Part shown: positions 1-64,000 of the stretch, piece after piece | Position numbering within the stretch: position 1 is the first letter of the stretch | Layout of the letters: every line of letters starts with the position of its first letter | DNA from: an uncultured Candidatus Saccharibacteria bacterium | GTDB taxonomy: Bacteria > Patescibacteriota > Dojkabacteria > J137 | Direction: 5' to 3' | NCBI GenBank assembly: GCA_964635995.1 | Contig: CAZWRA010000001.1 | Coordinates: forward strand, 226 to 64,225 | DNA: 64,000 bases | Notes under the pieces: model-generated | The model's database searches: none | The model's input: the letters and a program-made list of their open reading frames with translations, nothing else | Told to the model about the DNA's origin: nothing | Program-made: the position numbers and the translations under genes

Positions 1-896
1 CAGAATCAGAAAAAAGTTCACTTCTAGTAGGTGCAAATATATTAGGTACTGATGATTTATTACAACAAGGTGGTTCTATCGATACTGTTTTATTATCTTC
101 TTCAGATAACGTTTTAACTGTTAACTGGACAGAACATACTGTTGCAGATAACGAGATACTAGAAGACATAGAGAAAAAATATAATGTTACAAGAAAAACG
201 ATTCAATCAGCAAATGCAAAAACCTATCCTTCTCTTTTCTTAGGAGAGCAAATTGAAGCTGGATGGATTCTACGAATACCTGATATTAACGGTATTGTTC
301 ATGAGGTTAGAATGGGTGAAGATATAGATTCAATTGTTGAAAGATATGCTGGTGAAGGAAATCAGGAGGCTAATAGATTTAACATCATTGAATTTAATGC
401 AATTACTCCTCCTTATAAGCTAGAAGTAGGGCAATTGTTGTTTATTCCCGACGGTAATACAGCCTTATTAAGTGTTGAGGATGTAGATTTAGATCAGCTT
501 ATTGGAGCGTTTATTGATCCTTTAGCACACCCAGAATGCTCAGGATACTCTTTCTCTCGAGGTTTCATTTCTTACCATAACGGAGTTGATTTGGCTAAGG
601 GGGGAGGATGTCCTATTGTAGCTATTGCGGATGGTCTAGTTGAATATGCTGGTTGGGCAAGTGAAGGACAGGGATATATGGTTAGAATTAATCACGGTGG
701 AGGTATTAAAACTGAATATTTCCATGGAAATGGCGAGTATTATATAAAAGCTGGAGATGTTGTTGATCAAAATCAGCCAATTATGCATATGGGATCGACA
801 GGAAACAGTACAGGAACTCACTTACATTTAATACTTTGGTATAAAGGTGTTGCAATAAATCCTCGACCTTATGTACCATATATTGGAGCATATTAA
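1..896 (+). CDS. LysM-repeat / M23 (LytM) family peptidoglycan endopeptidase, 5'-partial (frame is open from the window edge; ORF track start at 312 is internal)
   Basis: C-terminal M23 motifs (HxxxD-like region, GSTGNSTGTHLHLIL). Upstream in-frame stretch has LysM-like repeats (…GQLLFIPDGN). No stop codon between nt 3 and 312 in this frame. Confidence 0.8.
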   Translation, partial: ESEKSSLLVGANILGTDDLLQQGGSIDTVLLSSSDNVLTVNWTEHTVADNEILEDIEKKYNVTRKTIQSANAKTYPSLFLGEQIEAGWILRIPDINGIVHEVRMGEDIDSIVERYAGEGNQEANRFNIIEFNAITPPYKLEVGQLLFIPDGNTALLSVEDVDLDQLIGAFIDPLAHPECSGYSFSRGFISYHNGVDLAKGGGCPIVAIADGLVEYAGWASEGQGYMVRINHGGGIKTEYFHGNGEYYIKAGDVVDQNQPIMHMGSTGNSTGTHLHLILWYKGVAINPRPYVPYIGAY

Positions 897-905
897 ATAA
901 ATTTC

Positions 906-2222
906 TTGAAAACTTCTAGGCAAGCAATATGGAACAGGGTTCTTATTATCTATTTTTATATATTTATAATAACTGTCGTCTTGTGGTTTTTAGAAAAAAA
1001 CTTCTATAGTATTGAACTTAATTCTTCTCAGATCTTTAGATATATTGGTCAAATAACAGGAGTACTGGCTATTAATTTTTTAGGATTAAACTATTTACTT
1101 TCTACTAGATTCCGGTTCATTGAAAATATTTTAGGTGGATTAGATAAACTATATAGAGTTCATATTTATACTGGCTTAACAGCTTTTGTTCTTCTATTAG
1201 CTCATCCAGTTTTTCTAAGTATTCAAAATATTGAGTTTAATGAAATATTTAGAAGTTATTTTATTCCTTATGAATCAAATGCACTTGCATTAAATTTAGG
1301 AATCGCAGGATTCTGGTTTTTTCTTGCAGTATTATTTTTTGCGAGTAACAGAAAAGTTTCATATACAGTTTGGAAAATAGTTCATGGATTTATTGGTATT
1401 CCATTATTGATAATATCAGCTCATATTGTCTTAGCTGGGAAATCATATGAATATATTCCTTTAGAAATGTGGACTTCTACATGGATTTTAATTGGAATAT
1501 TTTCTTATGTTTATAAACTTTTTCTTTATGATCATATAGGACCAGTTTTAATTTATACGGTTGAGAAAATAGATAAAACTGAAGAATTATTTGAAATATT
1601 TTTAAGACCTGTTGATAAAAGTTTGAAATTCAAAGCTGGACAATTTGCATTTTTGCAATTTTTAGGTTCAAAAATTTCAATGGAATCACATCCATTCACA
1701 ATTTCATCTGAACCTTCGAATTCAATGTTAAAATTTTCCATTAAGAAATTGGGAGATTGGACTAATAAGCTAGATCTTTTAGAAGTCGAAGATAAGGTAA
1801 AAGTAGCAGGACCATACGGTCATTTTCATACTGATAATTTGAGAAAGTCAAAGAAGCAAATTTGGATTGGGGGAGGTATAGGTGTGACTCCTTTTCTTAG
1901 TATGGCAAAAGATCAAAAATATTGTAAAAATTGTGAAGATATTTATTTAATATACTCCGATAATACTAGAAACCAAGCAGTATTTATAGATGAAGTTAAA
2001 TCATATGATAGTATGAATGAAAATTTAAGAACAATACTTCATATTTCAGATGATCAAGGTTTTTTAAATGCAGATCAAATAGAGAAATGGGTAGGTGGAA
2101 TCGAAGATACAGTATTTCTTATTTGTGGACCAAAACCAATGAGAGATGCTCTTTATAAACAATTAAGAAAGAAAGGAGTTAAAGATAGTGATATTGTTTT
2201 TGAGTTGTTTAACTTTAAGTAA
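906..2222 (+). CDS. Ferric reductase / NOX-like membrane oxidoreductase (N-terminal multi-TM domain + FAD-binding HPFTISS + NAD-binding GGGIGVTPF)
   Basis: Motifs HPFT(I)SS and GGGxGxTP are typical of the FRE/NOX FAD- and NAD-binding domains. The N-terminal region is hydrophobic. TTG start per ORF track. Confidence 0.75.
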   Translation: MKTSRQAIWNRVLIIYFYIFIITVVLWFLEKNFYSIELNSSQIFRYIGQITGVLAINFLGLNYLLSTRFRFIENILGGLDKLYRVHIYTGLTAFVLLLAHPVFLSIQNIEFNEIFRSYFIPYESNALALNLGIAGFWFFLAVLFFASNRKVSYTVWKIVHGFIGIPLLIISAHIVLAGKSYEYIPLEMWTSTWILIGIFSYVYKLFLYDHIGPVLIYTVEKIDKTEELFEIFLRPVDKSLKFKAGQFAFLQFLGSKISMESHPFTISSEPSNSMLKFSIKKLGDWTNKLDLLEVEDKVKVAGPYGHFHTDNLRKSKKQIWIGGGIGVTPFLSMAKDQKYCKNCEDIYLIYSDNTRNQAVFIDEVKSYDSMNENLRTILHISDDQGFLNADQIEKWVGGIEDTVFLICGPKPMRDALYKQLRKKGVKDSDIVFELFNFK

Positions 2223-2225
2223 ATA

Positions 2226-2296
2226 TTCGGAGGCAGGGATTCGAACCCCGATAGTTGGTTCCAGAAACCAAAGTCCTACCTTTAGACGACCTCCGA
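2226..2296 (-). tRNA. tRNA-Gln (anticodon CUG)
   Basis: Manual cloverleaf fold of the reverse complement: acceptor TCGGAGG/CCTCCGA, D-loop with GG, anticodon stem TTGGT/ACCAA, loop TTCTGGA (U33-CUG), T-arm CGGGG-TTCGAAT-CCCTG, U1-A72, discriminator A. CCA not encoded. Confidence 0.75.
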
Positions 2297-3136
2297 TCAC
2301 TTTATTAAGAATAGAATTGCTGTTGCTAATAATACCATACTAAGATACTTTCCTAAAATTGAGGTTTCAAGCTTTTTTGTATCAAAATAGATCTCTGTTA
2401 AAGCTAAAAGTGAGTAAAAAGTCAGAACAACATGAAGACCTATAAAAGAGCTGGGGACATCTTTAAAACCTAAATTTAAAATTAAAAGCACTATCGAGCT
2501 TATGTATGCTATTGATGATGAATTAAAGAAAATTACATCTTTTGAATTCCTCTTATAATAGTTAAGAGTTATTAGTAAAAAGAAAAGAATAAAGAAAAAC
2601 AAGATAAAGACAACGAAAGAAAGATATATGTTCAAAGTTTCAGAAAAGATCTTGTGAACAGAAATGGAAAGGAGATAAACTAAAATTAATTTATGTGAAT
2701 CAATTCCAACACCTTCATATGATTTAACCCTCATTTCTTCTTCATGGTTTGAATCAACATACTTAAATAAACCAACAAATCCTAAAAATAAAATGATTGA
2801 AGAAAGAAAATAAGAAAACCCAGATCCACCGCTTAAACCATAAATCATTAAAATAACTAGGTTTACAACTGGAATAAAAATAACGTTAAATAGGAAAGTT
2901 TTTCTAATTGTTTTATTATCTTTAGGAAGAGATAAATTGTTAAATTTTAATAAATCACCGTAAAGCAAAAAAATCTCAATCAAAAATATAAAAACTGAAG
3001 ATATAAAGAATATTAAAAAGTTTCTTAGATTTTGTGCAATTGTAAACTCTTCCACACTTAGAAAGGTTCCTAATAAAATAGCTATTGAAAAAAAAGAGTA
3101 TCTGGCGTATCTTAAAACATGTTTACTATTTTCCAT
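2297..3136 (-). CDS. Polytopic integral membrane protein, function unknown
   Basis: Long ORF of mostly hydrophobic segments (at least 8 predicted TM helices by eye). No recognisable catalytic motif. Confidence 0.5.
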   Translation of the reverse strand: MENSKHVLRYARYSFFSIAILLGTFLSVEEFTIAQNLRNFLIFFISSVFIFLIEIFLLYGDLLKFNNLSLPKDNKTIRKTFLFNVIFIPVVNLVILMIYGLSGGSGFSYFLSSIILFLGFVGLFKYVDSNHEEEMRVKSYEGVGIDSHKLILVYLLSISVHKIFSETLNIYLSFVVFILFFFILFFLLITLNYYKRNSKDVIFFNSSSIAYISSIVLLILNLGFKDVPSSFIGLHVVLTFYSLLALTEIYFDTKKLETSILGKYLSMVLLATAILFLIK

Positions 3137-3201
3137 ATCTCATGTTAATCTCTAAAAATTTTAATAATTATAGCCTCATTAAATTTTAATGTCTTCTATA
3201 G

Positions 3202-4713
3202 ATGAAAAAATATAGCCTACGATTTCAGTTTACAGATAGAGTCTTCAAATTTACAGTGCCGGGAATAGGAAATAATTTAAATTTCAAGCAAAGACTGTTA
3301 GAAATTGCGACTTCTTTACGAAGCAGTATTTTCTTACTCTTTCTAAGTTTAATTCCTGTTTCAATGTATTTTTATGATCAGGTCTCCCGAGTAGGTTTAG
3401 AGAGTTCACTTTTGATATACCTGACCTTAGGATTATTGGTTGTTTCATCTTTTTACATAATTGAAGTATTTATTGTATCGAGAGAAAGAGTTATAGATCC
3501 TAAAGGATCATTTGCAATCCTAATTTTCGGACTTTTAGTAACAGCATCTTCAGCATTTTTAGTTTTTACTGATTATGAGTCGTCAGAAAATACTTTTGGG
3601 GACGTGTCTGAGATTGCAATAAAAGGATTAGCTGGTCTAACAATTATTATTCTAATGGGGATTTATTATTATATTAGCCTTCATAGATTTCAATATGGTA
3701 AAGGAAAAAAACTGCTTACGTCCTTTGGAATTGGTTTAATTATTTTTGGGTTAATAGGATTAGTGGATGAAAGATTAAGTTTAGATTTACTTGTATATCT
3801 TGTTGGAATTCCAATATTATTTGCAGCTTTTGCAGTTACTACTGGGAAGTTCTTAAAGCTATTGCTTGGAGCTGGTATTGGTTTGTCTATTTATAATATT
3901 GTAAGATTTCCTTGGTTTGAAGATGCTTACACTATATTTCTAACATCATTGGTTATTACTTCATTAATAATTTCATATTTTGTATTTTCTTTTGGATTTG
4001 ATCATTTATCTAACTATTTATCAAATTATAGAAAAGATTTAATATCAATTTTTGAATCAATAAGAAAGTTTAAATTTATTAATTCTGAAGTTTTTCAAAA
4101 GGTTTTGAAAATATTGATTCTTCCTTCTTTAATAATCTTACCTATAACGATTCTTTTGTTAGCTTTATTTTTAATTGGAAATGGTATTAGAACTGAAGTC
4201 TTTAATGGAGTTCTAATAAGTTATGAAACAGCATTTTCAAGAATAAACGATGATCTTATTACTCTAATAACTGGAACAGGAGCTGGGCTAACAACTGTGA
4301 ACTTTCCACTAGGTGCTTCTATAATAATTGCAAATGGAATATTAGGGGTTATTGGATATCTAGTTCTTTATATTTTTGCATTTATAGAAAGTATTAAATT
4401 ATTAATTAAAGAATCAAAAACTCTTTTACAATTCTTTGTAAAAGTATGTTTAACAACAGTAATAATATTTGTTCCAATTTTCTCACTATTCGCTTATCCC
4501 TCATTATTTGTGATTCTTTCATGGTGGGTAGTTCTTTCATTAATTTTAGAAAATAAGTATAAAAATAAATTTATTTATACTCCTGAAATCGAGTCATCAA
4601 TAAAGCAAAGGAGATTTACAAAAATTATTAAGACACTAAGTTTATTGACACTGTTTATTATCTCGTATATCTTGGTATATACAGTAATTAATAACATTGG
4701 AATTTTATTTTAA
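3202..4713 (+). CDS. Large polytopic membrane protein (at least 10 TM), possibly a Wzy/O-antigen-polymerase-like or other glycan-handling permease; function unknown
   Basis: 503-aa ORF that is almost entirely hydrophobic helices with short loops. Assignment beyond membrane protein is speculative. Confidence 0.5.
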   Translation: MKKYSLRFQFTDRVFKFTVPGIGNNLNFKQRLLEIATSLRSSIFLLFLSLIPVSMYFYDQVSRVGLESSLLIYLTLGLLVVSSFYIIEVFIVSRERVIDPKGSFAILIFGLLVTASSAFLVFTDYESSENTFGDVSEIAIKGLAGLTIIILMGIYYYISLHRFQYGKGKKLLTSFGIGLIIFGLIGLVDERLSLDLLVYLVGIPILFAAFAVTTGKFLKLLLGAGIGLSIYNIVRFPWFEDAYTIFLTSLVITSLIISYFVFSFGFDHLSNYLSNYRKDLISIFESIRKFKFINSEVFQKVLKILILPSLIILPITILLLALFLIGNGIRTEVFNGVLISYETAFSRINDDLITLITGTGAGLTTVNFPLGASIIIANGILGVIGYLVLYIFAFIESIKLLIKESKTLLQFFVKVCLTTVIIFVPIFSLFAYPSLFVILSWWVVLSLILENKYKNKFIYTPEIESSIKQRRFTKIIKTLSLLTLFIISYILVYTVINNIGILF

Positions 4714-4716
4714 GTA

Positions 4717-5394
4717 GTGTCAAGAGGTAAAAAACTTACAATTGCAGTTCTTTTAGTTCTAACGCTTGCTTTAGCAGCTATCTCAACTTACGTAGCTCTA
4801 ACTTTAAATTCCGAACGAACTCCAGATGTAGGAGTTTCTGGATTTGGAGATTATGCAACTAGAGATTTATACGAGAACATAACTGTTTTCTTCGGAGGGA
4901 AAGACTGTGATGAATTTCTAAATAGTAATTTTTTTACTAATCAGACATTTGATAATTCGACTGTGTTTTCTTTCTCAAGTATTGAGAATAATTTAGAGGA
5001 TTTCGGTGCCTATGAATATCTTCCAACTTCATGTTCATATGTTTTACAAAATGATAATCGATTAAATTTCTTAGTTTATTCTTATGACTATGACTCATTT
5101 ATTGCAGAGTCAAGAGAAGAACTTTACTCAAGAATAAATGTTTTTGATCAAGTTCTAGATGAAGGAACATTTTCTAATACTGACTATTTTTTTGGAATTG
5201 AAAATGACAAATGTGTAACTCATTTCTTTCAATTAGATAATGAATTTGAGTATGCAAGATTAGAATACAACGTGGGTGAGTTAGATTGTTCAACTTTAAT
5301 AGAAGATAATAAAGCATTTAGTTCTAGAATATCTAGTGAATTAAATGAAACTGTTGAAACTGTAGAATATGTTACTAAATTAGAGTCAATATAA
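4717..5394 (+). CDS. Secreted / membrane-anchored protein with N-terminal signal-anchor; unknown function; likely co-transcribed with the downstream Cys-rich surface protein (TAATG overlap)
   Basis: GTG start directly after the upstream stop. N-region SRGKK followed by a hydrophobic h-region. Acidic, aromatic-rich mature part. Confidence 0.45.
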   Translation: MSRGKKLTIAVLLVLTLALAAISTYVALTLNSERTPDVGVSGFGDYATRDLYENITVFFGGKDCDEFLNSNFFTNQTFDNSTVFSFSSIENNLEDFGAYEYLPTSCSYVLQNDNRLNFLVYSYDYDSFIAESREELYSRINVFDQVLDEGTFSNTDYFFGIENDKCVTHFFQLDNEFEYARLEYNVGELDCSTLIEDNKAFSSRISSELNETVETVEYVTKLESI

Positions 5395-8300
5395 TGAATA
5401 ATAAAATTCTTTTACTACTTGGAATACTTGTTTTATTTGTTGGAGGAATTCTCTCTTTCCTTTTTGTACAAGGAGGTGGAAAGCTTCCTTTTGATGCTGG
5501 TGTTAGTAGTTGTGCAAATCCTGCTGATTTTCCTTGTGGACCTATAACATGTCCTGACGGAACTACTTTTGGCTCAGATCCATGTACTCCAGCTGGTTTT
5601 GGTTCATGTGGAGCTCGAGAAGCACAAGCTTGTGCTGGTCACCAAGGCGGTGGTGGTAATACTTGTAGTGGAGCTGGAAACGCAGGTGCTTGCGGAACTG
5701 TAGGACAAGTTGTAGCTTATTCAGGCGGTACATGTATATGTACAAGAACAACAGGAACACTTTGTGCATGTGTACCTTCAAATGGTTCAGGATGTGTGCA
5801 TGTGAATGATGGATGTAATTCAGTGGGAGAATCATGTAGTAAAGGAGGTCAGTATGGAACCTGCATAAATAACGGTAATGAAACTGTAAATGGAGTTGTT
5901 GGAATTAAATGTTCATGTAAAGTAGCTCCTGTTCAAGGTTCTGTTTGTGGTAATGGTAGTTGTGAACAGGGTGAGACTAATCAAAGTTGCCCAACAGATT
6001 GTAATAGTGAATGTGGAAATGGAACATGTAATGCAGGGGAAAATGTTAACAACTGTCCTGCAGATTGTACTTCAAATGGTGATCAGCAATGTGTGTCTGA
6101 TGGACAGTGCGGCAGCACTCAATATTGTGATTTAAATTTTAGAAAATGTTTATCTAAAAAAGGTGAAAATGGTTCATGCTCAGCTAGCAATCAATGTTTA
6201 AATGGAGACTGTGTAGATGGTCTTTGTGCAAAAACATGTACAAGGAGATCAGATTGTAATGTAGGTCAGTATTGCGAGAGCGGAACATGTAGAGCTGCAA
6301 AAGCTAACGGAGCTAATTGTGGGACCGCAGATGAATGTATTAGTAGAATTTGTGAAGGTGGACTTTGTCTTGCACAGGGAACTGGAACTAGCGGATGTTC
6401 ATTCGATTCAGATTGTACTAATGGACAAATTTGTAGCCCAACAACAAAAACATGTATAACTCCTGGAACTAATAATGATTGTACTAGTAATTCTGAATGT
6501 GCTGCTGGTTATATTTGTGCTTCAAATAGATGTAGACAAGAGGTAGACGATTCAGATCCTAATGTATCTTGCGTAAGTGGACGTTATTATTGTGGACCTG
6601 ATTTTGGTTGTGCTCTAGGTTCAGGAAAAATTTGTAATAATGGAAGTATTTCAGGTTCAACTTGTACTGTAGCTGACGCTTGCGCTTATCAGGTGCAAAG
6701 TGGAAATGTTAGTCCTGGAGGCTCTTGTGTAGGAGTAACTAGACTTAGTGCTGGAGAATCTTCAAGAGGAGGTTTTGTTGGATGTAATGGGACTCAAAAT
6801 TGCTTCTGCCCTCACCAATCAGGAGTAGGCGTAGGAGGAATATATTCAGGAGGTTCAGTAACTTGTTTTGAAGATATTGGTGGAGACTCATGTGGTGCTA
6901 CTGATAATCCAGAACCTCCAATAACTGGGGGTAACCAGCCAATTTGTAGTCAATCATGTTCAACATCTAACCCATGTTCAGATGGAACTAGTTGTATTAA
7001 TGGTGTATGCAGAAATCCTGATTGCCCAAATGATGCGGACTGTAGTTGTAACACTACTCTTCCTATTTGTAATCAAACATGTAACCAAAATAATTGTGCT
7101 GACGGTACAAGCTGTGTTAACGGTACTTGTCAAAATCCAAGTTGTTTAAATGATGCAGATTGTATTTGTTCTATAGACTCAACACCTTATTGTGGAGATT
7201 CAATCTGTCAGGCTGGTGAAACTTGTGAAAGAGCAACTGCTGGTTCAAGTAACTTCAGAGATTGTACAACTAATATATTAGTACCTGAATGTAGAGGAAT
7301 TGCTACTCAACCTCCAACTCCTGCTGGTGTATGTAATTATTGTGGAGATGGAGTTGTAAATGGTCCTGAGGAGTGTGATTATAATTCCCCAGGATCTGAA
7401 AATTGTGATACAAATTGTACCCAAACAATTTCTGCATGTATTTCACTTGAAGAGAATGGACCTGATCCATTACGATCTGGAGAAGGCAATGTTGTAGAAT
7501 ATACATTAACATATAGTCAATCTGGAACTGGTAATCCTTTCCCTTCAATTGTACTTAGAGTAGGTCCAGCTGGTGGAGCTGTTGGTAGAGATGCAAATAA
7601 TACAACTAGTGCATTAGTAAGACCATTCGCAGTTCCTGCAGCAAATGATACCGGAAATACTAAAACATATAAATTCTTATGGGAAGCTGCTGAAACAAAT
7701 GGAAATGCTGTTGCTGATGGAACTTATGATGTAAGAGTTCTATTACAAGGGACAGACAGTACAGCAATCTCTACAGCCGCTTGTCAGGAAACAATTACTG
7801 TTTCTTCAACAACAACACAATCAACAGTATTTACTATTGTAAAATCATCAGCAGAAGTTTGTCTTTCAAATGGAGATGCAAGAATTAACTATACAATTAG
7901 AGTGACAAACACTGGACCTGTTGAAGGTACTATAACAGAAGTTACTGATACACTTGACTCAGATGTTGTTTCTGCAGGAATCATTCCATCAAACATAAAT
8001 CCAACTTATGGGACATATTCTTCAGGAGTTATTACTTGGGTTGGAAGTGCAACAGACAGAACTTATACTTCTGGACAATCAAAAACATTTACTTACGATT
8101 TAACAATTCCTGCTGCATTAGTACCTTCATTTACACAAAGAGGTGTAGATAATGAGGCTACAGTAAGACACGAAAACAATGTTTCTACCCATGAAGTAAA
8201 CACACCAGTATCATGTACAATTAAAGTACCTCAAAAGAAGGTTCCAGAAACTGCTGTATTTAGTGATCCATCTCTTTACGTAATATTTGGCTCACTATTA

Positions 8301-8435
8301 GTTGTTACAGGAATAGTTGTATATAAACTAAACATTGGTAAATTAGCTGTAAGTGGACTAGGTGGAATCTCAATTCCAACTTCAAAAAGTTCATTTGAAA
8401 AGAATGCTCTTGGAGATATTAAAAAGAAAAAATGA
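5394..8435 (+). CDS. Giant cysteine-rich cell-surface protein: N-terminal signal anchor, about 600 aa of tandem 6-Cys EGF-like/Cys-knot-like modules, a Myxococcus-type cysteine-rich repeat (CGDGxxxxxEECD…), DUF11-type (conserved repeat domain) Ig-like repeats, C-terminal VPETA + TM + basic tail
   Basis: Repeated modules C-x4-6-SD-x-D/Q-C-x2-GQ-x-C-x4-6-C (e.g. CVSDGQCGSTQYCDLNFRKC, CTRRSDCNVGQYCESGTC, CSFDSDCTNGQICSPTTKTC). CGDGVVNGPEECDYNSPGSENCDTNC matches the DUF4215/Myxo cys repeat. INYTIRVTNTGPVEGTITEVTDTLD matches the DUF11 signature. Hydrophobic C-terminal segment LYVIFGSLLVVTGIVVY. Confidence 0.7.
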   Translation: MNNKILLLLGILVLFVGGILSFLFVQGGGKLPFDAGVSSCANPADFPCGPITCPDGTTFGSDPCTPAGFGSCGAREAQACAGHQGGGGNTCSGAGNAGACGTVGQVVAYSGGTCICTRTTGTLCACVPSNGSGCVHVNDGCNSVGESCSKGGQYGTCINNGNETVNGVVGIKCSCKVAPVQGSVCGNGSCEQGETNQSCPTDCNSECGNGTCNAGENVNNCPADCTSNGDQQCVSDGQCGSTQYCDLNFRKCLSKKGENGSCSASNQCLNGDCVDGLCAKTCTRRSDCNVGQYCESGTCRAAKANGANCGTADECISRICEGGLCLAQGTGTSGCSFDSDCTNGQICSPTTKTCITPGTNNDCTSNSECAAGYICASNRCRQEVDDSDPNVSCVSGRYYCGPDFGCALGSGKICNNGSISGSTCTVADACAYQVQSGNVSPGGSCVGVTRLSAGESSRGGFVGCNGTQNCFCPHQSGVGVGGIYSGGSVTCFEDIGGDSCGATDNPEPPITGGNQPICSQSCSTSNPCSDGTSCINGVCRNPDCPNDADCSCNTTLPICNQTCNQNNCADGTSCVNGTCQNPSCLNDADCICSIDSTPYCGDSICQAGETCERATAGSSNFRDCTTNILVPECRGIATQPPTPAGVCNYCGDGVVNGPEECDYNSPGSENCDTNCTQTISACISLEENGPDPLRSGEGNVVEYTLTYSQSGTGNPFPSIVLRVGPAGGAVGRDANNTTSALVRPFAVPAANDTGNTKTYKFLWEAAETNGNAVADGTYDVRVLLQGTDSTAISTAACQETITVSSTTTQSTVFTIVKSSAEVCLSNGDARINYTIRVTNTGPVEGTITEVTDTLDSDVVSAGIIPSNINPTYGTYSSGVITWVGSATDRTYTSGQSKTFTYDLTIPAALVPSFTQRGVDNEATVRHENNVSTHEVNTPVSCTIKVPQKKVPETAVFSDPSLYVIFGSLLVVTGIVVYKLNIGKLAVSGLGGISIPTSKSSFEKNALGDIKKKK

Positions 8436-8728
8436 TTGAAGCATTATTCTGGGTAGTTTTAAGATCAGTTGCAATTCCTTATATAGCTTTTCTTATTCTA
8501 AAAGATACATTTTTAGGTGAAGAAGGTGCGTTACTAGCAATAGGAATTGCTTTACTTATTGTTACAATTATTTCTATTACATTAAATGCTATTAAGATTA
8601 TAGGAAACATACTGCTTTTAAGAGGCGAGAAAGTTATAATTCTAATCCTAAAAATAGCTATTCAAGTTCTTGTAGTATTATTTATCTGGATACACTACTT
8701 CTCACAATATTCTGATTTACTAAATTAA
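8432..8728 (+). CDS. Small membrane protein (2-3 TM), unknown; ATGA start/stop overlap with upstream gene
   Basis: 98-aa hydrophobic ORF translationally coupled to the 1013-aa gene. Confidence 0.4.
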   Translation: MIEALFWVVLRSVAIPYIAFLILKDTFLGEEGALLAIGIALLIVTIISITLNAIKIIGNILLLRGEKVIILILKIAIQVLVVLFIWIHYFSQYSDLLN

Positions 8729-8763
8729 TTACTCTTTTTAGGCTATAATTAGAGGATTATTAC

Positions 8764-9753
8764 TTGTTTATGAAGACTATTTACGTAAAAGATTTAACCC
8801 CAAGACAACTTTTTGAGAATGAAACATTCGCAATTTTTGAAGCTTCAAAGGGTGAGGATAGAAATGGAAAACCATATTACACCTTATTAATTGGAGATAA
8901 GACAGGAAAAGTGTCGGCTAAAATTTGGTCTGATGCTATTGAAAATATTGAGAAGGGAATAATTAAAGAAGGAAGTGTAATAGCAGTTACCGGTAAAGTA
9001 GACGAGTATAAAGGAGCTCCTCAAATTGTGATTTTAGATTGTAAGGCGATTGACGAAACCTCACTTGATGATTTTGTAGAATCAAGCATGTTTGATCCTG
9101 AAGATATGTTTAAAGATTTGAAGGTCGAAGTTGATTCCATAACAAATAAAGATTTAAAGAAAGTAATAAACCAAATTTTAGAAGTTGGTGGAGTAAAAAA
9201 TAATATAAAATACTGGCCAGCAGCTAATACAGTTCATCATGCTTTTAGGTCAGGTTTACTTCAGCATATCCTAGAAATGCTAACAATTGCTAATGGTTTA
9301 GAAAAGTTTTATCCAAATGTTGACTTTGATATTCTTAAAGCAGGTATTATATTGCATGATATTGGAAAAGTTTATGAGTTGGACGGGAAAAATATTTCTG
9401 TTCCTTACACTAGAAGAGGACAATTGCATGGGCACATTTATTTAGGAGCGAGATTATTCGAAGAAATTGCAGAAAAAGAAAAGTTAGATTCTGATATTTT
9501 AGATCATGTATTACACCTAATACTTTCACATCATGGAACTCATGAATATGGTTCTCCTGTTCTTCCAGCAACTCCAGAAGCTATACTCTTAACATATATT
9601 GATAATGTTTCAGCAAAGGCAAGAACTGCAGACTCTGTTATTCAGTCTATGGGAGATGAACAAGAATTTAGTAGAAGAGTATTCTGGTTAGAAAATGCCA
9701 AAATGTGGAACAGACCTAAAAATAATAAAGCTGACCAAATGAAACTAGTATGA
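8764..9753 (+). CDS. YhaM-like 3'-5' exoribonuclease / HD-domain phosphohydrolase with N-terminal OB-fold
   Basis: N-terminal OB-fold-like region followed by HD-domain motifs (HHAFRSGLLQHILEM, ILHDIGK, LSHHGTHEYGSP). Confidence 0.75.
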   Translation: MFMKTIYVKDLTPRQLFENETFAIFEASKGEDRNGKPYYTLLIGDKTGKVSAKIWSDAIENIEKGIIKEGSVIAVTGKVDEYKGAPQIVILDCKAIDETSLDDFVESSMFDPEDMFKDLKVEVDSITNKDLKKVINQILEVGGVKNNIKYWPAANTVHHAFRSGLLQHILEMLTIANGLEKFYPNVDFDILKAGIILHDIGKVYELDGKNISVPYTRRGQLHGHIYLGARLFEEIAEKEKLDSDILDHVLHLILSHHGTHEYGSPVLPATPEAILLTYIDNVSAKARTADSVIQSMGDEQEFSRRVFWLENAKMWNRPKNNKADQMKLV

Positions 9754-10334
9754 GATTATTTGTAGGTATATTCCCCCCAAAAGAAGTTTTAGACACCTTT
9801 AGAGACTACCTGAGGCTTTATTCTGGACAGAAGAGAAATCTTAAGTTTGCTCCTGTAGATCAGATGCATTTAACCTTAAAATATATAGGTGGCAATGTTT
9901 CTGAGGATAGTTATGAGATTATAAAGGGTCAACTTCTAAGTACTCAAAAGACAACTGGGCTAGTTGATATAAAAATTAATTCTTTAAAGTTTGGATTTAA
10001 ATATGATTCATTTCCAAGGGTATTAATGGCTCAAGTAGAAACTACAGATTCTTTAGCTGATGCTGCTGATCATTTTCATGAAGAAATTAAAAATTTAAAA
10101 CTAAAAGATACAATAAGAGTAAAAGGGAGATTTTCAAGTACTTTTCATATAACTCTAGCAAGATTAAAAGATTCTGCTTCAAGAAGTGTAGGTAAAGCAG
10201 TGCAGAATCATACTCTAAGCTTAAAAAACTATCCAAAAGATGCTTTTGTAGCTTCAGAAGCATTTTTAGTTGAATCAATAATTAGAACAGGAAAACCCGT
10301 TTTATATAAGAAGCTAGAAAAAATAGCCCTCTAA
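9750..10334 (+). CDS. thpR: RNA 2',3'-cyclic phosphodiesterase (ThpR/LigT, 2H phosphoesterase)
   Basis: Two H-x-T/S-x motifs (HLTLKY and HITLAR) at the spacing typical of LigT. About 190 aa. ATGA overlap with the upstream gene. Confidence 0.75.
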   Translation: MRLFVGIFPPKEVLDTFRDYLRLYSGQKRNLKFAPVDQMHLTLKYIGGNVSEDSYEIIKGQLLSTQKTTGLVDIKINSLKFGFKYDSFPRVLMAQVETTDSLADAADHFHEEIKNLKLKDTIRVKGRFSSTFHITLARLKDSASRSVGKAVQNHTLSLKNYPKDAFVASEAFLVESIIRTGKPVLYKKLEKIAL

Positions 10335-10648
10335 TCACCTTTATCAATAATCTTACTTGTCACGATATAACCATTTTTACTTCTACCTTCAGTAGCATTT
10401 TTTAAGTACTCTTCTCTACTTAATCCATATTCAACAGGCTTATCTTCTTCTAAAACTGTTGATTTATAGTTTGAAAGATTATGTTCGTCTGGAATATCTG
10501 TAACATCGCAATTAACGACCTCTGAGACATAGTCCAGAATATCATTGAATTCTTTTGAATATTTTTCAAGCTCATCAGAAGTTAAATCTAACTTTGCAAG
10601 ATGAGCTATTTTTAATATTTCTTCTTTAGGTACTTTTGACATAAACAA
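10331..10648 (-). CDS. gatC: Asp/Glu-tRNA amidotransferase subunit C
   Basis: About 100-aa protein with GatC-like pattern (…EEILKIAHLAKLDLTSDELEKYSKEFNDILDYV…). Confidence 0.7.
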   Translation of the reverse strand: MFMSKVPKEEILKIAHLAKLDLTSDELEKYSKEFNDILDYVSEVVNCDVTDIPDEHNLSNYKSTVLEEDKPVEYGLSREEYLKNATEGRSKNGYIVTSKIIDKGD

Positions 10649-10718
10649 TCATTGTAATTCTGAATCTAGAACTCGAAACCATACAAAAACAAGCAGGTTC
10701 ACAATTATACTAATAACC

Positions 10719-12086
10719 TTAATCTAGAGTTACTTCTTCTTTCCAATCTGGAATATGACTATTCATAATTCCTATTGAATCAAGTTCTTTATCGAATGCC
10801 TCTGATCTATCTTCTTCTGCATGGATAAGGAATACTTTCTTTAGTTTATCAGTTCTAAATCTTTCAATCCAAGCTTTGTAATCTTCTTTATCTCCATGAG
10901 CTGAGAATCCTTCGTAAGCTACTATATTAGCGTTAACATTTACTTTAGTTTTTCCAATAGTTACTGATTTCGCCCCATCCTTAAGTTGACGTCCAATAGT
11001 TCCTTCAGCTTGATAACCTACAAATAAAACTGAATTTTTAGGATTTGAAAGTCCTTCTGTTAAATGGCTAAGAATTCGTCCTCCATCAGCCATTCCACTT
11101 CCAGCTAAGATAATTTGTCCTTTTTTCTTTGTAAGTCCACTAGATTGTTTACTTCTTTTAACAAATCTTAAACTATCAAAAGTAAATAAACTTTCGTCTT
11201 TACCTGTTAGCGCAGTTAAGTAAATATAAGATACTTTCTGAGCTAAAGGACTATCTAACCATACAGGCTGGTCTTTTGCTAATTTATCTTCTTCCTGCGC
11301 TCTCTTAAAGTCATGAAGAACCTCTTGAGTTCTTTGTACAGAGAAAGTTGGAATGAACACATTTCCTCCCCTAGCCAATGTTTCATTAATAACACTAAGC
11401 ATGTCTTCAACATTATCATTTCTATTTGGGTGAACTTCACTTCCGTATAGTGATTCAATTAAAACATAGTCAGGTTCAGATCTATATTCAGTATCGAAAG
11501 TATCAATAATTGGACTTTGAAGTCTTCCAATGTCTCCAGAGAACATAATTTTTTTATTTCCAGCGCTATCTTCAATGTCAACCTCTATACTTGCAGCACC
11601 TAAAATATGACCAGCTCTTATAAATTTAACTTTAATACCTGGAACAGGCTCAATTTCATCTAGAAAGTGAACACTTTCAAACATGTGAGTAGTTTCTTCA
11701 GCATCATAAGTGTTGTAAACATATTCAACTTTGTTTGTGTATTTACCGAAAGGTTCACCTAATTTAAAGTTATTTTCCTGGATTTTTGCTGAATCCATTA
11801 AAAGAAGTGTAGCTATTTGAATTGTATGATTTGTAGCGTAAATCTTTCCTCTAAAACCATTTTTAAAAAGTTTTGGAAGCATTCCACTATGATCAATATG
11901 AGCATGAGTTAGTAAAACAAAATCAACTTCTGCAGGGTTATATGCGTAAGGTTCAAGATTCCTATGCTCTACATCAGGTCCTTGAAACATACCACAATCT
12001 ACAATAAAGTTACCTTTCTCAGTTTTAACTAGAAAGTTTGATCCGGTAACAGTCTTAGCTGCACCATGAAATCCTATCTGAATCAT
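10719..12086 (-). CDS. beta-CASP family MBL-fold ribonuclease (CPSF73/Ysh1-like, TTHA0252-type)
   Basis: N-terminus IQIGFHGAAKTVTGSNFLV…IVDCGMFQG and HxHxDH motif (LLTHAHIDHSG) characteristic of COG1236 RNA-metabolising metallo-beta-lactamases. Confidence 0.8.
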   Translation of the reverse strand: MIQIGFHGAAKTVTGSNFLVKTEKGNFIVDCGMFQGPDVEHRNLEPYAYNPAEVDFVLLTHAHIDHSGMLPKLFKNGFRGKIYATNHTIQIATLLLMDSAKIQENNFKLGEPFGKYTNKVEYVYNTYDAEETTHMFESVHFLDEIEPVPGIKVKFIRAGHILGAASIEVDIEDSAGNKKIMFSGDIGRLQSPIIDTFDTEYRSEPDYVLIESLYGSEVHPNRNDNVEDMLSVINETLARGGNVFIPTFSVQRTQEVLHDFKRAQEEDKLAKDQPVWLDSPLAQKVSYIYLTALTGKDESLFTFDSLRFVKRSKQSSGLTKKKGQIILAGSGMADGGRILSHLTEGLSNPKNSVLFVGYQAEGTIGRQLKDGAKSVTIGKTKVNVNANIVAYEGFSAHGDKEDYKAWIERFRTDKLKKVFLIHAEEDRSEAFDKELDSIGIMNSHIPDWKEEVTLD

Positions 12087-12243
12087 CAGAATATATATAA
12101 TAAATATTGTTATTTGCGCTTTTGCGCTTATCCATTTACTAAAATTCTCGGAATCGAAAACTTACGTAAATGGACAAATTCCTTAAATTTTACCAAAAAA
12201 ATGAAATTTTATCCCTTTTTTATTCTAGATAGTATAATAATCT

Positions 12244-12564
12244 ATGGTTTCAAAGGAAAATAGACTTACTAAAACAGAGATTTCAAATGCAATGGAAAAT
12301 GGTAAAAGATTTAGAAACGATCTTTTTGATTTAAAACTCCTAAAAAGTGAATCTTTATCTAAAATAGCAGTCATAATTTCAAAAAAAGTCTCTAAAAAAG
12401 CAGTAATTCGAAATAAGATCAGACGACTTATAAAGCAATGGTTTCTTGAACATTCTAATGATTTTGAGCCAAAAATGTACGTTTTTATAGCAAAAAACGA
12501 AAATATTAGAGATTTAAACACAGCTAATTTGCATGAACTAGTAAAACTAACCTTAAACAACTGA
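12244..12564 (+). CDS. rnpA: Ribonuclease P protein component
   Basis: Size (106 aa) and the RNR motif region KKAVIRNKIRRLIKQ. TATAAT-like -10 immediately upstream. No rpmH found upstream. Confidence 0.75.
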   Translation: MVSKENRLTKTEISNAMENGKRFRNDLFDLKLLKSESLSKIAVIISKKVSKKAVIRNKIRRLIKQWFLEHSNDFEPKMYVFIAKNENIRDLNTANLHELVKLTLNN

Positions 12565-13575
12565 TAAATGAGGTTTATAAGCTAAATTCCCTCCTAAAAG
12601 AGTTCTAATATCGCTAATCTTGTGTTTTGTCATTGCTAATCTGTCTAATCCAAATCCAAATGCAAATCCTTGCCACTTATCTGTATCTAACCCTGCCATT
12701 TTCATCATATTTGGATGGATAATTCCACATCCTGCCATTTCTAGCCAACCTCGTTTTTTACATACAACGCAACCTCCTCCTTTACAAAATGGACAAAGCA
12801 TATCAGCCCCAGCTCCAGGTTCAACTTCTGGATAATATTTATTTCTAAATCTAATCTGTACATCTTCTCCATAAAAGGATTTAAACATATTTGTAATTGT
12901 AGCGAATAATTCAGCCATGCTTACTTTTTCCTGAACACAAACTAACTGATACTGATGGAACAGAAAGTGATTACTTTTATTGACCTTTTCATTTCTATAA
13001 ACTCTTCCTGGCACGACTATTTTAAAAGGTGGTTCAAGATCTTCAAGTGCATGAGCTTCAACAGAAGAAGTTTGTGTTCTTAATAAAATATTAGGTTCCT
13101 CAAAGAAAATAGAATCCTGTAGATCTCTTGCTGGGTGATTTAGTGGAAGATTACATCTTTGAAAAAGATATTCATCAGTTTCAAGCTCTAAGCCATCATA
13201 AACGCTATATCCTAGTCTTTTAAAGATTTCATTTATTTCATTAATTGTTTCAGTCAAAGGGTGTAAATGACCTACTTTTACTTTCTCAATACTTAATTCA
13301 TCCTGTATTTTATTTAGGTAATCGGTACTTTTACTATCTTCAAGAGATGCTTTAGCATTGTTTATTAATGTATCTGCTTCTTCTCTTAACTTATTAACGC
13401 TTTGTCCGTATTCCTTTCTCTCATTAGGATCAATTTCTGAAATTTTAGTCATTAAATCTTTAATCTTTCCGCTTTTGCCTAAGTATTCTCTCCAAAGTTC
13501 TGTTAATTCAGCTTCTGAACTTTTTTCTTTAATTTGAGATTTAATTTCGGCTAGGATTTCTTCAAAATTACTCAT
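12553..13575 (-). CDS. pheS: Phenylalanine--tRNA ligase alpha subunit (probable start at MSNFEEIL; ORF track start 13626 likely too far upstream)
   Basis: Class II aaRS motifs (FEEPNILLRTQTSS, KIVVPGRVYRNE, GFAFGFGLDRLAM). No pheT adjacent. Confidence 0.9.
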   Translation of the reverse strand: MSNFEEILAEIKSQIKEKSSEAELTELWREYLGKSGKIKDLMTKISEIDPNERKEYGQSVNKLREEADTLINNAKASLEDSKSTDYLNKIQDELSIEKVKVGHLHPLTETINEINEIFKRLGYSVYDGLELETDEYLFQRCNLPLNHPARDLQDSIFFEEPNILLRTQTSSVEAHALEDLEPPFKIVVPGRVYRNEKVNKSNHFLFHQYQLVCVQEKVSMAELFATITNMFKSFYGEDVQIRFRNKYYPEVEPGAGADMLCPFCKGGGCVVCKKRGWLEMAGCGIIHPNMMKMAGLDTDKWQGFAFGFGLDRLAMTKHKISDIRTLLGGNLAYKPHLSVV

Positions 13576-13656
13576 TTTTAATATTAGTGATATACTTTTT
13601 TTAATGATACTTCTGAATAATATCATGTTTCAAGGATCAGAGGTAGATAACTCAAT

Positions 13657-16600
13657 ATGAAAAACCTACATGAAGCTTTAGAAAAACTAAATAAAGAACA
13701 AAGAGAAGCTGTTGAAATAATTTATGGACCAGTTATGGTTCTTGCAGGTCCTGGTACAGGTAAAACACAGATATTGGCATTAAGAATAGCCAATATATTA
13801 GACAAGGGAATTGGAGTTGATGCTAATAATATTCTTTGTCTGACTTTTACTGAAGCTGGAGCACATGCAATGAGAGAAAGACTCAAAAGTTTTATTGGAA
13901 AAGCTGCTTACAGTGTCGGAATATTTACATTTCATGGTTTTGCAAATACTGTTATTAACGATTTCCCAGAATATTTCTCTTTTTCAAGAAACTTAAATCA
14001 ATTAGATGATGTTTCTAGGTTAAAAATAATAAGACAAACTATCGATGAATTACCGAATCTAGATTATTTAAAACCCTTTTATAATCAATATGCAAAAGAA
14101 GGATTAATAATTTCAGCTATTCAAACATTAAAAAAAGAAGGTATTAATCACGAAGAACTAAATAAAAAAGTACAAGAGCTAATTAAAGAACACAAAGATA
14201 ATCCTAAATTAAATAAGCAAGGAAAACCAACAGCAGATTGGAAAAAAAGATTAGAAAAGCTTGAAAACATTTTTGAACTGGTTGATATATATGGACTTTA
14301 TCAGTCAAAGCTAACAGAAGAGGGATTTTATGATTACGAAGATATGATCCTATTTGTAGGAGATGAGCTTAAAGAAAATAACGATTTAAGATCTCATTTT
14401 TTTGAAAAATACCAATTTGTTCTAGTTGATGAATATCAAGATACAAATGGTGGTCAAAACGAAATATTAAAATGGTTATGTAGTTATGATGATTCTCCCA
14501 ATATATTTGTTGTTGGTGATGATGATCAAGCAATCTACAGATTCCAAGGAGCAAATCTAGAAAATATCCTCTCTTTTAATACTCAATATAAAGATGTAAA
14601 AACAATAGCAATTACTAAAAACTACAGATCTACACAGATTATATTAGATATTGCTTCTTCAATAATCCAAAATAATACTCAGAGGCTTTCAAACAAAATT
14701 AAAGAACTAGACAAAACTTTAGAGGCTAATTTCAAAGATCTAAATGAGGATATAGAACTACATGAATTTGAAAAAAAAGAAGATGAATATACTTTTATTG
14801 CAAGAAAAATTGAAGAGCTTTTAAAAAATGGAATTAATGCCGCTGATATAGCTGTTATATATAGGAAGAATTCACATGGATTGGAACTTAATAGAATACT
14901 TAATACCTACAATATACCAACAGATCATAAAAGCTCAGATAACATTTTAAACAGTAATTCTGTAAATAATTTAATACATCTTCTAAAAGTTATTGAGCTT
15001 TATAAAAAAAATGTAGCAGAAGATATTTATAGAGCTATGTTATTTCCTTTCTTTAAAATCCCTGTTGTTGATGTATATAAATTAGTTAATGAAAATAAAA
15101 GCGAAGATATTAGTTTTGTAGAAAAAGTATTAAATATATCTAATGAAAATGAAAATTTGTTTAGTTTTAATAATCATATTCAAAAATGGCATAGAGATTC
15201 AGCCAACCTAACAATCTCAAATCTACTTTTAAATATTATTAAAGATATAAATCTGTTTAATTTTATTCCTGAAGAAAACAATTTCGATGAAGTATTGTCA
15301 CTAATAAGTTTTTTTGATTTTGCAAAATCAATTGAAAGGATAAATGGAAACACAACACTAAATGAATTTTTAAATGATATTGAATTAATTAAAGAGAACA
15401 ACTATTCAATATCTAAAACTAAATCAGAAAAAAAAGATGGTATAAAATTATTAACAGCACATAGTTCTAAAGGCCTTGAATTTGAGCATGTTTTTATTAT
15501 TCATGCTACAGAAAATAATTGGGGAAATACAAGAAAACAAACTGAACTTTTAGATCCAGAAATTTACAACGAATTTTATGATGTTGTTGATGAAAAATTA
15601 TCAAGGTTAGAAGATGAAAGAAGACTTTTTTTTGTTGCAGTAACTAGGGCAAAAAGAAAAATATATTTTACAAAAAGTGATTATGATTCAAGTGATGATT
15701 CAAAAAAACTTAATAGAACTCAGTTCATTGAAGAGATTAATAAAGAGAAACTTTCAATTTTTGGTCCTGAGACTCATACTACTGATATAAATGATTTAAA
15801 GAAACTAATTCAAATTCCGGAGTTAGAATCTTATAGCAAGCAAGAGCAAGAATACTTATTAAGCAGAATAGAAAACTTTTCTCTAAGCGCAACTGCACTA
15901 AACGATTACATAGAATCTCCTCTTAAATTTAAGGAAAGGCATTTAATTCGTATCCCTTCTGCAAAAAATAAGCATGTTGCTATGGGTACTGGTATTCACG
16001 CTGCTTTAGAGTTATTAAATATTAAATTAATTAAGGAACAGAATCTTGAGAAAATTTCTTTAGCTGAGCTTGAGAGTACTTATAGAGCAGTTCTAAAAAA
16101 GGAATTTGAAGGAGATGAGGAGTATGAAATAACCCTAGAAGAAGGAATTAGTATTCTAAAAAATTATTATGAATACTATATTAAAACAGGTAGCTTCAAA
16201 ATTCCTGTAGATGCTGAATACAATTTTAGAAACCATAATGTAATATTAGATATTGAAGAAGGAGAATCTGTAAGACTAAGCGGGAAAATTGATAAAGTTG
16301 AACTTATTGATAAAGATACAAACTCTGTAAGGATAGTTGATTATAAGACTTCAAAACCTCAAACAGAAAATCAGATAAAGGGTAATACAAAAAATTCAGA
16401 TGGGAGGCACTGGAGACAATTAGTCTTTTACAAGCTCTTGTGTGAATTAGATCCAAACTTTAAACCGAAAGATAAATATAATTCTTTAAAATACATATGT
16501 GATGAGGTGCAAATTGATTATTTACGAGATGATAAAGGGAAATATGTTAAGAGAACTTTTAAAGTAAACCAAGATGATCTTATTGAACTGAAAAAAGTAA

Positions 16601-16680
16601 TCAAGGAAGTTATGAAGAATATTAGAAAATTGAACTTTCCGAAGGAGCCAGTAATAGATCTAAAAAATTTAAACATTTAA
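13657..16680 (+). CDS. UvrD/PcrA-family SF1 DNA helicase with C-terminal PD-(D/E)xK (RecB-like) nuclease domain
   Basis: Helicase motifs I (GPGTGKT), II (VLVDEYQDTN), III (VVGDDDQAIYRFQGA), IV (TKNYRS), V/VI (TAHSSKGLEFEHVFI, VTRAKRKIYF). C-terminal RecB-nuclease-like motif (IVDYKTSKP … QLVFY). Confidence 0.85.
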   Translation: MKNLHEALEKLNKEQREAVEIIYGPVMVLAGPGTGKTQILALRIANILDKGIGVDANNILCLTFTEAGAHAMRERLKSFIGKAAYSVGIFTFHGFANTVINDFPEYFSFSRNLNQLDDVSRLKIIRQTIDELPNLDYLKPFYNQYAKEGLIISAIQTLKKEGINHEELNKKVQELIKEHKDNPKLNKQGKPTADWKKRLEKLENIFELVDIYGLYQSKLTEEGFYDYEDMILFVGDELKENNDLRSHFFEKYQFVLVDEYQDTNGGQNEILKWLCSYDDSPNIFVVGDDDQAIYRFQGANLENILSFNTQYKDVKTIAITKNYRSTQIILDIASSIIQNNTQRLSNKIKELDKTLEANFKDLNEDIELHEFEKKEDEYTFIARKIEELLKNGINAADIAVIYRKNSHGLELNRILNTYNIPTDHKSSDNILNSNSVNNLIHLLKVIELYKKNVAEDIYRAMLFPFFKIPVVDVYKLVNENKSEDISFVEKVLNISNENENLFSFNNHIQKWHRDSANLTISNLLLNIIKDINLFNFIPEENNFDEVLSLISFFDFAKSIERINGNTTLNEFLNDIELIKENNYSISKTKSEKKDGIKLLTAHSSKGLEFEHVFIIHATENNWGNTRKQTELLDPEIYNEFYDVVDEKLSRLEDERRLFFVAVTRAKRKIYFTKSDYDSSDDSKKLNRTQFIEEINKEKLSIFGPETHTTDINDLKKLIQIPELESYSKQEQEYLLSRIENFSLSATALNDYIESPLKFKERHLIRIPSAKNKHVAMGTGIHAALELLNIKLIKEQNLEKISLAELESTYRAVLKKEFEGDEEYEITLEEGISILKNYYEYYIKTGSFKIPVDAEYNFRNHNVILDIEEGESVRLSGKIDKVELIDKDTNSVRIVDYKTSKPQTENQIKGNTKNSDGRHWRQLVFYKLLCELDPNFKPKDKYNSLKYICDEVQIDYLRDDKGKYVKRTFKVNQDDLIELKKVIKEVMKNIRKLNFPKEPVIDLKNLNI

Positions 16681-17511
16681 ATTCAGCTTTTCCTTTTTAC
16701 TTGATTCAATATTTCTTGTAGGCATTGGAATTAACATGCTGGTACATTTTTTATATCGTTCATAATAAGCATTTCCTGCATACTTCTTTTCAATTCTAGG
16801 AATTCCAGTTATAAACAATAACGCTACAGTTAAATATAGAGGGCTTATAAATGAAAGAAACCCCATTGGATAATTTATTACAAAAATAAATAATCCAAAC
16901 CACATTAAAATTTCTCCGAAATAGTTAGGGTGCCTTGAGTATTTCCAAAGTCCATATTTCATAACCTTTCCAGTCCATCCAAGTTTCTTTTTCTCATCAA
17001 TATCCAGATGCTTAAATTTAAACAATTGGTAATCTGCAACAAACTCTATACTAAATCCTATGATCCATATTCCTATTCCAATAGTAGGCAATAAGTAGTC
17101 ATCAAGACTTTCTGCATAAGTGTTTACTGCAACAATTGGGAATGAAATTATTAATAAAGATATTGCTTGCAGAAGAAAAACTTTAAAAAATACATTCCAC
17201 CAAATATCAGTTTTCCAAAGCTTTCTTAATTCAGAATATCTACTATCTTCACCCTTATGCCACTGTCTCATAGTTATATGAAGTGACAATCTTGTAGACC
17301 ATACCAAAACTAGATTAAAAAGCAGTAGTGTTGCATTATTTAGGTTATCGTTATAAAGAATTGAAGCAGAGCTTACGACAACAAAGCCAATACCCCAAGC
17401 TATATCTACAACACCAATGTTATTTTTTAAAATAGCAAAAAGATACCAGAGGAAGAAATACACAAGTATAACAACAGTCACTACTAAGTAAGTCTCTAAC
17501 AGAACCTCCAT
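16669..17511 (-). CDS. DUF1295 / steroid-5-alpha-reductase-like integral membrane protein (possible methyltransferase/reductase fold)
   Basis: Multi-TM protein with C-terminal YSRHPNYFGEILMWFGLF motif typical of the DUF1295/PEMT/ICMT-like superfamily. Confidence 0.6.
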   Translation of the reverse strand: MEVLLETYLVVTVVILVYFFLWYLFAILKNNIGVVDIAWGIGFVVVSSASILYNDNLNNATLLLFNLVLVWSTRLSLHITMRQWHKGEDSRYSELRKLWKTDIWWNVFFKVFLLQAISLLIISFPIVAVNTYAESLDDYLLPTIGIGIWIIGFSIEFVADYQLFKFKHLDIDEKKKLGWTGKVMKYGLWKYSRHPNYFGEILMWFGLFIFVINYPMGFLSFISPLYLTVALLFITGIPRIEKKYAGNAYYERYKKCTSMLIPMPTRNIESSKKEKLNLNV

Positions 17512-17563
17512 AATTGAAAAATTACTATATTAATTTGCCTTAATAAAATAGTGATGTCAACTA

Positions 17564-18298
17564 TTACCTAAGGTTAAACTTTATTATCTCAATTAATGCC
17601 TTCATCCCATCTTTGAATGCATGCATTTTCTTACCCTCTTTAAAAGTTCTTGGATAGTAACTTATAGGAATTTGATAAAATTTAAGGTGTTTACCTTTTA
17701 TCTTATATTTTGAGAACTTAGAAGTCATTTCAGGTTCAAGGCCGAAAGTTGATTTTGATTCAATTGTTTTTCCTATTTCTCTAAAAATATCTCCTTTAGA
17801 CATCTTGTAACAAACTTCCATGTCTCTTGTCCAAATTCCAGCTCTTAATCCAGTAAACAAAGAAGAAAAAAAGCTCAAGGCTGTATTTCCTATCCAATTC
17901 TGAATATAAATTACCTTGTTATTTTTTCCGAATCTATTTCCATATATTAAATCAACATCTGAATTTTGAAATTTCTCAACAAATGACAATAAATCGCTTG
18001 GATCATATTCAGAATCTGCATCCTGAATAACAACAAGATCTCCAGTAGTTTCAACAATCCCTCTTCTAACACTTTGGCTTTTTCCTAAGTTCTTTTCGTT
18101 ATGTAAAATTTTAAATCCTTCTTTTCCTTCAAATTCTTTAAGTATTTGAGCAGTGCTGTCTTTTGACCAATCATTAACAATAACAAGTTCTTTTTCTACT
18201 CCATAATCTAAAGACTGAATTTTATCTATAATTGTCCTAATGTTTTTCTCTTCGTTATAAGCTGGAACAACAAAAGATAGATTCTGATATTTCGACAT
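17564..18298 (-). CDS. Family 2 glycosyltransferase (polyprenol-phosphate sugar transferase-like)
   Basis: GT2 signature: SFVVPAYNEEKNI…VIVNDWSKDST…IQDADSEYDP (DxD). Confidence 0.85.
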   Translation of the reverse strand: MSKYQNLSFVVPAYNEEKNIRTIIDKIQSLDYGVEKELVIVNDWSKDSTAQILKEFEGKEGFKILHNEKNLGKSQSVRRGIVETTGDLVVIQDADSEYDPSDLLSFVEKFQNSDVDLIYGNRFGKNNKVIYIQNWIGNTALSFFSSLFTGLRAGIWTRDMEVCYKMSKGDIFREIGKTIESKSTFGLEPEMTSKFSKYKIKGKHLKFYQIPISYYPRTFKEGKKMHAFKDGMKALIEIIKFNLR

Positions 18299-18302
18299 GA
18301 AT

Positions 18303-18887
18303 TTAACTTAACTTTGGTTTGTAGTCATTATTATATCTTTCTATGCATTCTTCAATAATTTTATTTGTTTCTTCAATATCATGGAATCCTAAAACCTTAC
18401 ATTTTCCAGGCTTCTTTAAATCTTTGTAATGTTCCCAATAATAAGTGGTTTCAGTTTCGAAATATTCACCAAGATCTGAAATAGAATTAATATGAGAAAC
18501 TCTTTTATCATCATTTAAAACACAGATAACCTTATCATCTCTCTCACCACCATCCTCAAAAGTCATTATTCCAATAATTCTAGCTTCAACAAGAGAACCT
18601 GGAACTAAAGGTTCTGTAACATTTACTATTTCTACATCTAAAGGATCACCGTCTTCATCCCAAGTCATAGGAAGTGCTCCATATGCAAAAGGATAAGAAA
18701 GTGAAGAATATCCAACTCGATCTAATTTTAAATGTCCTGTTTCTGTAACAAGTTCGTATTTATTTATTGTATGAGAATTTAACTCAATTATGCAATTAAT
18801 AACATTTTCCTCTTTATTTGCGTAAGCAGGTAAAACATGTAAAAGATTAGGCATTGAAGTGCTTGGCTTTATGTCTATATTCGCCAT
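18303..18887 (-). CDS. ppa: Inorganic pyrophosphatase (family I)
   Basis: Conserved PPase motifs YPFAYGALPMTWDEDGDPLDVEIV and …DDKVICVL… plus YYWEHYKDL. Confidence 0.8.
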   Translation of the reverse strand: MANIDIKPSTSMPNLLHVLPAYANKEENVINCIIELNSHTINKYELVTETGHLKLDRVGYSSLSYPFAYGALPMTWDEDGDPLDVEIVNVTEPLVPGSLVEARIIGIMTFEDGGERDDKVICVLNDDKRVSHINSISDLGEYFETETTYYWEHYKDLKKPGKCKVLGFHDIEETNKIIEECIERYNNDYKPKLS

Positions 18888-18960
18888 AAAAAATTATTAA
18901 TATCTAAATGTTGAAACTAATGTATTATGATAAGTATACTATATGAAATAGTAAATTATT

Positions 18961-19590
18961 ATGTCTGATTATAATCTAAGTCAAAAGATATTTGTAGCTG
19001 TATCTATACTTTCTACAATAATTTTCTTTATTTTTGTGGTATATTTTGTACAAAATGTAGTTAGCGCAAATGGGAGTGTATTAGGAACCCAATCATCTTT
19101 ATTAGACGTAGACTCAGGAAGCTCAAAAAACTTACCTATAAATAAAATTATTAATATTCAAAATAAAAGTATTATCTCACCTGAAAAAGGAGTGACTATA
19201 GTTGCTCATGAGGCAAGTTTTTTATATAGCCCAGGAAGTCTGAATCTCCTGAAAGGTAGTTTTTTTATTCAAACAAATAAACCCTTTGAAGTATTAGTAG
19301 ACAACGATATTATAAAAATTCTTGAACCAGGTTCAAGCTATTTTACGAAAAATGAAGGAGAAATTTATGTTTTTGATGGAATTTTAAGGTCAAATAGTGA
19401 TATTTACGCAGAAGAAGGTCAAAGTTTAAATTTATTTATTCAAAGACAACCAGTTTCTTTATTTAATCTAAATGAATTATCAGAAGACATTGTATTCAAA
19501 GAAATTATCTATACTTTATATGATAATAATATTCTTCCTGATTCATTAAATGAATTAGCTCCAATACCTAAGTTCGTCAGAAGCTTTTAA
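18961..19590 (+). CDS. Membrane-anchored / secreted hypothetical protein
   Basis: N-terminal hydrophobic helix, no recognisable domain. Converges on ychF with a 4-nt overlap. Confidence 0.4.
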   Translation: MSDYNLSQKIFVAVSILSTIIFFIFVVYFVQNVVSANGSVLGTQSSLLDVDSGSSKNLPINKIINIQNKSIISPEKGVTIVAHEASFLYSPGSLNLLKGSFFIQTNKPFEVLVDNDIIKILEPGSSYFTKNEGEIYVFDGILRSNSDIYAEEGQSLNLFIQRQPVSLFNLNELSEDIVFKEIIYTLYDNNILPDSLNELAPIPKFVRSF

Positions 19591-20669
19591 CCGTTATGTT
19601 TAAACAATACAAGATCTCCATCTTGCATTATGTAAGTTTTACCTTCTAGTCTGACCTTACCTTTTTCTTTTGCTTTAACCCACCCGCCAAGTTCGACAAA
19701 ATCATGGCAATTAACAACATCCACAGCTATAAAGTTATTTTCAATATCAGAGTGGATTACCCCAGCTGCTTTAGGAGCAGTTGTTCCTTTCTTAATTGTC
19801 CAAGCTCTACTTTCTTTAGGACCTGATGTAAAGTAAGACATTAACCCAAGAAGGTCATAAGCTTCATTTGTAAGCATTTCAAGTCCAGTTGAACTAATTC
19901 CTAGCTCTTTCATAAATTCTGCTCTTTCTTCGTCACTCATTAATGATAGATCAGCTTCTGTTTTAATATCTAAGGCAATAACATTATGATCTCCAACAAT
20001 CTCTTTAATTTTCTTAATGTCGGCCTCAAAATTACCTTCTGATGAGTTTGCAACATATAAGACTGGTTTATCTGTTAGTAAGAAAAGTTCATTTCTTAAA
20101 GCTTTAATTTCATCGTTATTTTCATTCTCGAAAGTAATTGCAAGATTCCCATCACTTAAATGTTGTTCAAGATTAGTAAGAAAATCAACTAAAGGTTTCA
20201 TTTTTGGATTAGCTCTTGCTTTACCTTCAATAGCCCCTCTTCTACTTTGGATTGTATCTAAATCTTTTAGAATTAACTCAGTATTAATTAGTTCAATATC
20301 TCGTTTAGGATCTACATAATTTTCAACATGAGTAATATTCGCATTTTCAAAAGCTCTTACAACATGAATTATTGCAGAAACCTCTCGAATATTAGCTAGA
20401 AATTGATTTCCAAGTCCTTCTCCTTTAGAAGCACCTTTAACTAATCCAGCAATATCAACAAATTCAACAACAGCCGGTGTAATTTTTTCAGGCTTTTCAA
20501 CTTCTGCAATTTTATTTAGCCGATCATCAAAAACTGGAACAATCCCATGGTTTGGGTCGATTGTACAGAAAGGATAATTTTCAGCAGGAATATCATTTCT
20601 AGTTAAAGCATTAAATAGTGTTGATTTTCCTACATTCGGCATTCCAACAATTCCTAGTGATAGGTTCAT
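19587..20669 (-). CDS. ychF: Ribosome-binding ATPase YchF (Obg-family GTPase with TGS domain)
   Basis: G1 motif GIVGMPNVGKSTLFNALT, YPFCTIDPN, C-terminal TGS-like domain. 360 aa. Confidence 0.9.
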   Translation of the reverse strand: MNLSLGIVGMPNVGKSTLFNALTRNDIPAENYPFCTIDPNHGIVPVFDDRLNKIAEVEKPEKITPAVVEFVDIAGLVKGASKGEGLGNQFLANIREVSAIIHVVRAFENANITHVENYVDPKRDIELINTELILKDLDTIQSRRGAIEGKARANPKMKPLVDFLTNLEQHLSDGNLAITFENENNDEIKALRNELFLLTDKPVLYVANSSEGNFEADIKKIKEIVGDHNVIALDIKTEADLSLMSDEERAEFMKELGISSTGLEMLTNEAYDLLGLMSYFTSGPKESRAWTIKKGTTAPKAAGVIHSDIENNFIAVDVVNCHDFVELGGWVKAKEKGKVRLEGKTYIMQDGDLVLFKHNG

Positions 20670-20724
20670 AAAGGGTTTCTAAACTTGTAATTATATCGTA
20701 TAATCCCGCAATTATGTATCAGGT

Positions 20725-21201
20725 ATGTCAGAATCTGGTGAAATAATAGAACTGCAGGCTCTAAATCATCAAATAAATTTAAGAGCGATAAATGACTTTC
20801 TTAACGACGAAAGTAACTGGAGAGTCCTGAATTCACAAGAAGCAAGAAATTTAAGAGCAACAAGAGTTCAATTAGTTACCTTTTATAATGCATACGTAAT
20901 AAAAAGTAATAAGGCTAAATTTAAACTTGTATACTATCCTGAAGATGCAAAACGTAAAGATTAGAAGCGAATTATAAGAGTTTATGGAGCAATTGCTAAG
21001 ACAGCATTTGAAATGAACTATAGACTTTTTATTGAAGGTTATAAACCTACTGAGAAGATCCATTTGGAGGAAGATGAAGAATATGATGAAATACTTATGA
21101 GTGGGGATTTTGACACAGAACATCCTATGTATGAATTCTATGATGTTTTAGATGATGAAGAAGGCTTAGATGACGACTATGATGATATTAGAGAAGCGTA
21201 G
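20725..21201 (+). pseudogene. Small hypothetical gene apparently interrupted by an in-frame TAG (79-aa and 62-aa ORFs in the same frame, 16 stop-free codons between them); acidic C-terminal tail
   Basis: ORFs 20725..20964 and 21013..21201 share a frame. The intervening 48 nt encode KRIIRVYGAIAKTAFE with no stop. Alternatively these are two tiny independent genes. Confidence 0.3.
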
Positions 21202-23740
21202 GTAACCCTTCAAAATCAGGATTGTTTTTAATCTTCTCAATAGCATCTGCAAGCATTTCAATATAAAGAGCGTATCCAACTCCATTAATATGTCCACTCT
21301 GGCTTTCTCCTAAAATATTTCCAGCTCCTCTAATCTCTAAATCTTTCGAAGCAATTCTAAACCCAGCTCCAAGATCTTGATTATCTACAAGAGATTGTAA
21401 TCTTTCCATATAGAATTTTTGAGAAGCACTTTTCTCAGAATTAGCTTTAATTAAAGACATTAAGGCTTCCTGATTATCAGCATCAATACTGTCTAAAATC
21501 TTTTTACTTGGTTTAGGAGCCATTAAATAACAATATGCTTTAATTTCAGATCGACCGACACGACCTCTCATCTGATAAAGTTGAGACAGTCCAAATTTAT
21601 GAGCATCATGAATAATTATTGTATTTACATTCGGTAAATCTAATCCATTTTCTATAATACTTGTAGCTACTAATACATCAAACTTCTTATAATAAAAATC
21701 TGTAAATAGTTTATCTAGAGAATCAGGAGTCATTCTTCCATGAGCAAATTCAATTGAAACTTCTGGTAGTAAACTTTTTAATTTATTAGCAATTCCTGGA
21801 ATTGATTGAACTCTATTATGAACAAAATATACTTGTCCACCTCTTGAAACCTCCTTTTGAATTTCCTTTGCAGCTCTACTCCAATCTTCAAAAATAATTT
21901 CAGTTGCAACACCTTGTCTTCCTTTTGGAGGTGTAGAAATTATTGAAATATCTTGAATTGATGAAAGGGCTAGGCTTAGACTTCTTGGAATTGGTGTAGC
22001 ACTAACAGATAATACATGGACACCGTAATTAAGCTGTTTAATTTTCTCTTTTTGTTTTACTCCAAATTTTTGTTCTTCATCTACAACTAAAAGACCCAGA
22101 TCTTTAAACTTAATATCTGAACTTAAAAGTCTATGGGTTCCTATTACAATATCTACCTTCCTATCATTAATTTCATCTACAGTAGCTCTATTTTCTTTGA
22201 CAGAATTAAATCTTGAAAGCAATCTTATTTGAAATTTAGTATCTTTAAATCTTTCTTTAAAAACATCAAAGTGTTGAGAAGCAAGGATTGTTGTTGGGGC
22301 AAGTATTGCAACTTGCTTTTTACTCTCATTCATTTTAAAAGCAGCACGCATAATGACTTCAGTCTTTCCAAAACCAACGTCTCCAACAACAAGCCTATTC
22401 ATTGGAGTTTCTGATTCAAGATCTTTAATAACTTCATTAATTGATCTAATTTGATCTGGTGTTTCTTCGTATTGAAATTTATTAATAAACTTTTCATACT
22501 CTTTTGAATCTTTAGAATCAACTTTAAAAGCTTTTGAGACTTCTCTTTTTGCGTAATGTTTTATTAAAGTTTCTGCTGTTATTAAAGCGGTTTTTCTAGC
22601 CTTGTTCTTAACTTCTTTCCAATTCTTCTTTCCTAATTTTGTAAGTTTAGGAACATTTCCCTCATTCCCTAAATATTTTGCAATTTTATTAATCTGATCT
22701 ATCGGAACATAAAGCTCATCTTCTTCTGCAAATTTAATTAGTAAGTAGTCATTTGGAACATTATCTACAACCTGTTGTTCTAAACCTGAATAAATTCCAA
22801 TTCCATAATCCTCATGAACTATATAATCTCCTACAGAAACTTCACCTTCAAACTGCCTAAGAATATTTTGAAGTGTTTTTGAATTAATTCCAGACTCTGA
22901 GCGTTTTAGATCTATAACTCCGAAAAGCTCTCTATCAGTTAAAAGTACAATTTTATTTGAATTCGAAATAAATCCTGCAGGAAGTTTTTTTAATGATTCC
23001 TCAGAAACATGAAATTCATTTTTTTGAAACCTTAATGTAATGTCATCAACTTCTTCTTCAAAAACTTTTTTCCTAGAATTTGTTAATACTTTAAATCCAT
23101 TATTCTTATATTTACTTATCTCAGATTTAGCTACCTCAATATTAGAAAAGAAAAGAGGTCCGAAAACTAAATCTGTTTCAACTATTTCAATATTTCCGCT
23201 AAAGAATTCAGTTATTTTTCTATCTATTGTTTTATCTGAAAAAACAACCTTTTGAAGTTCACCTTTTCCTTCTTTAAAATCTAGTGATTCAAGTTCTCCT
23301 TTGTCTGAAGGTAGATAATCAGTAATTACAATATAATCGATCTCTTTTACCTTTTTATTAGTAAAATGATCATAAAGATTAATTTTCTCAATATCTTCTC
23401 CAAAGAATTCTAGTCTGACTGGAAAATCGTAACCTGGAAGCCAAACATCAATAATATCTCCTCTAACAGAAAACTCAAGCATTGAACTTACGCTATCTAC
23501 CTTTTTAAATTCAAGATTAACACCAACTTTAAATTCATCTATAACACCAATTGTATTAGTCTTACTATCTAGGTTTGTGATTCTATTTAATAAATCAGAG
23601 TATGTAATCTCATCTTTTTTAAGTAAAAAAGCATTTTGAACTGAATCAAAAAGCTCAGCAGAGAAACTTTTTGAATAAAAAGTTAATTTATCTGAGATAA
23701 ATAAAGGTTGTAGATGTCCAAGAGTTTTAACTATTTTCAA
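21188..23740 (-). CDS. mfd: Transcription-repair coupling factor (shortened N-terminus relative to E. coli Mfd)
   Basis: CarD/TRCF domain motif [17 protein letters not shown] followed by SF2 helicase motifs ([25 protein letters not shown]) and C-terminal TRCF domain. Confidence 0.85.
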
Positions 23741-23768
23741 TTTATTTTTTATGTTTAGAATTTGAATA

Positions 23769-26700
23769 TTAGGATTTGGAACTTAGCTTTTTAAGCCATT
23801 CCCCCGTATAACTCTCCTTCGTATTCATAATATCTTCTGGAGTTCCTAGAGCAACAATAGTCCCTCCTTTCTCTCCTCCTTCAGGTCCAAGATCAATAAT
23901 CCAGTCCGCAGTCTTAATTACATCTAGATTATGCTCAATAACAATTACTGAATTACCTTTTAGAACTAATCCATGAAGAACAATTAAAAGTTTTCTAACA
24001 TCTTCAAAGTGTAAACCTGTTGTAGGCTCATCCAAAATATATAAAGTCTTACCTGTTGATCTTTTAGCTAACTCACTAGCTAGTTTAACTCTTTGAGATT
24101 CTCCTCCAGACAGAGTTGTTCCTGCTTGGCCTAATCTTATATATCCAAGTCCTACATCCATAAGAGTTTGAAGTTTATTTCTAATTGCGCTTACATTATC
24201 AAAGAAGCTAACTCCTTCCTCAACAGTCATATCTAAGACTTCAGAAATATTTTTTCCTTTATAATCTATCTGTAATGTTTCTCTGTTATATCTTTTTCCT
24301 TTACATACATCGCAAGTTACATAAACATCTGGAAGAAATTGCATTGAAATTTGAATAACACCTGCTCCCTGACATTTCTCACATCTTCCTCTTTTAACAT
24401 TAAAACTAAACCGCCCTGGTTTGTATCCTCTTGCTTTTGCTTCTTTAGTTCCTGCATACATATCTCTAATTTGTGTAAATACACCAGTATATGTAGCTGG
24501 ATTTGATCTTGGAGTTTTTCCGATTGGAGATTGATCAATATCGATTACTTTATCAATATTTTCTAATCCAGTAACACTCTTGTATTCACCAGGAACAACT
24601 TTTGAGTTATATAAATGTTTAGATAGAACAGGATACACAACTTCATTGATTGTTGAGGATTTTCCACTTCCAGAAACTCCTGTTACACATACAAGTTTTC
24701 CAAGAGGAATCTCAAGGTCAAAACCTTTAAGGTTGTTATGTGTCAGTTTTGTGAATAAAAGAGTATTTTTATTTTCTTTTCTATCTTTAATTTCTCCAAG
24801 TGAATCAAGCTTCTTAATATCATTATAAATCTCTTCTTTATCAATTTTTTTCTTTCCAGAAAGATATTGACCAGTTAAAGAATTTTTATCATTAATCACA
24901 TCCTCAGCTTTCCCGAAAGAAACAACTTCTCCTCCATGTTCCCCAGCTCCAGGACCAATATCAATAACATGATCTGCTTTTTTTATTGTATCTTCATCGT
25001 GTTCAACAACTACTACAGTATTTCCGATATCTCTTAAATTTTCTAAAGTATGGATTAGTTTTTCATTATCTCTTTGATGTAATCCAATAGATGGTTCATC
25101 AAGAACATATAGTACTCCCGTTAAACCTGTTCCAATCTGAGAAGCTAGTCTAATTCTCTGTGCTTCACCTCCAGAAAGTGTTCTAGCTGTTCGACTTAAT
25201 GTTAAATATTCAAGACCTACTGAAATTAAGAAGTTTAATCTAACAGCAATTTCTTTGAATATTTGTCTTCCTATTTCTTGCTCTTGTTCACTTAGAGTAT
25301 CCTCAAGAGGCTTTATTTCAGGGAAGTTAAACAAAGTGTTTAAAATACTACCTTTTTGTTCAAATGAATATGAGTTATCAGCAATAGAAGTAATCCAATC
25401 ATATGCATCTTTAATGCTCATGTTTGTTACATCAACAATATTTGATCCAGCTATTGTTACAGAAAGTGACTCATTTCTTAATCTATATCCAAGACAAGTA
25501 GGACATTCTTTTTCAATCATGTATTGCTCAATCTCATTTCGAATATAATCTGAGTCTGTATCGTTATATCTTCTTAGTAAATTAGGAATTACTCCTTCAA
25601 ATTTATTATTCCATTCAAATTTTTCTCCAGAAGTGTTTGTATAAGTTCCTTTATATTTTTGTGTTCCTGACCCGTATAGAATAATGTCTCTATGCTCCTT
25701 TGAAAGCTCTACTATTGGTTTTCTCAGGTCAATTTTATGATGTTCAGCTACTGACTGTAATCTATTTAAAGTAAATGAATTCTCATTCTCAATTACTCTG
25801 TTCCAAGGATAAATTCCTCCCTCCATTACAGTTAGTCTAGGATTAAAGATTAAACTTTCATCAATCTCTTTAATTGAGCCCAGTCCATTACAAGTTTTAC
25901 ATGCTCCATGAGGAGAGTTAAAAGAAAAAGAATGTGGTTCTATTTCAGGAAATGATTCACCAGATCCTGGGTCAACAAGTTTTTCAGAAAAGAAAATATC
26001 TCCACCATCTTTAATTTTTATATCTTTAAACTTTTTAAGTTGTTCTTCATCTAAAATATTTACATATAATTCCCCATCTCCACTATTTATAGATAACTCT
26101 ACAGAGTCGGTTAGTCTTTTTATAAAAGTCTCGTCTTCTTTGGAATCTTTTTTAATTACAAGCCTGTCTATAACCAAATCGATGTTATGTTTTACATATC
26201 GATCAAGTTTAATCTCTTCCTCAAGATTAAATATATTCCCATCGACTCGAACTCTAACAAAACCTTGAGAAAGAAATCGATTAAATAACTCTTCGTATGT
26301 TCCTTTTCTATTTTTAATAATCGGAGAAATAATTTGTACTTTTACATCTTCACCAACAACACTATAAAAATCTAAAATTCTATCTACTATTTGTTGAACA
26401 GTTTGTTTTTCTAATCTTCTTCCAGTTATAGGACTTCTAGCATGTCCAGTTCTAGCAAATAACAATCTTAAGTAATCATAAATCTCAGTTACAGTTCCAA
26501 CAGTTGATCTTGGGTTATGTCCTGTTGATTTTTGATCAATTGAAATTGCTGGCTGTAATCCCTCAATTAAATCAACATCAGGTTTATCCATTAAACCTAG
26601 AAATTGACGTGCATATGAGGAAAGTGACTCAACATATCGTCTTTTTCCTTCTGCATAAATTGTATCGAAAGCTAAGGATGATTTCCCAGAGCCAGAAAGC

Positions 26701-26819
26701 CCTGTTATTACAGTTAATTTGTCCTTAGGGATATCAACATCAATATTTTTTAGATTATTTGTCCTAGCTCCTCGAACCTTTATAAAATCACTTTCAGCCA
26801 TTGTGGGTAGATAAACCAT
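23769..26819 (-). CDS. uvrA: Excinuclease ABC subunit A (probable true start at MAESDF, 6 codons inside the ORF)
   Basis: Canonical UvrA N-terminus ([58 protein letters not shown]). Two ABC modules with LSGGE signature motifs and zinc-finger cysteines. Confidence 0.95.
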
Positions 26820-26918
26820 TCATTATAACATTAAAACCTTTTTTCAACTGAGTATCACTATTACCTATTTATGATAAATTGGATTAATATAGAATTATTA
26901 ATATTTTTGTAAAATATC

Positions 26919-27752
26919 ATGAAAATAAATAAAGCTTTAATAACTGCTGCAGGTTTTGGATCTAGATTTCTTCCAATAACAAAAACTATTCCAAAAGAAA
27001 TGCTACCTATAATTGACAAACCTATTATTCATTATATCGTAAAAGAGTGTGCTGACGCTGGAATTGAAGAGGTTATAATTGTGGCTGCACCTGATGAAGT
27101 AAAAATTTTTGAGGATTACTTCTACGGACATGCAGAGAATATAAGAATGTTAATGCAGCTTCAAGGAAAAATGGATAGATGGCAAAAAGTGAAGCAAGTG
27201 TTTGAACTTCCTAAAATCACAGTTATTCCTGAAAACAGAACTATAGCTTATGGTAACGGAAGGCCTATTCTTACTGCAAAAACAATTTTAGAGCATGAAG
27301 AAGCTTTTGTAGTTTGCTTTGGAGATGATTTAGTACTTTCTGAAGTTTCAGCAGTAAAACAGGCTGTTGATTTTTTTAAGGAAAATAAATGCGAGGGGGT
27401 TATGCAAGTAGTAGAAATGCCGAAAGAGCATATTACAAAGGGAGGTGAAGTAAGAATTAAAAAAGGAACAAAAAATCAAGTCGAGAGAGTTATTGAGAAA
27501 CCAAAACTAGAAGAAGTAGAATCAACACTTTATTCCTATGGACGTTTTGTTTTAACTAATAAAATATTTAAATATTTAACACCTGATTTAATTGGACAAA
27601 ACGAAGAAATCTGGCTCCAAGATGCAAATGCAGAGCTGGCTAAACACCATAAAATGCTTGTTAATGTTGTAGATGGTGAATTCTATACAACTGGTGATCC
27701 AGAAAATTATTTAAAAGCCCAAAATGCTTTTTACAACAAATTAGTAAGTTAA
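26919..27752 (+). CDS. galU: UTP--glucose-1-phosphate uridylyltransferase
   Basis: N-terminal nucleotidyltransferase motif KALITAAGFGSRFLPITKTIPKEMLPIIDKPIIHYIV matches GalU. Confidence 0.8.
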   Translation: MKINKALITAAGFGSRFLPITKTIPKEMLPIIDKPIIHYIVKECADAGIEEVIIVAAPDEVKIFEDYFYGHAENIRMLMQLQGKMDRWQKVKQVFELPKITVIPENRTIAYGNGRPILTAKTILEHEEAFVVCFGDDLVLSEVSAVKQAVDFFKENKCEGVMQVVEMPKEHITKGGEVRIKKGTKNQVERVIEKPKLEEVESTLYSYGRFVLTNKIFKYLTPDLIGQNEEIWLQDANAELAKHHKMLVNVVDGEFYTTGDPENYLKAQNAFYNKLVS

Positions 27753-28111
27753 TCTTCAACAATTTCTACTTTATTTGTATAAAAAGCTACGTAATTCGAA
27801 AAGTCAGCTTCAGGCTTATTATTATCCTCACGAATAATCTCATTTGAACCTTCTTTAGGTACTGGATAAAACCATGCAGCATTTTCAGAAGACTGACTAT
27901 CAACACTAATTGTGTAGTAATGAGCTAAACCTTTCCAAGGACAAGTTGTATGGTGGCCGGTTTCATTGAAATACTCAGCTTTTATTGAGCTTGGAGGGAA
28001 ATACATATTTCCTTCAATCATGAGAATAGAAGATTTATCTGCTTCCGCAATAATATTGTTATTAAAAAGAACTTTTACCATAAAGATTAGATTAACTACC
28101 CTTATAGTCAC
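27749..28111 (-). CDS. DUF427 domain protein
   Basis: About 120 aa with …CPWKGLAHYYTISVDSQSSENAAWFYPVP… resembling the DUF427 signature (CPYKG…AAW.Y..P). Confidence 0.55.
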   Translation of the reverse strand: MTIRVVNLIFMVKVLFNNNIIAEADKSSILMIEGNMYFPPSSIKAEYFNETGHHTTCPWKGLAHYYTISVDSQSSENAAWFYPVPKEGSNEIIREDNNKPEADFSNYVAFYTNKVEIVED

Positions 28112-28174
28112 ATATTAGGATTCTAAGTTCAATTCTTTCTCTGCTTCTTGAAGAAAAGCAATAAAAATATGAGC

Positions 28175-28894
28175 TTAATTATCTTGCCCTTTTTCATTTA
28201 AGCCATGAACTATTTTTATTCTTTTAACGTGCTGACCTAAAAAATTTATTTGTTCTGTATTAAGAATATCTTCAAAAGCAAATAATGGAACATGTGTTGT
28301 TCTTCTTACTTTAGTTCCAGGCTCTGCATACATACTTTCTTCAAAATCTCTGATTGTTTTATCATAACCTACAATTGCAGCTACAACATCATTTGGTATA
28401 CCTCCTGCTTCTTTCCTAACAATATTAATGCTTACGGTTGGAACAGAAACATAACCTCCAACTAACCTTCTATTTGCTTCAATTGCATTCACATTAGGTT
28501 TTAAAGCAGATACTACTAAGTTATTTCTTTTATCAACATCACTTGTGTTAGATTTTCTACCTTGTTCAATGATGATAAAGCTCATATCTTCACCTTTAGC
28601 GCCTTTACATAGTATATTACTAAGTTGCGTGAAGGCGGGTCCAGCTGACACAATATCAGTACATTCTGTCATATTTTCTTCTATCCACCTAGTTCCAAAC
28701 ATTTTTACTGCTAGAGAAGCATTTCTAAAGTGCACTAATCCGGCTTGAAGCTGATAATCATCAGGATCAAATGCTGCTGTCTCTTGAACAATCTTAATTG
28801 TAGGAATGGATATAGGTAGTACATAATTTCCTTCAATTGTTTCTTGATCATCCGGATCATTACCATCTAATGGAGTAAAATTTAAATCTGTCAT
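28175..28894 (-). CDS. Conserved-looking cytoplasmic hypothetical protein (239 aa), no recognisable domain
   Basis: Clean ORF without signal peptide. No motif recognised from sequence alone. Confidence 0.45.
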   Translation of the reverse strand: MTDLNFTPLDGNDPDDQETIEGNYVLPISIPTIKIVQETAAFDPDDYQLQAGLVHFRNASLAVKMFGTRWIEENMTECTDIVSAGPAFTQLSNILCKGAKGEDMSFIIIEQGRKSNTSDVDKRNNLVVSALKPNVNAIEANRRLVGGYVSVPTVSINIVRKEAGGIPNDVVAAIVGYDKTIRDFEESMYAEPGTKVRRTTHVPLFAFEDILNTEQINFLGQHVKRIKIVHGLNEKGQDN

Positions 28895-28993
28895 TATTTT
28901 TTGTTAACTAAGTTTGAATTATATTATAGATAGTCTATATATCAAAATAATTTCTTTATAACTTATCTAATATATAGTAGGATTTTCTAATGA

Positions 28994-29734
28994 GTGCATT
29001 TTTAATAATAACAATTTCTGTTTTAAATTTTTTTTGCAGGATTTATACTTTCCGATCTTGTAGATACTCGTTATAAGTCGACTTGGAATTCTATTCTATA
29101 TGAAAATACTTTTAAAAATTCAATTGTTGGACTTGTAGCTGCATATGCATCTTTGCCCCTTTCACATTACTATCTTCTAGAAAATCACGATATTGTTTAT
29201 ACGCTTGCATTCTTGATTTCTAATATTATGTTACTGCTTTTAATATTTTCATCTTATTTTGATATTCAATATTTTAAAGTATTAAATGGATTAACTAAGT
29301 ACTCAATATTTTTTCTTATTGTATTAAATATTGGAGCATTATTTATCTTTACTAATCAAAACGACATATTACTATTTAATAATTTAGATTTTAGACCTCT
29401 AGATAATTTAGTTGCAGGTTTCTTTTCTTGGTTTGTAACATTAAGTATTGTTAAGCTTTCAAATGATAAGGGCATGGGTGAAGGAGATATTAGAATAGCT
29501 ACAATTATTGGTTTGTCTTTTGGAATCTCGAAGGTAATTTTAGCAATGTACATAGCTATTTTCAGTGCAATTTTATTTGGATTATTTGCAATGGTACAGA
29601 AACGTAATAATACATACTTAAGATTAAAACTGCCTTTTGTTCCATTTCTAGTTTTTGGAGCAGTTGTATCTCTCTATCTTACAATAAATGCAAATGATAT
29701 TTTCATTTTCATAGAGAATCTTCTATTCTCTTAA
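28994..29734 (+). CDS. pilD: Prepilin (type IV pilin leader) peptidase, A24 family; start uncertain (frame open back to a GTG at about 28994; ORF track ATG at 29153)
   Basis: C-terminal A24 motif GMGEGDIRIATIIGLSFG within a multi-TM protein. Convergent with the pilus gene cluster. Confidence 0.65.
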
Positions 29735-30109
29735 TACACTATAAGGATCAGTAGAGATATTTATTTCATAATTTCTAACAAAATTTGTATCAAGATTTGT
29801 TGAAACTACCTTGATATTTCGAATTGATCCACCTGGATTAGTTACTGTAGCTGAACAAATATCAATACCATCAAATCTTACATCAAAAACTCCAGTATAG
29901 TTGTTATCTTGTTTAATTCTTAATATTCCCTCTTCTAAACACGTAATTGATTTTAAATAACTAACTGAGTAATCACTTAAGTTTCTACTAGTTTTATTAA
30001 TATCAATTGTATTTAATACAAGGGTTACAGCACCAACTGTAAGTATAGCTGTAATAACAATTACAGTTGTCAACGCTACACTTGCTTTTTTAGTTTTTTT
30101 ATAAGACAT
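29723..30109 (-). CDS. Pilin-like / pseudopilin protein with N-terminal TM helix
   Basis: Short basic N-terminus followed by hydrophobic helix (KKASVALTTVIVITAILTV…). Last gene of the pilus operon. Confidence 0.4.
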   Translation of the reverse strand: MSYKKTKKASVALTTVIVITAILTVGAVTLVLNTIDINKTSRNLSDYSVSYLKSITCLEEGILRIKQDNNYTGVFDVRFDGIDICSATVTNPGGSIRNIKVVSTNLDTNFVRNYEINISTDPYSVLRE

Positions 30110-30575
30110 AAATAGTACTTAATGATTCAGTTACTCCAGGGTTTTTGTCATAAGCTAAAGTTATACTAAGTTCTACACCTATAATTTCATTATCAGCATT
30201 TTCAATCTCTGTAAAAATAAACTCCTGAACAATTTGACTTTGTAAAGTTATAATGGACTGATCTGCAGTTTCAGTTCTAACTAGTCTATTATTTTGAACT
30301 GAAAATGAAATATCTCCAGAGGCTGTATTAAAAATTAATGTTCCATTATTCAAGTCGAAATCACTTGATTGATCAATTGTTGATGCTCTTTCTGCTACAT
30401 CTAGTAATTCTTCATTAATAATAATTAATGATTTCTGCATTTCACCCCTGTTTAGTGAAAGTCTCTGATATTCGTTAATTCTTATCCCGAATTGAACAAT
30501 GACGATAAAAGCAACTCCAAACAATGTTAAATATACTGTGTTTTCAAGAAGTGTTATTGCTTTCTTATATCTCAT
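30099..30575 (-). CDS. Pseudopilin / minor pilin-like protein
   Basis: Degenerate prepilin N-terminus (KKAITLLENTVYLTLFGVAFIVIV) with Glu at +5-like position. Confidence 0.5.
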   Translation of the reverse strand: MRYKKAITLLENTVYLTLFGVAFIVIVQFGIRINEYQRLSLNRGEMQKSLIIINEELLDVAERASTIDQSSDFDLNNGTLIFNTASGDISFSVQNNRLVRTETADQSIITLQSQIVQEFIFTEIENADNEIIGVELSITLAYDKNPGVTESLSTIYVL

Positions 30576-30636
30576 CTTGTATAGACTAAGCTAAAATCTT
30601 GAAATATCGGACTAGTAACTCCATCTGATTGAAAAA

Positions 30637-32478
30637 CTAACCTGTACTGAAAATATCTTTATTCTGTACTTCATCTGGTAAAAATTCCCTCTCGCCATTT
30701 GTAAAATAAGTACTTCCAGTATTGTCAGGTCCAACCCAATTCGCTCCTGACATATCCGAGTTATCTGGTGCTCTAACTTGAAGTTCTAAACTTGTATTAC
30801 CAGGAATAGAGCTTGTCCATTGAATTAAGTGATAGCTTGGATCATTATATGTAGTATCAAAAATACTAGAAATAAACTCACCTTCTTCTTCAAAAGAACT
30901 TCCTCCAGATCCTAATCCTCCTTTAATAACTCTAAATTCTTCATTCGAAGCATTTCCAATAACGTAAGAAAAAACATCCTCTAGCGGAGTTCTTACAGAA
31001 GTTACTCCATTAAAACCTGATGGAACATCTAATCCTCCACAATATTGAATATTTGTAATATTAGTAATGTCTACAACCTGATATTCTTGCCCGCCATATC
31101 CTACAATAACAACCCTGTCGTCTGTAACAGTATTTCCTGTAACACTCATTCCATTAGTATCGTAAGAATCGAGAATTGGAACAGATCCTGTTTTATTTGT
31201 AGAATCCAAAATAAAAAATTCATCCCAAAAACTTGAGTAGGTTGTTCCAATAAAAACTCGATTTCCATCCTCGCTAACATAAAGATCTGATGATTGAGAA
31301 AAATTCAAATCTTTATTCTTTACTACTCTTATATCGCTTGGATTTGTTATGTTTACAATTATAAGTTCATACCAGTCATCATACATAGAAAGAAAAGCAT
31401 AATTACCTCTAATTTCAATTTCAGTTATATATCCACTAGAAAATAACCCAACTGTTAAAGAATCTAGTTGCGGCCTTGAGCCTATCTTTGAAGATAGATC
31501 AAATGATCTTAATACTCTTCCTTGAGCAACATAACCTACATTTCCATTAACATAAACACTTGTTGGATCAGTAGTTCCACTTGCATCGAAATATCCAATC
31601 TCGCTGTAGGGAGCAGTATCAGTATCTAAGATAACAACCTCTCTATTGTCTGTAGTGGTAGCTAAATAAGTGTAATTTGCATCTCCATATATTCCTGTTG
31701 TTGAGTAGCCTGAAAATTCAGCTTCGATAGTTACTCCTGCAGGATCTGTTGAGTGATCAATTAATAAGTTCTGAAGAGAATAACTTGTTGAACCTAGAAA
31801 AGCTTTTCCTGGAATTGAACTAACAATTGTAGGTATACCATTCCCAGGAATATCATAAATTGTCTGAGTAAGCTCCGGTTGACACCAATTAGAAAAAGCT
31901 GGGCTAGCTAGCTGAACCTCACCTCCAAAGTCATTAGAAACAATAACAGTATCTAGTGTTCCTGAGTTAAACTCATTTTCTGTTGTATCTACCCATTCAC
32001 TAGTATGCCAACTGTTTAAAAAGAAAGTTGAAAATATTGAAGATTCTTCTCCAGCCACATTATTCCATTTAGCTGTAATTATTACTTGTTTTGATCTAGG
32101 ATCCAATGTTCCTACAGTACTTACAAACTGACCATTAATATCTCGTCTTGCAGGACTTACTGTAAAACTTATAGAAAATCCTCCTGTAATAAATTCACCG
32201 TTAATAATTTCAGCTTCCCCATTTACTATTTGTATATGTCTTGGATTAGAATCAGAAATTGCAAGGAGCTCTCCCCACTTTTCATCTTTTAATATTTCAA
32301 TTCCTTGTATTGTTTCTTGAATTAAAATTTGAGCCTCACTTCTAGTTCTTTGATTAACATCAGATCTTAATGCATCTACACTAAACAAGGAAACGGTTGT
32401 AAAAACAAAAGAAAATAAGGCAACTGCTAAAACAAGTTCTATTAATGAAAATGCTTTTTTGGTTTCCTTATCTTTCAT
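30637..32478 (-). CDS. Large (613 aa) type IV pilin-like protein, candidate tip adhesin / PilY1-functional analogue
   Basis: Prepilin-type N-terminus KAFSLIELVLAVALFS followed by a long Ser/Thr/Gly/Asn-rich beta-rich domain. Confidence 0.6.
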   Translation of the reverse strand: MKDKETKKAFSLIELVLAVALFSFVFTTVSLFSVDALRSDVNQRTRSEAQILIQETIQGIEILKDEKWGELLAISDSNPRHIQIVNGEAEIINGEFITGGFSISFTVSPARRDINGQFVSTVGTLDPRSKQVIITAKWNNVAGEESSIFSTFFLNSWHTSEWVDTTENEFNSGTLDTVIVSNDFGGEVQLASPAFSNWCQPELTQTIYDIPGNGIPTIVSSIPGKAFLGSTSYSLQNLLIDHSTDPAGVTIEAEFSGYSTTGIYGDANYTYLATTTDNREVVILDTDTAPYSEIGYFDASGTTDPTSVYVNGNVGYVAQGRVLRSFDLSSKIGSRPQLDSLTVGLFSSGYITEIEIRGNYAFLSMYDDWYELIIVNITNPSDIRVVKNKDLNFSQSSDLYVSEDGNRVFIGTTYSSFWDEFFILDSTNKTGSVPILDSYDTNGMSVTGNTVTDDRVVIVGYGGQEYQVVDITNITNIQYCGGLDVPSGFNGVTSVRTPLEDVFSYVIGNASNEEFRVIKGGLGSGGSSFEEEGEFISSIFDTTYNDPSYHLIQWTSSIPGNTSLELQVRAPDNSDMSGANWVGPDNTGSTYFTNGEREFLPDEVQNKDIFSTG

Positions 32479-32927
32479 TATAAATTTATAACTCCTGAAG
32501 AGTTAATAATTAAATTTATTGAACTTGATCCGCTCGTTAGAACAATACTACCAGTTCCTACTGGTCTATAGTCTCCTTGATTAAATCTAAGTTCATTTCC
32601 TGTCGCATTAAATACAGCACTTTCTATACTTATTCCAAAAGGTAATTCTTTAACTTGAGTCTCAGTTGCACTAGCTAAATTATTTCCTGTAAAAAGTGTA
32701 TAACTTTCCTCAGCAAAAGATATTCCAAAAGATGAATCGTCAAGACCTGAATAAGCATTTTGTTGTTGAACAAATATATCTGAACTTATTCTTCTGGCTG
32801 TATTCGTTAGATCATTTCTTCTAAATTCGTTAGCTGCTACAGGAACAAACAAAAACCCAGCTAAAGAGACTATAGCCAAAACTAGAATAAGCTCAATTAT
32901 AGTAAACGCATTCTTCTTATCCGACAT
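32478..32927 (-). CDS. Minor type IV pilin
   Basis: Class III signal: KKNAFTIIELILVLAIVSLAGF (Phe+1, Glu+5). Confidence 0.7.
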   Translation of the reverse strand: MSDKKNAFTIIELILVLAIVSLAGFLFVPVAANEFRRNDLTNTARRISSDIFVQQQNAYSGLDDSSFGISFAEESYTLFTGNNLASATETQVKELPFGISIESAVFNATGNELRFNQGDYRPVGTGSIVLTSGSSSINLIINSSGVINL

Positions 32928-34060
32928 TAATACTTCCTGTTAACTGATAGATAGGTCCTACAATAATAATTGCTAGGAAACCAATCATTGCTCCAATAAA
33001 TACTAATAAAATTGGTTCTAATAATGTCGATAGATTGTTTGAAAGCTCTTCAACTTCTTCAGCATGATATTCATATAAATAACCTAAATTTTCTTCAAGA
33101 GTACCAGTACCTTCCCCCAACCTCAATCATTTTTATAAAGGAAGGAGGAAAATACTTTGGGTAGAAAAGTAGTGAGGATGCAACTGACTTTCCACTTTTT
33201 ACCTCATTTGCAACATCTTTTAAGGCTTTTTTATAGTAAGTGTTACTTACAGTGCCTGTTGCAATATCAAGAGCTGATACTAATGGAATCCCTGTTTCTA
33301 AAAGAATACTTAGTGTTCTTGCAAATGAAGCTAAGATGTTATGTTGTGTAAGTTTTTTAATTACAGGAAATTTTAATGAGAACCAGTCTTTAAACTTTTT
33401 TCCAGATTTTGATCTTAAGAACATAATAAAAAGAAAAATTGCTAATGCTAATCCTCCAGCTAGAAATAAAGCATTTGTACGTATAAATGCAGAAGCAGCA
33501 AGTATCCCTTTTGTTAAAGGTGGAATATTTTCAAAAGATGTAAAAAGCTCTTCAAGTTTTGGCAAAATTAAAAATATTACTCCAAGCATTTCAACAAAAG
33601 TCAGCATAAATACAATCGCAGGATAGATTAGAGCTCCTTGAACTTTTTTTTCCAAGAGTGTGTGCTTTCTTTAAATAATCAGAAAGAAAAAAAGGTTTTT
33701 CCCAAAGTGCCTTCCTGCTCACCAACAGAAATTACAGACATGATAATGTCTGAAAAAACTTTTGGATACTTTCTCATTGAATCAGACAAAGTCATTCCAT
33801 CACTAATCATGCCAGCAATTTCAATGTATTTTTTGAAAGTCTTTCGTCAGCAGTTTGTTCAGAAAGAGTAAGAACTGCATCATTCAAAGCAAGTCCAGAT
33901 CGTAACATAAGATATAGATTTCTTATTGAAACCAAAACTGCAAGTTTAGGTATACCACTAAAATAAATCTGTCCTCCTTTTTTCTTTTTTTGGGTAGTTT
34001 TCTCTCTTTAGCCATTATTCTTTTAATGCAGTTACTCTCATTAATTCAGATAATGAAATC
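32917..34060 (-). pseudogene. pilC: Type IV pilus / T2SS platform protein PilC/GspF, disrupted by at least two frameshifts (pieces 32917..33126, 33095..33655 and further fragments 33660..34060 in other frames)
   Basis: GspF-domain motifs in three different frames. They are …LETGIPLVSALDIATGT… …FPPSFIKMIEVGG, then LEPILLVFIGAMIGFLAIIIVGPIYQL, and upstream fragments …IRNLYLMLRSGLALNDAV… / ISDGMTLSDSMRKYPKVFSDIIMSVISVGEQEG. ORFs 33095..33655 and 32917..33126 overlap by 32 nt. Confidence 0.7.
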
Positions 34061-34065
34061 ACTCC

Positions 34066-35297
34066 TTATCTTAATTTCTCAACACCATCTTCAACAATTA
34101 ATTTAAGACCTTGTCTTCTTGCTTCGTTATAAATTTGATCAGTGTCAGCTCCAGCCATTATAATTTTTCTTATGCTTTCAGTAATTTCTAATACTTCATA
34201 AAGACCAATTCGGCCTTTGTATCCATTTTCTACAGATCCTTCAGGTACATTTGGTGCAAATAATTTTTCCCCAACTTTTAAATATGCAGCTAAGTCGGGT
34301 CTATATACTTTTAGTTCTTCATATTCTTCATTTGTTAACCTCACTTCCTTCTTTTATTGTTCGTCAATTTTTCTAGCTAAACGTTGCGCTATAACAACAT
34401 TTACTGTTGTTGCGAGTAAGTATGGTTCTACACTCATATCGATAAGTCTAGGAATTGTAGTTACAGCATCATTAGTGTGAATAGTAGATAGAACTAAGTG
34501 CCCTGTCATTGCGGCATTAGTTGCAATTTTAGCTGCCTCGGAATCTCGAATCTCTCCAATCATAATTACATTAGGATCCTGTGTCTTAGAATTGATCTCA
34601 GTCCGTTACTGAATGTTAAACCAGCCTTTTTGTTAACTTGAACGTGATTTATTCCATTAATTTCATATTCTACTAGATCTTCAACTGTAGTTATATTTAT
34701 ATCTCTAGAATTTATTGTTGTTAAAATTGCGTAAAGAGTTGTTGTTTTACCAGATCCTGTTGGACCTGAAGCAAAAATCGATCCATAAGGTTTTTTAAAT
34801 GCTTTTTTAACAATTTCATAATCTTTATCTCTTAGTCCTAAATCTTCAAGTTCAAATGATCTACCTTTTTGTGTTAAAAGTCGAATTATAACTTTCTCGC
34901 ATTTAGCTGTTGGAAGAATAGAAATTCTTGTATCTAACTTATCCTCAAAATCAAAAGCAATTCTTCCGTCTTGTGGCGCGAAATGTTCATCAGTTCGAAG
35001 CTTTGCATTAACTTTAATTTTAAATACTAATGTTTCTTCGTATCTTTTTTCTATTGTATAAAGGTCTTTTAAAATTCCATCTATTCTATATCGAACAACC
35101 ATATTATCTTCATGAGGTTCAAGATGGATATCAGAAGCACCTTTATTTAAAGCCGTTAAAACTATATCATTAAGCATTCCTGTTATACCTCTTTCCTTAC
35201 CATCCTGTTTCCCCTCTTCAATTAATGGTGCATCATCGGATTGTATTATCTCTTCTTCTTTTATAGATGTGTTTAATGACTTCTTGGCCATAATCAT
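34066..35297 (-). pseudogene. pilB: Type IV pilus assembly ATPase PilB/GspE split in three pieces (34566..35297, 34354..34563, 34066..34344) by one frameshift and one in-frame TAA
   Basis: Piece 1 ends …[18 protein letters not shown] but the -1 frame reads [14 protein letters not shown], joining Walker B. Walker A is GPTGSGKTTTLYA and the His box is [13 protein letters not shown]. Pieces 2 and 3 are in the same frame, separated by TAA (…ARKIDEQ*KKEVRLTNEEY…). C-terminal piece has GYKGRIGLYEVL. Confidence 0.8.
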
Positions 35298-35312
35298 AGT
35301 TTAGAATAAATA

Positions 35313-35345
35313 AAAAAAGACCTCAACAATTGAGGTCTTTTAAAT
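35313..35345 (-). terminator. Rho-independent terminator hairpin downstream of the major pilin gene (perfect 8-bp stem GACCTCAA/TTGAGGTC, loop CAAT, flanked by A-run and T-run; potentially bidirectional)
   Basis: Plus-strand sequence aaaaaaagacctcaacaattgaggtcttttaaa between the pilin stop (35362) and the pilB start (35297). Confidence 0.55.
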
Positions 35346-35361
35346 TCTTTTATTTAAGAGT

Positions 35362-35823
35362 TTATCGAGAAACTGAGATTGTAGTACCTTCTGCATCCGG
35401 TGCTGCGATTGTTACTCTTCCACTTGCTTCTTCGCAAATTGTATAACCTGTATCAGCTCCAGTTCCTGTTGAAGGATCCTGAGGAATTCCTACAATGTAT
35501 GTAGGTGTTAATGCTGTAGCAAGATCAGCATCTCCAGTTCCAATAACATCAGTTAATGGACAAGCTTGGAAAGAACCTCCAACAACTCCAGCAGCTGTTG
35601 CTAGTGAGTCTAAGTCGTTTCCTTGTTCTGAAGTATATTGTGTTACAGCATTTAGAATCTGTAATACATCTGAACTTCTTTGTGCATTTCTTGTGTCTCT
35701 AAAGTTTCTTGCAGGGTTAATTGCAATAAATGTAATTGTTGCAAGAATTGCAATTAAAGCAACAACTACAAGGATTTCAATAAGTGTGAATCCTTCTTTA
35801 TTTTTTTCTTCATTTTTATTCAT
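35362..35823 (-). CDS. pilA: Type IV major pilin (PilA-like)
   Basis: Canonical prepilin leader and N-methylation motif KEGFTLIEILVVVALIAILATI (G-1, F+1, E+5). 153 aa. Confidence 0.85.
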   Translation of the reverse strand: MNKNEEKNKEGFTLIEILVVVALIAILATITFIAINPARNFRDTRNAQRSSDVLQILNAVTQYTSEQGNDLDSLATAAGVVGGSFQACPLTDVIGTGDADLATALTPTYIVGIPQDPSTGTGADTGYTICEEASGRVTIAAPDAEGTTISVSR

Positions 35824-35927
35824 GAAAAACTATAGATAAAAAGTAAAATTTTGATCTCTTTATACATTCAGTATATGAAGGTAAAATTATGAAGTCAACA
35901 AATATTTTTAAGAATTAAGATTTTATA

Positions 35928-36200
35928 ATGGCCTTGTATTATAGAATTGAATTTAATAAGCAAATTAAAGCCGAGGAATTAGGAATAATTCTTAGTAAAA
36001 TTAATTCGTTTATAGGACCTATAGGTATAAATATCTCCGATTTTAATGATGAAAACTTTGAAACTGATAAAGTATTAAAGAAAGAGGGTTACAGTGATGA
36101 AATGCTTTGGATAAATGAGGGAGATTTTTTTAATTATCTTGAAGGTTATCTTAAGATTTTCTTTAAGGAGAAAATTGGAGCAAAAAAGACACTTATTTAA
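35928..36200 (+). CDS. Small hypothetical protein
   Basis: 90-aa ORF, no motif. Confidence 0.3.
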   Translation: MALYYRIEFNKQIKAEELGIILSKINSFIGPIGINISDFNDENFETDKVLKKEGYSDEMLWINEGDFFNYLEGYLKIFFKEKIGAKKTLI

Positions 36201-36485
36201 AAGAGTTCAAAAGATCACTTTTAATTTTAAATAAGGAAGAGTTAAATTTAGATATTGAGAAAATATTAATCCAAGAAGGACAAATGTTAAAAAAGGAAAA
36301 CTGGGTTGAAATACCTGATTAAATCTTTTTATCAAAGTCTTAAGCTCATCTCGTCATAGGTTTGTAAGTGTCTAATTGTGTGTTGCACATGTTTATTTAA
36401 TTAGTAAATTAAAAGAATGATTAAAAATTTCTATTCAAGTATCTTTTTTCTCTAGCCTAGCCAGACGAAGCTTTAGCGTAGGAGA

Positions 36486-36502
36486 ACGGAGAAGACAGGA
36501 TT
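36486..36502 (-). repeat. 17-nt exact copy of the 3' end (acceptor/T-arm) of the adjacent tRNA-Ser gene (cggagaagacaggattc); further degenerate tRNA-like fragments at about 36526..36616
   Basis: The same 17-mer occurs at 36678..36694 as the 3' end of tRNA-Ser. 'cttcgtaaaactcag' (36526) and 'cttcgtaaactcag' (36580) resemble the tRNA variable arm 'ttcgtaaaacg'. 'cagagtcgaacct' (36603) resembles the T-arm. Confidence 0.5.
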
Positions 36503-36677
36503 CCCTTATTTAAATTCGATCCTATGCTTCGTAAAACTCAGCATGATCTCATTTAAAATGGATCTCGATTTTCTTCGTCTTCGTAAACTCAGACAGAAAA
36601 TCAGAGTCGAACCTTCAGTTCTCAACTTTATCTATCTTTTGAATTTCATAACCACTTTGTGGTATGGAAATTATAAA

Positions 36678-36763
36678 CGGAGAAGACAGGATTCGAACCT
36701 GCGTTTCGTAAAACGAAAACATCGTTTCCAACGATGCGCCTTAAACCGCTCGGCCACCTCTCC
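36678..36763 (-). tRNA. tRNA-Ser (anticodon GGA), class II with long variable arm
   Basis: Manual fold: acceptor GGAGAGG/CTTCTCC, 3-bp D stem, anticodon stem CATCG/CGATG with loop TTGGAAA, 17-nt variable arm hairpin (TTTCG-TTTTA-CGAAA), T-arm GCAGG-TTCGAAT-CCTGT, discriminator G. Confidence 0.85.
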
Positions 36764-36804
36764 AAATCGAGTAATTATAACATTTCTAATGCTCTACAAT
36801 TCTC

Positions 36805-37146
36805 TTAAAAGCGTTTAAATCTATATCTAAGTCTTGTAATTAACCCTTCTTTAATTGATGAATTACTATCTAGGTCACCTGTCATTAAACAGTACGTATA
36901 TTCATAAAGATATTTTCCAGAAAGAGATAAAGCATTTCCTAAATCAGTAGAAATAGTAGTCACATAAGAATAAAATCCTTCTCTAACTGTATATGAAGTA
37001 TATTTATCGTTCATTCCTTTAATCAAACCCATCATGTAAATATCAATCGTTTCTTTAATTTTGTTAGTATACTTCATATTTTTATTTTGCATTAAGATAT
37101 TCCTTGCATGAATATAAACATTTTCTATACTTCCAAACTCATCCAA
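36805..37146 (-). CDS. Hypothetical protein
   Basis: 113-aa ORF, no motif. Confidence 0.35.
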   Translation of the reverse strand: MDEFGSIENVYIHARNILMQNKNMKYTNKIKETIDIYMMGLIKGMNDKYTSYTVREGFYSYVTTISTDLGNALSLSGKYLYEYTYCLMTGDLDSNSSIKEGLITRLRYRFKRF

Positions 37147-37175
37147 TAGTCCTCAATAAAACTCATCTATTGTAA

Positions 37176-37949
37176 ATGATACTGTTTCTTGATCTGCAAT
37201 TTCTGTCATATAATCTAAATATGAATGAACTTAATTCACATAATTTCGATGCTAAAACGACACTTTTTAGTGGGCAAACATTTTTGTGGAGTAGACAAGG
37301 TAATGATTTAATAGGTTCTTTTAAGAATAAGATCATTATTTTGAGTGAGAGAAGAAATAAATGGTATTGGCAAACCTATCCCAATAAGGATGATTTTGAC
37401 TTTGTTAAAAATTATTTAAACTTAGATTTCGATGGTCAGAAGTTTATTACAAGTACAAATGATGAACATATAAGAAGTTCTTTTTCTAAATACCCAGGTT
37501 TAAGAGTTTTAAAACAACCTTTTGAAGAAACTATTCTCTCATTTATTCTTGCTTCGAATAAGAATATAAAAGCTATAAGAAAAACCTTTAATTTTCTTAA
37601 AGGAAAACAGAATAGATATATAAAAGTTGATAATAAGAAATACTTTTTCTTCCCTTCAATAGAATTTATTAATGATGTAGATATTTCTGTTTTACAAGAA
37701 TCGGGAGCAGGATATAGAGTTAAATATTTAAAAGATCTAGCTAATAAATTCGAAACAATAAAAACAAAAGGAGATTTTTCAGAAATAGCTAATTCACTAA
37801 AAAAAGTTAATGGAATTGGAGATAAAATTGCAGATTGTATAATGACTTTTTCATTAGGATTTAATAATATAACTCCTATAAATAGATGGTCTGAGCGTAT
37901 AATTACAGAACTTTATAATGATTTTTACTTTGAAAAAGTACTCAGATAA
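37176..37949 (+). CDS. ogg: 8-oxoguanine DNA glycosylase, OGG1 family (HhH-GPD)
   Basis: Colinear similarity to OGG1 blocks: TLFSGQTFLWSR (cf. LPSGQSFRW), ETILSFILASNKNIKAIRKTFNFL (cf. [24 protein letters not shown]), SGAGYRVKYL (cf. LGLGYRARYV), VNGIGDKIADCIMTF (cf. LPGVGTKVADCICLM, catalytic Lys conserved). Confidence 0.75.
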   Translation: MILFLDLQFLSYNLNMNELNSHNFDAKTTLFSGQTFLWSRQGNDLIGSFKNKIIILSERRNKWYWQTYPNKDDFDFVKNYLNLDFDGQKFITSTNDEHIRSSFSKYPGLRVLKQPFEETILSFILASNKNIKAIRKTFNFLKGKQNRYIKVDNKKYFFFPSIEFINDVDISVLQESGAGYRVKYLKDLANKFETIKTKGDFSEIANSLKKVNGIGDKIADCIMTFSLGFNNITPINRWSERIITELYNDFYFEKVLR

Positions 37950-37972
37950 AAGAGATTGGTTTACAAATAAAT

Positions 37973-38341
37973 TTGGCGAGAATACTGCTTACGCTGGTCA
38001 ACTTTTATTTGAATATATTAGAAAATATAATCCTAACAATTATTAAGAGTATGGGATGGTTTAGAAAATCAGATTGTATAGATTTTTATAAGATTCACGA
38101 AAGATTAAATTCATCGTCATTACTAACTCTTTTATGGCTTGCACATTCAAACATAACATTTAAAACTCCTACTGACATATCTACAATTGTAGGATACATT
38201 ACTGAAAATATAATAGCTAAAAGAATAATTGATGGATATGTAACACAAGAAGAAGTTGATTTTTTAAGAAATGATCTCTTATTTAATCCAACATATATAT
38301 GGAATACACAAAAAAATGAAACTATTACTAATGAGATATAA
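37973..38341 (+). CDS. Hypothetical protein
   Basis: 122-aa ORF, no motif. Confidence 0.35.
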   Translation: MARILLTLVNFYLNILENIILTIIKSMGWFRKSDCIDFYKIHERLNSSSLLTLLWLAHSNITFKTPTDISTIVGYITENIIAKRIIDGYVTQEEVDFLRNDLLFNPTYIWNTQKNETITNEI

Positions 38342-38347
38342 TTATTA

Positions 38348-39307
38348 ATGCAATCTTTATCACTTTCAAATCAAACAGTAGGAGATATTTTAAAAGAGAA
38401 AAGACAAGTTCTTGGTTTAAAACTTAGTACAATTGAGCAAGAATTAAAAATAAAAGAAAAATATCTTGCATACCTTGAATCAAATAGATTTCAAGCTTTC
38501 GAATCAAAAGTTCAAGCTAAAGGTTTTTTAAAAAATTACGCTCAGTTTTTAGGTTTAAATCATGAAATGATGGTCGCTCTTTATAGAAGAGATTTTGAAA
38601 ATAAAGACATGAAAAGAAAAATCGAAATTGAAGAGGAGAATGAAGAATTAGAATTAAAAAAAGAAAGCATTTTTTCAAATATTGTAATAAAAAAGAAACA
38701 TATCACAATTTTTACCTTACTTCTTATTGTTTTATTTACTACTCTTCTTATAGTAAATATTTTACAAAGAACATTTTCTAAACCAGAGCTAATTCTATTT
38801 GAGCCTTTTGAAATTTCAGGAAGTTATGAAGGAAAAATTGCTTACGAAGAGAATGACATAATTTTAAAAGGACAAATTGAAAAAGGAAGCTCAATACTTA
38901 TTAACTCGATTCCAATAAGCGTAAATTCTGAATATCGATTCGAATCGAACACAATTCCAACTACAGACGAAGAAACTTTAATTACAGTTACAACTGAAAA
39001 TTCTCTAGGAGCAAAAACTGAAATGAATCTTACTCTCTATAAGCCTGACAATAAGATAGAAAGCTTCAGTGCATTTATTTCTGCTGAACTTTATGTTGAA
39101 TATATGATAGTGAAATCTGATGGAATTGTAAGATATGAAGGAGGGTTTCTTCCAGGAGAGCCTTTAGATATAACAGCATTAGAAACAATCGAAATAGAAA
39201 CTCCAGATTTTCAAGATTTAGAAGTACAAATTATAGATGAGATTTATACCTTAGATACTGAATATAGTGTTTTTCGAAATACAACTAGAGAAATTATTAA
39301 AGAATAA
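38348..39307 (+). CDS. rodZ: RodZ-like cytoskeleton/cell-shape protein: N-terminal XRE-type HTH, one TM helix, C-terminal extracytoplasmic domain
   Basis: N-terminus TVGDILKEKRQVLGLKLSTIEQELKIKEKYLAYLESNRFQAFESKVQAKGFLKNYAQFLGL matches the RodZ HTH region, followed by TM ITIFTLLLIVLFTTLLIV. Confidence 0.6.
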   Translation: MQSLSLSNQTVGDILKEKRQVLGLKLSTIEQELKIKEKYLAYLESNRFQAFESKVQAKGFLKNYAQFLGLNHEMMVALYRRDFENKDMKRKIEIEEENEELELKKESIFSNIVIKKKHITIFTLLLIVLFTTLLIVNILQRTFSKPELILFEPFEISGSYEGKIAYEENDIILKGQIEKGSSILINSIPISVNSEYRFESNTIPTTDEETLITVTTENSLGAKTEMNLTLYKPDNKIESFSAFISAELYVEYMIVKSDGIVRYEGGFLPGEPLDITALETIEIETPDFQDLEVQIIDEIYTLDTEYSVFRNTTREIIKE

Positions 39308-39543
39308 TTATTTTTTCTTTTAATTAAATCTTTCAAAGAAAATAAACCCCAGACAAGATTAATAATTAGAAAAGGCCAAGAGCAAATTAAATAAGCATAA
39401 ACTGCCAGTAATGTTCCAGAAAGAAAGTTTAAAAAATCATATGTAAAGTCAGTATTTTTAAGTTTGTCTGTTTGATTAAGTATAAAAGCTGATAAAGTTA
39501 AAAATGCACCAGAAATTCCGATTAATTGAATTACTATTTCCAT
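39244..39543 (-). CDS. Small membrane hypothetical protein (overlaps 3' end of rodZ-like gene)
   Basis: 99-aa hydrophobic ORF. Could be spurious. Confidence 0.25.
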   Translation of the reverse strand: MEIVIQLIGISGAFLTLSAFILNQTDKLKNTDFTYDFLNFLSGTLLAVYAYLICSWPFLIINLVWGLFSLKDLIKRKNNYSLIISLVVFRKTLYSVSKV

Positions 39544-39584
39544 ATTTTTTATTCTTTAATATCTTCTGAATATTCTCTTAGATT

Positions 39585-40793
39585 TTAATACTTTTTTCCA
39601 ACTAAATTTTTAGGCATATACTCCTGTTCTACTTTCTTTCCATTTTTCTCCTCTAGCCAAGGATATCTCGTATGTCCTTTTCCATACCCATGCTCTTTCA
39701 TTACTTTATTTGGAGCATTTCTAAGATGAAGTGGAATTGGATCAAGAGGTTTATTATGAATATCGCTGATTGCATTACTTATGCCTTCAGTTACAGCAAT
39801 TGATTTAGGACAAGAAGCTAAGTAAGTAGCGCATTGAGCTAAGATTAATTTTGCTTCAGGCATACCGATCATATTAACAGCTTGCATTGTTGAGGTAGCT
39901 ACAACTAAAGCAGTAGGTTTTGCATTTCCGATGTCTTCAGAAGCAAATATAACCATTCTTCTTGCAATAAAAACTGGATCTTCTCCTGCTTCAATCATTC
40001 AAGAAAGATAATGAAGAGTAGCATCTGCTTTTCCTCCTCTCATTGATTTAATAAAGGCAGAAATAGTGTCGTAATGTGCATCTCCCTTTTTATCGTATAC
40101 ACCAAATTTTTGTTGAAGAATATCTGAAACAATCTCTCGAGTTATTTTTTTATTGATTTTAGAAGCGAATTCTAAAGCATTAATAATTTTTCTTGCGTCT
40201 CCGTCTGCAAATGCAATTAAAAACTCTATCGCATCCTCATCCCATTTAATCTTTTTTATCTCTTTATTTGCTCGATTAAAAACTTCTAAGCATTCTTCAT
40301 CGCTTAACTTTTCAAATCTAAATACTCGACTTCTTGAAATTAAAGGAGCATTAATTTCAAAACCGGGATTTTCGGTTGTTGCTCCAATTAAAATTATAGT
40401 TCCGTTCTCAACATAGGGAAGAAATGCATCCTGTTGAGCTTTATTAAATCTATGAATTTCATCTACAAATAATACTGTTTCTCTAGCTTCTTCAATTTTT
40501 CTATGTTCAGCTAACTTTACAATCTCTCTAACTTCTTTTATTCCTCCAGTTACAGCTGAAAATGAAACAAAGTGTGCTTCTGTATAGTTTGGAATTAATC
40601 TGGCTAAAGTAATTTTTCCACATCCTGGAGGTCCCCAAAAAATCATTGAAGAGATATTACCTGATTCAATAATTTTACGAAGAGGTTTGTTCTTTCCTAG
40701 AATATGTTTTTGACCAATGAATTCATCAAGATTCGTCGGCCTTAGACTTTCCGTTATCATCCTTCTTTCTACCTGATGTAAAAAGCGTAACAA
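39585..40793 (-). pseudogene. rarA: Replication-associated recombination protein A (RarA/MgsA AAA+ ATPase) interrupted by an in-frame TGA at 39999..40001; probable true start MITESLRP at about 40760
   Basis: N-terminal ORF has Walker A GPPGCGKITLARLI, Walker B VLFVDEIHRFNK, sensor motifs. The downstream ORF is contiguous and in-frame and encodes the MgsA_C domain (MIEAGEDPVFIARRM…PKSIAV…HLRNAPNKVMKEHGYGKGH). TGA aligns with a conserved Arg (…HYLS*MIEAGEDP vs …YLARMIEAGEDP). Confidence 0.8.
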
Positions 40794-40931
40794 GATCTTC
40801 AGGTTTTTTTGAAATTATTGATCTAAAGAAACCCATGAACTCATTATACTGCAGTCTATCTAAATACCTAAATACATAATTTAACATTGGGTCTGTATAG
40901 TTCTCTCCAGTCTCGACTCTAACTGTATTTC

Positions 40932-41594
40932 CTAATAAATCTTCTTTGAGCTTCGTCCAGTCTTTTGGTGTTTTTTATACCTTGGTACTCCTTTTTCTTC
41001 AAACTCAAAAAACTTTGTCTTACATGCTAACAAACCAATTATATCTAGAACATAATTACTAACATGTATTAATGGTAATGCCTGTTCTTCTGGACTACTT
41101 TGAGTTCTTAGTTGTTGTGAAATATAAAACCCTCTCGCAAGTTTAAACATAACAGGAAACGGTTTTAAATTCTCTACTTCAGCCCTCATTAAAACGACAC
41201 CTGTAATTCTTCTTTCATTAAAAATCTTTTTATCAAGCTCTCCTGTTGTTGAACCTCCAAAGAATATTCTAATTCTATGTGGATTATCTATGTCTGAGCT
41301 AAAACCAATGCTTGAAAATAGCTCAAGAAGATCATATGTACAAGATACTAGGTAAGCGGAAAATCTTTCGAGTTCAACTTCAGAAGTTGATCTATAAAAT
41401 GATGCAACTTGTTCAAATTTATCAATAACAGATTGATCTATTTCAACCCTAATTCCTAACCCATGTCCTTTAGAATCTAAGATAACTTTCTTGTCCTCTA
41501 AAAGAGCATTAACAGGATCCCTGTTAACTGCAGCAATTTCGACAGTTTCTCTTACTAAATCATTATCATCTGGGGGTTTAAGATCTGACATCAA
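40932..41594 (-). CDS. Hypothetical protein (220 aa); C-terminus may be truncated by a homopolymer (A6) frameshift, since an 80-codon stop-free continuation exists in the +1 frame
   Basis: No motif recognised. Downstream region 40794..40930 translates without stops in the +1 frame (…KDWTKLKEDLLGNTVRVETGENYTDPMLNYVFRYLDRLQYNEF…). Confidence 0.4.
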   Translation of the reverse strand: MMSDLKPPDDNDLVRETVEIAAVNRDPVNALLEDKKVILDSKGHGLGIRVEIDQSVIDKFEQVASFYRSTSEVELERFSAYLVSCTYDLLELFSSIGFSSDIDNPHRIRIFFGGSTTGELDKKIFNERRITGVVLMRAEVENLKPFPVMFKLARGFYISQQLRTQSSPEEQALPLIHVSNYVLDIIGLLACKTKFFEFEEKGVPRYKKHQKTGRSSKKIY

Positions 41595-41804
41595 AAAATA
41601 GCATCAATAATATTACATAGAGCACTGCAATATATTTTGAAAGTGTGATTTTGTCAAATTCTATCTAGTGTGAAAGTAGTTTTCCCATTATCAGCATTGG
41701 ATTACAAGCGACAATATGAGCAACAAATTCTAAAAGCTCTTCATTTTTAATATTATAAAAGAAACTTATAACTAAAGCATTTGAGTGAACTTAATTTGAA
41801 AAAA

Positions 41805-42110
41805 CTAATCGTGAAGAATTACTTCAAAAGCACCTTTACCTCCATTATAAAGGTTTGCAGATTTAAATTCAGAGACTAATTTGTTCTTTGGGAGAAGTTT
41901 TCTTACTAAAGGCCTTACTAACTTACCGTGACCAGTTATTACTAATAAGAATTTGTTTCCAAGTAAGTAATTATCTTCGATAAACTCAAAAAGAATTTTT
42001 TCAACTTCAAAAGGATCAAGTTTATCGTAAAGATGAAAATCCAGTTCGTTTTGTTGAAAGAAAAATGAGGTTAGATTATTCGATGAGTGATCTTTGTATT
42101 TATTAGCCAT
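41805..42110 (-). CDS. Smr-domain protein
   Basis: LDFHLY…LLVITGHGKLVRPLVRKLL…GGKGAFEVIL matches the Smr domain pattern (DLHG…IIHGKG…GG.G). Confidence 0.65.
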   Translation of the reverse strand: MANKYKDHSSNNLTSFFFQQNELDFHLYDKLDPFEVEKILFEFIEDNYLLGNKFLLVITGHGKLVRPLVRKLLPKNKLVSEFKSANLYNGGKGAFEVILHD

Positions 42111-43879
42111 TAATAAATCTCAAAATTTTCTAACAATTTTTTATCTCCCTCAATTTGGTATTTTAATAAATCTCTATAAATACCTTCTCTTGAAGAAAGT
42201 TCTTTAGGAGTTCCTGAATCAACAATATTTCCATCGCCAAGAACAATAATTTTATCTACATTTTGTATAGTTGAGAATCTATGAGCAATAATAATTACAA
42301 TCCTGTCTTTCATTAACGCATCCATTGCTGTTTGAACTTCATTTTCAGATTTTGAATCTAAATTACTAGTTGCTTCATCCATAATAACAATAGGTGTATT
42401 ATGAAGAATTGCTCGAGCAATTTGTATTCTTTGCTTTTGTCCACCAGACAATCTAACTCCTCTTTCACCAACTTGAGTATCTAACTTGTTTTCAAATTTT
42501 TCTACAAAATCCCATGCATTTGCAGCTTTTAGAGCGCTAATAATTTTTTCATCGCTAACTTCCATTCCATAAGCTACATTTTCTCTAATTGTTGTAGAAA
42601 AAAGCTCATTTTCTTGGAAAACTAATGATATCATTGATCTAACTTCATTATGTGAAAGATCATTATAATCCTTTCCATCTACAAGAATTGAACCTCCTGT
42701 AGGATCATAGAACTTCATAATTAGATTAATGATAGTTGTTTTTCCAGCTCCAGAATGACCTACTAAAGCTACTTTTTCATTTTCATTAATTGTAAAGTCA
42801 ATTTTTTTTAAAACATTTTTCTCAGATTTTTCATATCCAAAAGAAACATTTTTGAATTCAATTTTTCTTCCAACTAAATTCTCAGCAGAATATTCTTTAT
42901 CATATTGTTCAACTTGTTCAAGATCTAAAATTTCAAATAATTCTTTCGTTCCAGCTTCAGTCTGTTGAATCTGAGTTAAAATAAATGACATAGCGAAAAG
43001 AGGGATTCTTGCCTGCATTATAAGCTGAGTTAAAAGAAAGACATCTCCGAATGTATAGTTCCCAATAAAAGCATTATAAAAAATCACAACATTCATTCCT
43101 AAAAGAATCAATTCTAAACTGAAATTTCTAAGAAAATCAAAAATATGAAATGTTCTACTTTGTTTTGCAAAAATTTTATTAACTTCTACTTGTTCAGAAT
43201 CTACAAAGTCATATTCTTTCTTTTGATTTATATAGCCTTTAACTAACTTCATATTAGTTATAACTTCCTGAATTCTTCCTCTTGTTATATCTTCATGTTT
43301 ATTTTTACCTACTTCTTTCTCTCCCCATTTCTTAGCAGAATACTGACTTAAACCTATGTAAATAGGGAATAGAAGCAATGTAAACATAGCAACAGGTGGA
43401 CTAAATACAAACATAGTCACTACTGTAAAAATGCTTAACAGAATATTAGGGAAAATAAAATTTGAAGCTGTATTCATAAACCCTTGAACTGCAACAATAC
43501 CTCTATTTAGCTGGTTAACTATTTTTCCTGAAATTTCGGTATCAAAGTAGCTTTGAGGAAGTCTGAAGATATGGTTATAAAATTTTGTAATTAAAAATCT
43601 TCTTAATTCTCCTCCAAAATGGTCTCCAATTCTTTGTGAAATTGAACCTAGTGCAATGTTAAAAATACTTAATCCAAATCCTATACCTATAAATAAAAAC
43701 ATCTTATTTATACTCGCATCTCCAGTTTCTATTTGTAATTGAATCTCATCTACAACAACTTTTGAAATAATAGGAATTATCTGTCTTAATAATGAAGTAA
43801 AGATAGAAAGCCCAAGTATAGAGTACATAACTTTATGTAATGGCTTAGAAATTTTTATAAGTCTGACTATGTTTTTCAT
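42110..43879 (-). CDS. ABC exporter, fused permease + ATPase (MsbA/LmrA-like)
   Basis: 6-TM N-terminal domain. Walker A GHSGAGKTTIINL, signature LSGGQKQRIQIARAIL, Walker B VIMDEATSNLD. Confidence 0.9.
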   Translation of the reverse strand: MKNIVRLIKISKPLHKVMYSILGLSIFTSLLRQIIPIISKVVVDEIQLQIETGDASINKMFLFIGIGFGLSIFNIALGSISQRIGDHFGGELRRFLITKFYNHIFRLPQSYFDTEISGKIVNQLNRGIVAVQGFMNTASNFIFPNILLSIFTVVTMFVFSPPVAMFTLLLFPIYIGLSQYSAKKWGEKEVGKNKHEDITRGRIQEVITNMKLVKGYINQKKEYDFVDSEQVEVNKIFAKQSRTFHIFDFLRNFSLELILLGMNVVIFYNAFIGNYTFGDVFLLTQLIMQARIPLFAMSFILTQIQQTEAGTKELFEILDLEQVEQYDKEYSAENLVGRKIEFKNVSFGYEKSEKNVLKKIDFTINENEKVALVGHSGAGKTTIINLIMKFYDPTGGSILVDGKDYNDLSHNEVRSMISLVFQENELFSTTIRENVAYGMEVSDEKIISALKAANAWDFVEKFENKLDTQVGERGVRLSGGQKQRIQIARAILHNTPIVIMDEATSNLDSKSENEVQTAMDALMKDRIVIIIAHRFSTIQNVDKIIVLGDGNIVDSGTPKELSSREGIYRDLLKYQIEGDKKLLENFEIY

Positions 43880-43971
43880 AAAAACAAAACTATTATAACT
43901 CTAAACACTAAACTTTTCAGAGAAAAAGAGCCCACTTTATGCGGACTCTTTAATTATTGAGCAGATTCGTC

Positions 43972-45291
43972 TTAAATTAAAGAAACTGAATGAACAATTT
44001 CATTTGTATAGGAGTTTCTTAGAACTGCGTTATCTCCTTCAACACTTAATTCTACTCCTGTGAAGTAGCTTGGCATTTGGATAAATGACAATGTTTCTGT
44101 AGCTACATCAAAGATTATTAACTGAGCATTAAGGTCCGTTGTTCCACAATCACCGCAAGTTGTTTGATCAAATACTAATAAATTATTTCTAGCAGTGTCA
44201 TGAACCCAAGTCTGTTCTTCATTAGGTAATCCAAAAGGATATCCATAAGTAAATGGAGTAGCAGAAGAATAAACTGTCTCCTCAACTAAATCTGTTACAT
44301 TTACCTTAGTTACTCTATCAGAGTAAAGACTATATATACTATCTCCAATTTTTGAAGCTGCTAAAGCGTCACCTCCTTTCTGAGTAAGAGTTACAAAATC
44401 GCCTGTGCTTTTCTGGAAAGAAACTTCTCCTGTAGTTTAATTGTATTCTATGAAATTAATATCTCTATTAAGTTCTGCAGCAGTATCTAACCAATTATAG
44501 TACTCATCAAATGATCCGAATCTATACTTAACTTAAAAATTGTTTGTAGCTGGATTGTATTCAACTAAAATGTTTTGATCGTTATTATTTCTATATGTAA
44601 ATCTTAATCTTCCAGTTTCGTTTGAAATGAAGAAATCAAACATATCCATTCTGCTTTCTGATTCAGGGAATGTATTTAATGTATATGAATACCAGCTTTG
44701 TGATGATTCAATCCATCTAACTAATCCACCTGTTGTATATGCATTTGAGTTAATTCTTCCCCAAAGTTCTCCATTAGCAACAAATAAATCAACATCTACT
44801 CCTGTACTTACAGCTAAAACAGACTCCCATCCTCGAACTGAACCTGTAGCTAAATCAATCCTTGCTACTCCATCGAATGAATCTACCCAAAGATCACCGT
44901 TAAAGTAAACAAAGCTAATGTTTGAAGTTCCTGGGAACCCCATAGATTGAGTCCAAGTATTAACTATTTGTCCAGATTGCAAATCAAGTTCTAAAATATC
45001 ATATTCACCAGGAAACTGACTCTCTCTTGCTTCATCAGTACAAATTGTAAACATAGAATCGTTAACAATAATGAACTCTTGTTGTCCTCCTCCGCAACCA
45101 TCTGGAATTAATAGACTTCTTGCTACTAAATCTCCATTAGGATTAAAAACCATAATTACTGAAGGATTTACAGTTTTAATGAATAAATGATCTGCATAAA
45201 CTTGTGCGCTTAATGGGTATGTTAAATCTGTATTGTCAGTTAATGTATATTCAAAATTAGTATCAAAATATCTATCATCAATAGTTGTTAC
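43972..45291 (-). pseudogene. C-terminal beta-rich (propeller-like) portion of a large secreted protein gene continuous in frame with the DUF5648 repeat gene upstream, interrupted by three in-frame TAA codons (about 45292, about 44533, about 44437)
   Basis: Manual translation shows one reading frame open from 45894 to 43972 except three TAA. The last 158-codon segment (TTGEVSFQKSTGDFVTLTQKGG…NEIVHSVSLI) has no start codon of its own. ORF-track piece 44533..45153 is the middle segment. Confidence 0.5.
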
Positions 45292-45894
45292 TTATTCAAA
45301 AGAAGACATAAAAACATTGTTATTTTCAAAAGCATTTAAGTTTAGTACTTTAGGAAATACGTAAAAAACTATTCCTTCATACTCGTATATAGAAGATAAA
45401 TCTCCCTCAATATAATCTTTTTCAGGCACATCTACAGTAAATACATGGGCTTGTCTAATATTACTCCAGAATTGAAATACAGGAACTGAGCTTTGTGAAG
45501 ATTGTGTAGTCTCTGCACAATAAGCTACTGCCTCATAATCCCAATTAGGATTTGTGTCTTCAATATATTCTTTCTCAGCTTCAGAAGGTGTATAGAAATG
45601 AACTTCTTTAGAAGGATTATAGAATCTATAAACTTCTGTTCCATTACTACAAGATCCATCGAATTTGTAAGCTTCTAATACAATCCCTTCGTAATTCCAG
45701 TTTGGATTAGTATTTTTAACGTATTCTGCCTCAGCTGAATCAGCAGTATAGAAGTGCGCTAGGGAGACGGGGCTATAAAATCTATAAATAGGGGTTGTTG
45801 CTTCTTGCGCATTAACTTTATTAATCCCTAAAACAATTGTTAAGAAAAGAAAGGATAGGGAGACTATTATCGAAAACAAAAACATCTTTTTCAT
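45292..45894 (-). CDS. Secreted protein with three DUF5648-type repeats (YRFYNP…HFYT…E…NWxYEGI)
   Basis: Signal peptide MKKMFLFSIIVSLSFLFLTIVLGINKVNA. Three repeats resembling the clostridial cell-wall-protein DUF5648 motif (RLYNPnsGeHFYT…GWkYEGia). Confidence 0.65.
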   Translation of the reverse strand: MKKMFLFSIIVSLSFLFLTIVLGINKVNAQEATTPIYRFYSPVSLAHFYTADSAEAEYVKNTNPNWNYEGIVLEAYKFDGSCSNGTEVYRFYNPSKEVHFYTPSEAEKEYIEDTNPNWDYEAVAYCAETTQSSQSSVPVFQFWSNIRQAHVFTVDVPEKDYIEGDLSSIYEYEGIVFYVFPKVLNLNAFENNNVFMSSFE

Positions 45895-46009
45895 AGAAAC
45901 TAAAATAAATAAATATAAATTTCTCTATTTATAAGACTAAAATTACCATTAAAAGTGACAAGTCCTTATTACAAAAATTGTAATAATAAAGTTATAATAT
46001 GAATATCAG

Positions 46010-46083
46010 GGGCCGTAGCTCAATTGGCTAGAGCGCATGGATGGCATTAATGAGGTTGCGGGTTCGATCCCCTCCGGCTCCAT
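46010..46083 (+). tRNA. tRNA-Ala (anticodon GGC) with G3:U70; anticodon stem carries a G-A mismatch
   Basis: GGGGCCG-TA-GCTC-AATTGGCTA-GAGC-G-CATGG-ATGGCAT-TAATG-AGGTT-GCGGG-TTCGATC-CCCTC-CGGCTCC-A. Near-identical architecture to E. coli tRNA-Ala(GGC). 30:40 is G:A. Confidence 0.8.
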
Positions 46084-46097
46084 TTACTAAAAGTTTA

Positions 46098-46436
46098 TGC
46101 AAAAAGAAGTTTTCATAAAAGCAAAGAAAATTATTAATAATCCAGACATTATTATTGATATGTTTACTTCAACATTTGAATGGATAAGCCCAAATGCACT
46201 TGATATATTTAAATATGAGTAAAGTGAGATTATAGGAAAAAAGCGACAACTTTAGTAACTGCAGAATTAGATGAAGCTATAAAGATACTGTTAGATTTAA
46301 TAAAGTCAAAAAAAGGAACTAGAGAGATAGAATTTGTAGATGGCTTAGGTCATAAAATAAGAATTAATGCTGATTTTCAAGTTTTAACTTTTAATAAAGT
46401 TCCCTATCTTATTGCTAAAATCATTTCAATAAAATA
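46098..46436 (+). pseudogene. PAS-domain protein remnant (in-frame TAA plus a frameshift at an A6 run)
   Basis: MQKEVFIKAKKIINNPDIIIDMFTSTFEWISPNALDIFKYE*SEIIGKK then +2 frame ATTLVTAELDEAIKILLDLIKSKKGTREIEFVDGLGHKIRINADFQVLTFNKVPYLIAKI, a PAS-like fold pattern. Confidence 0.5.
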
Positions 46437-46452
46437 AATTTTAAAGAAGACT

Positions 46453-47438
46453 ATGAAAGTTAAGCTTAAAGAATTAGAGTCAATCACACTAAACGCTGTA
46501 AAGAAGTATTGGTATAAGGATAATGAGGCTGAAATAATCAAAAAAGTCTTACTTTATGCTCAGTTAAGAGGTAATAATCAAGGCATAGTAAAGTTGATTG
46601 GAAATGGTATTCCAAGAATTGAAACGGGAAAAGAACCTACTATTGAGAAAGAAACTAAAGTCTCAGCTTTACTAAATATGGAAATTATACTCATGCTATG
46701 GTTGTTATGGATAAATTAGTAGATATAGCAACTAAGAAAGCAATTGAAATAGGAGTAGGAATTGCAGGGAACCACGATACAAGTGAGTCAACTGGAGCAC
46801 TAGGATATTACGTTAATAAAATTGCAGAACAAGGCTTAATCGGAATTGCATTTGCATCTGCACCGTTTCAAACAAACGCCCCTTTTGGAGCAAACGAGGC
46901 AAGATTTTGTACAAATCCACTAGCTTTCGGAATTCCCACTGAGTCTGATCCAATAATTTTAGATATGCCCACTTCAGCTATGGCTTATTATGGATTAATT
47001 GAGGCTAAGACTGCAGGGAAAAAACTTTCTGACAAAGTAGGATTCGATAAAAATGGTAATGAAACTAATGACCCTGCAGAAATAATGTCTGGAGCGCTAA
47101 AAACATTTGGAGGACATAAAGGTTCAGGACTCGCTTTAATTGTCCAAATTTTAGCAGGAGCTTTTGTTAAAGCGGACTCATTTAATAATGATAGTGACAA
47201 CGCTGGTAATCTAGTCGTTCCTATTGATCCAGAGATATTTTTAAGCAAAGACGATTTTAGGAAAAGTGTTACAGAAATAATTAATAAGGTTAAATCCGCA
47301 AGAAGAATAGATAATGTTGAAGAGATTTTTATTCCTGGAGAACGAGGAAATAATTTTCAAAATGAAGTTGTTACTTCAGGCGAAATTGAGATTGAAGATA
47401 ACTTATGGACTGAATTACAAAAAGTTGTTAATTCTTAA
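46453..47438 (+). pseudogene. Ldh_2 family (malate/L-lactate/sulfolactate-type) dehydrogenase split by a frameshift near 46700
   Basis: C-terminal ORF has the Ldh_2 hallmark GGHKGSGLALIVQILAG. N-terminal ORF (46453..46719) supplies the N-terminal domain. ORF2 frame read back gives …NGNYTHAMVVMDKLVD, overlapping ORF1. Confidence 0.7.
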
Positions 47439-48705
47439 CTGAAACTATCTCATCCCAACTAGTTGTATATCTTGGGCTTCGAAGATTACTCTTAGCTCGC
47501 CATGTCTGTTTATCGCCCATTGCTGCAGTTTTAATAGCCCCGCTCCCCCATTCTCTATTAATCTGATCAAAAGCTCCCATTACTATCTTATTCTTTTCTG
47601 TATTATATTCAGGATTGAACATATTAATTTTTTGACTATCTCTAGGTACTAAACCTCCAAGCTGAACCATAGACTTTTTATAAACAACCCCTTTCTTATA
47701 AATCTGCTCTAAACAAAAGTGCGCAGCTTTCGTTAAATCGGGAAGATAATCTGTTGGCGTCTCTAGGGAAATATAATATGAATTATGGTACTCTTTTTCG
47801 CTTGAGGCAAATCTATTAGTTCGAACACTTACCCCAATAAAACTACAGACAGATTTTTGTCTTCTTAATTTTTCAGAAGCTCTTGCGACATAACTTGCAA
47901 CAGATTCTTTAAGTTCGTTCAAACTTGTTACCTTTCTTCCAAAAGATCTTGAACTTATAATTTGTTTTTTTACTTCTTTGTTTTCAACCCCTTCAATACA
48001 ATGAATTCCATTAAGTTCCATTAGAGTTCTCTGTACTGTAACACTCATTTCCTGTCTAACCCAACTTGGATCTAATTTCTTAAAATCAAGCCCAGTATAT
48101 ACTCCGACTCCATTCAACCTTATTGTCAGTCGATATCCTATTCCCCAAATATCTTCCAGAGGAAACTGTTCTAAGACTTTATTAGCTGTTTTATCTGAGT
48201 CAATTACAAAGCATCCCTTATATTTTTCATGTTTTTTCGCATGATCAATAGCTACTTTCGCTAAAGTTTTTGTTGAAGCTATTCCTACAGACACAGGTAA
48301 CCCTGTCCACTTCAGTATTGTATTTCTAATATTTTTACCATATTCATAAAGATCATTTATTTTTACATGCGAAAGATCAATAAACGCTTCATCAATAGAA
48401 TAGATTTGTACGTCAGGAGAGAACTGCTCAAGAATTTTCATCACTCTATTAGACATATCTCCATATAAATGAAAGTTAGCAGAAAATATATGTACATTAT
48501 ATTGATCAATAACATGCTTCCATTCATGAAATGGTGCACCCATAGGAATGCCCAGCTTCTTTACTTCTGAAGATCTAGCAATAATGCACCCATCATTATT
48601 AGATAAAATTGCGATTGGCTTATTAATAAGTATAGGATTAAACACTCTTTCACAAGATGCGAAAAAGTTATTACAATCAATTAATGCGTAGATCTTAGAC
48701 TTCAT
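47428..48705 (-). CDS. umuC: Y-family DNA polymerase (UmuC / DinB-like translesion polymerase)
   Basis: N-terminus KIYALIDCNNFFASCERVFNP, SIDEAFIDLS motif. 425 aa (UmuC-sized). Confidence 0.85.
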   Translation of the reverse strand: MKSKIYALIDCNNFFASCERVFNPILINKPIAILSNNDGCIIARSSEVKKLGIPMGAPFHEWKHVIDQYNVHIFSANFHLYGDMSNRVMKILEQFSPDVQIYSIDEAFIDLSHVKINDLYEYGKNIRNTILKWTGLPVSVGIASTKTLAKVAIDHAKKHEKYKGCFVIDSDKTANKVLEQFPLEDIWGIGYRLTIRLNGVGVYTGLDFKKLDPSWVRQEMSVTVQRTLMELNGIHCIEGVENKEVKKQIISSRSFGRKVTSLNELKESVASYVARASEKLRRQKSVCSFIGVSVRTNRFASSEKEYHNSYYISLETPTDYLPDLTKAAHFCLEQIYKKGVVYKKSMVQLGGLVPRDSQKINMFNPEYNTEKNKIVMGAFDQINREWGSGAIKTAAMGDKQTWRAKSNLRSPRYTTSWDEIVSVKN

Positions 48706-48736
48706 TTGGTAAAATCACTAACTTAATTATAACAAT

Positions 48737-49558
48737 ATGAATGACCATAGATTTAATCATTCTGAAGATGATATACAACCAATATCACAAAGAGAAAGAA
48801 TTGATAACTATGTCTCTAAAGGTCTTGTACCTCCTTCAGATATACGACTACTCTATCAATTAAATCAAGGACAGTATACATATTATGGAGCGGAAGGACA
48901 TAGAAGCGAAGTTATTCAAAGACTGACAAGAGATTTAGTCCATACTATGAACGTAGCTATGCGATGGACAGTAGAAAGAGGGGTGACATGGGAGAATGCA
49001 ATGTCAGCAAGTCTTATTTTTGGTCCAGCATTTACTGATGATTTTAAAGAAATTATTCCTTTAGTTCTTAATGCATACGAAGGTTCTACAGTAAATTTTC
49101 TTACACATGTTCATTTAGTTGCAGGCGGTTATGCAGCACAAGCAGCAGAACTTGCATTAGAGAATTTAAGGTCAGTAGGATTTCGTTATAATATGATTTC
49201 TGATGATTATTATTTAACTATAATTCGGGAATTAGGATTAGTAAGTTCTCAAAATAATAAATTAAATAAGGTATTAAAAGGATTAAGTTTCAACTCAGAT
49301 CCAAATGTATTTGCTGCTGAGGCTTTAATCCGACTTGAATCTAAATACATTATTCAGGATTTCAGAAGAATGGTTACGAAGGAAGGAGGTTACGTTTACT
49401 GTCCTGCCTCAACTGTTATGAGAAATGTTGCTTTATTAACTGTTTATAACATGTACCTATATAAAAAAGATAAATCTATAATAAAGTTAAGTAAAAACCT
49501 TCTTGTTGAAAAAGATATACTCGTACTTAAAGACTTATTTTTAAGCAGTATTACTTGA
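48737..49558 (+). CDS. Hypothetical protein (273 aa), convergent with the small-gene cassette
   Basis: No recognisable motif. Locally higher GC codon usage (Ala/Gly-rich). Confidence 0.4.
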   Translation: MNDHRFNHSEDDIQPISQRERIDNYVSKGLVPPSDIRLLYQLNQGQYTYYGAEGHRSEVIQRLTRDLVHTMNVAMRWTVERGVTWENAMSASLIFGPAFTDDFKEIIPLVLNAYEGSTVNFLTHVHLVAGGYAAQAAELALENLRSVGFRYNMISDDYYLTIIRELGLVSSQNNKLNKVLKGLSFNSDPNVFAAEALIRLESKYIIQDFRRMVTKEGGYVYCPASTVMRNVALLTVYNMYLYKKDKSIIKLSKNLLVEKDILVLKDLFLSSIT

Positions 49559-49786
49559 CTCTTTCAATTCTTCTAAAATTTTCTCGTATTGAGTAATTTT
49601 TTCCCTTACACCTTCAATAGTTTGACTAAAGGAGAAATGATCATTTTCAGTTTCACCATCATCTTCCTTACTGAGTCTACTCTTTGGAATGGTCATCCAT
49701 CCCAATGGAAAGTCTTGATCAAACTCAGAACCTAACTGTTCTAATAATCTCTCATAACCTTGTAGTCTAAGATGTGTAAGTTGCAA
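49541..49786 (-). CDS. Small protein paralogous to the 91-aa ORF at 50323..50598; in-frame with the upstream 167-aa ORF across a TGA
   Basis: MQLTHLRLQGYERLLEQLGSEFDQDFP vs ELTIQGFEKLLELLGEDFDISIP. TTG start. ORF 49796..50299 ends TGA, then three codons ENK, then this ORF in the same frame. Confidence 0.35.
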   Translation of the reverse strand: MQLTHLRLQGYERLLEQLGSEFDQDFPLGWMTIPKSRLSKEDDGETENDHFSFSQTIEGVREKITQYEKILEELKESSNTA

Positions 49787-49795
49787 CTTATTTTC

Positions 49796-50299
49796 TCAAT
49801 CTAAAATCCTAGCCTCTGTTATAAAATTTGGAGGAAGATTTCCATTTCTTTGTTTTTCCAGAACCGTTTCAATTGAGAGAGGAAGATTTACAGAGATATT
49901 TCTAAATTCATTCAAAAGAGCATTATAAGCCGAATATGATTGAGATGCGTGAGAGCCATCCGAAGGAATTGTTGCAAATATATTTCTTAGGCTTTCAGCT
50001 AATCTATCGGTTGAGGTAAGTAAGGCACTTTTCACTTTCCCTTTTTTCTCATCTACAAAAAGAGTAAAATCTTCAGGATTAAATAAATTTAGTTCCGGAT
50101 TAGTAGTTCTAAAAAAAAGTTTAGTATGTGTTGAAGATAAATAAACTGTGCCATCGTCCAGCATAGTTCCTACTTTTCCTAATACTCCCTGTTCATTATC
50201 ATATGTATAAACCCTGTCTCGAGGTATTTCTATAGTTGCATCTCCAAATCTAACTGTTAAATCATCTGTTGATAATCGTTTGTCTACTAAATCCGTCAT
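49796..50299 (-). CDS. Hypothetical protein (167 aa)
   Basis: No motif. C-terminal …NEFRNISVNLP resembles the N-terminal region of the 91-aa paralogue (…SAFRNDLEYY). Confidence 0.4.
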   Translation of the reverse strand: MTDLVDKRLSTDDLTVRFGDATIEIPRDRVYTYDNEQGVLGKVGTMLDDGTVYLSSTHTKLFFRTTNPELNLFNPEDFTLFVDEKKGKVKSALLTSTDRLAESLRNIFATIPSDGSHASQSYSAYNALLNEFRNISVNLPLSIETVLEKQRNGNLPPNFITEARILD

Positions 50300-50322
50300 A
50301 TTGAAATTATAAAAAATAATTT

Positions 50323-50598
50323 TTATGTCTTTGTAAATTGATTAATTAAATCTTCCGATTCTGTAAGCATATTTTTGTATATTTCAAAATCCTCTCTTAA
50401 ATTTCTAACTAAATCTTTAAATGGTTCAGCTTTTAATGTTTCAGGTATACTGATGTCAAAATCTTCTCCAAGTAATTCTAAAAGTTTTTCAAATCCTTGT
50501 ATTGTTAGTTCATAATATTCTAGATCGTTACGAAAAGCACTAATTGCTTCAGGAGTAATCTTTGCAGGTAGAGTGAACGTTGGGTCTGCTTCTTTCAT
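50323..50598 (-). CDS. Small hypothetical protein (91 aa), paralogue of 49541..49786
   Basis: Shared motif L-x2-(I/L)QG(F/Y)E(K/R)LLE-LG-x-(D/E)FD. Confidence 0.4.
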   Translation of the reverse strand: MKEADPTFTLPAKITPEAISAFRNDLEYYELTIQGFEKLLELLGEDFDISIPETLKAEPFKDLVRNLREDFEIYKNMLTESEDLINQFTKT

Positions 50599-50662
50599 TT
50601 TTAGTCTTCCATGATATGCGTGTAATAGTCCGCTATAAATAGGACCATAAAAGTTTCTAAGT

Positions 50663-51040
50663 TCAGCAACTATATTTTATATATGTGATAACCAGGCATA
50701 TCAATTCTAATTCTTCGTTAAACAAAGGGCTGATCTGTTCTGCGAGTATTTCAACGTCTACTGATAATGCTAAGGATTTTTCACCGGATGGTGTTATCAT
50801 AAGAATGAAATCACTACTAGTAAATGATTTTGCTAATCTTTCTATTGAACTTGTATCCATATCTTGTGATCCTAACATTGACATAGTATGAGAATTAGCA
50901 AGATTTATAAGCGTCCCACCTTTTGCTATAGTTCTTTCCCTAAAAATCTGGAATTGATCTGTAGTAGGATTAGTAACTTGATAAATATCTTCTTGATGAA
51001 TTTGATCATATATTCCTTCGATACCTGTTTCATTTACCAT
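50663..51040 (-). CDS. Hypothetical protein (125 aa), weak resemblance to Roadblock/LC7-type domains
   Basis: Size and alternating hydrophobic pattern only. Low confidence. Confidence 0.35.
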   Translation of the reverse strand: MVNETGIEGIYDQIHQEDIYQVTNPTTDQFQIFRERTIAKGGTLINLANSHTMSMLGSQDMDTSSIERLAKSFTSSDFILMITPSGEKSLALSVDVEILAEQISPLFNEELELICLVITYIKYSC

Positions 51041-51075
51041 TTTAGAATATTATAATTTAACTAATTATATAATTT

Positions 51076-51567
51076 TTATATTAAAGTTTTAATAACATGG
51101 GAAACAACTCCGAAAATCTGGAATTCATCAGTTGTATCGATCTTTATCGGCCTGTAGTTTTCATTTTCTGGAATTAGAAATAACTCTCCATTAACTTTTT
51201 TAACCCTTTTAACTGTAAATTCTCCATCTATTGCAGCTATTACAATTTTTCCATCTGTAATTTCTAAAGATCTATCTATAACTAATAAATCTCCTGGATG
51301 AATGCCAATATTCTTCATTGAGTCACCTTCTGCTCTTACAAAGAATGTAGCTGTTGGATGTTTTATTAAATAGTCGTTTAAATCAAGTTTTCTCTCGATA
51401 AAATCATCTGCGGGGCTTGGGAAACCTGCTTTTACTGAGGTTGCATATAAAGGTATCTTTATAGATTTTGATTGAGTTGGTATAAGTATATTTAGGCTCA
51501 TAAGTCTATGATAGCAGATATCATTGCTTTTCTTCTTCTCCTTTTCTAAAGTAGTAACCAAGCACAA
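51076..51567 (-). CDS. umuD: UmuD-like S24 peptidase (LexA-type self-cleaving domain without DNA-binding HTH)
   Basis: …IPLYATSVKAGFPSPADDFIERKLDLNDYLIKHPTATFFVRAEGDSMKNIGIHPGDLLVIDRSLEITDGKIVIAAIDGEFTVKRV… matches UmuD (cleavage-site region, Ser in GDSM, Lys in TVKR). Confidence 0.8.
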   Translation of the reverse strand: MCLVTTLEKEKKKSNDICYHRLMSLNILIPTQSKSIKIPLYATSVKAGFPSPADDFIERKLDLNDYLIKHPTATFFVRAEGDSMKNIGIHPGDLLVIDRSLEITDGKIVIAAIDGEFTVKRVKKVNGELFLIPENENYRPIKIDTTDEFQIFGVVSHVIKTLI

Positions 51568-51934
51568 ACCCTAACGTTCCTAGAAATACCCCTGAGATTA
51601 AAGGAATTACAACTTCAAGATTATCGATAATGCTCACTTTTCTAGCAAGACCATCTAAAACAACGATACCCATTACAGTAAAGAAAACTAGAAAAGTTAA
51701 AGTCGTATAGATTATTGCTAATCGACTTTTTGTATCTTCTCTTTTAATGAAAATAGGATCCTGATTTTTTGCAGCTATTGTCTCAGAAACTTGAGGAGCT
51801 CCAGCAGCATCTACATAACCTTCTTCATATCCATCACTAAACTCTTCACCTAAAAGTTCCTGATCAAATACCTCATAATCATCAGCTGAACTTGAAGTTT
51901 CTCCTTTTTCGTTTGAAGCTTTAACGTTGCTCAT
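51521..51934 (-). CDS. Membrane protein with acidic N-terminal region, unknown
   Basis: Acidic N-terminal region, two TM helices. Overlaps the umuD-like start by 47 nt. Confidence 0.35.
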   Translation of the reverse strand: MSNVKASNEKGETSSSADDYEVFDQELLGEEFSDGYEEGYVDAAGAPQVSETIAAKNQDPIFIKREDTKSRLAIIYTTLTFLVFFTVMGIVVLDGLARKVSIIDNLEVVIPLISGVFLGTLGFVLGYYFRKGEEEKQ

Positions 51935-52190
51935 TTTTAGGATCTAGATTGAATCTTGGCTTGTAACCTCGAAAGCCGTTAATGATTAACTCCCACTCTG
52001 ACTTAGGATATCTTAAAACAACTTGGTGGCCCAGGGACTTTGCAAGCATGAATACCGCAGCTTTAATAATATCTGAGGGATACTCATTTGTTTTCCTTGC
52101 TAGATCTTTAAGAAGCTCAGAAGTTTCTTCATCTACCGGAGCAACTTTTAAATTCTTCTCTTTAAGCTTTTTTGTAAGCTTTTCAGTCAT
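51921..52190 (-). CDS. Small hypothetical protein (89 aa)
   Basis: ORF only. First gene of the minus-strand run ending at umuC. Confidence 0.3.
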   Translation of the reverse strand: MTEKLTKKLKEKNLKVAPVDEETSELLKDLARKTNEYPSDIIKAAVFMLAKSLGHQVVLRYPKSEWELIINGFRGYKPRFNLDPKNEQR

Positions 52191-52255
52191 CGTTTACAGG
52201 GAATAAGAAATTATTTATACTTACCTTATATTATCATATTATTTTCATTCTCTGG

Positions 52256-52885
52256 ATGAATATAAAAAGATCAGCTTTAGGAGCAATGTACGGAATCTTT
52301 TTCTCAACTGTTCTTGGGTTAATACTTTTAGCAGTTACTATTAACTTCCTTATTCAATCTAGAAATAAAACTGATGATGTTAGTGTTAATTCAATACAGA
52401 CAGTAGATGCTTCAAACACTTTTATTGGAAATCCCGATGTAAAAATACTTCCTGTGTCTGATTCTAAAAGTATTCAAATTGATAATGAAATAGTTAATTT
52501 AGGTCAGTCCTACGAGGTAATGACAAGGTATGGGAATTCAAGAGGAACATTATTTGATTGTTCTGAAGAAAGTTGCGAGATTTATGAAATACTAAGTGAA
52601 TCAGGAAAATACTTTTATATTTCAGCTTTATCAGAAATAAAGCTTTCTGATGCTACAATTGGAAGTGAGGATAGTGTTACATTAGGTAACTACTCCTTAA
52701 AATCTGAAGAACTAAATTTATTTAATTCAGATGTAATAGTTTACAGGCAGGTTTATGGTTGTTTGAGTGAAAAGATTTGTGTTCATTCTGGTTCTTTATA
52801 TATTGACGACCAAAATTTAAATTCAGGAGAATTAAATGAATTTCAGCAATTTTTAAATACATTACAATTTTCAAATGGAGAATAG
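52256..52885 (+). CDS. Membrane-anchored hypothetical protein
   Basis: N-terminal TM (GIFFSTVLGLILLAVTINFLI). Confidence 0.4.
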   Translation: MNIKRSALGAMYGIFFSTVLGLILLAVTINFLIQSRNKTDDVSVNSIQTVDASNTFIGNPDVKILPVSDSKSIQIDNEIVNLGQSYEVMTRYGNSRGTLFDCSEESCEIYEILSESGKYFYISALSEIKLSDATIGSEDSVTLGNYSLKSEELNLFNSDVIVYRQVYGCLSEKICVHSGSLYIDDQNLNSGELNEFQQFLNTLQFSNGE

Positions 52886-53426
52886 CATTTCACAAGATCA
52901 ATATTCAGTTTTACTAGGAGTATTAGCTATAGCAATTATTTCTTTATCAGTTCTAGGCTTTATTGCATACAAACAACAAAAAAGAATTAAATATCTTACA
53001 ACACCTAGATATGGATTTATAGGCAAACCTCTTGCCTTAGCAGTTGTAATGTTAATGGGATTTGGAACGATAGGTGCAATTTATTTGAGACCTGAGCCAC
53101 AACCTGACAGTATTTCTGTAACAGATAGAAATCAAATTGTACTAGAAGTTAAATATACTGAACTTGATGATCCGCTAAATCTATTCGAACTTATAGTTAC
53201 TCCTGTTATTGAAGAAAAAGAATGGGGTGACCCAAGTCTAAACTTTAATGTTATGTGGGAAATAAATAAAGCAGGTAAAACAGTAATTAGAAATGAAGAA
53301 AATCTTAATCTTAGTAATCCTGGTGGAATTCAGGAGTATTTAGAACCAGGATTAAATACTATTAGAGTTGGAGTGAGTGTAGGATTTGTAACTCAGGAAA
53401 AAGTAATAACAATATTTGTTGAGTAA
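52875..53426 (+). CDS. Membrane hypothetical protein
   Basis: Two TM helices. Overlaps neighbours by 11 nt and 1 nt (operon). Confidence 0.4.
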   Translation: MENSISQDQYSVLLGVLAIAIISLSVLGFIAYKQQKRIKYLTTPRYGFIGKPLALAVVMLMGFGTIGAIYLRPEPQPDSISVTDRNQIVLEVKYTELDDPLNLFELIVTPVIEEKEWGDPSLNFNVMWEINKAGKTVIRNEENLNLSNPGGIQEYLEPGLNTIRVGVSVGFVTQEKVITIFVE

Positions 53427-54481
53427 TGACAGAAAAAGAAAAAATAGCTTCTAAAATTAAAGATAGAATAAGCTCTTCTGAAAATATCTTAATAGTATGT
53501 TCTAGGCCAGTTGATCCTGACTCACTAGGATCAGGTCTTACCCTAAACTGGTGGATAAAAGAAAATTATAATAAAGAAACTGATTTAGTTATATTTTCTT
53601 CAATTACTGAAAAATTAAAACACTTTCCTAATCTTAAAGATATTGATGTTTCTCAAGTTAATAATGTTAATTGGGAAAAATATGATTTAATTATTCTTTT
53701 AGATTCTTCTTCTTGGAATTTATTACTTACAAATAACTATAAAAGTGTTTTAGAAAAGACAGGAAAAGACAATTTAATTTCAATTGATCATCATTCGAAA
53801 GATGCTTTTCATTCAGAAGTTCCATTAGCATTAAGAATTGATGATATTTGTACTGCAAAAATTATCTATGATTACTTAATTAAAGATTCCAAAATTAAAT
53901 TAAATGAAGATTCTGCAACATGGATGTATTATGCATTAATTGATGATAGCAGGTATTTCAAAAATGAAATGTATCCTGGAATTTATAGCTTTGCTGAAGA
54001 TCTAATTCAAGCAGGTGCTAGACATGATGAAGTAGTAAACATGAGTACAGACAAAGATAGTATGTTGTTTTTATCCTTTGGAATAGAAAATACTGAATTT
54101 TACCCTGAGTTAGAAACAACTTTATTAGCTATAGATTCAGATAAAAATGAAAAGTTAAAAGAAAAATTTGGTGAAAATTGGAGATTAAAAAGTATTCATA
54201 AATATTATGTTGAAGTGTTTATGAGAATTATAGAAGGCTATAACTATGGAATTATGTTTGAAGAAGCACTTGAAGGAGGAGTAAATACAGGTTGGAGAAC
54301 AAGAAATTATGGAGATAATGTTTCTATTCAAAGGGTACTAGAAAAAATTGGATTTACAGCAGGAGGTCATTTTGGAGCTGGTGGTGGACAAATTAGCAAC
54401 ATTTCTATAGAGGAAGCAAAGCTAAAATTTATAGATGAGATGTCTAAGGCCTTAAAAAATAAAGATCAATATAACCTTTAA
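53426..54481 (+). CDS. nrnA: DHH/DHHA1 phosphoesterase, NrnA-like (nanoRNase / pAp phosphatase)
   Basis: DHH motif (ISIDHHS) and DHHA1 GGGH-type motif (AGGHFGAGGG). Confidence 0.75.
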   Translation: MTEKEKIASKIKDRISSSENILIVCSRPVDPDSLGSGLTLNWWIKENYNKETDLVIFSSITEKLKHFPNLKDIDVSQVNNVNWEKYDLIILLDSSSWNLLLTNNYKSVLEKTGKDNLISIDHHSKDAFHSEVPLALRIDDICTAKIIYDYLIKDSKIKLNEDSATWMYYALIDDSRYFKNEMYPGIYSFAEDLIQAGARHDEVVNMSTDKDSMLFLSFGIENTEFYPELETTLLAIDSDKNEKLKEKFGENWRLKSIHKYYVEVFMRIIEGYNYGIMFEEALEGGVNTGWRTRNYGDNVSIQRVLEKIGFTAGGHFGAGGGQISNISIEEAKLKFIDEMSKALKNKDQYNL

Positions 54482-54522
54482 GATTACTACCTTTCAGACA
54501 GATATTTATGTAAACTAAAAGT

Positions 54523-55776
54523 ATGGAATTTGACTATACAGAGGCTGACATCCTATTAAAAAATGCGCAAAGTTTAGGCATAGATTTAATTGCTTTCTAT
54601 GACGAAGTAGGAAGGTTGATTGCTGAGAAAATAATAGAGAAATATGGGAAAACTAAAAGTTACGCTGTTATTTGTGGGAAAGGTGGTAACTCGGGAGATG
54701 GATTAGCTACAGCTTTTCATTTAAGTTGTATTGGGGCAGAAAATGTAACTGTTTATTTAGCTGGGAGAAAACAACAAATCGAAAGTCAAATTACTCGTGA
54801 TATTTTCTCAGACGTTCTAGAGAGATCAGAAAAGGAGAATAACCTAACTGTTAAACAAGATGTGTTTGCAAAAGATATTGAAAAACATGATGTAATTATA
54901 GAAGCATTGGTTGGAACAGGACTAGAAGGATCAAAGCTTTTAAAAAGATTTAGAGATATTATAAAAAGAGTTGCTCATTTTAGTAAGCCAATTATTGCTA
55001 TTGATCAACCTACCCCACATTACGAACCAGATTCAACTTTCTCACTTTTATATCCAAAGGTTGAAAAAGCTTATGTCATAGATATTAAGCTTCCTAGAGA
55101 AATTGAGCTTTATTGTGGTCCTGGAGAAAGAGAAGCTCTTTGGGTACCTAATACTAAGTCACACTTAAATAAAAATGGAAATCTTTTATATATTGCTCAG
55201 GATGACACTCATAATGAAGCTGTAATTAAAGCATGTGCAGATTATAGAACTAACCTCTCAATTTTCACTTTTGAACACTTGACTGATGAAGTAACTACAA
55301 AGAAGCGAATTAAAGCTAGTGAGTTAGAGCATCTTGTTCAAGAAGCAGATACAATTTTTCTTGGAGATATTAAAAATGAGTTAGTTCAATATGCCTCAAT
55401 TAAACATATTATGCAGCAATATCATGGAAAAACTTGGGTTGTAACAGGATCTTCTGCAACATTAATTGACTTAATTCTTTTAGATTTCGTAGAACATATT
55501 GTTTTTGTAATGGATCTAAAAGACTTAGGTATTCTTCTAGGAAGAAAAGAAAAGAAAGATAAAAATTTTGAAGGAAAAGTTAAGAGATTCTGTATTCAAA
55601 ATAAAGTAAATATAATGTTAGTTGGAAGTAACATAACAATGTATAACCAAAAGGGAGATATGCGAAGAGTGCCTATAAAGGCGGAAAAAAGTGCTTCCTA
55701 TCCTATTGCATCCTACACTGCTGCTTTCAGTACAAAAAATGATCTTTGGCTCTCAATGAGAGCTGTTATGGGTTAG
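54523..55776 (+). CDS. YjeF-N domain protein (NAD(P)H-hydrate epimerase family) with divergent C-terminal domain
   Basis: AVICGKGGNSGDGLATAFHL matches the YjeF_N nucleotide-binding loop. C-terminal half not confidently assignable. Confidence 0.55.
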   Translation: MEFDYTEADILLKNAQSLGIDLIAFYDEVGRLIAEKIIEKYGKTKSYAVICGKGGNSGDGLATAFHLSCIGAENVTVYLAGRKQQIESQITRDIFSDVLERSEKENNLTVKQDVFAKDIEKHDVIIEALVGTGLEGSKLLKRFRDIIKRVAHFSKPIIAIDQPTPHYEPDSTFSLLYPKVEKAYVIDIKLPREIELYCGPGEREALWVPNTKSHLNKNGNLLYIAQDDTHNEAVIKACADYRTNLSIFTFEHLTDEVTTKKRIKASELEHLVQEADTIFLGDIKNELVQYASIKHIMQQYHGKTWVVTGSSATLIDLILLDFVEHIVFVMDLKDLGILLGRKEKKDKNFEGKVKRFCIQNKVNIMLVGSNITMYNQKGDMRRVPIKAEKSASYPIASYTAAFSTKNDLWLSMRAVMG

Positions 55777-55916
55777 TAGTAAATACTCAAATCATAAATT
55801 TAATAAGTTTATTCATTTGTTTAATCATTATCTATCTATATTTATAGTAGAGACTCTATTTAAAATATAATTTATACTCCCAATTCTAGAGCAGAAATAA
55901 GTTCGTTAGTATAAAA

Positions 55917-58900
55917 TTGAGTATTAATAATTTCCATATGGCTGATTTCGTTCACCTACATGTTCATACACAATACTCACTGTTGGATGGTCTAAATCGA
56001 ACAGAGAAACTTTTTGAAAAAGTTAAAAATTCCGGTATGGAAGCTGTTGCAATAACAGATCATGGTGTTTTATACGGTGCTCCTGAATTTTGGAAAATGT
56101 CTAAGGATTTTGATGTTAAGCCAATAATTGGATGCGAAATGTACCTTGCTCCAACAGATATGACCTTAAGATCTGATGTTGATGGAATCAGATATTATCA
56201 TCTTCTTTTAATTGCAAAGAATGACATAGGTTATAAAAATTTAATTAAGCTTGTAACTAAATCCCACATTGATGGAATGTACTATAAACCTAGAATTGAT
56301 TTAGATTTATTAAAGAAGCATTCAGAAGGATTAATTTGTACTTCAGCTTGTCTTGCAGGTCCATTATCGAGATATATTGTAAGAGGTGAGTATGATAAAG
56401 CTGAATGGTGGTTAAAAGAGCTTCATGGAACTTTTAAAGACGATTTTTATCTTGAGATACAAAGAAATGGAATTCGATGTGAGGATGAAATTGATAAAGC
56501 ATTAATAGCTAAGCTACCTATCTCTGAACAAGAAGATCAATTAGAAACATTAAAACAACAAGTTAAGGTAAATAAGAAACTATACGATTACTCAAAACAA
56601 TTTAATATTCCAATTGTAGCAACTACAGATGCTCACTTCTTAGATGCTGATGATAAAGATACTCAGAAGATTCTTTTCTGTATTAGAGATGGAAAAAGTT
56701 TAGATGATCCAAGTGCTATGAATGGATATGTCGAAACATATATAAAAACTCCTGAAGAATTAAAAAAAGATTTTTCTGACATTCCAGAAGTTTTAGAGGA
56801 AACTTTAAAAATAAATGAAAAAATAGAAAAGATAAATTTAAAACCTGATAGAGTTCAACCGCATTATTGGAATTTACCTGAAAATTCTACTGCAAGAGAT
56901 GAACTCTCAAAACAGGTTTATGAAGGAGCTTACAATAAATATACTACTGACGATCCTAAAAAAGACCCTAGCACTTTTTCTATAGACGAAATTAAAAAAC
57001 ACTTACCAGAAGAAATTAAAAAACAACTTGATTATGAATTAATGGTAATTGAGAAAATGGGATACAACAATTACTTCTTAGTTGTTGGAGATTTAATGCA
57101 ATTTGCAAGAAAGAATGAAATTGTTGTTGGTGTTAGAGGATCTGCTGCAGGAAGCTTAGTTTCATATTGTTTAGGCATTACTAATGTTGAACCTCTAAAA
57201 TGGGGGCTGGTTTTTGAAAGATTTCTAAATCTAGAGCGAGCCTCTCCTCCTGATATTGATATGGATATCCAAGACGATAGACGAGAAGAGTTAATTGATT
57301 ATGCTAGAGAAAAATATGGAGAAACATCTGTAGCAGGAATTATTACTTTCGGAAAACTAGCAACAAAAGCTGCTATTAGAGATGTTGCGAGAGTGATGAA
57401 TATTGATTTAGCAACAGCAGACAAACTTTCTAAAAAAGTTATTGTTCTTTTCGGAAAACCATTTACTTTTGAAAAGATGATGGGGGAAGATCCAGAATTT
57501 AAAGAAATGGTAGATTCTGATCCAAGGCTACAAAGGCTTGGTGAAGTTGTAAAGAAAATTGAAGGATTAAATCGACATACTGGAGTGCACGCAGCAGGTT
57601 ACTTAATTACTCCAGGTCCAATCGATGAGTTTATGGCATATCAAAAAGACTTAAAAGATCCAGATCTTTTAGTAACTCAAATGGATGGAACTTGGATCGA
57701 TAAATTAGATTTCATGAAGTTCGACTTTCTTGGACTTAGAACTTTAACTATTATTAAAGATTGTATTCTTTATGTTGAAAAAAGACATGGAATAAAAATT
57801 GACCTAGAAAATATTAATGTAGATCCTGATGAACCTCCTGAAAATTATGATCAAAAGGCTTTTGAAGTATTTAGAAACGGTGAAACAATTGGAGTTTTTC
57901 AGTTTGAGTCTCCTCCGATGCAAAGATATTTAGTAGACCTAAAACCTACAACAATGACTGACATATGTTTTATGGCAGCTGCCTACAGACCTGGACCTAT
58001 GGCTTACATTCCAGATTATATTAAGATTAAAAATGGAGATAAAGAAGCTAATTATTTAATTCCTGAACTTGAACCAATATTAAAAGCAACTCTTGGCTTT
58101 CCAGTTTATCAGGAACAACTTCTACAAATCTGTATGCAACTTGGAGGATTTACTCTTGGAGAAGGAGATGTAATTAGAAATGCACTTAAGAAAAAACAAT
58201 TAGACATATTAAAAGAAAAAGAAGAGGACTTTAAAAAGTACTTTGTCGAAAATTATTCTCAATATGGAGAGGAAATTGCAAGCGAAATCTGGAAACAGCT
58301 TGAGCCTTTTGCATCTTACGGATTTAATAAGGCTCACGCTGCTAGTTATGCTGCTGTAGCTTACTGGTGCGCATATCTGAAAGGGAACTACCCACTAGAA
58401 TTCATGACAGCATTAATGCATGCGGATATTGAAAACACAGATAGAATTGTTATTGATATTGGTGAAGCAAAGAGACTTGGATATAAAGTTTTACCTCCAA
58501 ACATAAACATGTCTGATGTGTATTTTAATCCTGAAGGAAAAGATGGAATTAGGTTCGGATTAGGAGCAATAAAAAATGTTGGTAAAAAGCTATGTGAAAA
58601 AATAATTAGAGAAAGAAATCAAAGAGGTGAGTTTAAACATTTTGATGATTTTGTTTATCGAGTTGGAAGTAAAAATATTAATAAAAGAGCTGTTGAATGT
58701 TTAATTAAAGCTGGAGCATTGGATGATTTTGGAGATAGAAATGCGCTTTTAAAAATATGCTCAGAAGTTTTTGAAAAAATATCAGCTAAAGAAAAAGCAA
58801 AAGAAGTAGGCCAAGCTGGACTATTTAGTGTCGAGAGCGAACATGATGGTCTTGAGCAAGTGGACAAAACTCCCTTTCCATCATTTACTGATGCAACTGA

Positions 58901-59510
58901 TAGAGAAAAAATAGAATGGGAAAAAGAGTTAATGGGTGTATTTGTCTCAACACATCCTTTACAGAATTTTATTTGGGCACCACTACTAGAAAATCTTTCA
59001 AAAACTTCAGATATCGAAAAACTTAGAACAGGGGATAAAGTAAAGTTACTTGGAATGTTTAGCAATATTAAAGTTTTAAGAACTAAGGCTAAGAACGAAC
59101 AAATGGCTATACTTCTTATCGAAGATCTTGAACAAACTTGCAGTGCTGTTATCTTTCCAAAAATTTTTAAAACTTTAAACGATCTTAGACTTGTTGTTGA
59201 AGCAAGACCTTTTATTATTGAAGGCACTGTAAATGAAAGAGATGAAGAAAAAACGATAATTATTGATAAGATAGAGCCTGCCAATATTTTAATTCCTCCA
59301 AAGAAAGTTGAGCTAGATTTAAGGGATTTTAAAGAAAAAGAAAAGTTATTAGAGTTAAAAGAATGCTTTGAGAGAACATCTACTGGTGATAATAGTATTA
59401 ATGTAATGATAAAGTATGGATCGAAAAACAATGTAAAAGTTTTGGAGCGATCAATAAACTTTAATGACGAAAAGTCAGTGGCTATTGTTTCTAAATTTAT
59501 TTCTCGTTAA
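55917..59510 (+). CDS. dnaE: DNA polymerase III alpha subunit (probable start at MADFVHLHVHT, 55938)
   Basis: PHP domain FVHLHVHTQYSLLDG, polymerase core and C-terminal OB region. About 1190 aa. Confidence 0.95.
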   Translation: MSINNFHMADFVHLHVHTQYSLLDGLNRTEKLFEKVKNSGMEAVAITDHGVLYGAPEFWKMSKDFDVKPIIGCEMYLAPTDMTLRSDVDGIRYYHLLLIAKNDIGYKNLIKLVTKSHIDGMYYKPRIDLDLLKKHSEGLICTSACLAGPLSRYIVRGEYDKAEWWLKELHGTFKDDFYLEIQRNGIRCEDEIDKALIAKLPISEQEDQLETLKQQVKVNKKLYDYSKQFNIPIVATTDAHFLDADDKDTQKILFCIRDGKSLDDPSAMNGYVETYIKTPEELKKDFSDIPEVLEETLKINEKIEKINLKPDRVQPHYWNLPENSTARDELSKQVYEGAYNKYTTDDPKKDPSTFSIDEIKKHLPEEIKKQLDYELMVIEKMGYNNYFLVVGDLMQFARKNEIVVGVRGSAAGSLVSYCLGITNVEPLKWGLVFERFLNLERASPPDIDMDIQDDRREELIDYAREKYGETSVAGIITFGKLATKAAIRDVARVMNIDLATADKLSKKVIVLFGKPFTFEKMMGEDPEFKEMVDSDPRLQRLGEVVKKIEGLNRHTGVHAAGYLITPGPIDEFMAYQKDLKDPDLLVTQMDGTWIDKLDFMKFDFLGLRTLTIIKDCILYVEKRHGIKIDLENINVDPDEPPENYDQKAFEVFRNGETIGVFQFESPPMQRYLVDLKPTTMTDICFMAAAYRPGPMAYIPDYIKIKNGDKEANYLIPELEPILKATLGFPVYQEQLLQICMQLGGFTLGEGDVIRNALKKKQLDILKEKEEDFKKYFVENYSQYGEEIASEIWKQLEPFASYGFNKAHAASYAAVAYWCAYLKGNYPLEFMTALMHADIENTDRIVIDIGEAKRLGYKVLPPNINMSDVYFNPEGKDGIRFGLGAIKNVGKKLCEKIIRERNQRGEFKHFDDFVYRVGSKNINKRAVECLIKAGALDDFGDRNALLKICSEVFEKISAKEKAKEVGQAGLFSVESEHDGLEQVDKTPFPSFTDATDREKIEWEKELMGVFVSTHPLQNFIWAPLLENLSKTSDIEKLRTGDKVKLLGMFSNIKVLRTKAKNEQMAILLIEDLEQTCSAVIFPKIFKTLNDLRLVVEARPFIIEGTVNERDEEKTIIIDKIEPANILIPPKKVELDLRDFKEKEKLLELKECFERTSTGDNSINVMIKYGSKNNVKVLERSINFNDEKSVAIVSKFISR

Positions 59511-59752
59511 TTTTTGCCTTTATTAAAAGAATTACAATTTCATCTTTCTTACTAGGAATATCTTGCCAGACACACTTTAATCCCGAGAAGTCTGCTTTAT
59601 TCTTAACTTCTTTCGTTTTTATCTGGTACTTAGGATAGTTTTTACAAGAAACTCAGCGTGATCTAAACCCCCTCAATGAAAAACCGCTTGGAAGTAATTA
59701 TTTGTAACTTTTAGTTTTACTATTTTAATTTTATGACGACTTCTTAAAATGT

Positions 59753-60136
59753 CTATAACTGGAACAAATCCAATTCTAAGATGAATGTTAAAATTTTTTC
59801 TGAGAATTTTTGTGTATCTCTTAAAACATCGCAAGCTTTATCAACATATTCAGGAGGAATAAGTATTGTCGACCCATCTCCACCAAAAACAAAAGGAAAT
59901 TCAATATTTTTATCAATATTCAAAACAGCAGTCGTTGCACAAGAGGCTACAAAATTTACATCATGATATCTTCCTTCATCAATAGCAATAGTGGAGCCTT
60001 TTACATCTGAGACTACAACAAACCAGTCAACAGGAGCATCCCTGAAAAGACGTTCGTTCGTTATATCTTTAAACTCTTCCACATAAGGAAGATCGTTGTA
60101 GAAATACGTACTTTTCACAATTTTTAATGTCACCAA
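59753..60136 (-). CDS. Truncated nucleotidyl-cyclase-like (DUF3095-like) N-terminal fragment; downstream 240 bp contains further coding-like pieces in other frames
   Basis: FVVVSDVKGSTIAIDEGRYHDVNFV … FPFVFGGDGSTILIP resembles the class III cyclase-like fold core. ORF only 127 aa. Stop-free stretches in other frames to 59520 (e.g. …LKCVWQDIPSKKDEIVILLI). Confidence 0.3.
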   Translation of the reverse strand: MVTLKIVKSTYFYNDLPYVEEFKDITNERLFRDAPVDWFVVVSDVKGSTIAIDEGRYHDVNFVASCATTAVLNIDKNIEFPFVFGGDGSTILIPPEYVDKACDVLRDTQKFSEKILTFILELDLFQL

Positions 60137-60233
60137 AATTTTACAACAATATCAGTATATCAGCGACTGTCAATAATGGCCAGCAGCAATATCAGAATAT
60201 GCTCTAAATTAATTATTCAGTTGGGGAATATTC

Positions 60234-60682
60234 TCAGATAGATTTTTCTAATTTTCTAACTCTTTTTTGAAGCTTATTGTATTCCCTTAAACCTGCAAAA
60301 GAGTATCTAAAATATACAGACAGGAGCATTAATATAAGTGAGATAATTATTATGAATAATCTAAAAATGGAAGATAGAAGTACTACAAATGAAGGATAAA
60401 GTCTTGACTCAAAATCTTCATCTTCTTCTCGATCATTATTAAATATATCTTCAATTGAATCAACAATATCATCAGGAATGGTGCCAATAGTAGTTAGAGT
60501 GTTATCAGTATATTGAAGTTGTCTTCCAAAAAATTTTCTTCAAATAGATTGTCTGTAAATGAAGAATAAATCTGAGGGATAAAAATAGCTGAAATAATTC
60601 CAGCTAAACCTACAAAGAATAAAAAAGTTATTATTGTTTGCGATGCTACAATAACTTTTCTATAAAAAAGAAAAGCAAACAT
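60234..60682 (-). pseudogene. Small membrane protein gene split by a frameshift at an A6/T6 run (62-aa N-terminal ORF + about 95-aa C-terminal piece in +1 frame)
   Basis: N-piece MFAFLFYRKVIVASQTIITFLFFVGLAGIISAIFIPQIYSSF…; C-piece …TIGTIPDDIVDSIEDIFNNDREEDEDFESRLYPSFVVLLSSIFRLFIIIISLILMLLSVYF…KLEKSI*. Confidence 0.4.
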
Positions 60683-60728
60683 AGGATTAATACAATGAAT
60701 ACTAAAAAATTGTTATTGGATTCATATT

Positions 60729-61076
60729 TTATTCTTCAGATTTTTCTTCAAATATTTTCTCAATTTTAGCAGCCATAGAGAAATCTTTTAAGGTTAGTCC
60801 TCCAGCATCATGTGTACAGAAAGAGACATATACATTTTTATAATCGTAAATTGTTAAATCAGGATGATGTCCTTCCTCATCTGCAAGTTCAGCAACCATA
60901 TTTAAAAGAAGAAGAGCTTCTTTAAAATTAGTCATTTCAAAACTTGTTATTAAATGATCATTTTCATCAATACCCCAAAATTCAAACATATCAATGTATT
61001 TATTTATTTCATCTTTTGGTAACTTCTGAGAATCTAGGTCTTTAATCTTTTTTGAAGCTAGAGCTTTCTTATCCAT
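60729..61076 (-). CDS. phhB: Pterin-4a-carbinolamine dehydratase (PCD/DCoH)
   Basis: EEGHHPDLTIYDYKNVYVSFCTHDAGGLTLKDF matches the PCD active-site region ([EDKH]-x3-HHP…). Confidence 0.8.
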   Translation of the reverse strand: MDKKALASKKIKDLDSQKLPKDEINKYIDMFEFWGIDENDHLITSFEMTNFKEALLLLNMVAELADEEGHHPDLTIYDYKNVYVSFCTHDAGGLTLKDFSMAAKIEKIFEEKSEE

Positions 61077-61127
61077 TTTGATTTATTAATATATTTATTT
61101 TTACCCTATGAATTTGAAATATGCAAA

Positions 61128-63827
61128 TTACTTTCTATAGGCTTCAATTCTAAATATATAGCCTTTTATAAATTTTCTTAAGTTTTCTATTACAACATAA
61201 AATGCTGGAAAAGTAATTACAACTAGAAAAGTACTTGAAAGAAGACCGAAGATAATCACAAATGCAAGTGACTCCCATAGTGGTTCAGTTAATGCTAAAG
61301 GAAAAAGGCCAAGTACAGTTGTAGCTGAAGTGGTTAAAAGAGGTCTGAATCTTAGTTTAACTGCTTTAATAATTGAATCAGATATTGAGCTTCCTTCCAT
61401 TCTCATTTGATTAGCAAAATCTAAAAGCATAACTGTATTGTTAACTACAATTCCAACAAGAGCAATCATTCCAATAATTACAAAAAAACTTATTGGGTTA
61501 TCTGTAATGTATAGACCACCAAATAGCCCAAAGAAGCTAAATGGAATTGCTAACATTATAAGAAGGGCTTGAGAGAATGAGTTAAATACTACTACAAGGA
61601 ACAGATAAATTATTACAAATGATCCTAAAAGAGCAACTCCTGCAGAAATAACAGACTCGAAAATCTCCGAAGCAAAACCTCGATCATCACCAAGTGAATC
61701 TTCTTCTAAACCTAACTCTTGAAGTTTTACAGAGTTATATTCCTCTTTAACTCTTTCTGAGACTAATCTAATTGAAGCATCATCAACTTCACCTTCAAGC
61801 TTCGACTCAATTAATAAGAATCTTCTTCCATCATTTTTTACAATTGAGTCTAAATTTTTAATTCTTGAATCAGATACAGTTATGTCATTTTCAAAATCAA
61901 TATCATTAAGGATATACTCTCTAATTTCCTCCGCAACTTTAATTAAAGAATGTGAATCATTTCCATAAATTTGAATTTGAGATTGGTACTCAACTGTAGG
62001 AGGTCCTGAAACCTGTTCAGCTTGAACTATAATTATAGCTCTACTTGTCTCTTCTAACTTTCCCTCAATAGCTTCAGCTATTTCAACAGAAGTTTCTGAT
62101 CGATCCAATAAAGAAGTAAGTTTCACCATCATAAAAGCAGTGTCAGCTCCAGAAAAATCTCTTCCAACTTGAGGGTATTTTATTTCTTCAACAAGATCAC
62201 TATAGTTATCAGTGATAACTTCTTCGACTTCTTTTACAATATTTTCTTTTTCAAGAATAGTTAATCCATTTTCAAATGTGAAATTAACATAAATACCATT
62301 TGAGTCCTTTTGTGGAGGGAAATCGACAAATTGTAATTTGGAAGCAAAATATCCTCCTAAGCCTATTAATGTAATTCCTAAAAATATTATCAGAATATTT
62401 AGATACCATCTTTTTACATAAAATCCAACAATTGTTCCTAATACCTTTCCATAAAATAGAACAAGTTCATTAAAAATGTTAAAGACCCAATATAAAGGAT
62501 TTTGTCTGTATCCTGGCTTCCTTGTTGGAATTATTACATTTGATAAAAGAGGAACAATTGTTAATGCTATAATTAAAGACCAACTAAGTGTAGTAATTAC
62601 AGTTATTGGAACATCTCTTATTATTTCTCCTAAAAATCCAATAATAAAAAGCATTGGGAAAAAGACAAGAAGTGTAGTTATTGTACCTATAGCATCAGCT
62701 TTTCCAACACTATTAATAGCGGCTTTAACTGCTTTTATTCCCTTTAAGCCTTCTCTCTTATGGTAATCAATACTTTCAACAATTACTATTGCGTCATCAA
62801 CTAATAAGCCTAAAACAAGAATTAGAGCGAAAAGTGATATAACATTTAAAGAGACTCCTAATAACAACAAGGTAATGAAAGTTGCTGCCATTACTGTCGG
62901 AATGAAAATCACTGCAACAATAGCTGCCCTCCAGCTTACAAAAAGAAATAATGTAAGCGCTACAATAATTAAAGCTGAAAAAGCATTTGATTCTAAAGAG
63001 GTAATTTGTTCATTTAGTCCAACAGCTTCGTCATAAACAGTAACTATTTCATATCCATCATAATTGCCTGATTCATTAATTGATTCTAACTTTTCTGTAA
63101 CTTCAGAAGAAAGTTCAGTAGTTGTAACATTACTTTCTTTTTGAATTCCTAACAATATAGATTCATTAATTTTAATTTCTCCATTCTCTTTTTTTCCGTA
63201 TCTATTAAAAGAAAGCTGTAAAAGTTCTTCCTTACCAGTTAAAGGGCTATAAATTTCTTCAAACAAATTTATTGTAGATGAATTATCCACTGTGTTTAGT
63301 GAGTTAAACTCACTTGCTATTTCTTTTGAAACTTCCTGTAACTTCAAAACATCATTATCTTCTTTACTTACAACTCCTAAAATTAAATCGTTCTCTCCAT
63401 CAACTGCGTTCGCTTGTAAAGAAATAACTTCTGGATTTACTCCTTCTGGAAGTTCTAATCGTGAAATCTCTTCATTAATTTTAGCTACCTCTTCTTCAGT
63501 ATCAGTACCAGTTTTAAAAGAAATAATAATAAAGCTGAAATTATCAGCTGAGGTTGAATTAACAACTTCAACAGACTCCCTTATTTTAATAACATCTACA
63601 AGTGGAGTAGTTAATGTTGAGTCAATAATGTTTGGGTCATTAATTGGATAGATTGTTTGAACAAATGCCGTAGGAAACTCTAATTCCGGAAAACCTTCTC
63701 TTGGTAATAGATTTGTGTAAGTAATAAAACCTATGAAAATAATCCCAATAAATGCCAATAGAGTCAGTCGGAAATTTTTTACAGATGACACACTTAACTT
63801 TGTTACAAAATTCTCTTTATTATTCAA
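61128..63827 (-). CDS. RND-superfamily efflux transporter permease (AcrB/HAE-like, 12 TM with two periplasmic loops)
   Basis: AcrB-like N-terminus (…FRLTLLAFIGIIFIGFITYTNLLPREGFPELEFPTAFVQTIYP…). Two large hydrophilic loops separating TM bundles. 899 aa. Confidence 0.8.
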   Translation of the reverse strand: MNNKENFVTKLSVSSVKNFRLTLLAFIGIIFIGFITYTNLLPREGFPELEFPTAFVQTIYPINDPNIIDSTLTTPLVDVIKIRESVEVVNSTSADNFSFIIISFKTGTDTEEEVAKINEEISRLELPEGVNPEVISLQANAVDGENDLILGVVSKEDNDVLKLQEVSKEIASEFNSLNTVDNSSTINLFEEIYSPLTGKEELLQLSFNRYGKKENGEIKINESILLGIQKESNVTTTELSSEVTEKLESINESGNYDGYEIVTVYDEAVGLNEQITSLESNAFSALIIVALTLFLFVSWRAAIVAVIFIPTVMAATFITLLLLGVSLNVISLFALILVLGLLVDDAIVIVESIDYHKREGLKGIKAVKAAINSVGKADAIGTITTLLVFFPMLFIIGFLGEIIRDVPITVITTLSWSLIIALTIVPLLSNVIIPTRKPGYRQNPLYWVFNIFNELVLFYGKVLGTIVGFYVKRWYLNILIIFLGITLIGLGGYFASKLQFVDFPPQKDSNGIYVNFTFENGLTILEKENIVKEVEEVITDNYSDLVEEIKYPQVGRDFSGADTAFMMVKLTSLLDRSETSVEIAEAIEGKLEETSRAIIIVQAEQVSGPPTVEYQSQIQIYGNDSHSLIKVAEEIREYILNDIDFENDITVSDSRIKNLDSIVKNDGRRFLLIESKLEGEVDDASIRLVSERVKEEYNSVKLQELGLEEDSLGDDRGFASEIFESVISAGVALLGSFVIIYLFLVVVFNSFSQALLIMLAIPFSFFGLFGGLYITDNPISFFVIIGMIALVGIVVNNTVMLLDFANQMRMEGSSISDSIIKAVKLRFRPLLTTSATTVLGLFPLALTEPLWESLAFVIIFGLLSSTFLVVITFPAFYVVIENLRKFIKGYIFRIEAYRK

Positions 63828-64000
63828 TACCAGGGATACTTTATATATAAACCTTATATTATACTCCTATAGAAAGGTTTATTCAAATGATGATTTTAAG
63901 ACTTGATTAACTATATGTTTCTCTTCATCAGTTCTAATAGCTAGAATTCTATTTTTTTGTGAAATATCTAGCGTATCTATTACATCAATAGCTCCTTTAT

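Follow-up and report, generated by a model that had tools for sequence, protein, structure and literature searches.

Large cysteine-rich extracellular proteins with a weak resemblance to Myxococcus repeats have been described in Peribacteria of the CPR, together with sortase A and a disulfide-forming protein, and were proposed to function in attachment (Anantharaman et al. 2016, PMC4736985). A sortase is encoded by over half of CPR genomes, which as a group are enriched in MdbA-like oxidoreductase, VKOR, and sortase families (PMC6744442). About 30% of CLIPPER domains, the DUF11 (PF01345) units of fibrillar adhesins, carry an accompanying disulfide (Costa et al. 2025, PMC12617251).

We analyzed a 64,000-nucleotide stretch of a Candidatus Dojkabacteria (CPR) genome, hereafter the window, that encodes a 1013-aa cysteine-rich protein. 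A sequence-only reading had considered this architecture unusual for small-genome bacteria, a view that the Peribacteria proteins and the CPR-enriched MdbA-like, VKOR, and sortase families contradict. The protein type has been known in the CPR since 2016, and its central domain here matches no known family or structure. We estimate a probability of roughly 60% that the protein is Sec-exported, heavily disulfide-bonded, and displayed on the Dojkabacteria cell surface, with a fibrillar-adhesin-like build, probably anchored to the wall, and used for attachment.

A native cysteine-rich gene

The gene is a real ORF with 92 cysteines, close to the 90 or so first counted, and 89 of them fall in aa 40–682. 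Cysteine makes up 9.08% of the protein versus 0.67% across the window's other 66 ORFs. The locally higher GC had been attributed to amino-acid composition, correctly, as GC2 is raised (0.56 versus 0.32 in other genes) and GC3 is not (0.115, under the window mean of 0.177). The gene is native, with the codon usage of its host genome. An identical protein is encoded on a 65,342-bp NCBI contig and on a Logan contig; full-length orthologues number about 10, and identity to orthologues is 38–61%. The AlphaFold2 model of the whole protein is poor (mean pLDDT 47.6). The locus contains the following features.

2297..3136, reverse strand: 279-aa polytopic membrane protein with zero cysteine (ORF list, locus comparison)
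3202..4713, forward strand: 503-aa polytopic membrane protein, first gene of the probable transcription unit (four homologues only)
4717..5394, forward strand: 225-aa exported partner with N-terminal leader, four conserved cysteines, and 'NEFEYA' motif, translationally coupled (locus comparison)
5394..8435, forward strand: gene for the 1013-aa cysteine-rich surface protein (ORF list)
5394..5477, forward strand: N-terminal export signal or signal-anchor, aa 1–28 (K4, hydrophobic aa 4–25; hydropathy scan, predicted helix aa 3–28)
5511..5921, forward strand: N-terminal cysteine-rich module with paired CxC motifs, aa ~40–176 (Cys positions invariant in A1)
5946..6068, forward strand: two 'CGNGxCExGE..CPxDC' mini-repeats, aa 185–225 (low-coverage matches)
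6090..6533, forward strand: three 8-Cys Dickkopf_N/DUF7107-like units, aa 233–278, 282–325, and 335–380 (HMM scan, Cys spacing)
6519..6905, forward strand: central cysteine-rich domain, unannotated, aa 376–504 (conservation)
6942..7169, forward strand: diverged tandem duplication of a ~41-aa 8-Cys unit, aa 517–552 and 558–592 (alignment)
7191..7439, forward strand: CGDS.../CGDGVVNGPEECD... region, sub-threshold Myxococcus-type repeat, aa 600–682 (weak HMM scores)
7440..7808, forward strand: Ig-like β-sandwich, aa ~683–805 (AlphaFold2 pLDDT 66–81, β-strands)
7824..8213, forward strand: CLIPPER (DUF11) domain, aa ~811–940, with K817/D852/N920 and C823/C941 (HMM, AlphaFold2 pLDDT 79–90)
8241..8255, forward strand: VPETA, LPXTG-like motif, aa 950–954 (P951 and T953 invariant in A1)
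8274..8324, forward strand: C-terminal hydrophobic membrane segment, aa 961–977 (hydropathy; predicted helix aa 960–978)
8325..8432, forward strand: 36-aa charged cytoplasmic tail ending in KKKK (K978, F1001, E1002, and D1008 invariant in A1)
8432..8728, forward strand: 98-aa small membrane protein, ATGA-coupled downstream (homologues in related loci)

A putative sorting signal and neighboring genes

The C-terminus runs from VPETA through six residues and the hydrophobic segment to the lysine-rich tail, an arrangement that had been likened to an LPXTG signal, and comparison across relatives backs this view. P951 and T953 are fixed in A1 while the flanking linker varies, and relatives carry IPETA, VPSTA, VPITG, TPNTA, IPNTA, IPDTG, LPDTA, IPETS/G, LPSTG, LPATG, and LPETG. 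A [LIVT]Px[TSA][GAS] motif followed by a hydrophobic segment occurs in 24 of 57 central-domain proteins, canonical LPETG and LPATG among them, which makes a sortase-type signal plausible, with VPETA forming a continuum with the canonical motifs. The [LIVT]P-x-T-[GAS] motif, membrane segment, and charged tail would keep the protein at the membrane, where a sortase most likely cuts VPETA and joins the protein to the wall. None of the LPXTG-anchor HMMs (TIGR01167-type) matched the C-terminus at E ≤ 10; no sortase, thioredoxin/DsbA, Dsb, or VKOR gene is present in the window, and no SrtA homologue was found in any of the 17 related loci.

The tail of a canonical sortase signal is short and is discarded. 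Comparable charged tails of 25–50 aa are found in relatives of the Dojkabacteria protein, and the invariance of F1001, E1002, and D1008, unlike in short discarded tails, suggests an independent function for the cytoplasmic tail. Such tails would suit a permanent type I or doubly anchored membrane protein, uncut by sortase and acting as a receptor or envelope tether instead of a wall-linked adhesin, a reading that we consider unlikely, if far from implausible. The tail could then contact a cytoplasmic or membrane partner such as the co-transcribed 98-aa protein, whose start overlaps the stop of the cysteine-rich gene as ATGA. This small protein is 62–78% identical in loci L002, L004, and L006, better conserved than the 1013-aa protein, and has a 97-aa homologue in L008 (family HMM, 5e-47). 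The lack of a sortase in the window and related loci is consistent with permanent membrane residence, as is the N-terminal hydrophobic stretch, which has transmembrane-helix length; its roughly 21 residues would be many for a signal peptide that is cleaved off, and both ends of the protein might therefore remain anchored. However, the P-x-T-[GAS] core is strictly kept just outside the membrane amid varying surroundings and grades into LPETG/LPATG, a pattern difficult to account for unless a processing enzyme acts on it. Moreover, the 98-aa protein is absent from L010–L017 and is missing beside orthologues in L010, L013, L015, and L017.

The stop codon of the 225-aa gene and the start codon of the cysteine-rich gene overlap in the sequence TAATG. 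Homologues of the 225-aa gene sit immediately upstream of central-domain proteins in L006, L007, L003 (a fragment), L013, L010 (twice), L015/L016, and L017, and the two genes are paired in at least three lineages; this neighbor, first placed in an apparent operon with the cysteine-rich gene, is a real and recurrent partner. The leaders of the two proteins are alike, and the 225-aa family HMM cross-matches N-termini among the cysteine-rich orthologues (E about 1e-6). Family scans gave no match for the 225-aa protein, which is probably a partner subunit or a folding/assembly factor. The operon had also been thought to include two polytopic membrane proteins, which is probable for the 503-aa gene on the same strand but does not hold for the 279-aa gene on the opposite one. 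Their suggested role as export or anchoring machinery finds no backing: the 503-, 279-, and 98-aa proteins match no family (no Pfam match for the 503-aa protein), are confined to loci where the whole neighborhood is syntenic, housekeeping genes included, and are absent beside orthologues elsewhere. A PMT-like assignment of the 503-aa protein was rejected (hhalign probability 0.1).

Stalk, cysteine modules, and central domain

The Ig-like and CLIPPER domains, both confidently modeled and resembling stalk domains of adhesins and pilins, would form a stiff membrane-proximal stalk. Two DUF11 domains had been expected. One is significant (aa ~811–940), with 30.1 bits for the domain alone (cut-off 24.6) and 22.5 bits in the whole-protein scan, whereas the preceding sandwich has only a weak FlgD_ig match (16 bits, cut-off 27) and generic tandem Ig-like matches in Foldseek (integrin legs, Bap, SdrG, EbpB). 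K817, D852, N920, C823, and C941 show no variation across 10 sequences drawn from three lineages. By analogy with described CLIPPER domains (PMC12617251), a Lys817–Asn920 isopeptide bond catalyzed by Asp852 is probable, alongside a Cys823–Cys941 disulfide.

Past the stalk, the CGNG repeats, 8-Cys units, and variable-copy 41-aa repeat would act as disulfide-knotted spacer arrays bearing two lineage-specific domains, the N-terminal CxC module and the central 'FVGC-NCFC-DSCGA' domain. The CxC module has no match in Pfam and NCBIfam scans at E ≤ 10 and a weak model (pLDDT 45–60, β-strands); its signature 'GG.C.C...LC.CVP..G..C' recurs in P0037, P0039, P0066, and L15_921. The CGNG mini-repeats, without a match in the Pfam scan, account for low-coverage matches P0006–P0021, secreted trypsin-like proteases and similar proteins. 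A cysteine pattern previously reported in at least eight copies has zero literal matches; when relaxed to four cysteines, it yields six half-units in aa 233–380, equivalent to the three 8-Cys units. Scanned alone, this region (aa 225–385) scores 47.0 bits for Dickkopf_N over three stretches (cut-off 25), 42.1 bits for DUF7107 over four (cut-off 24.6), and 20.8 bits for TIGR04201, under its cut-off of 25. Profile searches against the PDB reach Draxin and Dkk4 only weakly (E 0.06–0.18), and the AlphaFold2 model of the unit is not confident. The eukaryote-like, EGF-type label originally applied does not hold, as EGF matches are absent from the domain scans and Dickkopf_N-type units also occur in Deltaproteobacteria-labeled MAG proteins (P0018) and resemble TraA/TIGR04201 repeats; signs of a recent transfer from eukaryotes are absent, and the codon usage is the genome's own.

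The 41-aa repeat is indeed a tandem duplication retaining all eight cysteines, yet its copies, once described as near-perfect, share 23 identical residues in 40 columns (about 64% over a 36-residue core) and 66% of nucleotides. Copy number is one in P0002–P0004, two here, three in L006, and at least three in L007. The CGDS/CGDGVVNGPEECD region opens a C-terminal cassette common to a 1049-aa paralogue in L002; its assignment as a Myxococcus-type repeat falls below threshold (TIGR02232 17.3 bits versus 20.8, DUF4215 12.2 versus 27). The overall picture of a modular, disulfide-rich, exported surface protein with Ig-like stalk domains is supported.

The central domain is the best-conserved part of the protein. 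Among 1.84 billion cluster representatives only 58 contain it, and it occurs in Patescibacteria-type MAGs. It is modeled confidently by AlphaFold2 (pLDDT 89) and has no match to a known family, catalytic family or fold, or solved PDB structure. Its signature is DAC...SC.G..R.S.GE...G.FVGC.G..NCFC...V.C..D...DSCGA. The conserved core has some 80 residues, seven of them conserved cysteines, and one more cysteine, assumed here, would complete four disulfides. S452, N469, D494, and S499 are invariant, E455 is present in at least 90% of sequences, and D428 and D498 complete the invariant or near-invariant polar set. The domain is reused in other secreted architectures, including shorter proteins without an anchor. 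We consider it the likely, putative ligand-binding head.

In Myxococcus TraA, cysteine-rich repeats serve as rigid stalks. The prevalence of small disulfide-rich modules of variable copy number, together with a weak match to the TraA repeat region (NF033759), would also fit a structural envelope part, either S-layer-associated or a wall-spanning spacer, with cysteine modules providing rigidity only and no specific ligand; added rigidity was likewise proposed for the Peribacteria proteins (PMC4736985). This role is improbable, as a core component of the envelope should be present lineage-wide, not in so few orthologues and clusters, and the most conserved element is discrete and non-repetitive, with invariant polar residues that better fit a binding or active site. 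Least probable is a surface-displayed small extracellular enzyme or toxin, making the protein an effector: a compact, confidently modeled domain with conserved polar residues, no known relatives, and anchorless secreted versions would allow it, but the domain resembles no catalytic family or fold, its small cysteine-rich core is typical of binding modules, and its surroundings are those of an adhesin stalk.

Comparison with known systems

The protein shares with Myxococcus repeats (TIGR02232/DUF4215, TIGR04201; TraA stalk) the CGDGVVNGPEECD...C..NC motif and 8-Cys units; all curated-model matches lie under their cut-offs, the TraA match is weak, and a single CGDG unit is present in place of an array. 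Similarity to the Dickkopf N-terminal domain (PF04706) and DUF7107 (PF23416) exceeds gathering thresholds with similar cysteine spacing, but unlike in eukaryotic Dickkopf, the 8-Cys units are in tandem and in a bacterial surface protein.

As in Gram-positive LPXTG substrates (MSCRAMMs, pilins), a pentapeptide with invariant P and T precedes a hydrophobic segment and basic tail, and an acidic spacer (VFSDPS) follows the motif. The corresponding spacer in protein A is EENPF, and the Bacillus class D sortase signal is LPNTA. Unlike those substrates, this family has V, I, or T at the first position and A, G, or S at the last, a long tail in which some residues are conserved, no neighboring sortase gene, and no TIGR01167-type match.

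The CLIPPER adhesins likewise combine an export signal, a distal putative adhesive region, a CnaA-like Ig stalk, and a sorting signal, with a conserved Lys/Asp/Asn triad and disulfide, recognized here from sequence. Sequence searches and alignment did not reach the solved CLIPPER structure 9IFR. In contrast to those adhesins, one CLIPPER domain replaces a tandem array, and in the distal part two unannotated domains and a set of disulfide-rich mini-modules take the place of known adhesive domains.

The Peribacteria proteins also belong to small CPR genomes and have a proposed role in attachment. The present protein belongs to Dojkabacteria, and no Peribacteria protein was among the search matches. 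Its family is marked by the central domain, N-terminal CxC module, CLIPPER stalk, LPXTG-like tail, and paired 225-aa gene, and the Peribacteria paper mentions none of these.

Gene, transcription unit and composition

The best-supported reading of the 1013-aa Cys-rich protein is that of a fibrillar-adhesin-like surface protein. Its ORF lies exactly where the sequence-only reading had placed it, among the following genes.

2297..3136 (-), 279-aa membrane protein
3202..4713 (+), 503-aa membrane protein
4717..5394 (+), 225-aa exported protein
5394..8435 (+), 1013-aa Cys-rich surface protein
8432..8728 (+), 98-aa membrane protein

The start of the 1013-aa gene overlaps the stop of the 225-aa gene (TAATG), and its stop overlaps the start of the 98-aa gene (ATGA). 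Because of these overlaps, and because no terminator-like site was found in window positions 2100–9000, the four genes in 3202..8728 (503, 225, 1013 and 98 aa) are probably co-transcribed. An operon with two membrane proteins had been proposed; the 503-aa gene fits, being on the same strand, whereas the 279-aa gene is on the opposite strand. The protein contains 92 Cys, with 89 located within residues 40–682, a share of 9.08% versus 0.67% in the window's 66 other ORFs. The raised GC of its gene resides at codon position 2 (0.56 versus 0.32 in other genes), while GC3, at 0.115, is lower than the window's mean (0.177 ± 0.028), which bears out the earlier explanation by amino-acid composition. 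With a GC3 lower than the genome mean, horizontal transfer was rejected as the source of the raised GC; no sign of a foreign origin was seen.

Elsewhere in the window, a rarA/mgsA-type AAA+ gene (39585..40793, -) consists of two ORFs through one in-frame TGA at 39999–40001 (...ADATLHYLS*MIEAGEDPVF...), with AAA and AAA_assoc_2 upstream of the stop and MgsA_C downstream; the TGA could reflect a sequencing error, a pseudogene or read-through. Genes for type IV pili cluster at 29153..35823; they encode T2SSE, T2SSF, an A24 prepilin peptidase and several pilins with the N-methyl motif, one of them 613 aa long. Frameshifts break the T2SSE ATPase into at least three pieces (34066..35297), and T2SSF is present as a 186-aa fragment only (33095..33655). 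Because a match to Ldh_2 (malate/L-lactate dehydrogenase; 46453..47438, +) runs over two ORFs (46453..46719 and 46698..47438) that overlap and differ in frame, its course suggests a frameshift. Between a Y-family polymerase (47428..48705, -; IMS, IMS_C, DUF4113) and an S24 LexA/UmuD-like peptidase encoded by a separate gene (51076..51567, -) lie several small ORFs without family matches. The 127-aa ORF at 59753..60136 (-) matches positions 1–106 only of the 378 in the DUF3095 model and looks like a truncated gene. Another ORF, of 111 aa (12225..12560, -), is probably a shadow of rnpA (12244..12564, +); Ribonuclease_P (PF00825) is called at the rnpA-syntenic position in the related loci L002, L006 and L008. 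An 899-aa AcrB/RND-superfamily transporter (61128..63827, -) matches ACR_tran with E = 1e-103; the source lineage is usually regarded as being without an outer membrane.

Cys-rich modules and the Ig-like stalk

We scanned the 1013-aa protein segment by segment with Pfam and NCBIfam HMMs under curated cut-offs. Residues 225–385 match Dickkopf_N (PF04706) above threshold at 47.0 bits in three stretches (25.7 bits for the whole protein, cut-off 25) and DUF7107 (PF23416) at 42.1 bits in four stretches (cut-off 24.6); Myxo_Cys_RPT (TIGR04201) reaches 20.8 bits there, under its cut-off of 25. The Dickkopf_N-like units have 8 Cys, whereas the Dkk/colipase-type disulfide fold has 10. The Cys pattern previously counted in at least eight copies has no literal match, and a relaxed form yields six 4-Cys half-units, equivalent to three 8-Cys units. 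AlphaFold2 models the Dickkopf_N-like region at pLDDT 28–63, and weak PDB profile matches to Dkk4 and Draxin were obtained (E 0.06–0.18). The EGF-like domains suggested earlier find no counterpart, as no EGF family is matched at E ≤ 10 in any segment and the nearest hit is an EB module (E 0.06). At residues 595–685, the supposed Myxococcus-type repeat scores 17.3 bits with TIGR02232 (cut-off 20.8) and 12.2 bits with DUF4215 (PF13948; cut-off 27), and neither model gives a match at E ≤ 0.1 in a scan of the whole protein. Because both scores are under the cut-offs, this unit is, judged by its sequence, a resemblance and not a family member. Residues 30–185, 180–230, 380–510 and 510–600 and the C-terminus have no family match in the segment scans.

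Low-coverage matches among the related proteins stem from a short CGNGxCExGE..CPxDC repeat (P0006–P0021) or, in the case of P0018, from Dickkopf_N-type units. Because many secreted proteins of bacteria carry CGNG and Dickkopf_N-type mini-modules, these are no evidence for a eukaryotic connection, and the label "eukaryote-like" is not supported. The tandem duplication that had seemed near-perfect is ~64% identical in protein and 66% in DNA. Its unit, a ~41-aa 8-Cys repeat (C.Q.C....C.DGTSCINGVCRNP.CP.D.DC.C; window 6942..7169), varies in copy number among orthologues, as listed below, and its copies in the related locus L007 are set apart by PPEDPPEVPP linkers.

P0002–P0004, related proteins: one copy
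Window 6942..7169: two copies
L006 12190..15387: three copies
L007 8707..10707: at least three copies

The Cys-rich region is followed by the stalk. On isolated residues 805–945, DUF11 (PF01345) scores 30.1 bits, above its cut-off of 24.6, as one domain; on the whole protein it is slightly under (22.5 bits), and TIGR01451 gives 22.9 bits, under 24. One of the two DUF11 domains described earlier is thus detected, while residues ~683–805 have no DUF11 match and only a FlgD_ig score of 16.1 bits (cut-off 27). DUF11 is now called CLIPPER; fibrillar adhesins use this CnaA-like domain in their stalks, and in it an Asp catalyses a Lys-Asn isopeptide bond (PMC12617251). Across 10 sequences of the surface-protein family, from three lineages, residues K817, D852 and N920 do not vary, nor does the Cys pair C823/C941. 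By analogy with the published domain (PMC12617251), K817, D852 and N920 would occupy the expected first-strand, mid-domain and late-strand places, and we infer a candidate Lys817–Asn920 isopeptide bond in the CLIPPER domain. The AlphaFold2 model of the whole protein, built from 5 sequences in the alignment, is poor (mean pLDDT 47.6), with the Ig-like domain at 66–81 and the CLIPPER domain, a β-sandwich, at 79–90. Foldseek matches the Ig-like and CLIPPER models to generic tandem Ig-like stalks (adhesins, pilins, integrin legs), with 9IFR outside the top matches. Single-sequence and 10-sequence profile searches with the CLIPPER domain did not reach PDB 9IFR and returned chance reovirus lambda-1 matches only.

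Central domain, partner gene and neighbourhood

Full-length relatives are few. A search of 5.8 billion proteins found four, at 38–51% identity, and an NCBI contig of 65,342 bp encodes the identical protein; one orthologous cluster includes MCA9380633.1 from Candidatus Dojkabacteria, and synteny or domain searches added the 1065-aa L006 protein (61% identical), an incomplete orthologue in L007, P0023, P0024 and a 916-aa protein in L013. Among orthologues, the Cys-rich central domain (residues 376–504, with an FVGC-NCFC-DSCGA signature) is best conserved, with a mean column identity of 73% versus 56% overall. When 1.84 billion cluster representatives were searched with a profile, this domain came up in only 58 proteins at E ≤ 1e-3, 34 of which reach E ≤ 1e-10, in varied architectures nearly without Pfam annotation. 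A Pfam scan of 34 other central-domain proteins identified DUF11 or DUF7507 in two, and DUF7927, DUF7107 and Dickkopf_N in one each. In one-genome-per-species contigs, the domain occurs only in MAGs labelled Dojkabacteria (2), Saccharibacteria (2), "Patescibacteria group" (1) and Pseudomonadales (1). Six Cys, one Ser of S-x-G-E, FxGC, NCFC, D494 and the S-C of DSCGA are invariant, and C430, E455, V462, D428 and D498 are kept in at least 90% of sequences. Foldseek found no structural match for the domain model in the PDB, the database covered. We read the central domain as the putative functional head of the protein; an enzymatic head, or a purely structural role of the 1013-aa protein, is less likely.

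In the window and in L006, L007, L003 (a fragment), L013, L010 (twice), L015/L016 and L017, a homologue of the 225-aa protein is encoded immediately upstream of a central-domain protein; these loci span otherwise unrelated genomic contexts. The homologue is missing in L004, L008, L011, L012 and L014 and replaced in L002 by a 1049-aa paralogue of the surface protein, so that the 225-aa protein is a frequent, not obligatory, candidate partner. This L002 paralogue shares the C-terminal cassette only (CGDG unit, Ig, CLIPPER, VPDTA, membrane segment and tail), which shows a stalk-and-anchor module whose putative heads are exchangeable.

In a second Patescibacteria lineage (L010, L015 and L017), surface-protein cassettes combine a 225-like gene and a gene for a central-domain protein with one for an LPNT[GS]-anchored CLIPPER-type protein of ~450–490 aa. 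Divergently upstream of them lies a gene for a PMT-family protein O-mannosyltransferase (PF02366 + PMT_4TMC), at these positions:

L010 403..1983, PMT gene
L015 6258..7835, PMT gene
L017 6850..8433, PMT gene

The PMT gene's position next to the cassettes hints that their Ser/Thr-rich proteins may be O-glycosylated. The 503-aa protein itself was rejected as a PMT-type glycosyltransferase (hhalign probability 0.1). Downstream of the distant orthologue P0005, L003 encodes a 507-aa membrane protein (3370..4893) with a weak match to HTTM (vitamin-K-dependent carboxylase-like transmembrane domain); it has no BLASTP similarity to the 503-aa protein and was rejected as its relative.

None of the three membrane proteins (503, 279 and 98 aa) matches a family in HMM scans. 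They occur only at loci whose whole neighbourhood is conserved (M23 peptidase, ferric-reductase-like, HD protein, LigT, GatC, RNase J-like, RnpA, PheS and UvrD-type helicase genes) and are absent next to the orthologues in L013, L010, L015 and L017, so their linkage to the 1013-aa gene may be plain inherited synteny. The proposal that the 503- and 279-aa proteins form its export or anchoring machinery is not supported, given the lack of family matches and a linkage confined to syntenic loci. A NOX/ferric-reductase-like membrane flavoprotein (906..2222, +; Ferric_reduct, FAD_binding_8 and NAD_binding_1) adjoins the M23 peptidase gene, and this pair is kept upstream of the cluster in L002, L006 and L008, the Dojkabacteria loci with an upstream flank. 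Any link of the flavoprotein to extracytoplasmic redox chemistry would be pure speculation.

Surface display and known systems

The N-terminus of the 1013-aa protein has a basic n-region (K4) and an h-region of ~21 residues, with no clear AxA site. A lipoprotein signal at VSSC (residues 37–40) was rejected, being too distant from the h-region and not conserved in orthologues. The leader of the 225-aa family (GKK.T[IL]..LL.LT..LA..S.Y[VI]AL; window 4717..4850) resembles those of several Cys-rich orthologues. The leader of the 1013-aa protein lies at window 5394..5480, and the 225-family HMM matches the N-termini of the L004, L008, L011 and L014 orthologues (E ~1e-6 to 1e-3). Such a leader may serve both groups of proteins as a specialised signal for export or anchoring.

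At the C-terminus, VPETA (residues 950–954), which conforms to a sortase-substrate pentapeptide, is followed by a hydrophobic segment (residues 961–977) and a K-rich tail. P951 and T953 are invariant in orthologues, while the linker before the motif varies. Orthologues carry VPETA, IPETA, VPSTA, VPITG, TPNTA, IPNTA or IPDTG, and more distant relatives LPDTA, IPETS, IPETG, LPSTG, LPATG or LPETG. Overall, 24 of the 57 genuine central-domain proteins end with [LIVT]Px[TSA][GAS] plus a hydrophobic segment. It is plausible that VPETA is a sortase-type signal, and the continuum to canonical LPETG/LPATG is the best evidence.

The main rival reading is that the protein stays uncleaved in the membrane and that its conserved tail is functional. 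The cytoplasmic tail is 36 aa long, with invariant F1001, E1002 and D1008, rather than a short, discarded basic one, and residues 940–1013 have no NCBIfam match at E ≤ 10 to curated sorting-signal HMMs (such as TIGR01167). No sortase was found in the 64-kb window by a TLxTC-type motif scan and Pfam scans of nearly all ORFs, and phmmer with S. aureus SrtA matched none of the ORFs of the window and of 14 to 17 related loci. The lone TLxTC-type motif match (58655..59431, -) falls within the gene for DNA polymerase III alpha, and the 279-aa protein was rejected as an exosortase/archaeosortase-like enzyme since it has no cysteine. The LPXTG-like signal proposed earlier is backed by motif layout and continuum, while the curated HMMs, the tail and the lack of a sortase in the window and related loci speak against a textbook one.

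In the fibrillar-adhesin-like reading, the protein would be exported by Sec and oxidised outside the cytoplasm. The LPXTG-like signal would hold it, probably being processed by a sortase, and the CLIPPER/Ig stalk would display the disulfide-rich spacers and two lineage-specific domains. A joint reading goes further: the central domain would be a new, Patescibacteria-confined disulfide-rich fold that forms, with the 225-aa protein, a lineage-specific recognition complex attaching to partner or host cells, displayed via a non-canonical sortase signal with a functional long conserved cytoplasmic tail. We consider it unlikely that all of this holds together, at about one chance in five.

CPR/Patescibacteria are regarded as dependent on other cells, and to our knowledge their attachment molecules are largely unknown beyond a few cultivated Saccharibacteria. 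The locus leaves the general picture of CPR unchanged and provides a concrete, testable attachment candidate with a recognisable stalk and anchor, a confidently modelled, lineage-restricted putative head domain without annotated relatives, and a recurrent partner gene. It also broadens the set of LPXTG-like signals known from CPR, with one protein family spanning VPxTA to LPxTG, and the recently defined CLIPPER isopeptide domains gain a member from CPR.

The architecture had been called unusual for small-genome bacteria, a view that is not supported, as earlier work had reported exported Cys-rich proteins, sortases and disulfide formation outside the cytoplasm in CPR; sortases are found in more than half of CPR genomes, and MdbA-like plus VKOR disulfide machinery has been described (PMC6744442). 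As a precedent, the large extracellular Cys-rich proteins known from CPR Peribacteria come closest; they were already tied to attachment, to a weak Myxococcus-repeat similarity and to a sortase (PMC4736985). What is new here is the central domain, the family of the 225-aa partner and a variant signal that carries a long tail.

Follow-up and report, generated by a model that had tools for sequence, protein, structure and literature searches.

Probable recent pseudogenes are clustered in a 64-kb chromosome segment of an uncultured Candidatus Dojkabacteria bacterium

Interrupted genes and their intact counterparts

We analyzed a 64-kb chromosome segment (hereafter the window; 31.0% GC) of an uncultured, ultra-small member of Candidatus Dojkabacteria (WS6, CPR/Patescibacteria). 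The sequence originates from an Illumina NextSeq metagenome of river sediment at 19 C, and the best matches of its PilB belong to Dojkabacteria. Nine genes of the window are broken, namely pilB, pilC, ogg, rarA, a 290-aa hypothetical gene, a DUF5648/propeller gene, a PAS-like gene, an Ldh_2 gene, and a DUF3095 remnant. Support for each comes from Pfam profile coverage, from the relative GCA_964437465.1, whose syntenic genes are intact, or from full-length homologues at greater distance. Three further loci, two ORF pairs and a small membrane gene, are candidate pseudogenes by frame continuity alone. Together they amount to 9-12 of the ~63 genes (14-19%), and pseudogenes occupy 16.7% of the window's DNA. 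As summarized in Table 1, about 20 lesions have homology support, including five in pilC and three each in pilB, the propeller gene, and the DUF3095 remnant. Homopolymer runs (A/T/G, 5-8 nt) hold nine of the 11 verified frameshifts, while at least eight lesions are base substitutions that created stop codons. The stop lesions are TAA or TGA; the sole TAG sits in one of the candidate pairs.

Table 1. Broken genes and candidate pseudogenes of the window, with the positions of their lesions.
Feature	Position	Strand	Lesions
79/62-aa ORF pair, candidate pseudogene	20725..21201	+	TAG 20962-20964; 159 codons in one frame
pilC (T2SSF platform protein) pseudogene	32917..34015	-	At least five 1-nt frameshifts, all in homopolymers: A7/A6 33973-33994; A6 33826-33839; A5/T7 33682-33703; A8 33640-33653; G5 33110-33121
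pilB (T2SSE ATPase) pseudogene	34015..35297	-	CA duplication 34574-34586; TAA 34354-34356 and 34066-34068; substitutions
ogg (8-oxoguanine glycosylase, OGG_N)	37176..38046	+	1-nt frameshift in T5/A5 stretch 37920-37938
rarA/mgsA pseudogene	39558..40793	-	In-frame TGA 39999-40001; Walker A change; early TAA 39585-39587
Hypothetical gene (220-aa ORF)	40729..41594	-	1-nt frameshift in A6 run 40967-40979
Secreted DUF5648 + propeller-like gene	43972..45894	-	TAA 45292-45294, 44533-44535, 44437-44439; 641 codons in one frame
PAS-like small gene remnant	46097..46410	+	TAA 46220-46222; frameshift in A6 run 46235-46245
Ldh_2 (malate/L-lactate dehydrogenase family) gene	46453..47438	+	One frameshift near 46669-46719
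167/81-aa ORF pair, candidate pseudogene	49541..50299	-	TGA 49796-49798; one frame
DUF3095 remnant	59660..60136	-	A6-run frameshift ~59,790; in-frame TGA ~59,673; 3' deletion
Small membrane gene, candidate pseudogene	60234..60682	-	62-aa ORF, then ~100 open codons in another frame

Adjacent ORF fragments tile a single Pfam profile in pilB, pilC, rarA, Ldh_2, and DUF3095. When the proteins of the relative were used as tblastn queries, adjacent fragments likewise tiled one orthologue each for ogg, the 290-aa gene, the PAS-like gene, and pilC. The T2SSE profile is spread over three pilB ORFs (positions 8-211, 216-283, and 295-358), T2SSF matches four separate pieces of pilC, and the intact 428-aa PilC of the relative finds matches in three pilC frames. 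The frameshift in pilB is a tandem CA duplication (AGACAGGATCC > AGACACAGGATCC). Its first TAA aligns with Tyr in relatives and its second with Ala/Glu; in addition, G>C and P>L changes fall at columns that are invariant in six homologues. Intact pilB orthologues of 420 and 424 aa occur at loci L004 and L005. From these sequences, the pilus operon is predicted to be without a working assembly ATPase (pilB) and platform (pilC).

Two genes of DNA repair are affected. The ogg gene matches OGG_N, and residues 1-234 of the relative's 274-aa orthologue align in frame +3 and residues 229-272 in frame +1. Apart from its stops, rarA reads through in one frame and aligns with the intact 397-aa protein of the relative; its AAA and AAA_assoc_2 domains share an ORF, and the following ORF carries MgsA_C (positions 14-147). 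The TGA stands in place of a conserved Arg, the Walker A motif is altered from GKT to GKI (ACT>ATT), and the terminal TAA falls on a Tyr codon 13 codons ahead of the relative's stop. Both ogg and rarA appear to be dead. Intact in the window are uvrA, mfd, an AddA-like helicase-nuclease, and UmuC-like and S24 genes.

The remaining broken genes follow the same pattern. Residues 1-214 of the 290-aa orthologue lie in frame -3 and residues 211-290 in frame -2 (tblastn), while the PAS-like remnant is matched in two frames by 113-aa and 116-aa proteins of the relative (tblastn). Ldh_2 is divided between an 88-aa ORF (profile positions 1-77) and a 246-aa ORF (85-333). The DUF3095 profile is found on a 127-aa ORF (1-105) and in a second frame (96-156); the composite spans positions 1-157 of 378, and the 3' two-thirds (158-378) are missing. 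The propeller gene has a Pfam DUF5648 match and its fragments tile two full-length homologues, P0242 (506 aa) and P0243 (523 aa), which align unbroken across the two downstream TAA codons. We infer the first TAA as a lesion because homology already starts at residue 14, although no start codon occurs from this TAA to residue 47.

Of the candidates, the 79/62 pair would share a frame and 16 open codons by chance about once in ten cases (an estimate), and the 167/81 pair lies within an ORFan block that is missing from the relative. Pfam and sequence searches found no homologues of either pair. The membrane gene, which had no match in a Pfam search, continues in a second frame of ~100 codons without a start codon; its frameshift is likely in the A4T6 stretch at 60523-60541.

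Every stop and frameshift listed in the original prediction is present in the sequence. These comprise single stops in pilB, rarA, and the two ORF pairs (TAG in 79/62, TGA in 167/81), three TAA in the 641-codon propeller frame, a 2-nt "ca" insertion in pilB that corresponds to the CA duplication, a frameshift in Ldh_2 (near 46,680-46,700), one in the membrane gene that can now be placed as a candidate by frame continuity, and a possible C-terminal frameshift in the 220-aa gene that is borne out by its A6 run and 290-aa orthologue. The frameshifts predicted in pilC are real, but "at least two" becomes at least five; the PAS-like TAA and frameshift are also real, with the TAA at 46220-46222 rather than 46130-46170. 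The claimed excess of lesions holds and was undercounted; some 20 have homology support, and their clustering exceeds chance. The second TAA of pilB, the ogg frameshift, the GKT>GKI change and early stop of rarA, and the DUF3095 remnant had been missed.

Comparison with orthologous loci had been proposed as a check. In GCA_964437465.1, where gene order is conserved, PilB (420 aa), PilC (428 aa), RarA (397 aa), Ogg (274 aa), and the 290-aa gene are intact, and its loci L004 and L006 also carry intact 113-aa and 116-aa PAS-like genes; the lesions of the window are not shared. Its syntenic 42 kb contain two frameshifts and no in-frame stops. The relative's MAG has one A6 homopolymer frameshift in a long, otherwise intact gene, which could mean that assembly errors occur at a low rate in AT-rich MAGs of this kind. 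A 297-aa gene of the relative is missing from the window. The broken fragments show 55-85% amino-acid identity to the relative's orthologues, the same as their intact neighbours. The long housekeeping genes are open, as originally stated, and their lengths match those of the relative's orthologues.

Clustering, reproducibility, and origin of the lesions

The lesions are concentrated in few genes. If 20 lesions were spread by gene length, ~16 genes would be expected to be hit, compared to 11 observed (P = 0.0035). Eight long intact genes, totalling 21.6 kb, are free of lesions (P ~1e-4). In pilC, 5 of 17 homopolymer runs are shifted versus none in the 21.6 kb of long genes; the gene holds five of the nine homopolymer frameshifts and 17 of the 530 runs (P = 4e-6).

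An independent assembly of the same run is available from Logan. Seven of its contigs cover 29.4 kb of the window with 100% identity and no gaps, including most lesion sites. They contain the same three pilB fragments and the same sequence at ogg (both L002), are identical at rarA (L003), the propeller gene (L007), the 167/81 pair (L009), and the 79/62 pair (L010), and show the same two Ldh_2 ORFs (L008). Contig L002 also equals the pilC sequence down to 33434, and so covers the four upstream sites. The G5 run of pilC, the PAS-like sites, the DUF3095 remnant, and the membrane gene lie outside the contigs. As they were built from the reads of that same run, the contigs rule out errors of the assembler, whereas a systematic error in the reads would persist in them. 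The earlier view that sequence quality is fine agrees with this identity and with the clustering, which speak against a general quality problem.

The stops had been attributed mostly to C>T changes (CGA>TGA, CAA>TAA), an explanation that is not supported at the sites where relatives allow a call. The first TAA of pilB and the early stop of rarA replace Tyr (TAC/TAT>TAA, a transversion), and the PAS-like TAA replaces Glu, encoded by GAG in the relative's paralogue (G>T). The TGA of rarA replaces an Arg that is AGG in the relative, and AGA is about eight times commoner than CGA in the window. One propeller TAA aligns with Trp. No case of CAA>TAA was shown among these stops.

Intact genes of the window terminate in TAA (39), TAG (9), and TGA (6). 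We rejected an alternative genetic code (e.g. code 25 or 4), since TGA and TAG end intact genes and those with an orthologue in the relative agree with it in length. Reassignment of a single codon was also dismissed: the in-frame stops comprise TAA, TAG, and TGA, and the residues opposite them are Tyr, Arg, Glu, Ala, or Trp. A phase-variable contingency locus with rescue by slippage does not fit the genes with several lesions either: five runs of 5-8 nt are shifted in pilC, and stops accompany the frameshifts of pilB and the PAS-like gene. In ogg and the 290-aa gene, with one lesion each, a single slippage event might restore the frame.

Alternative explanations

It is very unlikely that the lesions are artefacts, i.e. 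homopolymer miscalls and consensus-error stops in a low-coverage, AT-rich MAG whose genes are intact in the cells. The predominance of verified frameshifts in 5-8-base runs, the short Logan contigs (1.5-6.7 kb, suggesting modest coverage), and the A6 frameshift in the relative's MAG would all be expected of such errors, and any one of the lone homopolymer frameshifts in ogg, the 290-aa gene, and the membrane gene might by itself be an error of the consensus. However, the data are from Illumina, two different assemblers agree exactly over 29.4 kb, and neither the stop substitutions nor the CA duplication are homopolymer errors. Chance miscalls would also not account for the contrast between pilC and the long genes, or for radical substitutions at invariant residues in the same broken genes. 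The lesions might instead be real but not fixed, with intact alleles coexisting beside a decaying, possibly mutator, sub-lineage or beneath a strain-mosaic consensus; we consider this rather unlikely. Nine breaks occur in the Logan contigs, two of them with overlaps of 23 and 29 nt at the junction. These can be read as assembly-graph branch points and could reflect strain variants. The loss of ogg and rarA is compatible with a mutator. Against this, no intact allele near the window's pilB was found among 5.8 billion proteins (the nearest, its own fragment aside, is 83% identical), and the fragment proteins that were looked up each occur in one sample only.

Transcriptional slippage on A/T runs restores the reading frame in the insect endosymbionts Buchnera and Blochmannia. 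The frameshifts of the window are found in A/T runs where RNA polymerase could slip in this way, and the frames are open apart from the lesions. Expression of the genes might therefore be maintained by slippage, programmed ribosomal frameshifting, or stop readthrough or reassignment, yet we regard this as extremely improbable. The runs are just 5-8 nt long, and a full-length product would require five separate corrections in pilC and one frameshift plus two readthroughs in pilB. Correction would not revive the altered Walker A motif of rarA, and the lesions are absent from the relative. Recoding is further disfavoured because all three stop codons end normal genes; the three tRNAs of the window are ordinary.

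Gene decay and comparison with known systems

We consider it probable that about a dozen of the ~63 genes are genuine, recently formed pseudogenes of a sediment Dojkabacteria population. The active pseudogenisation originally proposed gains support from the clustering, the mixture of lesion types within genes, the identical independent assembly, and the intact syntenic orthologues. Selection on the affected genes would have been lost or become ineffective, after which disabling mutations (1-nt slippage indels, a dinucleotide duplication, and point changes to TAA or TGA) may have built up neutrally. Such accumulation would leave three to five lesions in some genes and none in neighbouring essential genes. 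Constraint is relaxed in the broken genes, as shown by the several lesions in pilC, pilB, the propeller gene, and DUF3095 and by the substitutions in rarA and pilB. The decay is young, since the fragments are still in frame, their identity resembles that of intact neighbours, and little DNA has been deleted. While the lesions are real and clustered, their cause may be a small population, a lifestyle change, or a mutator background.

The original description of the targets as accessory functions is apt in part; it does not suit the repair genes ogg and rarA or the pilus motor and platform. Of the features of reductive genomes, the loss of repair or recombination genes is seen (ogg by frameshift, rarA by nonsense and Walker A changes). 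Coding density is not lowered and there are no large eroded gaps (gene space including pseudogenes 94.8%, largest gap 476 bp), nor is there an AT shift (31.0% GC versus 32.1-33.0% in relatives, and 32.1-32.2% in the intact relative). As CPR bacteria are in any case believed to live as symbionts, an inference of host association adds little.

The type IV pilus is regarded as a core machinery of the epibiotic way of life of CPR bacteria. A bolder and unlikely interpretation is that this CPR lineage is in an active second wave of decay, having lost its pilus motor and platform, ogg, and rarA, with a mutator driving pseudogenisation after a lifestyle change or in a dead-end clone. Loss of ogg and rarA would then provide the mutator background, through G:C>T:A transversions and homopolymer slippage. 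As the view is limited to 64 kb, intact paralogues of pilB, pilC, or the repair genes may lie elsewhere in the genome.

A CPR member with 14-19% of its genes freshly broken in 64 kb would provide a rare snapshot of ongoing loss and, if the pattern is genome-wide, it could reveal functions that are dispensable to a CPR cell. In addition, gene callers split the broken loci into at least 25 small "hypothetical" ORFs, which raises gene counts artificially and gives rise to protein families that are not real.

Pseudogene-rich genomes in early-stage reduction are known from Mycobacterium leprae, Sodalis glossinidius, and lineages of Francisella and Shigella. The window resembles these in the inactivation of many genes by frameshift and nonsense mutations while essential genes are spared, in the several lesions per gene, in the involvement of DNA-repair genes, and in pseudogenes that are recognisable and undeleted. 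It differs in being a view of 64 kb rather than of a genome-wide fraction, in having no transposase domain among the ~50 ORFs and fragments scanned with Pfam, in its 95% coding space and unshifted GC relative to the intact relative, and in its host, a CPR bacterium with a genome that is small to begin with (~1.1 Mb bin, 31.6% GC).

The poly(A) frameshifts of Buchnera and Blochmannia are similar in being 1-nt indels in A/T homopolymers of a small, AT-rich genome. In contrast to those slippage cases, the tracts of the window are short (5-8 nt), occur several per gene, and are accompanied by nonsense codons; their shifts are not conserved in the relative.

In its low GC, its small genome, and its type IV pilus operon, which includes pseudopilins, the window resembles typical CPR/Patescibacteria; its genes, in content and order, correspond to those of another Dojkabacteria-like MAG. 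CPR genomes, commonly characterised as compact, are reported to have a high coding density, which has been read as an indication of few pseudogenes (PMC9166423). Unlike a typical CPR genome, the window consists of ~17% pseudogene DNA, with 9-12 of ~63 genes broken. The phenomenon is known, ordinary gene decay that is unusually dense for this bacterial group.

Disrupted genes and the syntenic relative

Nine genes of the window were verified as broken by about 20 lesions, and three further candidates carry one lesion each. All lesions listed in the original prediction, including those in pilB and pilC, are present in the sequence. Pseudogene DNA amounts to 10.7 kb (16.7% of the window); gene space is nonetheless 94.8%. 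The frameshifts include insertions as well as deletions.

A genome-collection scan returned a single relative, GCA_964437465.1, whose contig CAYTGI010000001.1 (stretches L004 and L006) is collinear with the window between 23.7 and 59.5 kb. It encodes intact PilB (420 aa), PilC (428 aa), RarA (397 aa), Ogg (274 aa) and the 290-aa hypothetical protein. Its 42 kb contain only two frameshifts, in a DHH-family gene outside homopolymers and in a ring-cleaving dioxygenase gene within an A6 run, and no in-frame stop. A pseudogene in its prepilin peptidase (peptidase A24) was rejected, as the split is a scaffold gap. The relative is 55-85% identical to the window in amino acids, with silent sites saturated. 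Its PilB groups with Dojkabacteria, though the record is titled ‘Candidatus Saccharibacteria’.

Features of the window and of the relative (L004, L006)
Feature	Position	Strand	Observation
pilC	32917..34015	-	Spread over at least four ORFs (Pfam); shifts in A7/A6, A6, T7, A8 and G5 runs
pilB	34015..35297	-	Three ORFs; Pfam T2SSE positions 8-211, 216-283, 295-358
ogg	37176..38046	+	Frameshift in T5/A5 stretch
rarA	39558..40793	-	One frame with one TGA; split between AAA_assoc_2 and MgsA_C (Pfam)
290-aa gene	40729..41594	-	Frameshift in A6 run
Propeller gene (DUF5648)	43972..45894	-	Three TAA within 641 codons of a single frame
PAS-like gene	46097..46410	+	Shift in A6 run; TAA stands for Glu (GAG in paralogue)
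Ldh_2	46453..47438	+	Split at profile positions 77/85 (Pfam)
DUF3095 remnant	59660-60136	-	Adjoins 3' end of dnaE; Pfam profile positions 1-157 of 378; A6-run frameshift and in-frame TGA
79/62 pair (candidate)	20725..21201	+	Single frame; TAG
167/81 pair (candidate)	49541..50299	-	Single frame; TGA
Membrane gene (candidate)	60234..60682	-	Candidate shift in T6 run
Prepilin peptidase (Peptidase_A24)	29030-29734	+	First possible start TTG 29153
Major pilin	35362-35823	-	One gene
Major pilin paralogues, relative	L004 8904-9934		Two in tandem
Gap	41595-41804		210 bp
ORFan block	49541-51040		167/81 pair, 91-aa ORF, 125-aa ORF
dnaE	55917-59510		1197-aa ORF; label from the original prediction
1013-aa surface protein	5394-8435	+	DUF11 and cysteine-rich repeats
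DHH-family gene, relative	L006 ~10,340-10,360		Frameshift
Ring-cleaving dioxygenase, relative	L006 ~3,930-3,945		Frameshift
Scaffold gap, relative	L004 16,245-16,255		10 N

Searches with the relative’s proteins (tblastn) confirmed that pilC is frameshifted, at five sites where the original prediction counted at least two. The pilB frameshift is a tandem CA duplication, with AGACAGGATCC in both relatives and AGACACAGGATCC in the window. A second, previously unreported TAA near the pilB C-terminus (…EKLR*GVISLSELMRVTALKE) was detected by tblastn with the relative. In relatives, the first TAA is represented by Tyr (TAC/TAT) and the second by Ala or Glu. The pilB fragments also carry G>C and P>L substitutions at columns invariant in six homologues. 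With seven private substitutions in the window against 2-8 in the five closer homologues, the pilB count is not elevated; what differs is that the changes are more radical.

Further observations concern the other pilus genes. Downstream of the dead pilB and pilC, the genes for minor pilins remain intact. The window’s single major pilin is 74-79% identical to the relative’s two paralogues. The prepilin peptidase frame opens straight after a stop codon, and homology to the relative starts at 29030, upstream of the first possible start; this may reflect loss of the start or use of a non-canonical one.

The rarA TGA stands for Arg (AGG in the relative). Three lesions are additional to the original prediction: a Walker A Thr>Ile change (GKT>GKI) in rarA, a terminal rarA stop that falls on a Tyr codon (TAT), 13 codons ahead of the relative’s stop, and the ogg frameshift, found by tblastn with the relative’s Ogg. 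A frameshift suspected in what was described as a 220-aa gene was borne out by tblastn of the relative’s 290-aa protein. The relative’s 297-aa gene is absent from the window, a loss that the original prediction likewise did not list. The gap at its place weakly matches the last 24 residues (E = 0.09), and this suggests a putative deletion remnant.

Full-length homologues of the propeller gene (506 and 523 aa) came from an exhaustive HMMER search of representatives; the full gene as query returned DUF5648-domain matches only. Since a single homologue alignment spans the two downstream TAA unbroken, the propeller pieces are one gene. We infer that the first TAA is also a lesion: homology starts 13 codons after it, and a further 33 codons lack a start codon. 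One propeller TAA aligns with Trp. The stop and shift proposed for the PAS-like gene were likewise recovered by tblastn with the relative’s proteins, and the DUF3095 remnant is a new addition.

The stops had been attributed mostly to C>T changes. The origins callable from relatives are Tyr (pilB TAA 1 and the early rarA stop), Glu, Ala/Glu, Arg (AGG) and Trp; as these imply mostly transversions, the attribution is unsupported. In addition, the window uses AGA about eight times as often as CGA, and CGA>TGA therefore cannot be assumed as the route to the rarA stop.

Candidate pseudogenes and genomic setting

The 79/62 and 167/81 pairs contain the stops reported for them and are retained as candidate pseudogenes. 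Neither pair, nor the membrane gene (searched with Pfam only), matched a Pfam family. Both pairs and the propeller C-terminus, concatenated as one query against 5.8 billion proteins, gave no match; as the window’s own fragments were also unreturned, this negative may be technical. The 167/81 pair had no match in phage tblastn, viral contigs or a first metagenome scan, and the 79/62 pair none in a second metagenome scan. The ORFan block lies between a UmuC-like gene with its 273-aa neighbour and a UmuD/S24-like gene; it is absent from the syntenic relative and has no homologue in the collections searched.

The window has a GC content of 31% throughout, and its gene content is ordinary for a chromosome: pheS, an AddA-type helicase-nuclease, ychF, inorganic pyrophosphatase, mfd, uvrA, a UmuC-like polymerase, a UmuD/S24-like peptidase, an RND transporter and an ORF taken to be dnaE, which matches the relative’s 1183-aa orthologue end to end. 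The surface protein gene forms a 38% GC stretch, clearly above the window’s 31%. The best full-length matches of repaired PilB are Candidatus Dojkabacteria (WS6, CPR/Patescibacteria), the closest 83% and 80% identical.

Exact protein matches tie the window to run SRR10095374, a 19 C sediment metagenome (‘Cool_Sed_1’) from the Liard River thermal-swamp study, which used Nextera XT libraries, Illumina NextSeq 550 sequencing and MegaHit co-assembly and recovered a Dojkabacteria (order B142) bin of 1.146 Mb and 31.6% GC (PMC8027834). The window’s own 241-aa PilB fragment is recorded from an NCBI contig and from Logan. Exact records are absent for the 243-aa pilB fragment, the 186-aa pilC fragment and the 613-aa minor pilin, probably because start codons were called differently.

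Sequencing error and recoding

Seven Logan contigs derive from an independent assembly of the same run, made by a different algorithm; over 29.4 kb they agree with the window at 100% identity and without gaps. Among the lesions covered are those in the 79/62 pair, pilC (four sites), pilB, ogg, rarA, the 290-aa gene, the propeller gene, Ldh_2 and the 167/81 pair. Both assemblies draw on one set of reads, so that assembler error is ruled out and read error is not. The lesion distribution argues against random error. Twenty lesions placed at random over 60.7 kb of genes would strike about 16 genes, against 11 observed (P = 0.0035); for verified lesions alone, 14 are expected and 8 observed (P = 0.0002). 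The chance of random lesions missing eight long intact genes (21.6 kb) is about 1e-4. Five of the nine homopolymer shifts fall in pilC, though it has 17 of the 530 runs (P = 4e-6). Moreover, homopolymer errors account for neither the stops nor the CA duplication, and broken genes bear inactivating or radical substitutions (GKT>GKI in rarA; G>C and P>L in pilB). It is very improbable that the lesions are sequencing or assembly errors.

The Logan contigs end near 23.76, 30.49, 33.43, 38.42, 39.48, 44.12, 46.19, 47.70 and 51.65 kb, with junction overlaps of 23 and 29 nt at two of these ends. One break (46176-46202) is immediately upstream of the PAS-like TAA. These ends may be assembly-graph branch points that reflect strain variants or thin coverage.

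Recoding is very improbable as an explanation. An alternative genetic code was rejected since TAA, TAG and TGA all end intact genes (39, 9 and 6, respectively), and TGA- or TAG-ended genes with an orthologue in the relative have the same length as that orthologue. Suppressor tRNAs within the window were also rejected: its three tRNAs are ordinary, and nothing else in it matched Rfam. The amino acids found opposite the in-frame stops vary, and rescue of pilC would take five separate frame corrections.

Probable recent gene decay and its possible causes

Genuine, recent pseudogenisation is the best explanation and a highly probable one. The decay is recent because the fragments match the relative as closely as intact neighbours do (83% for pilB and 80% for rarA; 82% for both uvrA and dnaE), the pilB private-substitution count is not elevated and deletion is almost nil. 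Disabling lesions are numerous relative to substitutions, which suggests that slippage at homopolymers outpaces the lineage’s other mutational processes. The cause may be reductive evolution of the whole genome, a mutator clone (both ogg and rarA being dead) or the local loss of a pilus operon that the cell can spare. Features that usually accompany reductive evolution are not seen within the 64 kb: coding density is not lowered and GC is unshifted relative to the relative. No transposase domain was found among about 50 window ORFs scanned with Pfam.

Gene decay through frameshift and nonsense mutation is a textbook process. In surveys of CPR genomes, high coding density has been interpreted as reflecting few pseudogenes (PMC9166423). 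Against that picture, the window is atypical for its group.

What the first reader, a model, noticed from the sequence alone, without database searches (positions are those of the whole stretch)
30637..32478. 613-aa protein with a type IV prepilin N-terminus: giant pilin-like candidate adhesin
Typical minor pilins are 120-200 aa. This ORF starts with a class III signal-like sequence (KKAFSLIELVLAVALFSFVF) but continues for about 580 aa of Ser/Thr/Asn/Gly/Tyr-rich, beta-strand-like sequence. Stretches such as '…YSTTGIYGDANYTYLATTTDNREVVILDTD…' suggest propeller or lectin-like repeats. It lies between two small pilins in the operon. This is probably a pilus-tip adhesin built on a pilin scaffold, analogous in role to PilY1/PilC but unrelated in sequence.
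Basis: inference. Interest (0 to 1): 0.5.

Follow-up and report, generated by a model that had tools for sequence, protein, structure and literature searches.

The report
Propeller-bearing minor pilin, frameshifted copy
This is a minor subunit of a type IV pilus that carries a seven-bladed propeller domain, probably displayed at the pilus tip of a tiny symbiotic (CPR) bacterium to bind something; the type of protein is already catalogued, and this copy and its assembly genes appear broken.

Summary
The 613-aa ORF and its prepilin-type N-terminus are real. A confident AlphaFold model (pLDDT 91.8) shows four parts:
- a long N-terminal pilin helix
- a small beta-sheet head
- a seven-bladed LVIVD beta-propeller
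- a C-terminal beta-sandwich

It belongs to a large, length-conserved family (about 640 aa; 1,210 clusters at E<=1e-30) found in Microgenomatia-type CPR bacteria (Dojkabacteria, Levy-, Woese-, Gottesmanbacteria). The gene always sits in the same operon: major pilin, PilB, PilC, then four minor pilins, with the giant second.

I read it as a modular minor pilin that shows a binding module at the pilus tip. This kind is known. Raynaud et al. 2021 already list prepilin+LVIVD architectures, and Saccharibacteria PilX2 is a propeller-bearing minor pilin needed for host binding.

- The ORF is cut short by a frameshift. The conserved last 28 residues lie in another frame, and the intact gene would encode 635 aa.
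- pilB (one frameshift, two in-frame TAA) and pilC (four frameshifts) are also broken here, but intact in relatives. The locus is either decaying or locally mis-assembled.

The propeller is the most conserved part of the protein. That argues against a fast-evolving, host-specific adhesin.

The parts
30637..32478 (-). The ORF as found: 613 aa, a modular minor pilin truncated at its C-terminus
32452..32478 (-). Class III (prepilin) leader MKDKETKKA; predicted cleavage after Ala9, before FSLIE (Glu at +5)
   Evidence: Read directly from the sequence. Pfam N_methyl E 0.0023, below the cutoff. 12 of 18 family members match N_methyl. The family profile hits solved pilins at E 9.5e-5. Glu14 is invariant in 79 sequences.
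32281..32451 (-). Long N-terminal alpha-helix of the pilin module (residues 10-66; model helix 12-66)
   Evidence: AlphaFold models
31984..32262 (-). Beta-sheet head of the pilin module (residues 73-165)
   Evidence: The fold search found no significant match.
31879..31983 (-). Conserved connecting segment TTxxEFxxGT...GGEVxL with three short strands (residues 166-200); ends at the invariant W198-C199
   Evidence: Whether it packs with the C-terminal sandwich was not tested.
30916..31878 (-). Seven-bladed beta-propeller made of LVIVD-type repeats (residues 201-521; 28 strands)
30889..30915 (-). Gly-rich linker GGLGSGG, the only low-confidence stretch (pLDDT 64)
30658..30888 (-). In-frame part of the C-terminal beta-sandwich (residues 531-607)
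   Evidence: No Pfam or PDB sequence match.
30658..30660 (-). AAA run where the reading frame is lost (one base missing relative to homologues)
30572..30657 (-). Out-of-frame tail encoding the conserved last two strands RYFQYRLVFQSDGVTSPIFQDFSLVYTR; its TGA overlaps the ATG of the next gene
32478..32927 (-). First minor pilin, 149 aa, ComGD/GspH-like; its stop overlaps the giant gene's start (TAATG)
   Evidence: NCBIfam ComGD E 1.4e-9 and GspH E 1.9e-6, both below cutoff
30099..30575 (-). Third minor pilin-like gene, 158 aa, KKA|ITLLE with Glu at +5
29723..30109 (-). Fourth minor pilin-like gene, 128 aa, weak PilX_N match; lacks Glu5 here and in three relatives
35362..35823 (-). Major pilin, 153 aa, KEG|FTLIE; followed by a 12-bp-stem terminator hairpin at 35315..35341
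34015..35297 (-). pilB assembly ATPase, disrupted: CA insertion near 34581, in-frame TAA at 34354..34356 and 34066..34068
32917..34015 (-). pilC platform gene, disrupted: four frameshifts at homopolymer runs (A6 ~33829-33834, A5/T7 ~33687-33700, A8 33644-33651, G5 33114-33118)
29153..29734 (+). Prepilin peptidase (Peptidase_A24), convergent with the operon; homology to relatives begins at about 29087

Best explanation
**What it is.**
- The gene encodes a modular minor type IV pilin of a monoderm-type CPR (Microgenomatia/Dojkabacteria) pilus.
- An ordinary pilin module (cleavable class III leader, long hydrophobic helix with Glu5, small beta-sheet head) anchors the protein in the filament core.
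- A module of about 470 residues is grafted onto it: a seven-bladed LVIVD beta-propeller plus a beta-sandwich.

**Where it sits (inferred).**
- It is the second of four translationally coupled minor pilin genes.
- By gene order and Glu5 pattern these correspond to the H-I-J-K set (GspH-K / FimU-PilVWX / ComGD-GG) that primes assembly and ends up as the tip complex.
- Such a bulky module would clash with neighbouring subunits in the filament shaft. The protein is therefore inferred to sit at the tip and present the propeller and sandwich outward as a ligand-binding (adhesive) head.
- Because the propeller is the most conserved part of the family, its ligand or partner is likely conserved across the class, not a rapidly changing host receptor.

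**State of this copy.**
- The last two strands of the sandwich are lost to a frameshift.
- The assembly ATPase and platform genes are also broken.
- The locus is therefore either a recently inactivated pilus operon or a locally error-ridden stretch of assembly.

**Shown versus inferred.**
- Shown: sequence motifs, predicted fold, family, synteny, lesions.
- Inferred: processing, tip location, binding function, ligand.
For: **Pilin N-terminus.**
- Leader and Glu5 motif; Glu14 invariant in 79 sequences.
- 12 of 18 members match N_methyl; the family profile hits solved pilins at E 9.5e-5.

**Fold.**
- The models have pLDDT 91.8 and 89.9, with helix 12-66, a beta head, 28 propeller strands and a C-terminal sandwich.
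- LVIVD matches 16 of 18 members.

**Operon.**
- The same operon (pilA, pilB, pilC, four minor pilins, convergent A24 peptidase) is found in L001, L003 and L005.
- pilB-pilC-giant linkage holds in nearly all of the 57 species-representative loci that have enough flank.
- The first minor pilin is ComGD/GspH-like.
- The fourth lacks Glu5 in four genomes while the first three have it.
- Start and stop codons of the minor pilin genes overlap.

**Precedent.**
- Modular pilins are modelled as compatible only with the tip (PMC8179133).
- TM7x PilX2, a propeller-bearing minor pilin, is needed for host binding but not for filament extrusion (PMC11623550).

**Lesions.**
-.
- Relatives are intact: giant 49 of 51 uncut loci, pilB 419-597 codons, pilC mostly 337-436 codons.
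Against: **No direct evidence.**
- Nothing here shows processing, incorporation into the filament, tip location or binding.

**Weak points in the pilin assignment.**
- The pilin module has no significant fold match in the PDB (best pilin E 0.13).
- N_methyl and LVIVD are both just below Pfam cutoffs for this individual protein.
- The assignment to the I position rests on gene order and a weak N-terminal ComGE hit (E 9e-4).

**Points against a simple adhesin reading.**
- High conservation of the propeller fits a structural or priming role at least as well as adhesion.

**This copy.**
- It may be non-functional.
Confidence: 0.6

Rival explanations
1. PilY1-like role without PilY1 homology. The conserved propeller is mainly a structural or regulatory cap fused to a core minor pilin. 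It would prime assembly, stabilise the tip complex, or oppose or gate retraction through the cell envelope. Any host specificity would lie elsewhere, for example in the less conserved C-terminal sandwich or in other proteins.
For: - The propeller is the most conserved domain (44% against 28-35% for the others), with near-invariant motifs VGxGGxEYQV, FDLSSKxGSR and YDTNGMSV.
- The family keeps a constant length and a fixed operon position across a whole class.
- In PilY1 the propeller is the part shared by all family members while the N-terminal modules differ (PMC8179133).
Against: - There is no sequence or specific fold similarity to PilY1.
- In TM7x the propeller pilin PilX2 is dispensable for filament extrusion and affects binding.
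- No retraction ATPase was found in the window (one search found only the pilB region).
Confidence: 0.2
2. DNA-capture module of a competence-type pilus. The operon has the minimal Com-like gene set (ATPase, platform, major pilin, four minor pilins, peptidase), and the giant pilin's module would bind extracellular DNA at the tip. ComZ of Thermus is a comparable large modular minor pilin.
For: - The gene set and order parallel comGA-GG plus comC.
- The best NCBIfam hits for the first two minor pilins are ComGD and ComGE, both below cutoff.
- In Com pili the tip complex of four minor pilins captures DNA (PMC12153270).
- CPR bacteria are reported to have widespread pilus and competence systems (PMC6744442).
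Against: - The ATPase and platform score far better against PilB/GspE and GspF than against ComGA/ComGB.
- The extra-pilin part is very poor in Lys (1.9%) and Arg (3.1%), which does not suit a DNA-binding surface.
- In Com pili the DNA site is the ComGD-ComGF interface, not an added module.
Confidence: 0.07
3. Tip-delivered enzyme. The propeller would be catalytic, for example a glycan- or cell-wall-modifying activity, carried on the pilus to act on the host envelope.
For: - Many seven-bladed propellers are enzymes.
- There is a weak SBP56 hit (E 0.044; 1 of 18 members).
- Strongly conserved polar motifs could form an active site.
- Raynaud et al. note that modular pilins include modules with predicted enzymatic activity.
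Against: - No enzyme family matches above noise.
- The top structural neighbours are scaffold-type WD40 propellers.
- LVIVD repeats have no known activity.
Confidence: 0.05
4. The breaks are assembly or sequencing errors. The gene and operon would then be intact and functional in the organism, and the true product would be 635 aa.
For: - Five of six frameshifts lie in mononucleotide runs: A3, A6, A5/T7, A8 and G5. These are typical of long-read or pyrosequencing errors.
- Amino-acid identity to the intact relative L003 stays high across the broken genes (75% for PilB, 67-83% for PilC). If the decay is real, it is very recent.
Against: - Three of the lesions in pilB are not length errors in a mononucleotide run: two are base substitutions to TAA and one is a CA dinucleotide insertion.
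- Four of the 16 long homopolymer runs in the operon are shifted. The many long ORFs elsewhere (up to 1,197 aa) are open, although the window holds 171 other such runs.
- If none of those 171 is shifted, the chance of all four falling in the operon is about 4e-5 by my arithmetic. I did not check every gene.
- Other genes in the window also look damaged (rarA with an in-frame TGA, a DUF3095 remnant), which fits a genome that carries real pseudogenes.
Confidence: 0.35

Closest known systems
Modular type IV pilins (Raynaud et al. 2021, PNAS; S. sanguinis PilB with a vWA module and PilC with a lectin module), including the catalogued architecture IPR012902 (prepilin N-terminus) + IPR013211 (LVIVD)
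   Same: - A small pilin module with a functional module grafted on, expected at the tip.
- Prepilin+LVIVD architectures are already listed in their Dataset S1, and an 860-aa Falkowbacteria example is mentioned in the text.
- IPR013211 is the LVIVD repeat.
   Different: - Those LVIVD entries were only counted (called a 'motif of unknown function') and never studied.
- Here the module is a complete seven-bladed propeller plus a beta-sandwich.
- The family is a fixed, class-wide operon component.
- The gene is the second of the four core minor pilins, not an extra pilin.
PilX2 of Nanosynbacter lyticus TM7x (Saccharibacteria) T4P-2
   Same: A CPR minor pilin with a C-terminal seven-bladed beta-propeller. 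It is a candidate tip adhesin; its deletion halves host binding without abolishing filaments.
   Different: - The PilX2 propeller has RCC1 repeats; this one has LVIVD repeats, and no RCC1 hit appears in Pfam at E<=1.
- PilX2 lacks a predicted PilD signal, whereas this protein has a canonical leader with Glu5.
- This protein also has an added beta-sandwich.
- The lineage is different (Microgenomatia).
PilY1/PilC tip-associated adhesins of diderm T4aP
   Same: A large propeller-containing protein encoded with the core minor pilins and presented at the tip. The propeller is the part shared across the family.
   Different: - PilY1 is not a pilin; it has a Sec signal and docks on the minor pilins.
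- Here the propeller is covalently fused to a pilin.
Core minor pilin sets GspH-I-J-K / FimU-PilV-PilW-PilX / ComGD-GE-GF-GG
   Same: Four consecutive, translationally coupled minor pilin genes. The first is GspH/ComGD-like, the last lacks Glu5 as GspK/PilX/ComGG do, and the giant occupies the I (GspI/PilV/ComGE) position.
   Different: - I-type minor pilins are normally the smallest, at about 100-130 aa.
- In known systems the enlarged member is usually K (GspK).
- The subfamily assignment is not supported by any score above cutoff.
ComZ (Thermus) and CofB/TcpB (T4b) large minor pilins
   Same: Pilin module plus large beta-rich module(s) at the tip; CofB has a beta-repeat domain plus a beta-sandwich.
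   Different: The folds differ (beta-solenoid; beta-repeat). In ComZ the extra domain is inserted into the pilin beta-sheet, and CofB/TcpB form trimers. No sequence similarity was found.

Membership tests
Type IV pilin (class III signal peptide proteins) | Short basic leader, Gly/Ala at -1, hydrophobic +1, Glu at +5, and about 20 hydrophobic residues | tested here: met
   MKDKETKKA|FSLIELVLAVALFSFVFTTV. Glu14 is invariant and Leu12 nearly so in 79 sequences. -1 is Gly or Ala across the family. N_methyl E 0.0023, 17.9 bits against a 21.2 cutoff, for this protein; 12 of 18 members match. The profile hits solved pilins at E 9.5e-5.
Type IV pilin | Lollipop fold: long N-terminal helix packed on an antiparallel beta-sheet | tested here: inconclusive
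   The AlphaFold topology fits (helix 12-66, then 5-6 strands; pLDDT 89.9). Foldseek against the PDB gave no match below E 0.02; the best pilin was TT_C0855 at E 0.13.
Type IV pilin | Encoded with a prepilin peptidase, an assembly ATPase and a platform protein | tested here: met
   The operon contains pilB, pilC and a convergent Peptidase_A24 gene, in the window and in relatives. In the window pilB and pilC are disrupted.
Type IV pilin | Cleaved, N-methylated and polymerised into the filament | not testable with these tools
   Needs proteomics of pili or cryo-EM from an organism with an intact operon.
LVIVD repeat proteins (PF08309 / IPR013211) | Tandem LVIVD repeats of four strands each that form a beta-propeller | tested here: met
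Modular pilin (sensu Raynaud et al. 2021) | N-terminal pilin module plus at least one additional, non-pilus-specific domain | tested here: met
   the architecture is listed in their Dataset S1.
PilY1/PilC (IPR008707 propeller) | Sequence or specific fold match to the PilY1 C-terminal propeller; not itself a pilin | tested here: not met
TM7x PilX2-type pilins | RCC1-repeat propeller; non-canonical signal | tested here: not met
   No RCC1 family among the Pfam hits at E<=1. The leader is canonical. I did not compare the two proteins directly.
I-type core minor pilin (GspI / PilV / ComGE) | Family-level sequence match; second gene of the H-I-J-K set; has Glu5 | tested here: inconclusive
   ComGE E 9e-4, 19.3 bits against a 49 cutoff, covering the N-terminal 52 residues only. 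Gene order and the Glu5 pattern fit.

The most novel reading that the evidence does not exclude
The LVIVD propeller is not a variable adhesin. It would be an obligatory, class-wide tip module fused to the I-type core minor pilin, doing for the wall-crossing pili of Microgenomatia what the separate PilY1 protein does in diderms. In that role it would prime or cap the filament and recognise one conserved ligand, such as a cell-wall glycan motif, DNA or a partner pilus protein. That would make it the key contact point between these episymbionts and their hosts, and a single conserved target for testing how uncultured Microgenomatia attach.
Probability: 0.2. Interest if true: 0.55.

Novelty: new member of a known kind. 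Interest (0 to 1): 0.3.

Why it matters
CPR bacteria are thought to depend on contact with other cells, and type IV pili are their best candidate contact organs. This family has at least 1,210 clusters at 50% identity and is fixed in the pilus operon across Dojkabacteria and other Microgenomatia. It is an obvious but uncharacterised candidate for the part of the pilus that touches the partner.

Its unusually conserved propeller offers a concrete target for binding assays and for structure work. For this particular window the practical message is more modest. The annotated 613-aa protein is a truncated product, and the pilus operon around it is either decaying or mis-assembled, so an intact orthologue should be used for any follow-up.

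Tried and rejected
1. **Fusion or read-correction artefact: rejected.** The homologues are mostly 630-660 aa, and the gene is a single ORF in 49 of 51 uncut loci.
2. **Stop-codon reassignment as the cause of the in-frame stops: rejected.** TAA ends 28 of 37 long ORFs, including neighbouring pilin genes. The in-frame stops align with different residues (Lys, Glu) in L003.
3. **Programmed frameshift at the giant gene's C-terminus: rejected.** There is no slippery heptamer at AAT AAA GAT, and all relatives are unshifted.
4. **PilY1 homology: rejected**.
5. **Pam pilus of CPR (bioRxiv 2026): not relevant.** It is a different, chaperone-usher-like system.
6. **Fold search of the pilin module alone:** no significant hit.
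7. **Test of whether strands 166-200 and the C-terminal sandwich form one domain that hosts the propeller as an insertion: uninformative.**
   - A chimeric query gave no Pfam or PDB hit.
   - It found nothing in the protein database.
   - The profile version found only C-terminal fragments of the same family.
8. **The search for related loci with the broad alignments failed**; a narrower alignment worked.
9. **The look-up of encoding contigs did not find the window's own protein**, so the source record was not identified.
Full report
**Observation**

The ORF at 30637..32478 on the minus strand is real: 613 aa with an ATG start.
- Its N-terminus, MKDKETKKA|FSLIELVLAVALFSFVFTTV, has the features of a class III (prepilin) signal. 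These are a short basic leader, a small residue at -1 (Ala here; Gly or Ala in relatives), Phe at +1, Glu at +5 and a hydrophobic stretch.
- S+T+N+G+Y make up 40.8% of residues 40-613, against 29.3% in the other long ORFs of the window.
- The window has about 31% G+C.

**The ORF is a truncated version of the gene**

- All homologues end with a conserved ...RYFQYK..(S/T)D...TP.L.....NY.. segment.
- In the window this segment (RYFQYRLVFQSDGVTSPIFQDFSLVYTR) is encoded directly downstream, but in another frame.
- Inserting one A into the AAA run at 30658..30660 restores a 635-aa product. Its TGA overlaps the ATG of the next gene.
- The annotated 613-aa product therefore lacks the last 28 conserved residues and carries six unrelated ones instead.

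**Family**

- The first database search found 87 homologues, nearly all 630-660 aa and with 27-67% identity. Where named, they come from Candidatus Dojkabacteria (WS6), Woesebacteria and Levybacteria. Their annotations read hypothetical, 'prepilin-type N-terminal cleavage/methylation domain' or 'pseudopilin PulG'.
- A profile search of 1.84 billion cluster representatives found 1,210 proteins at E<=1e-30. Most of the best 150 are full-length, single-stretch matches of 620-720 aa. A minority of 800-2,000 aa carry several propeller stretches.
- In species-representative genomes 57 loci were recovered. All of them are Microgenomatia-type CPR wherever the record title is informative.

**Structure**

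An AlphaFold2 model of the frame-corrected protein, built with a 79-sequence alignment, is confident (mean pLDDT 91.8). It contains, in order:
- helix 12-66
- a beta-sheet head (about 80-164)
- three short strands (174-190)
- 28 strands arranged as seven four-stranded blades (about 201-521)
- a Gly-rich linker, the only weak stretch (pLDDT 64)
- a beta-sandwich (532-634)

Fold and family evidence for the propeller:
- Pfam gives LVIVD (PF08309) at E 0.0018 for this protein, just under the cutoff. It matches 16 of 18 family members, best E 8e-12.

Evidence for the pilin module:
- Modelled alone, it has pLDDT 89.9 and lollipop topology, but no significant fold match in the PDB.
- At sequence-profile level it matches solved pilins only through the N-terminal motif (E 9.5e-5).
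- The pilin assignment therefore rests on the signal and helix, on topology and on context, not on a fold hit.

The C-terminal sandwich matches no Pfam family and no PDB sequence.

**Context**

On the minus strand the window carries, in order:

| Gene | Coordinates | Notes |
|---|---|---|
| major pilin | 35362..35823 | G\|FTLIE |
| pilB | 34015..35297 | disrupted |
| pilC | 32917..34015 | disrupted |
| 149-aa pilin | 32478..32927 | ComGD/GspH-like, E 1.4e-9 |
| giant gene | 30637..32478 | this finding |
| 158-aa pilin-like gene | 30099..30575 | has Glu5 |
| 128-aa gene | 29723..30109 | weak PilX_N match |

A convergent Peptidase_A24 gene (29153..29734, + strand) follows.

- A promoter-like site precedes the major pilin gene, and a 12-bp-stem terminator hairpin follows it.
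- The four minor pilin genes overlap start-to-stop (TAATG, ATGA, and an 11-nt overlap). This suggests coupled translation of a complex.
- The first three have Glu5. The fourth lacks it in the window and in three relatives, as GspK/PilX/ComGG do (established knowledge of these families).
- The same operon is present in a complete 1.04-Mb Dojkabacteria genome (L001), in the closest relative (L003, 67% identity) and in L005.
- pilB-pilC-giant linkage holds in nearly every locus with enough flank. The major pilin gene lies upstream in Dojkabacteria and about 2 kb downstream in the other lineages.

**Lesions**

Relative to L003:
- pilB has a CA insertion near 34581 and two in-frame TAA codons, at 34354 and 34066. 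These align with Lys and Glu in L003.
- pilC has four frameshifts at homopolymer runs.
- The giant gene has one frameshift.

In relatives all three genes are intact: the giant in 49 of 51 uncut loci, pilB at 419-597 codons and pilC mostly at 337-436 codons.

Evidence that the lesions are real and localised:
- Long ORFs elsewhere in the window are open, including uvrA (1,016 aa), dnaE (1,197 aa) and mfd. The window holds 187 long homopolymer runs, of which only 16 lie in the operon. Uniform sequencing error is therefore unlikely.
- Two nonsense substitutions and a dinucleotide insertion are not classic homopolymer errors.
- The window also has a rarA gene split by an in-frame TGA and a DUF3095 remnant.

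Evidence the other way:
- Amino-acid identity to L003 remains about 75% across the broken genes.

I put real, recent decay at about 65% and local assembly error at about 35%. Only the reads can decide.

**Mechanism**

The best-supported reading is a modular minor pilin.
- The pilin module inserts into the filament core as one of the four core minor pilins. By gene order this is the I position, although that is not supported by any family score above cutoff.
- The propeller plus sandwich cannot fit in the shaft, so they sit at the tip as a binding head.
- This steric argument, and the concept itself, come from work on S. sanguinis PilB (PMC8179133).
- A CPR precedent exists. TM7x PilX2, a minor pilin with a seven-bladed RCC1 propeller, is needed for efficient host binding but not for filament extrusion (PMC11623550).

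One result qualifies the adhesin idea.
- The propeller is the most conserved part of the protein (44% mean pairwise identity), against 34% for the pilin head, 28% for the second half of the helix and 35% for the sandwich.
- It has near-invariant motifs at 326-335, 439-448 and 459-468, and two invariant cysteines, C199 and C480.
- That pattern fits a conserved ligand or a structural, PilY1-like role better than a rapidly evolving host-specific receptor binder.
- A DNA-capture role is made less likely by the very low Lys and Arg content of the module. It is also weakened because the ATPase and platform score much better against PilB/GspE and GspF than against ComGA/ComGB.

**Comparison and novelty**

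- Modular pilins are well described. Dataset S1 of Raynaud et al. already lists IPR012902+IPR013211 architectures, and the text mentions an 860-aa Falkowbacteria pilin with 12 such motifs. IPR013211 is the LVIVD repeat.
- No paper in the searched library discusses LVIVD pilins beyond that.
- This is therefore a new, uncharacterised member of a known kind.
- Its points of interest are its fixed place among the core minor pilins, its class-wide conservation and its unusually conserved propeller.

**Verdict**

This particular copy is probably defective. Interest is modest, at 0.3.

Noticed in passing
window 34015..35297 (-): The pilB assembly ATPase gene is broken by a CA insertion near 34581 and by two in-frame TAA codons (34354..34356 and 34066..34068). 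The same gene is intact in all related loci examined.
   Followed up: yes
window 32917..34015 (-): The pilC platform gene is broken by four frameshifts, all at homopolymer runs (A6, A5/T7, A8, G5). It is intact in relatives.
   Followed up: yes
window 39585..40793 (-): The rarA/mgsA recombination-factor gene is split by an in-frame TGA at 39999..40001. The N-terminal piece has AAA + AAA_assoc_2 and the C-terminal piece has MgsA_C. An ATG follows the stop directly.
   Followed up: partly
window 59756..60151 (-): This ORF matches only positions 1-105 of the 378-position DUF3095 profile, and all frames downstream are closed. It is probably a gene remnant.
   Followed up: partly
window 35315..35341 and 35870..35898 (-): A strong terminator-like hairpin (12-bp stem) lies directly after the major pilin gene, and a promoter-like TTGACT-17-TATACT lies upstream of it. 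This layout fits high pilin expression with partial read-through into pilB.
   Followed up: no
window 29723..30109 (-); L001, L003, L005: The fourth minor pilin lacks Glu5 (G/A|S-V/A-ALTT) in all four genomes, while the first three minor pilins keep it. This mirrors GspK/PilX/ComGG.
   Followed up: partly
window 5394..8435 (+) and 3202..4713 (+): Two large ORFs (1,013 aa and 503 aa) have no Pfam match at E<=1e-5. They were not examined further.
   Followed up: no
window 13657..26819, 37176..37949, 41805..42110, 47428..48705, 51076..51567, 55917..59510: The window is unusually dense in DNA-repair and replication genes: a UvrD+PDDEXK helicase-nuclease, mfd, uvrA, an OGG-like glycosylase, an Smr protein, a Y-family polymerase, an S24 (LexA/UmuD-like) peptidase and dnaE.
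   Followed up: no
window 58655..59431 (-): A 258-aa ORF lies antisense to the 3' end of dnaE and has no Pfam hit. That is long for a spurious ORF in a 31% G+C genome.
   Followed up: partly
P0203, P0091, P0216; L060, L061: Some family members are much larger (about 900-2,000 aa) with up to 11 matched stretches. This implies tandem propellers on one pilin module.
   Followed up: no
L036, L045: In two related loci the giant gene's open frame is only about 390 codons. These may be further independently disrupted copies, or an artefact of the ORF-extension method I used.
   Followed up: no

Follow-up and report, generated by a model that had tools for sequence, protein, structure and literature searches.

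Degraded motor genes in a conserved type IV pilus operon of a Dojkabacteria genome

The pilus operon and its pilin and peptidase genes

The window (the whole 64-kb stretch of DNA that was analysed) comes from a metagenome-assembled genome of an ultra-small bacterium, Candidatus Dojkabacteria (WS6, CPR/Patescibacteria). The genome is AT-rich (~31 per cent GC), and in a homology search the best homologs of the pilus-locus proteins were named Dojkabacteria proteins. The pilus operon lies on the minus strand and has the order given in the first-pass annotation of this DNA: a pilin gene, a terminator, pilB, pilC and, 3′ of pilC, four pilin-like genes encoding 149, 613, 158 and 128 amino acids (aa), with a convergent gene for an A24 peptidase. 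This layout is the conserved pilus operon of the clade, which consists of pilin, pilB, pilC, a minor pilin, a pilin-fused beta-propeller protein of ~640 aa, two small pilin-like genes and a convergent pilD. The whole operon is intact in four relatives (L001, L003, L004, and L039), and in none of these does it include pilT or pilMNO. Pfam scans of the window outside 32.9–35.3 kb (pilB and pilC themselves) found no pilM/N/O/Q or pilT, as the first-pass annotation had also reported for the window.

The major pilin gene (35362–35823, minus strand) is intact and encodes 153 aa with an EGFTLIE leader, an N_methyl match (PF07963, E = 4.8e-8) and full-length identity of 79 per cent with the sister pilin. 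A promoter-like site (TTGACT-17-TATACT, a consensus match only) lies upstream of it at 35870–35898, and an intrinsic-terminator-like hairpin (35315–35341, minus strand; a 12-bp stem with 4 GC pairs, a 3-nt loop, and a T-run) occupies the gap between the pilin gene and pilB. Beyond pilC, the gene for the 149-aa minor pilin (32478–32927, minus strand) is intact, with the leader KNA/FTIIE and a weak PF07963 match, and is collinear in a single frame with 143–153-aa genes of relatives. The two small pilin-like genes are likewise on the minus strand and intact: one of 158 aa (30099–30575) is collinear with 160–161-aa genes of relatives, and one of 128 aa (29723–30109) is collinear with its counterparts and has a faint PilX_N match. 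An earlier description of the pilin genes as intact therefore holds for these four genes, but not for the 613-aa gene.

This large gene (30572–32478, minus strand; present 613-aa open reading frame [ORF] at 30637–32478) encodes a pilin-fused beta-propeller protein that is probably a tip adhesin. An AF2 model, for which the alignment was made from homology-search proteins, has a pLDDT of 90 and consists of an N-terminal helix (residues 12–66) and a beta-propeller with WD40-like PDB matches. Family members found by homology search have 637–660 aa and a conserved C-terminal motif. Here, a 1-nt deletion within 30647–30663 (A3 where A4 is expected) has cost the protein its conserved last ~27 aa, and the lost motif, RYFQY..SD..SP..L.Y, now sits in another frame; the ancestral stop codon overlapped the ATG of the next gene. 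Losses at conserved columns are confined to the C-terminus, and the other conserved residues are kept.

The prepilin peptidase gene (28990–29734, plus strand; PF01478) had also been thought intact, which is incorrect. Its one lesion is a +1 in a T8 run (29028–29035; T7 is expected), which shifts the frame after codon 13–15 counted from the ATG at 28990, and residues 16–238 of a relative's PilD align in the other frame (tblastn). Downstream, the A24 domain is still open (PF01478 positions 2–104 of 104), and, judging from the sequence, an internal TTG at 29153 could possibly give a 193-aa peptidase product.

Disruption of pilB and pilC

The central claim of the first-pass annotation, that the motor genes pilB and pilC are degraded, agrees with an independent assembly and with the comparison with sister genomes that it had proposed, in which both orthologs are intact in all four relatives. 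pilB, for a GspE/PilB-type assembly ATPase (34018–35297, minus strand; conceptual product of 426 aa), is a pseudogene in three pieces, as had been described, and these measure 243, 69/83, and 92/95 aa. Nucleotide alignment with three relatives defined its lesions: a +2 'CA' duplication within 34574–34586, an in-frame TAA at 34354–34356 (TAC, TAT, or AAG in relatives), and an in-frame TAA at 34066–34068 (GCG, GCT, or GAA in relatives). The third piece ends at a further break, past which the last 16 codons stay in frame. No continuous ORF remains, and the largest, of 243 aa, stops short of Walker B.

The stitched 426-aa PilB matches the T2SSE profile (PF00437) over positions 8–370 of 370 (382 bits, E = 2.5e-114) and is 84 per cent identical to the intact protein P0001, its nearest relative; a homology search of ~15 billion proteins has no intact PilB of higher identity on record. 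The conceptual translation still shows recognisable Walker A, Walker B, and His-box motifs. In a test against 115 homologs, substitutions at invariant columns were G133C, V137I, P208L, and T254A. P208L turns the Asp box VEDPVE into VEDLVE at a proline found in 115 of 115 homologs, and the glycine of the TAKGEK motif is replaced by Cys. Changes thus affect 4 of 76 invariant columns, compared to a median of 0 and a maximum of 3 among the homologs; in an intact ABC transporter, which served as a control, 1 of 91 invariant columns is changed, and its contrast with PilB is not significant. The length of ~560 aa that had been expected of an intact PilB does not apply, since the PilB of intact relatives has 420–444 aa; the short PilB of this clade (~420–445 aa) reflects the absence of the long N-terminal domains that are found in its ~560-aa proteobacterial counterpart.

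pilC, for the GspF/PilC platform protein (32917–34017, minus strand; conceptual product of ~364 aa), had been reported in at least three pieces and is in at least five, with reading frames that run 0>2>1>2>0>1. Frame-switching tblastn with three relatives, together with nucleotide alignment, demonstrated four frameshifts: a −1 within 33823–33838, a −2 within 33682–33703, a +1 in an A8 run within 33640–33656, and a +1 in a G5 run within 33110–33121. We infer a fifth near the start of the gene, in an A7GA6 tract (33973–33994) between the only start codon (ATG at 34015) and the conserved GGQIYFSG. The largest ORF that remains has 186–191 aa. We considered whether pairs of pilC frameshifts compensate for each other and rejected this: from lesion 5 to lesion 6, conservation is seen in the shifted frame only, and the other frame has a stop codon. 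The stitched 364-aa PilC has two T2SSF stretches (PF00482, E = 1.3e-42) and changes at 0 of 19 of the most conserved columns. The ~400 aa anticipated for an intact PilC is counted as wrong, as the intact relatives' proteins have 370–435 aa.

Most lesions are small indels at short tracts of A, T, or G; a few are nonsense substitutions. Set against intact orthologs, the disabling lesions of pilB and pilC are reproducible, and both genes are accordingly regarded as pseudogenes. At only ~77 per cent DNA identity to the nearest relative, synonymous sites have reached saturation.

Broken and intact genes elsewhere in the window

The pilus-specific framing of the first-pass annotation was misleading, because disruption also affects no fewer than six genes of the window that are unrelated to the pilus. 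The 8-oxoguanine glycosylase gene (OGG; 37176–38046, plus strand) has a +1 frameshift at ~37917–37930 and encodes Asn in place of the sister's Asp 19 residues past the HhH Lys. In MgsA/RarA (39558–40760, minus strand), an in-frame TGA at 39999–40001 replaces an Arg of relatives, a TAA at 39585–39587 removes the last 9 aa, and Walker A is changed from GKT to GKI (40608–40619). A conserved hypothetical gene (40729–41591, minus strand; 290 aa in the sister) has a −1 in an A-run within 40967–40979; its lesion and those of MgsA/RarA are reproduced in the Logan contig L043. A further gene remnant of ~200 nt is seen at 41604–41807. Two broken genes lie at 46097–47438 on the plus strand: a homolog of a 113-aa gene of the sister, the frame of which is split at ~46210–46237 (two-frame tblastn), and Ldh_2, which has a frameshift at ~46680–46700, a Pfam match from profile position 79 of 333 and its N-terminus in another frame. 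A DUF3095 gene remnant (59511–60151, minus strand) matches profile positions 1–105 of 378 and then has frameshifts, a stop, and a truncation.

Altogether, of the roughly 45 genes that could be assessed in the window, about 10 are broken, and 9 of these 10 fall within 28.9–47 kb (P ~9e-5). UvrA, Mfd, a UvrD-like protein, DnaE, PheS, YchF, RNase J, and PPase have lesion-free, full-length matches; for the UvrD-like protein, full length was confirmed against metagenome-contig relatives of at most 44 per cent identity. Two gene pairs with an in-frame stop between their members (44533–45894 and 49541–50299) were rejected as broken genes, having their own start codons and no spanning homolog. No IS-element expansion is visible in the 64-kb window.

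Explanations of the lesions and known systems

We favour, with a probability of roughly 0.8, the explanation that the operon is decaying within a general decay of genes under relaxed selection and is not a pilus on/off switch. With three lesions in pilB (a frameshift plus a pair of nonsense codons) and five frame disruptions in pilC, these genes are taken to be irreversibly dead, and the locus would no longer be able to build a filament from pilins. pilD and the gene for the beta-propeller tip protein have a single frameshift each, probably a recent one, the small pilin genes are still open, and the decay extends to six other dispensable genes (OGG, MgsA/RarA, Ldh_2, two hypothetical genes, and the DUF3095 remnant), with housekeeping genes spared. 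It is these breaks in the peptidase, the tip protein, and six unrelated genes that point to general decay and not to a pilus switch. The lesions, presumed to have accumulated under relaxed selection, are probably fixed in the population; the pilus of the pilB/pilC locus would then be non-functional in vivo, and pilB and pilC may have been the first genes to die. Decay is favoured by loss-of-function missense changes in genes that are also broken (PilB G133C and P208L; MgsA GKT to GKI; OGG Asp to Asn); against it stand the slight extent of missense change and an indel/substitution ratio unusually high for old pseudogenes. The earlier description of the system as 'freshly inactivated' is only half right: the proteins are still conserved (84 per cent identity in PilB; all 19 columns in PilC), but the genes have been hit several times each.

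The decay explanation leaves the clustering of broken genes unaccounted for, and an error of sequencing or assembly, with the true genes intact, has some points in its favour. Of the nine frame disruptions in the pilus locus (in pilB/pilC, six indels; others in pilD and the 613-aa gene), 5 lie in runs of 5–8 identical bases, and that of the 613-aa gene lies in an A3 run; moreover, PilC shows no missense decay, and both assemblies were built on the same read set. We nevertheless consider artefacts very unlikely. Two Logan contigs, from an independent assembly of run SRR10095374 (Illumina NextSeq, NexteraXT libraries; PMC8027834), are 100 per cent identical to the window (4983 bp at 33434–38416 and 4655 bp at 39480–44134). 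They reproduce base for base all pilB lesions, 4 of the 5 in pilC, and those of OGG, MgsA, and the 290-aa gene; the sequence is thus the same from two assemblers. The lesions also include four nonsense codons, the CA duplication, and the −2 deletion, and active-site missense changes occur in the same genes. They cluster in few genes: 8 lie in the 2.4 kb of pilB/pilC, compared to 0.75 expected if the window's 19 were evenly spread (Poisson P ~1e-6). The window's 47 homopolymer runs of at least 7 bases are mostly in intact genes. Systematic homopolymer miscalling was rejected, because the reads are Illumina and run-rich long genes stay intact; the intact 1009-aa UvrD-like gene alone holds 9 such runs. 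Some CPR bacteria use UGA as Gly or Trp. Such an alternative code was rejected here, given that the stop codons in pilB read TAA, relatives have Arg at the position of the MgsA TGA, and many ORFs of ~1000 aa are open under table 11.

The first-pass annotation had noticed that some breaks sit in 'caca' repeats and homopolymers, which the nucleotide alignments confirm, and had suggested phase variation, that is, slipped-strand changes in repeat tracts that switch the pilus on and off within the population. Tracts of 'caca', A8, G5, and T8 are indeed among the breaks, and the pilD T8 and pilC A7GA6 tracts near the 5′ ends have the classic layout of contingency loci. We judge phase variation highly improbable, however, because pilB and pilC each carry several independent lesions: pilB would need three independent reversions (two of nonsense codons) and pilC five, and neither can be restored by a change in one tract; pilD, with T8 as its one lesion, might be an exception. 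Relatives do not share the tracts (they read GGTAAGAAG, GGTGAA, and similar), tract lengths are the same in the two assemblies, and OGG, MgsA, and other genes have the same kinds of lesions. For poly(A) frameshifts in insect endosymbionts, functional rescue by slippage has been proposed. In the AT-rich genome analysed here, A8 or T8 runs hold some of the lesions, and the conceptual proteins are well conserved; the broken genes might still work if function were restored by slippage at A/T runs, during transcription or on the ribosome, or by assembly of split polypeptides. We find this barely credible, as TAA and TGA codons, the CA duplication, and the −2 deletion could not be bypassed in this way, a single pilC transcript would need five successive corrections, and the PilB Asp box and MgsA Walker A are mutated as well. 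A tentative alternative, which we take more seriously but consider less probable than not, is that the locus is a redundant copy being lost, with a second pilB/pilC set (plus pilT/pilMNO) elsewhere still assembling pilins, the local ones included; the organism would then retain a working pilus, and dispensability would be confined to this motor pair. By length, lesions are concentrated in pilB/pilC (8 of 9) relative to the five pilin-like genes (P = 0.003), but with indels normalised to homopolymer content the contrast is not significant (P = 0.09–0.26). The beta-propeller gene keeps all conserved residues but for its truncated tail, and the absence of pilT/pilMNO from the operon of all relatives compared implies that other pilus genes, if any, sit elsewhere. 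There is also a precedent for two machinery sets, one of them non-essential, in TM7x (PMC12206443); on the other hand, pilD and the tip gene have been hit too.

Nearly all Patescibacteria have been reported to carry type IV pili, with presumed roles in host attachment, motility, and DNA uptake (PMC13293708, PMC12206443). Because they are near-universal, a lineage without the motor of its conserved pilus operon would be a useful natural knock-out, and the loss would point either to a second, sufficient pilus system or to a break with the rule of CPR pilus dependence. Should the genome hold no second machine, the organism would be a CPR bacterium that lives with no working type IV pilus, and it would have to encounter hosts or acquire DNA by a different route. 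In automatic annotation the fragments appear as individual T2SSE and T2SSF genes, and presence/absence surveys would therefore wrongly score the genome as pilus-positive.

Reductive evolution in CPR is usually deduced from the absence of genes and not watched in progress. Here, a large number of young pseudogenes, including those of the DNA-maintenance genes OGG and RarA, would have arisen within an already minimal genome. Approximately one in five assessable genes in the window appears freshly disrupted, among them OGG, RarA, and genes of the type IV pilus, which counts as a hallmark of the phylum; that the Dojkabacteria lineage is in active genome erosion is a speculative extension that we consider doubtful. 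In the titles and abstracts returned by full-text searches on pseudogenes in Patescibacteria or CPR, we found no paper on the pseudogene load of CPR genomes.

The closest described systems are the type IV pili of Patescibacteria, for which Nanosynbacter lyticus TM7x is the best-studied case (Grossman et al. 2025, PMC12206443). TM7x has two pilus sets, T4P-1 and T4P-2, of which one is dispensable, and its minor pilin PilX2 contains a beta-propeller. The Dojkabacteria operon shares with the TM7x pili a PilB-type ATPase, a PilC platform, PilD, a major pilin, several minor pilins, one of which is fused to a beta-propeller (cf. PilX2), and the lack of a secretin. It differs in that its motor genes are pseudogenes, it lacks pilT and pilMNO, and pilD lies within the locus; Dojkabacteria are also a different class. 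Relative to the GspE/PilB and GspF/PilC families (PF00437 and PF00482), the conceptual translations give full-length domain matches, but there is no continuous ORF, and the Asp-box proline and a glycine invariant in 115 homologs are substituted.

Mycobacterium leprae, Shigella, and Sodalis are recently host-restricted bacteria in reductive evolution, with many young pseudogenes. As in these, frameshifts and nonsense codons affect dispensable surface-structure and DNA-repair genes, the core is intact, and some genes persist only as remnants; unlike in these, the pattern is seen in 64 kb of a CPR genome that was tiny to begin with, and no sign of IS-element expansion appears there. Neisseria and Haemophilus have phase-variable pilus and adhesin genes controlled by homopolymers. 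The Dojkabacteria locus resembles such contingency loci in its frameshifts at short homopolymers, some near 5′ ends, but differs from them in the several independent lesions that pilB and pilC each carry, nonsense codons included, and in tracts that relatives do not conserve.

The pilus operon and its broken genes

The window is AT-rich (GC content of approximately 31 per cent), and its proteins find their best matches in Candidatus Dojkabacteria (WS6, CPR/Patescibacteria). A conserved pilus operon runs on the minus strand between 35823 and 29723. It begins with a major pilin gene (35362–35823; EGFTLIE leader, PF07963), which is followed by a terminator-like hairpin (35315–35341), pilB (34018–35297), pilC (32917–34017), a gene for a minor pilin of 149 aa, a pilin-like gene of 613 aa, and, at the end of the operon, two further pilin-like genes (158 and 128 aa); the A24 prepilin peptidase gene (pilD, 28990–29734) lies convergent to it on the plus strand. 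The same gene order, with all genes intact, is found at the pilus loci of four relatives (L001 of GCA_964437465.1, L003, L004, and L039 of GCA_020429495.1), where PilB has 420–444 aa, PilC 370–435 aa, the product of the large gene 637–683 aa, and PilD 243 aa. The lengths that the first-pass annotation expected of intact proteins (about 560 aa for PilB and 400 aa for PilC) are therefore inapplicable to this clade. In all four relatives compared, pilT and pilMNO are absent from the pilus operon. The major pilin gene is single in the window, whereas L001 (8904–9934) and L003 (4662–5687) have two tandem copies.

Lesions in pilB and pilC were defined by three-frame translation, frame-switching tblastn with the relatives' proteins, and a four-way nucleotide alignment, and they bear out the earlier claim that both genes are broken. 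In pilB, AGACACAGG replaces the AGACAGG of all relatives (a 2-bp CA duplication within 34574–34586), and in-frame TAA codons stand at 34354–34356 (TAC, TAT, or AAG in relatives) and 34066–34068 (GCG, GCT, or GAA in relatives); the conserved PilB C-terminus GVISLSELMRVTALKE runs on in frame past the latter. Four frame changes are seen in pilC: −1 within 33823–33838, −2 within 33682–33703, +1 in an A8 run within 33640–33656, and +1 in a G5 run within 33110–33121. The sole available pilC start, the ATG at 34015, and the conserved GGQIYFSG are in different frames, separated by an A7GA6 tract, and at this tract we infer a fifth frame change. Judged from their domains, the identity of the stitched translations is unmistakable: PilB matches PF00437 over positions 8–370 of 370 (382 bits), and PilC has two PF00482 domains.

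The peptidase gene and the 613-aa gene, both previously described as intact, proved to be lesioned as well. From its ATG at 28990, the peptidase frame is shifted after codon 13–15 by a T8 run (29028–29035; T7 would keep the frame), and a relative's PilD aligns from residue 16 on in the other frame. An internally initiated peptidase product is conceivable, because the A24 domain downstream of the run is still open. (In the sister genome GCA_964437465.1, pilD holds an N-gap.) In the 613-aa gene, one nucleotide is deleted within 30647–30663, and the conserved C-terminal motif of the gene's family (RYFQY..SD..P..L..Y) occurs solely in the shifted frame, which ends at a TGA overlapping the ATG of the next gene.

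Authenticity and reversibility of the lesions

It is very improbable that the lesions are sequencing or assembly artifacts. Logan contigs from an independent assembly of SRA run SRR10095374 are 100 per cent identical to the window, lesions included: one of 4983 bp (33434–38416) spans the frameshift of the 8-oxoguanine glycosylase (OGG) gene, every pilB lesion, and all but one of the five pilC lesions, and another of 4655 bp (39480–44134) spans the lesions of MgsA and of a 290-aa-gene homolog. The Illumina origin of the data also argues against artifacts (the run, part of PRJNA564648 from thermal-swamp sediment, comes from NextSeq550 sequencing of NexteraXT libraries [PMC8027834]). General homopolymer miscalling was rejected, as the window holds 47 runs of at least seven bases, nine of them in the UvrD-like gene, which is intact at 1009 aa. 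Moreover, the lesions include four nonsense codons, one dinucleotide duplication, and one −2 deletion, and they are strongly clustered, with eight in pilB and pilC versus 0.75 expected under an even spread (P ~1e-6). Missense changes predicted to cause loss of function co-occur in the broken genes PilB, MgsA, and OGG; in PilB, G133C and P208L both fall at columns invariant among 115 homologs.

Phase variation, which the first-pass annotation had offered as an alternative to fresh inactivation, can be excluded for pilB and for pilC, neither of which is restored by changing any one tract. Rescue by slippage was likewise rejected, as nonsense codons cannot be bypassed in this way. Only for pilD, with its single T8 lesion, would phase variation be formally possible. 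We favor, with a probability of about 0.8, the reading that the lesioned genes are real, irreversible pseudogenes within a broader erosion of the lineage's dispensable genes. The evidence for all these claims comes from a single MAG, within a single window of 64 kb.

Gene decay beyond the pilus operon

Pfam scans and comparisons against the sister loci (L001, L041, and L042) revealed broken non-pilus genes. OGG (37176–38046) carries a +1 frameshift near its 3' end (~37917–37930). The residue 19 positions past the HhH lysine, Asp in the sister, is Asn in the window. This spacing matches that of K249 and D268 in human OGG1, the Asp being the catalytic position. Loss of OGG could raise G:C>T:A mutation. 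MgsA/RarA (39558–40760) has an in-frame TGA (39999–40001) and a TAA that removes the final 9 aa, both also present in the independent Logan contig, and its Walker A motif is changed from GKT to GKI. The homolog of a 290-aa conserved hypothetical gene has a −1 change within 40967–40979, the homolog of a 113-aa gene is split at ~46210–46237, and Ldh_2 is frameshifted at ~46680–46700. A DUF3095 remnant (59511–60151), in appearance older than the other pseudogenes, matches only profile positions 1–105 of 378; beyond these come frameshifts and a stop, and the gene is truncated against dnaE. A stretch of only ~200 nt (41604–41807) separates the Smr gene from the 290-aa-gene homolog where the sister has a 297-aa gene; a weak 24-aa similarity suggests that this stretch is a deletion remnant.

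Full-length, intact matches were obtained for, among others, UvrA, Mfd, the UvrD-like gene, DnaE, PheS, YchF, RNase J, PPase, the ABC transporter, DHH, a UmuC-like Y-family polymerase (47428–48705; IMS and DUF4113), and a UmuD/LexA-like S24 peptidase (51076–51567); the last two adjoin the pseudogene-rich stretch. Approximately 10 of ~45 assessable genes are disrupted in the window versus 1 of ~42 in the sister (Fisher P = 0.008). Nine of the ten lie within an 18-kb stretch at 28.9–47 kb (binomial P ~9e-5), for which no compositional difference was seen; no broken gene was found in 1–28.9 kb or 47–59.5 kb. The one reading that we offer for this clustering is a region rich in dispensable genes. 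By these comparisons, the decay extends past the pilus genes and is not pilus-specific.

At sister locus L041 (1592–2640; GCA_964437465.1), the DHH-family gene consists of two overlapping pieces (216 and 148 aa) versus one 352-aa ORF in the window; relatives, therefore, also carry occasional frameshifts. Elsewhere in the window, a 1018-aa ORF (5379–8432) with weak Dickkopf_N-like cysteine-rich and DUF11 matches may encode a surface protein. A YjeF_N-family gene (54514–55773) lies on the same strand as dnaE and on the opposite one in two HKST-UBA relatives (L005 and L006), indicating a probable local inversion.

Age and context of the decay

PilB is 84 per cent identical to its nearest relative, a divergence no greater than that of intact neighbors, and is changed at 4 of 76 invariant columns versus 1 of 91 in the intact ABC-transporter control. 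PilC has kept its most conserved columns (19 of 19), and the loss in the 613-aa gene is confined to the tail. Missense decay is thus slight, and the inactivation would therefore be young compared with the divergence from known relatives. Several hits fall in each of pilB and pilC, and one or two in each of the other broken genes. Relative to length, the pilin-like genes carry significantly fewer lesions than pilB and pilC (P = 0.003), a contrast that is not significant when normalized to homopolymer content (P = 0.09–0.26). Two explanations may apply: the loss began with the motor, the pilins being still of use to another machine, or pilC is simply more slippage-prone.

Interest lies in the context, as type IV pili are considered near-universal in the phylum Patescibacteria (PMC13293708) and this tiny genome has many young pseudogenes, a pattern left unaddressed, to judge by titles and abstracts, in the few papers found by full-text literature searches. 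Decay of pilus-operon genes is itself a known kind of event. Nanosynbacter lyticus TM7x has two sets of pilus machinery, one of them dispensable (PMC12206443). The AF2 model of the 613-aa protein (pLDDT 90) combines a pilin helix with a small beta domain and a beta-propeller, and in this it resembles TM7x PilX2, a beta-propeller minor pilin (PMC12206443).
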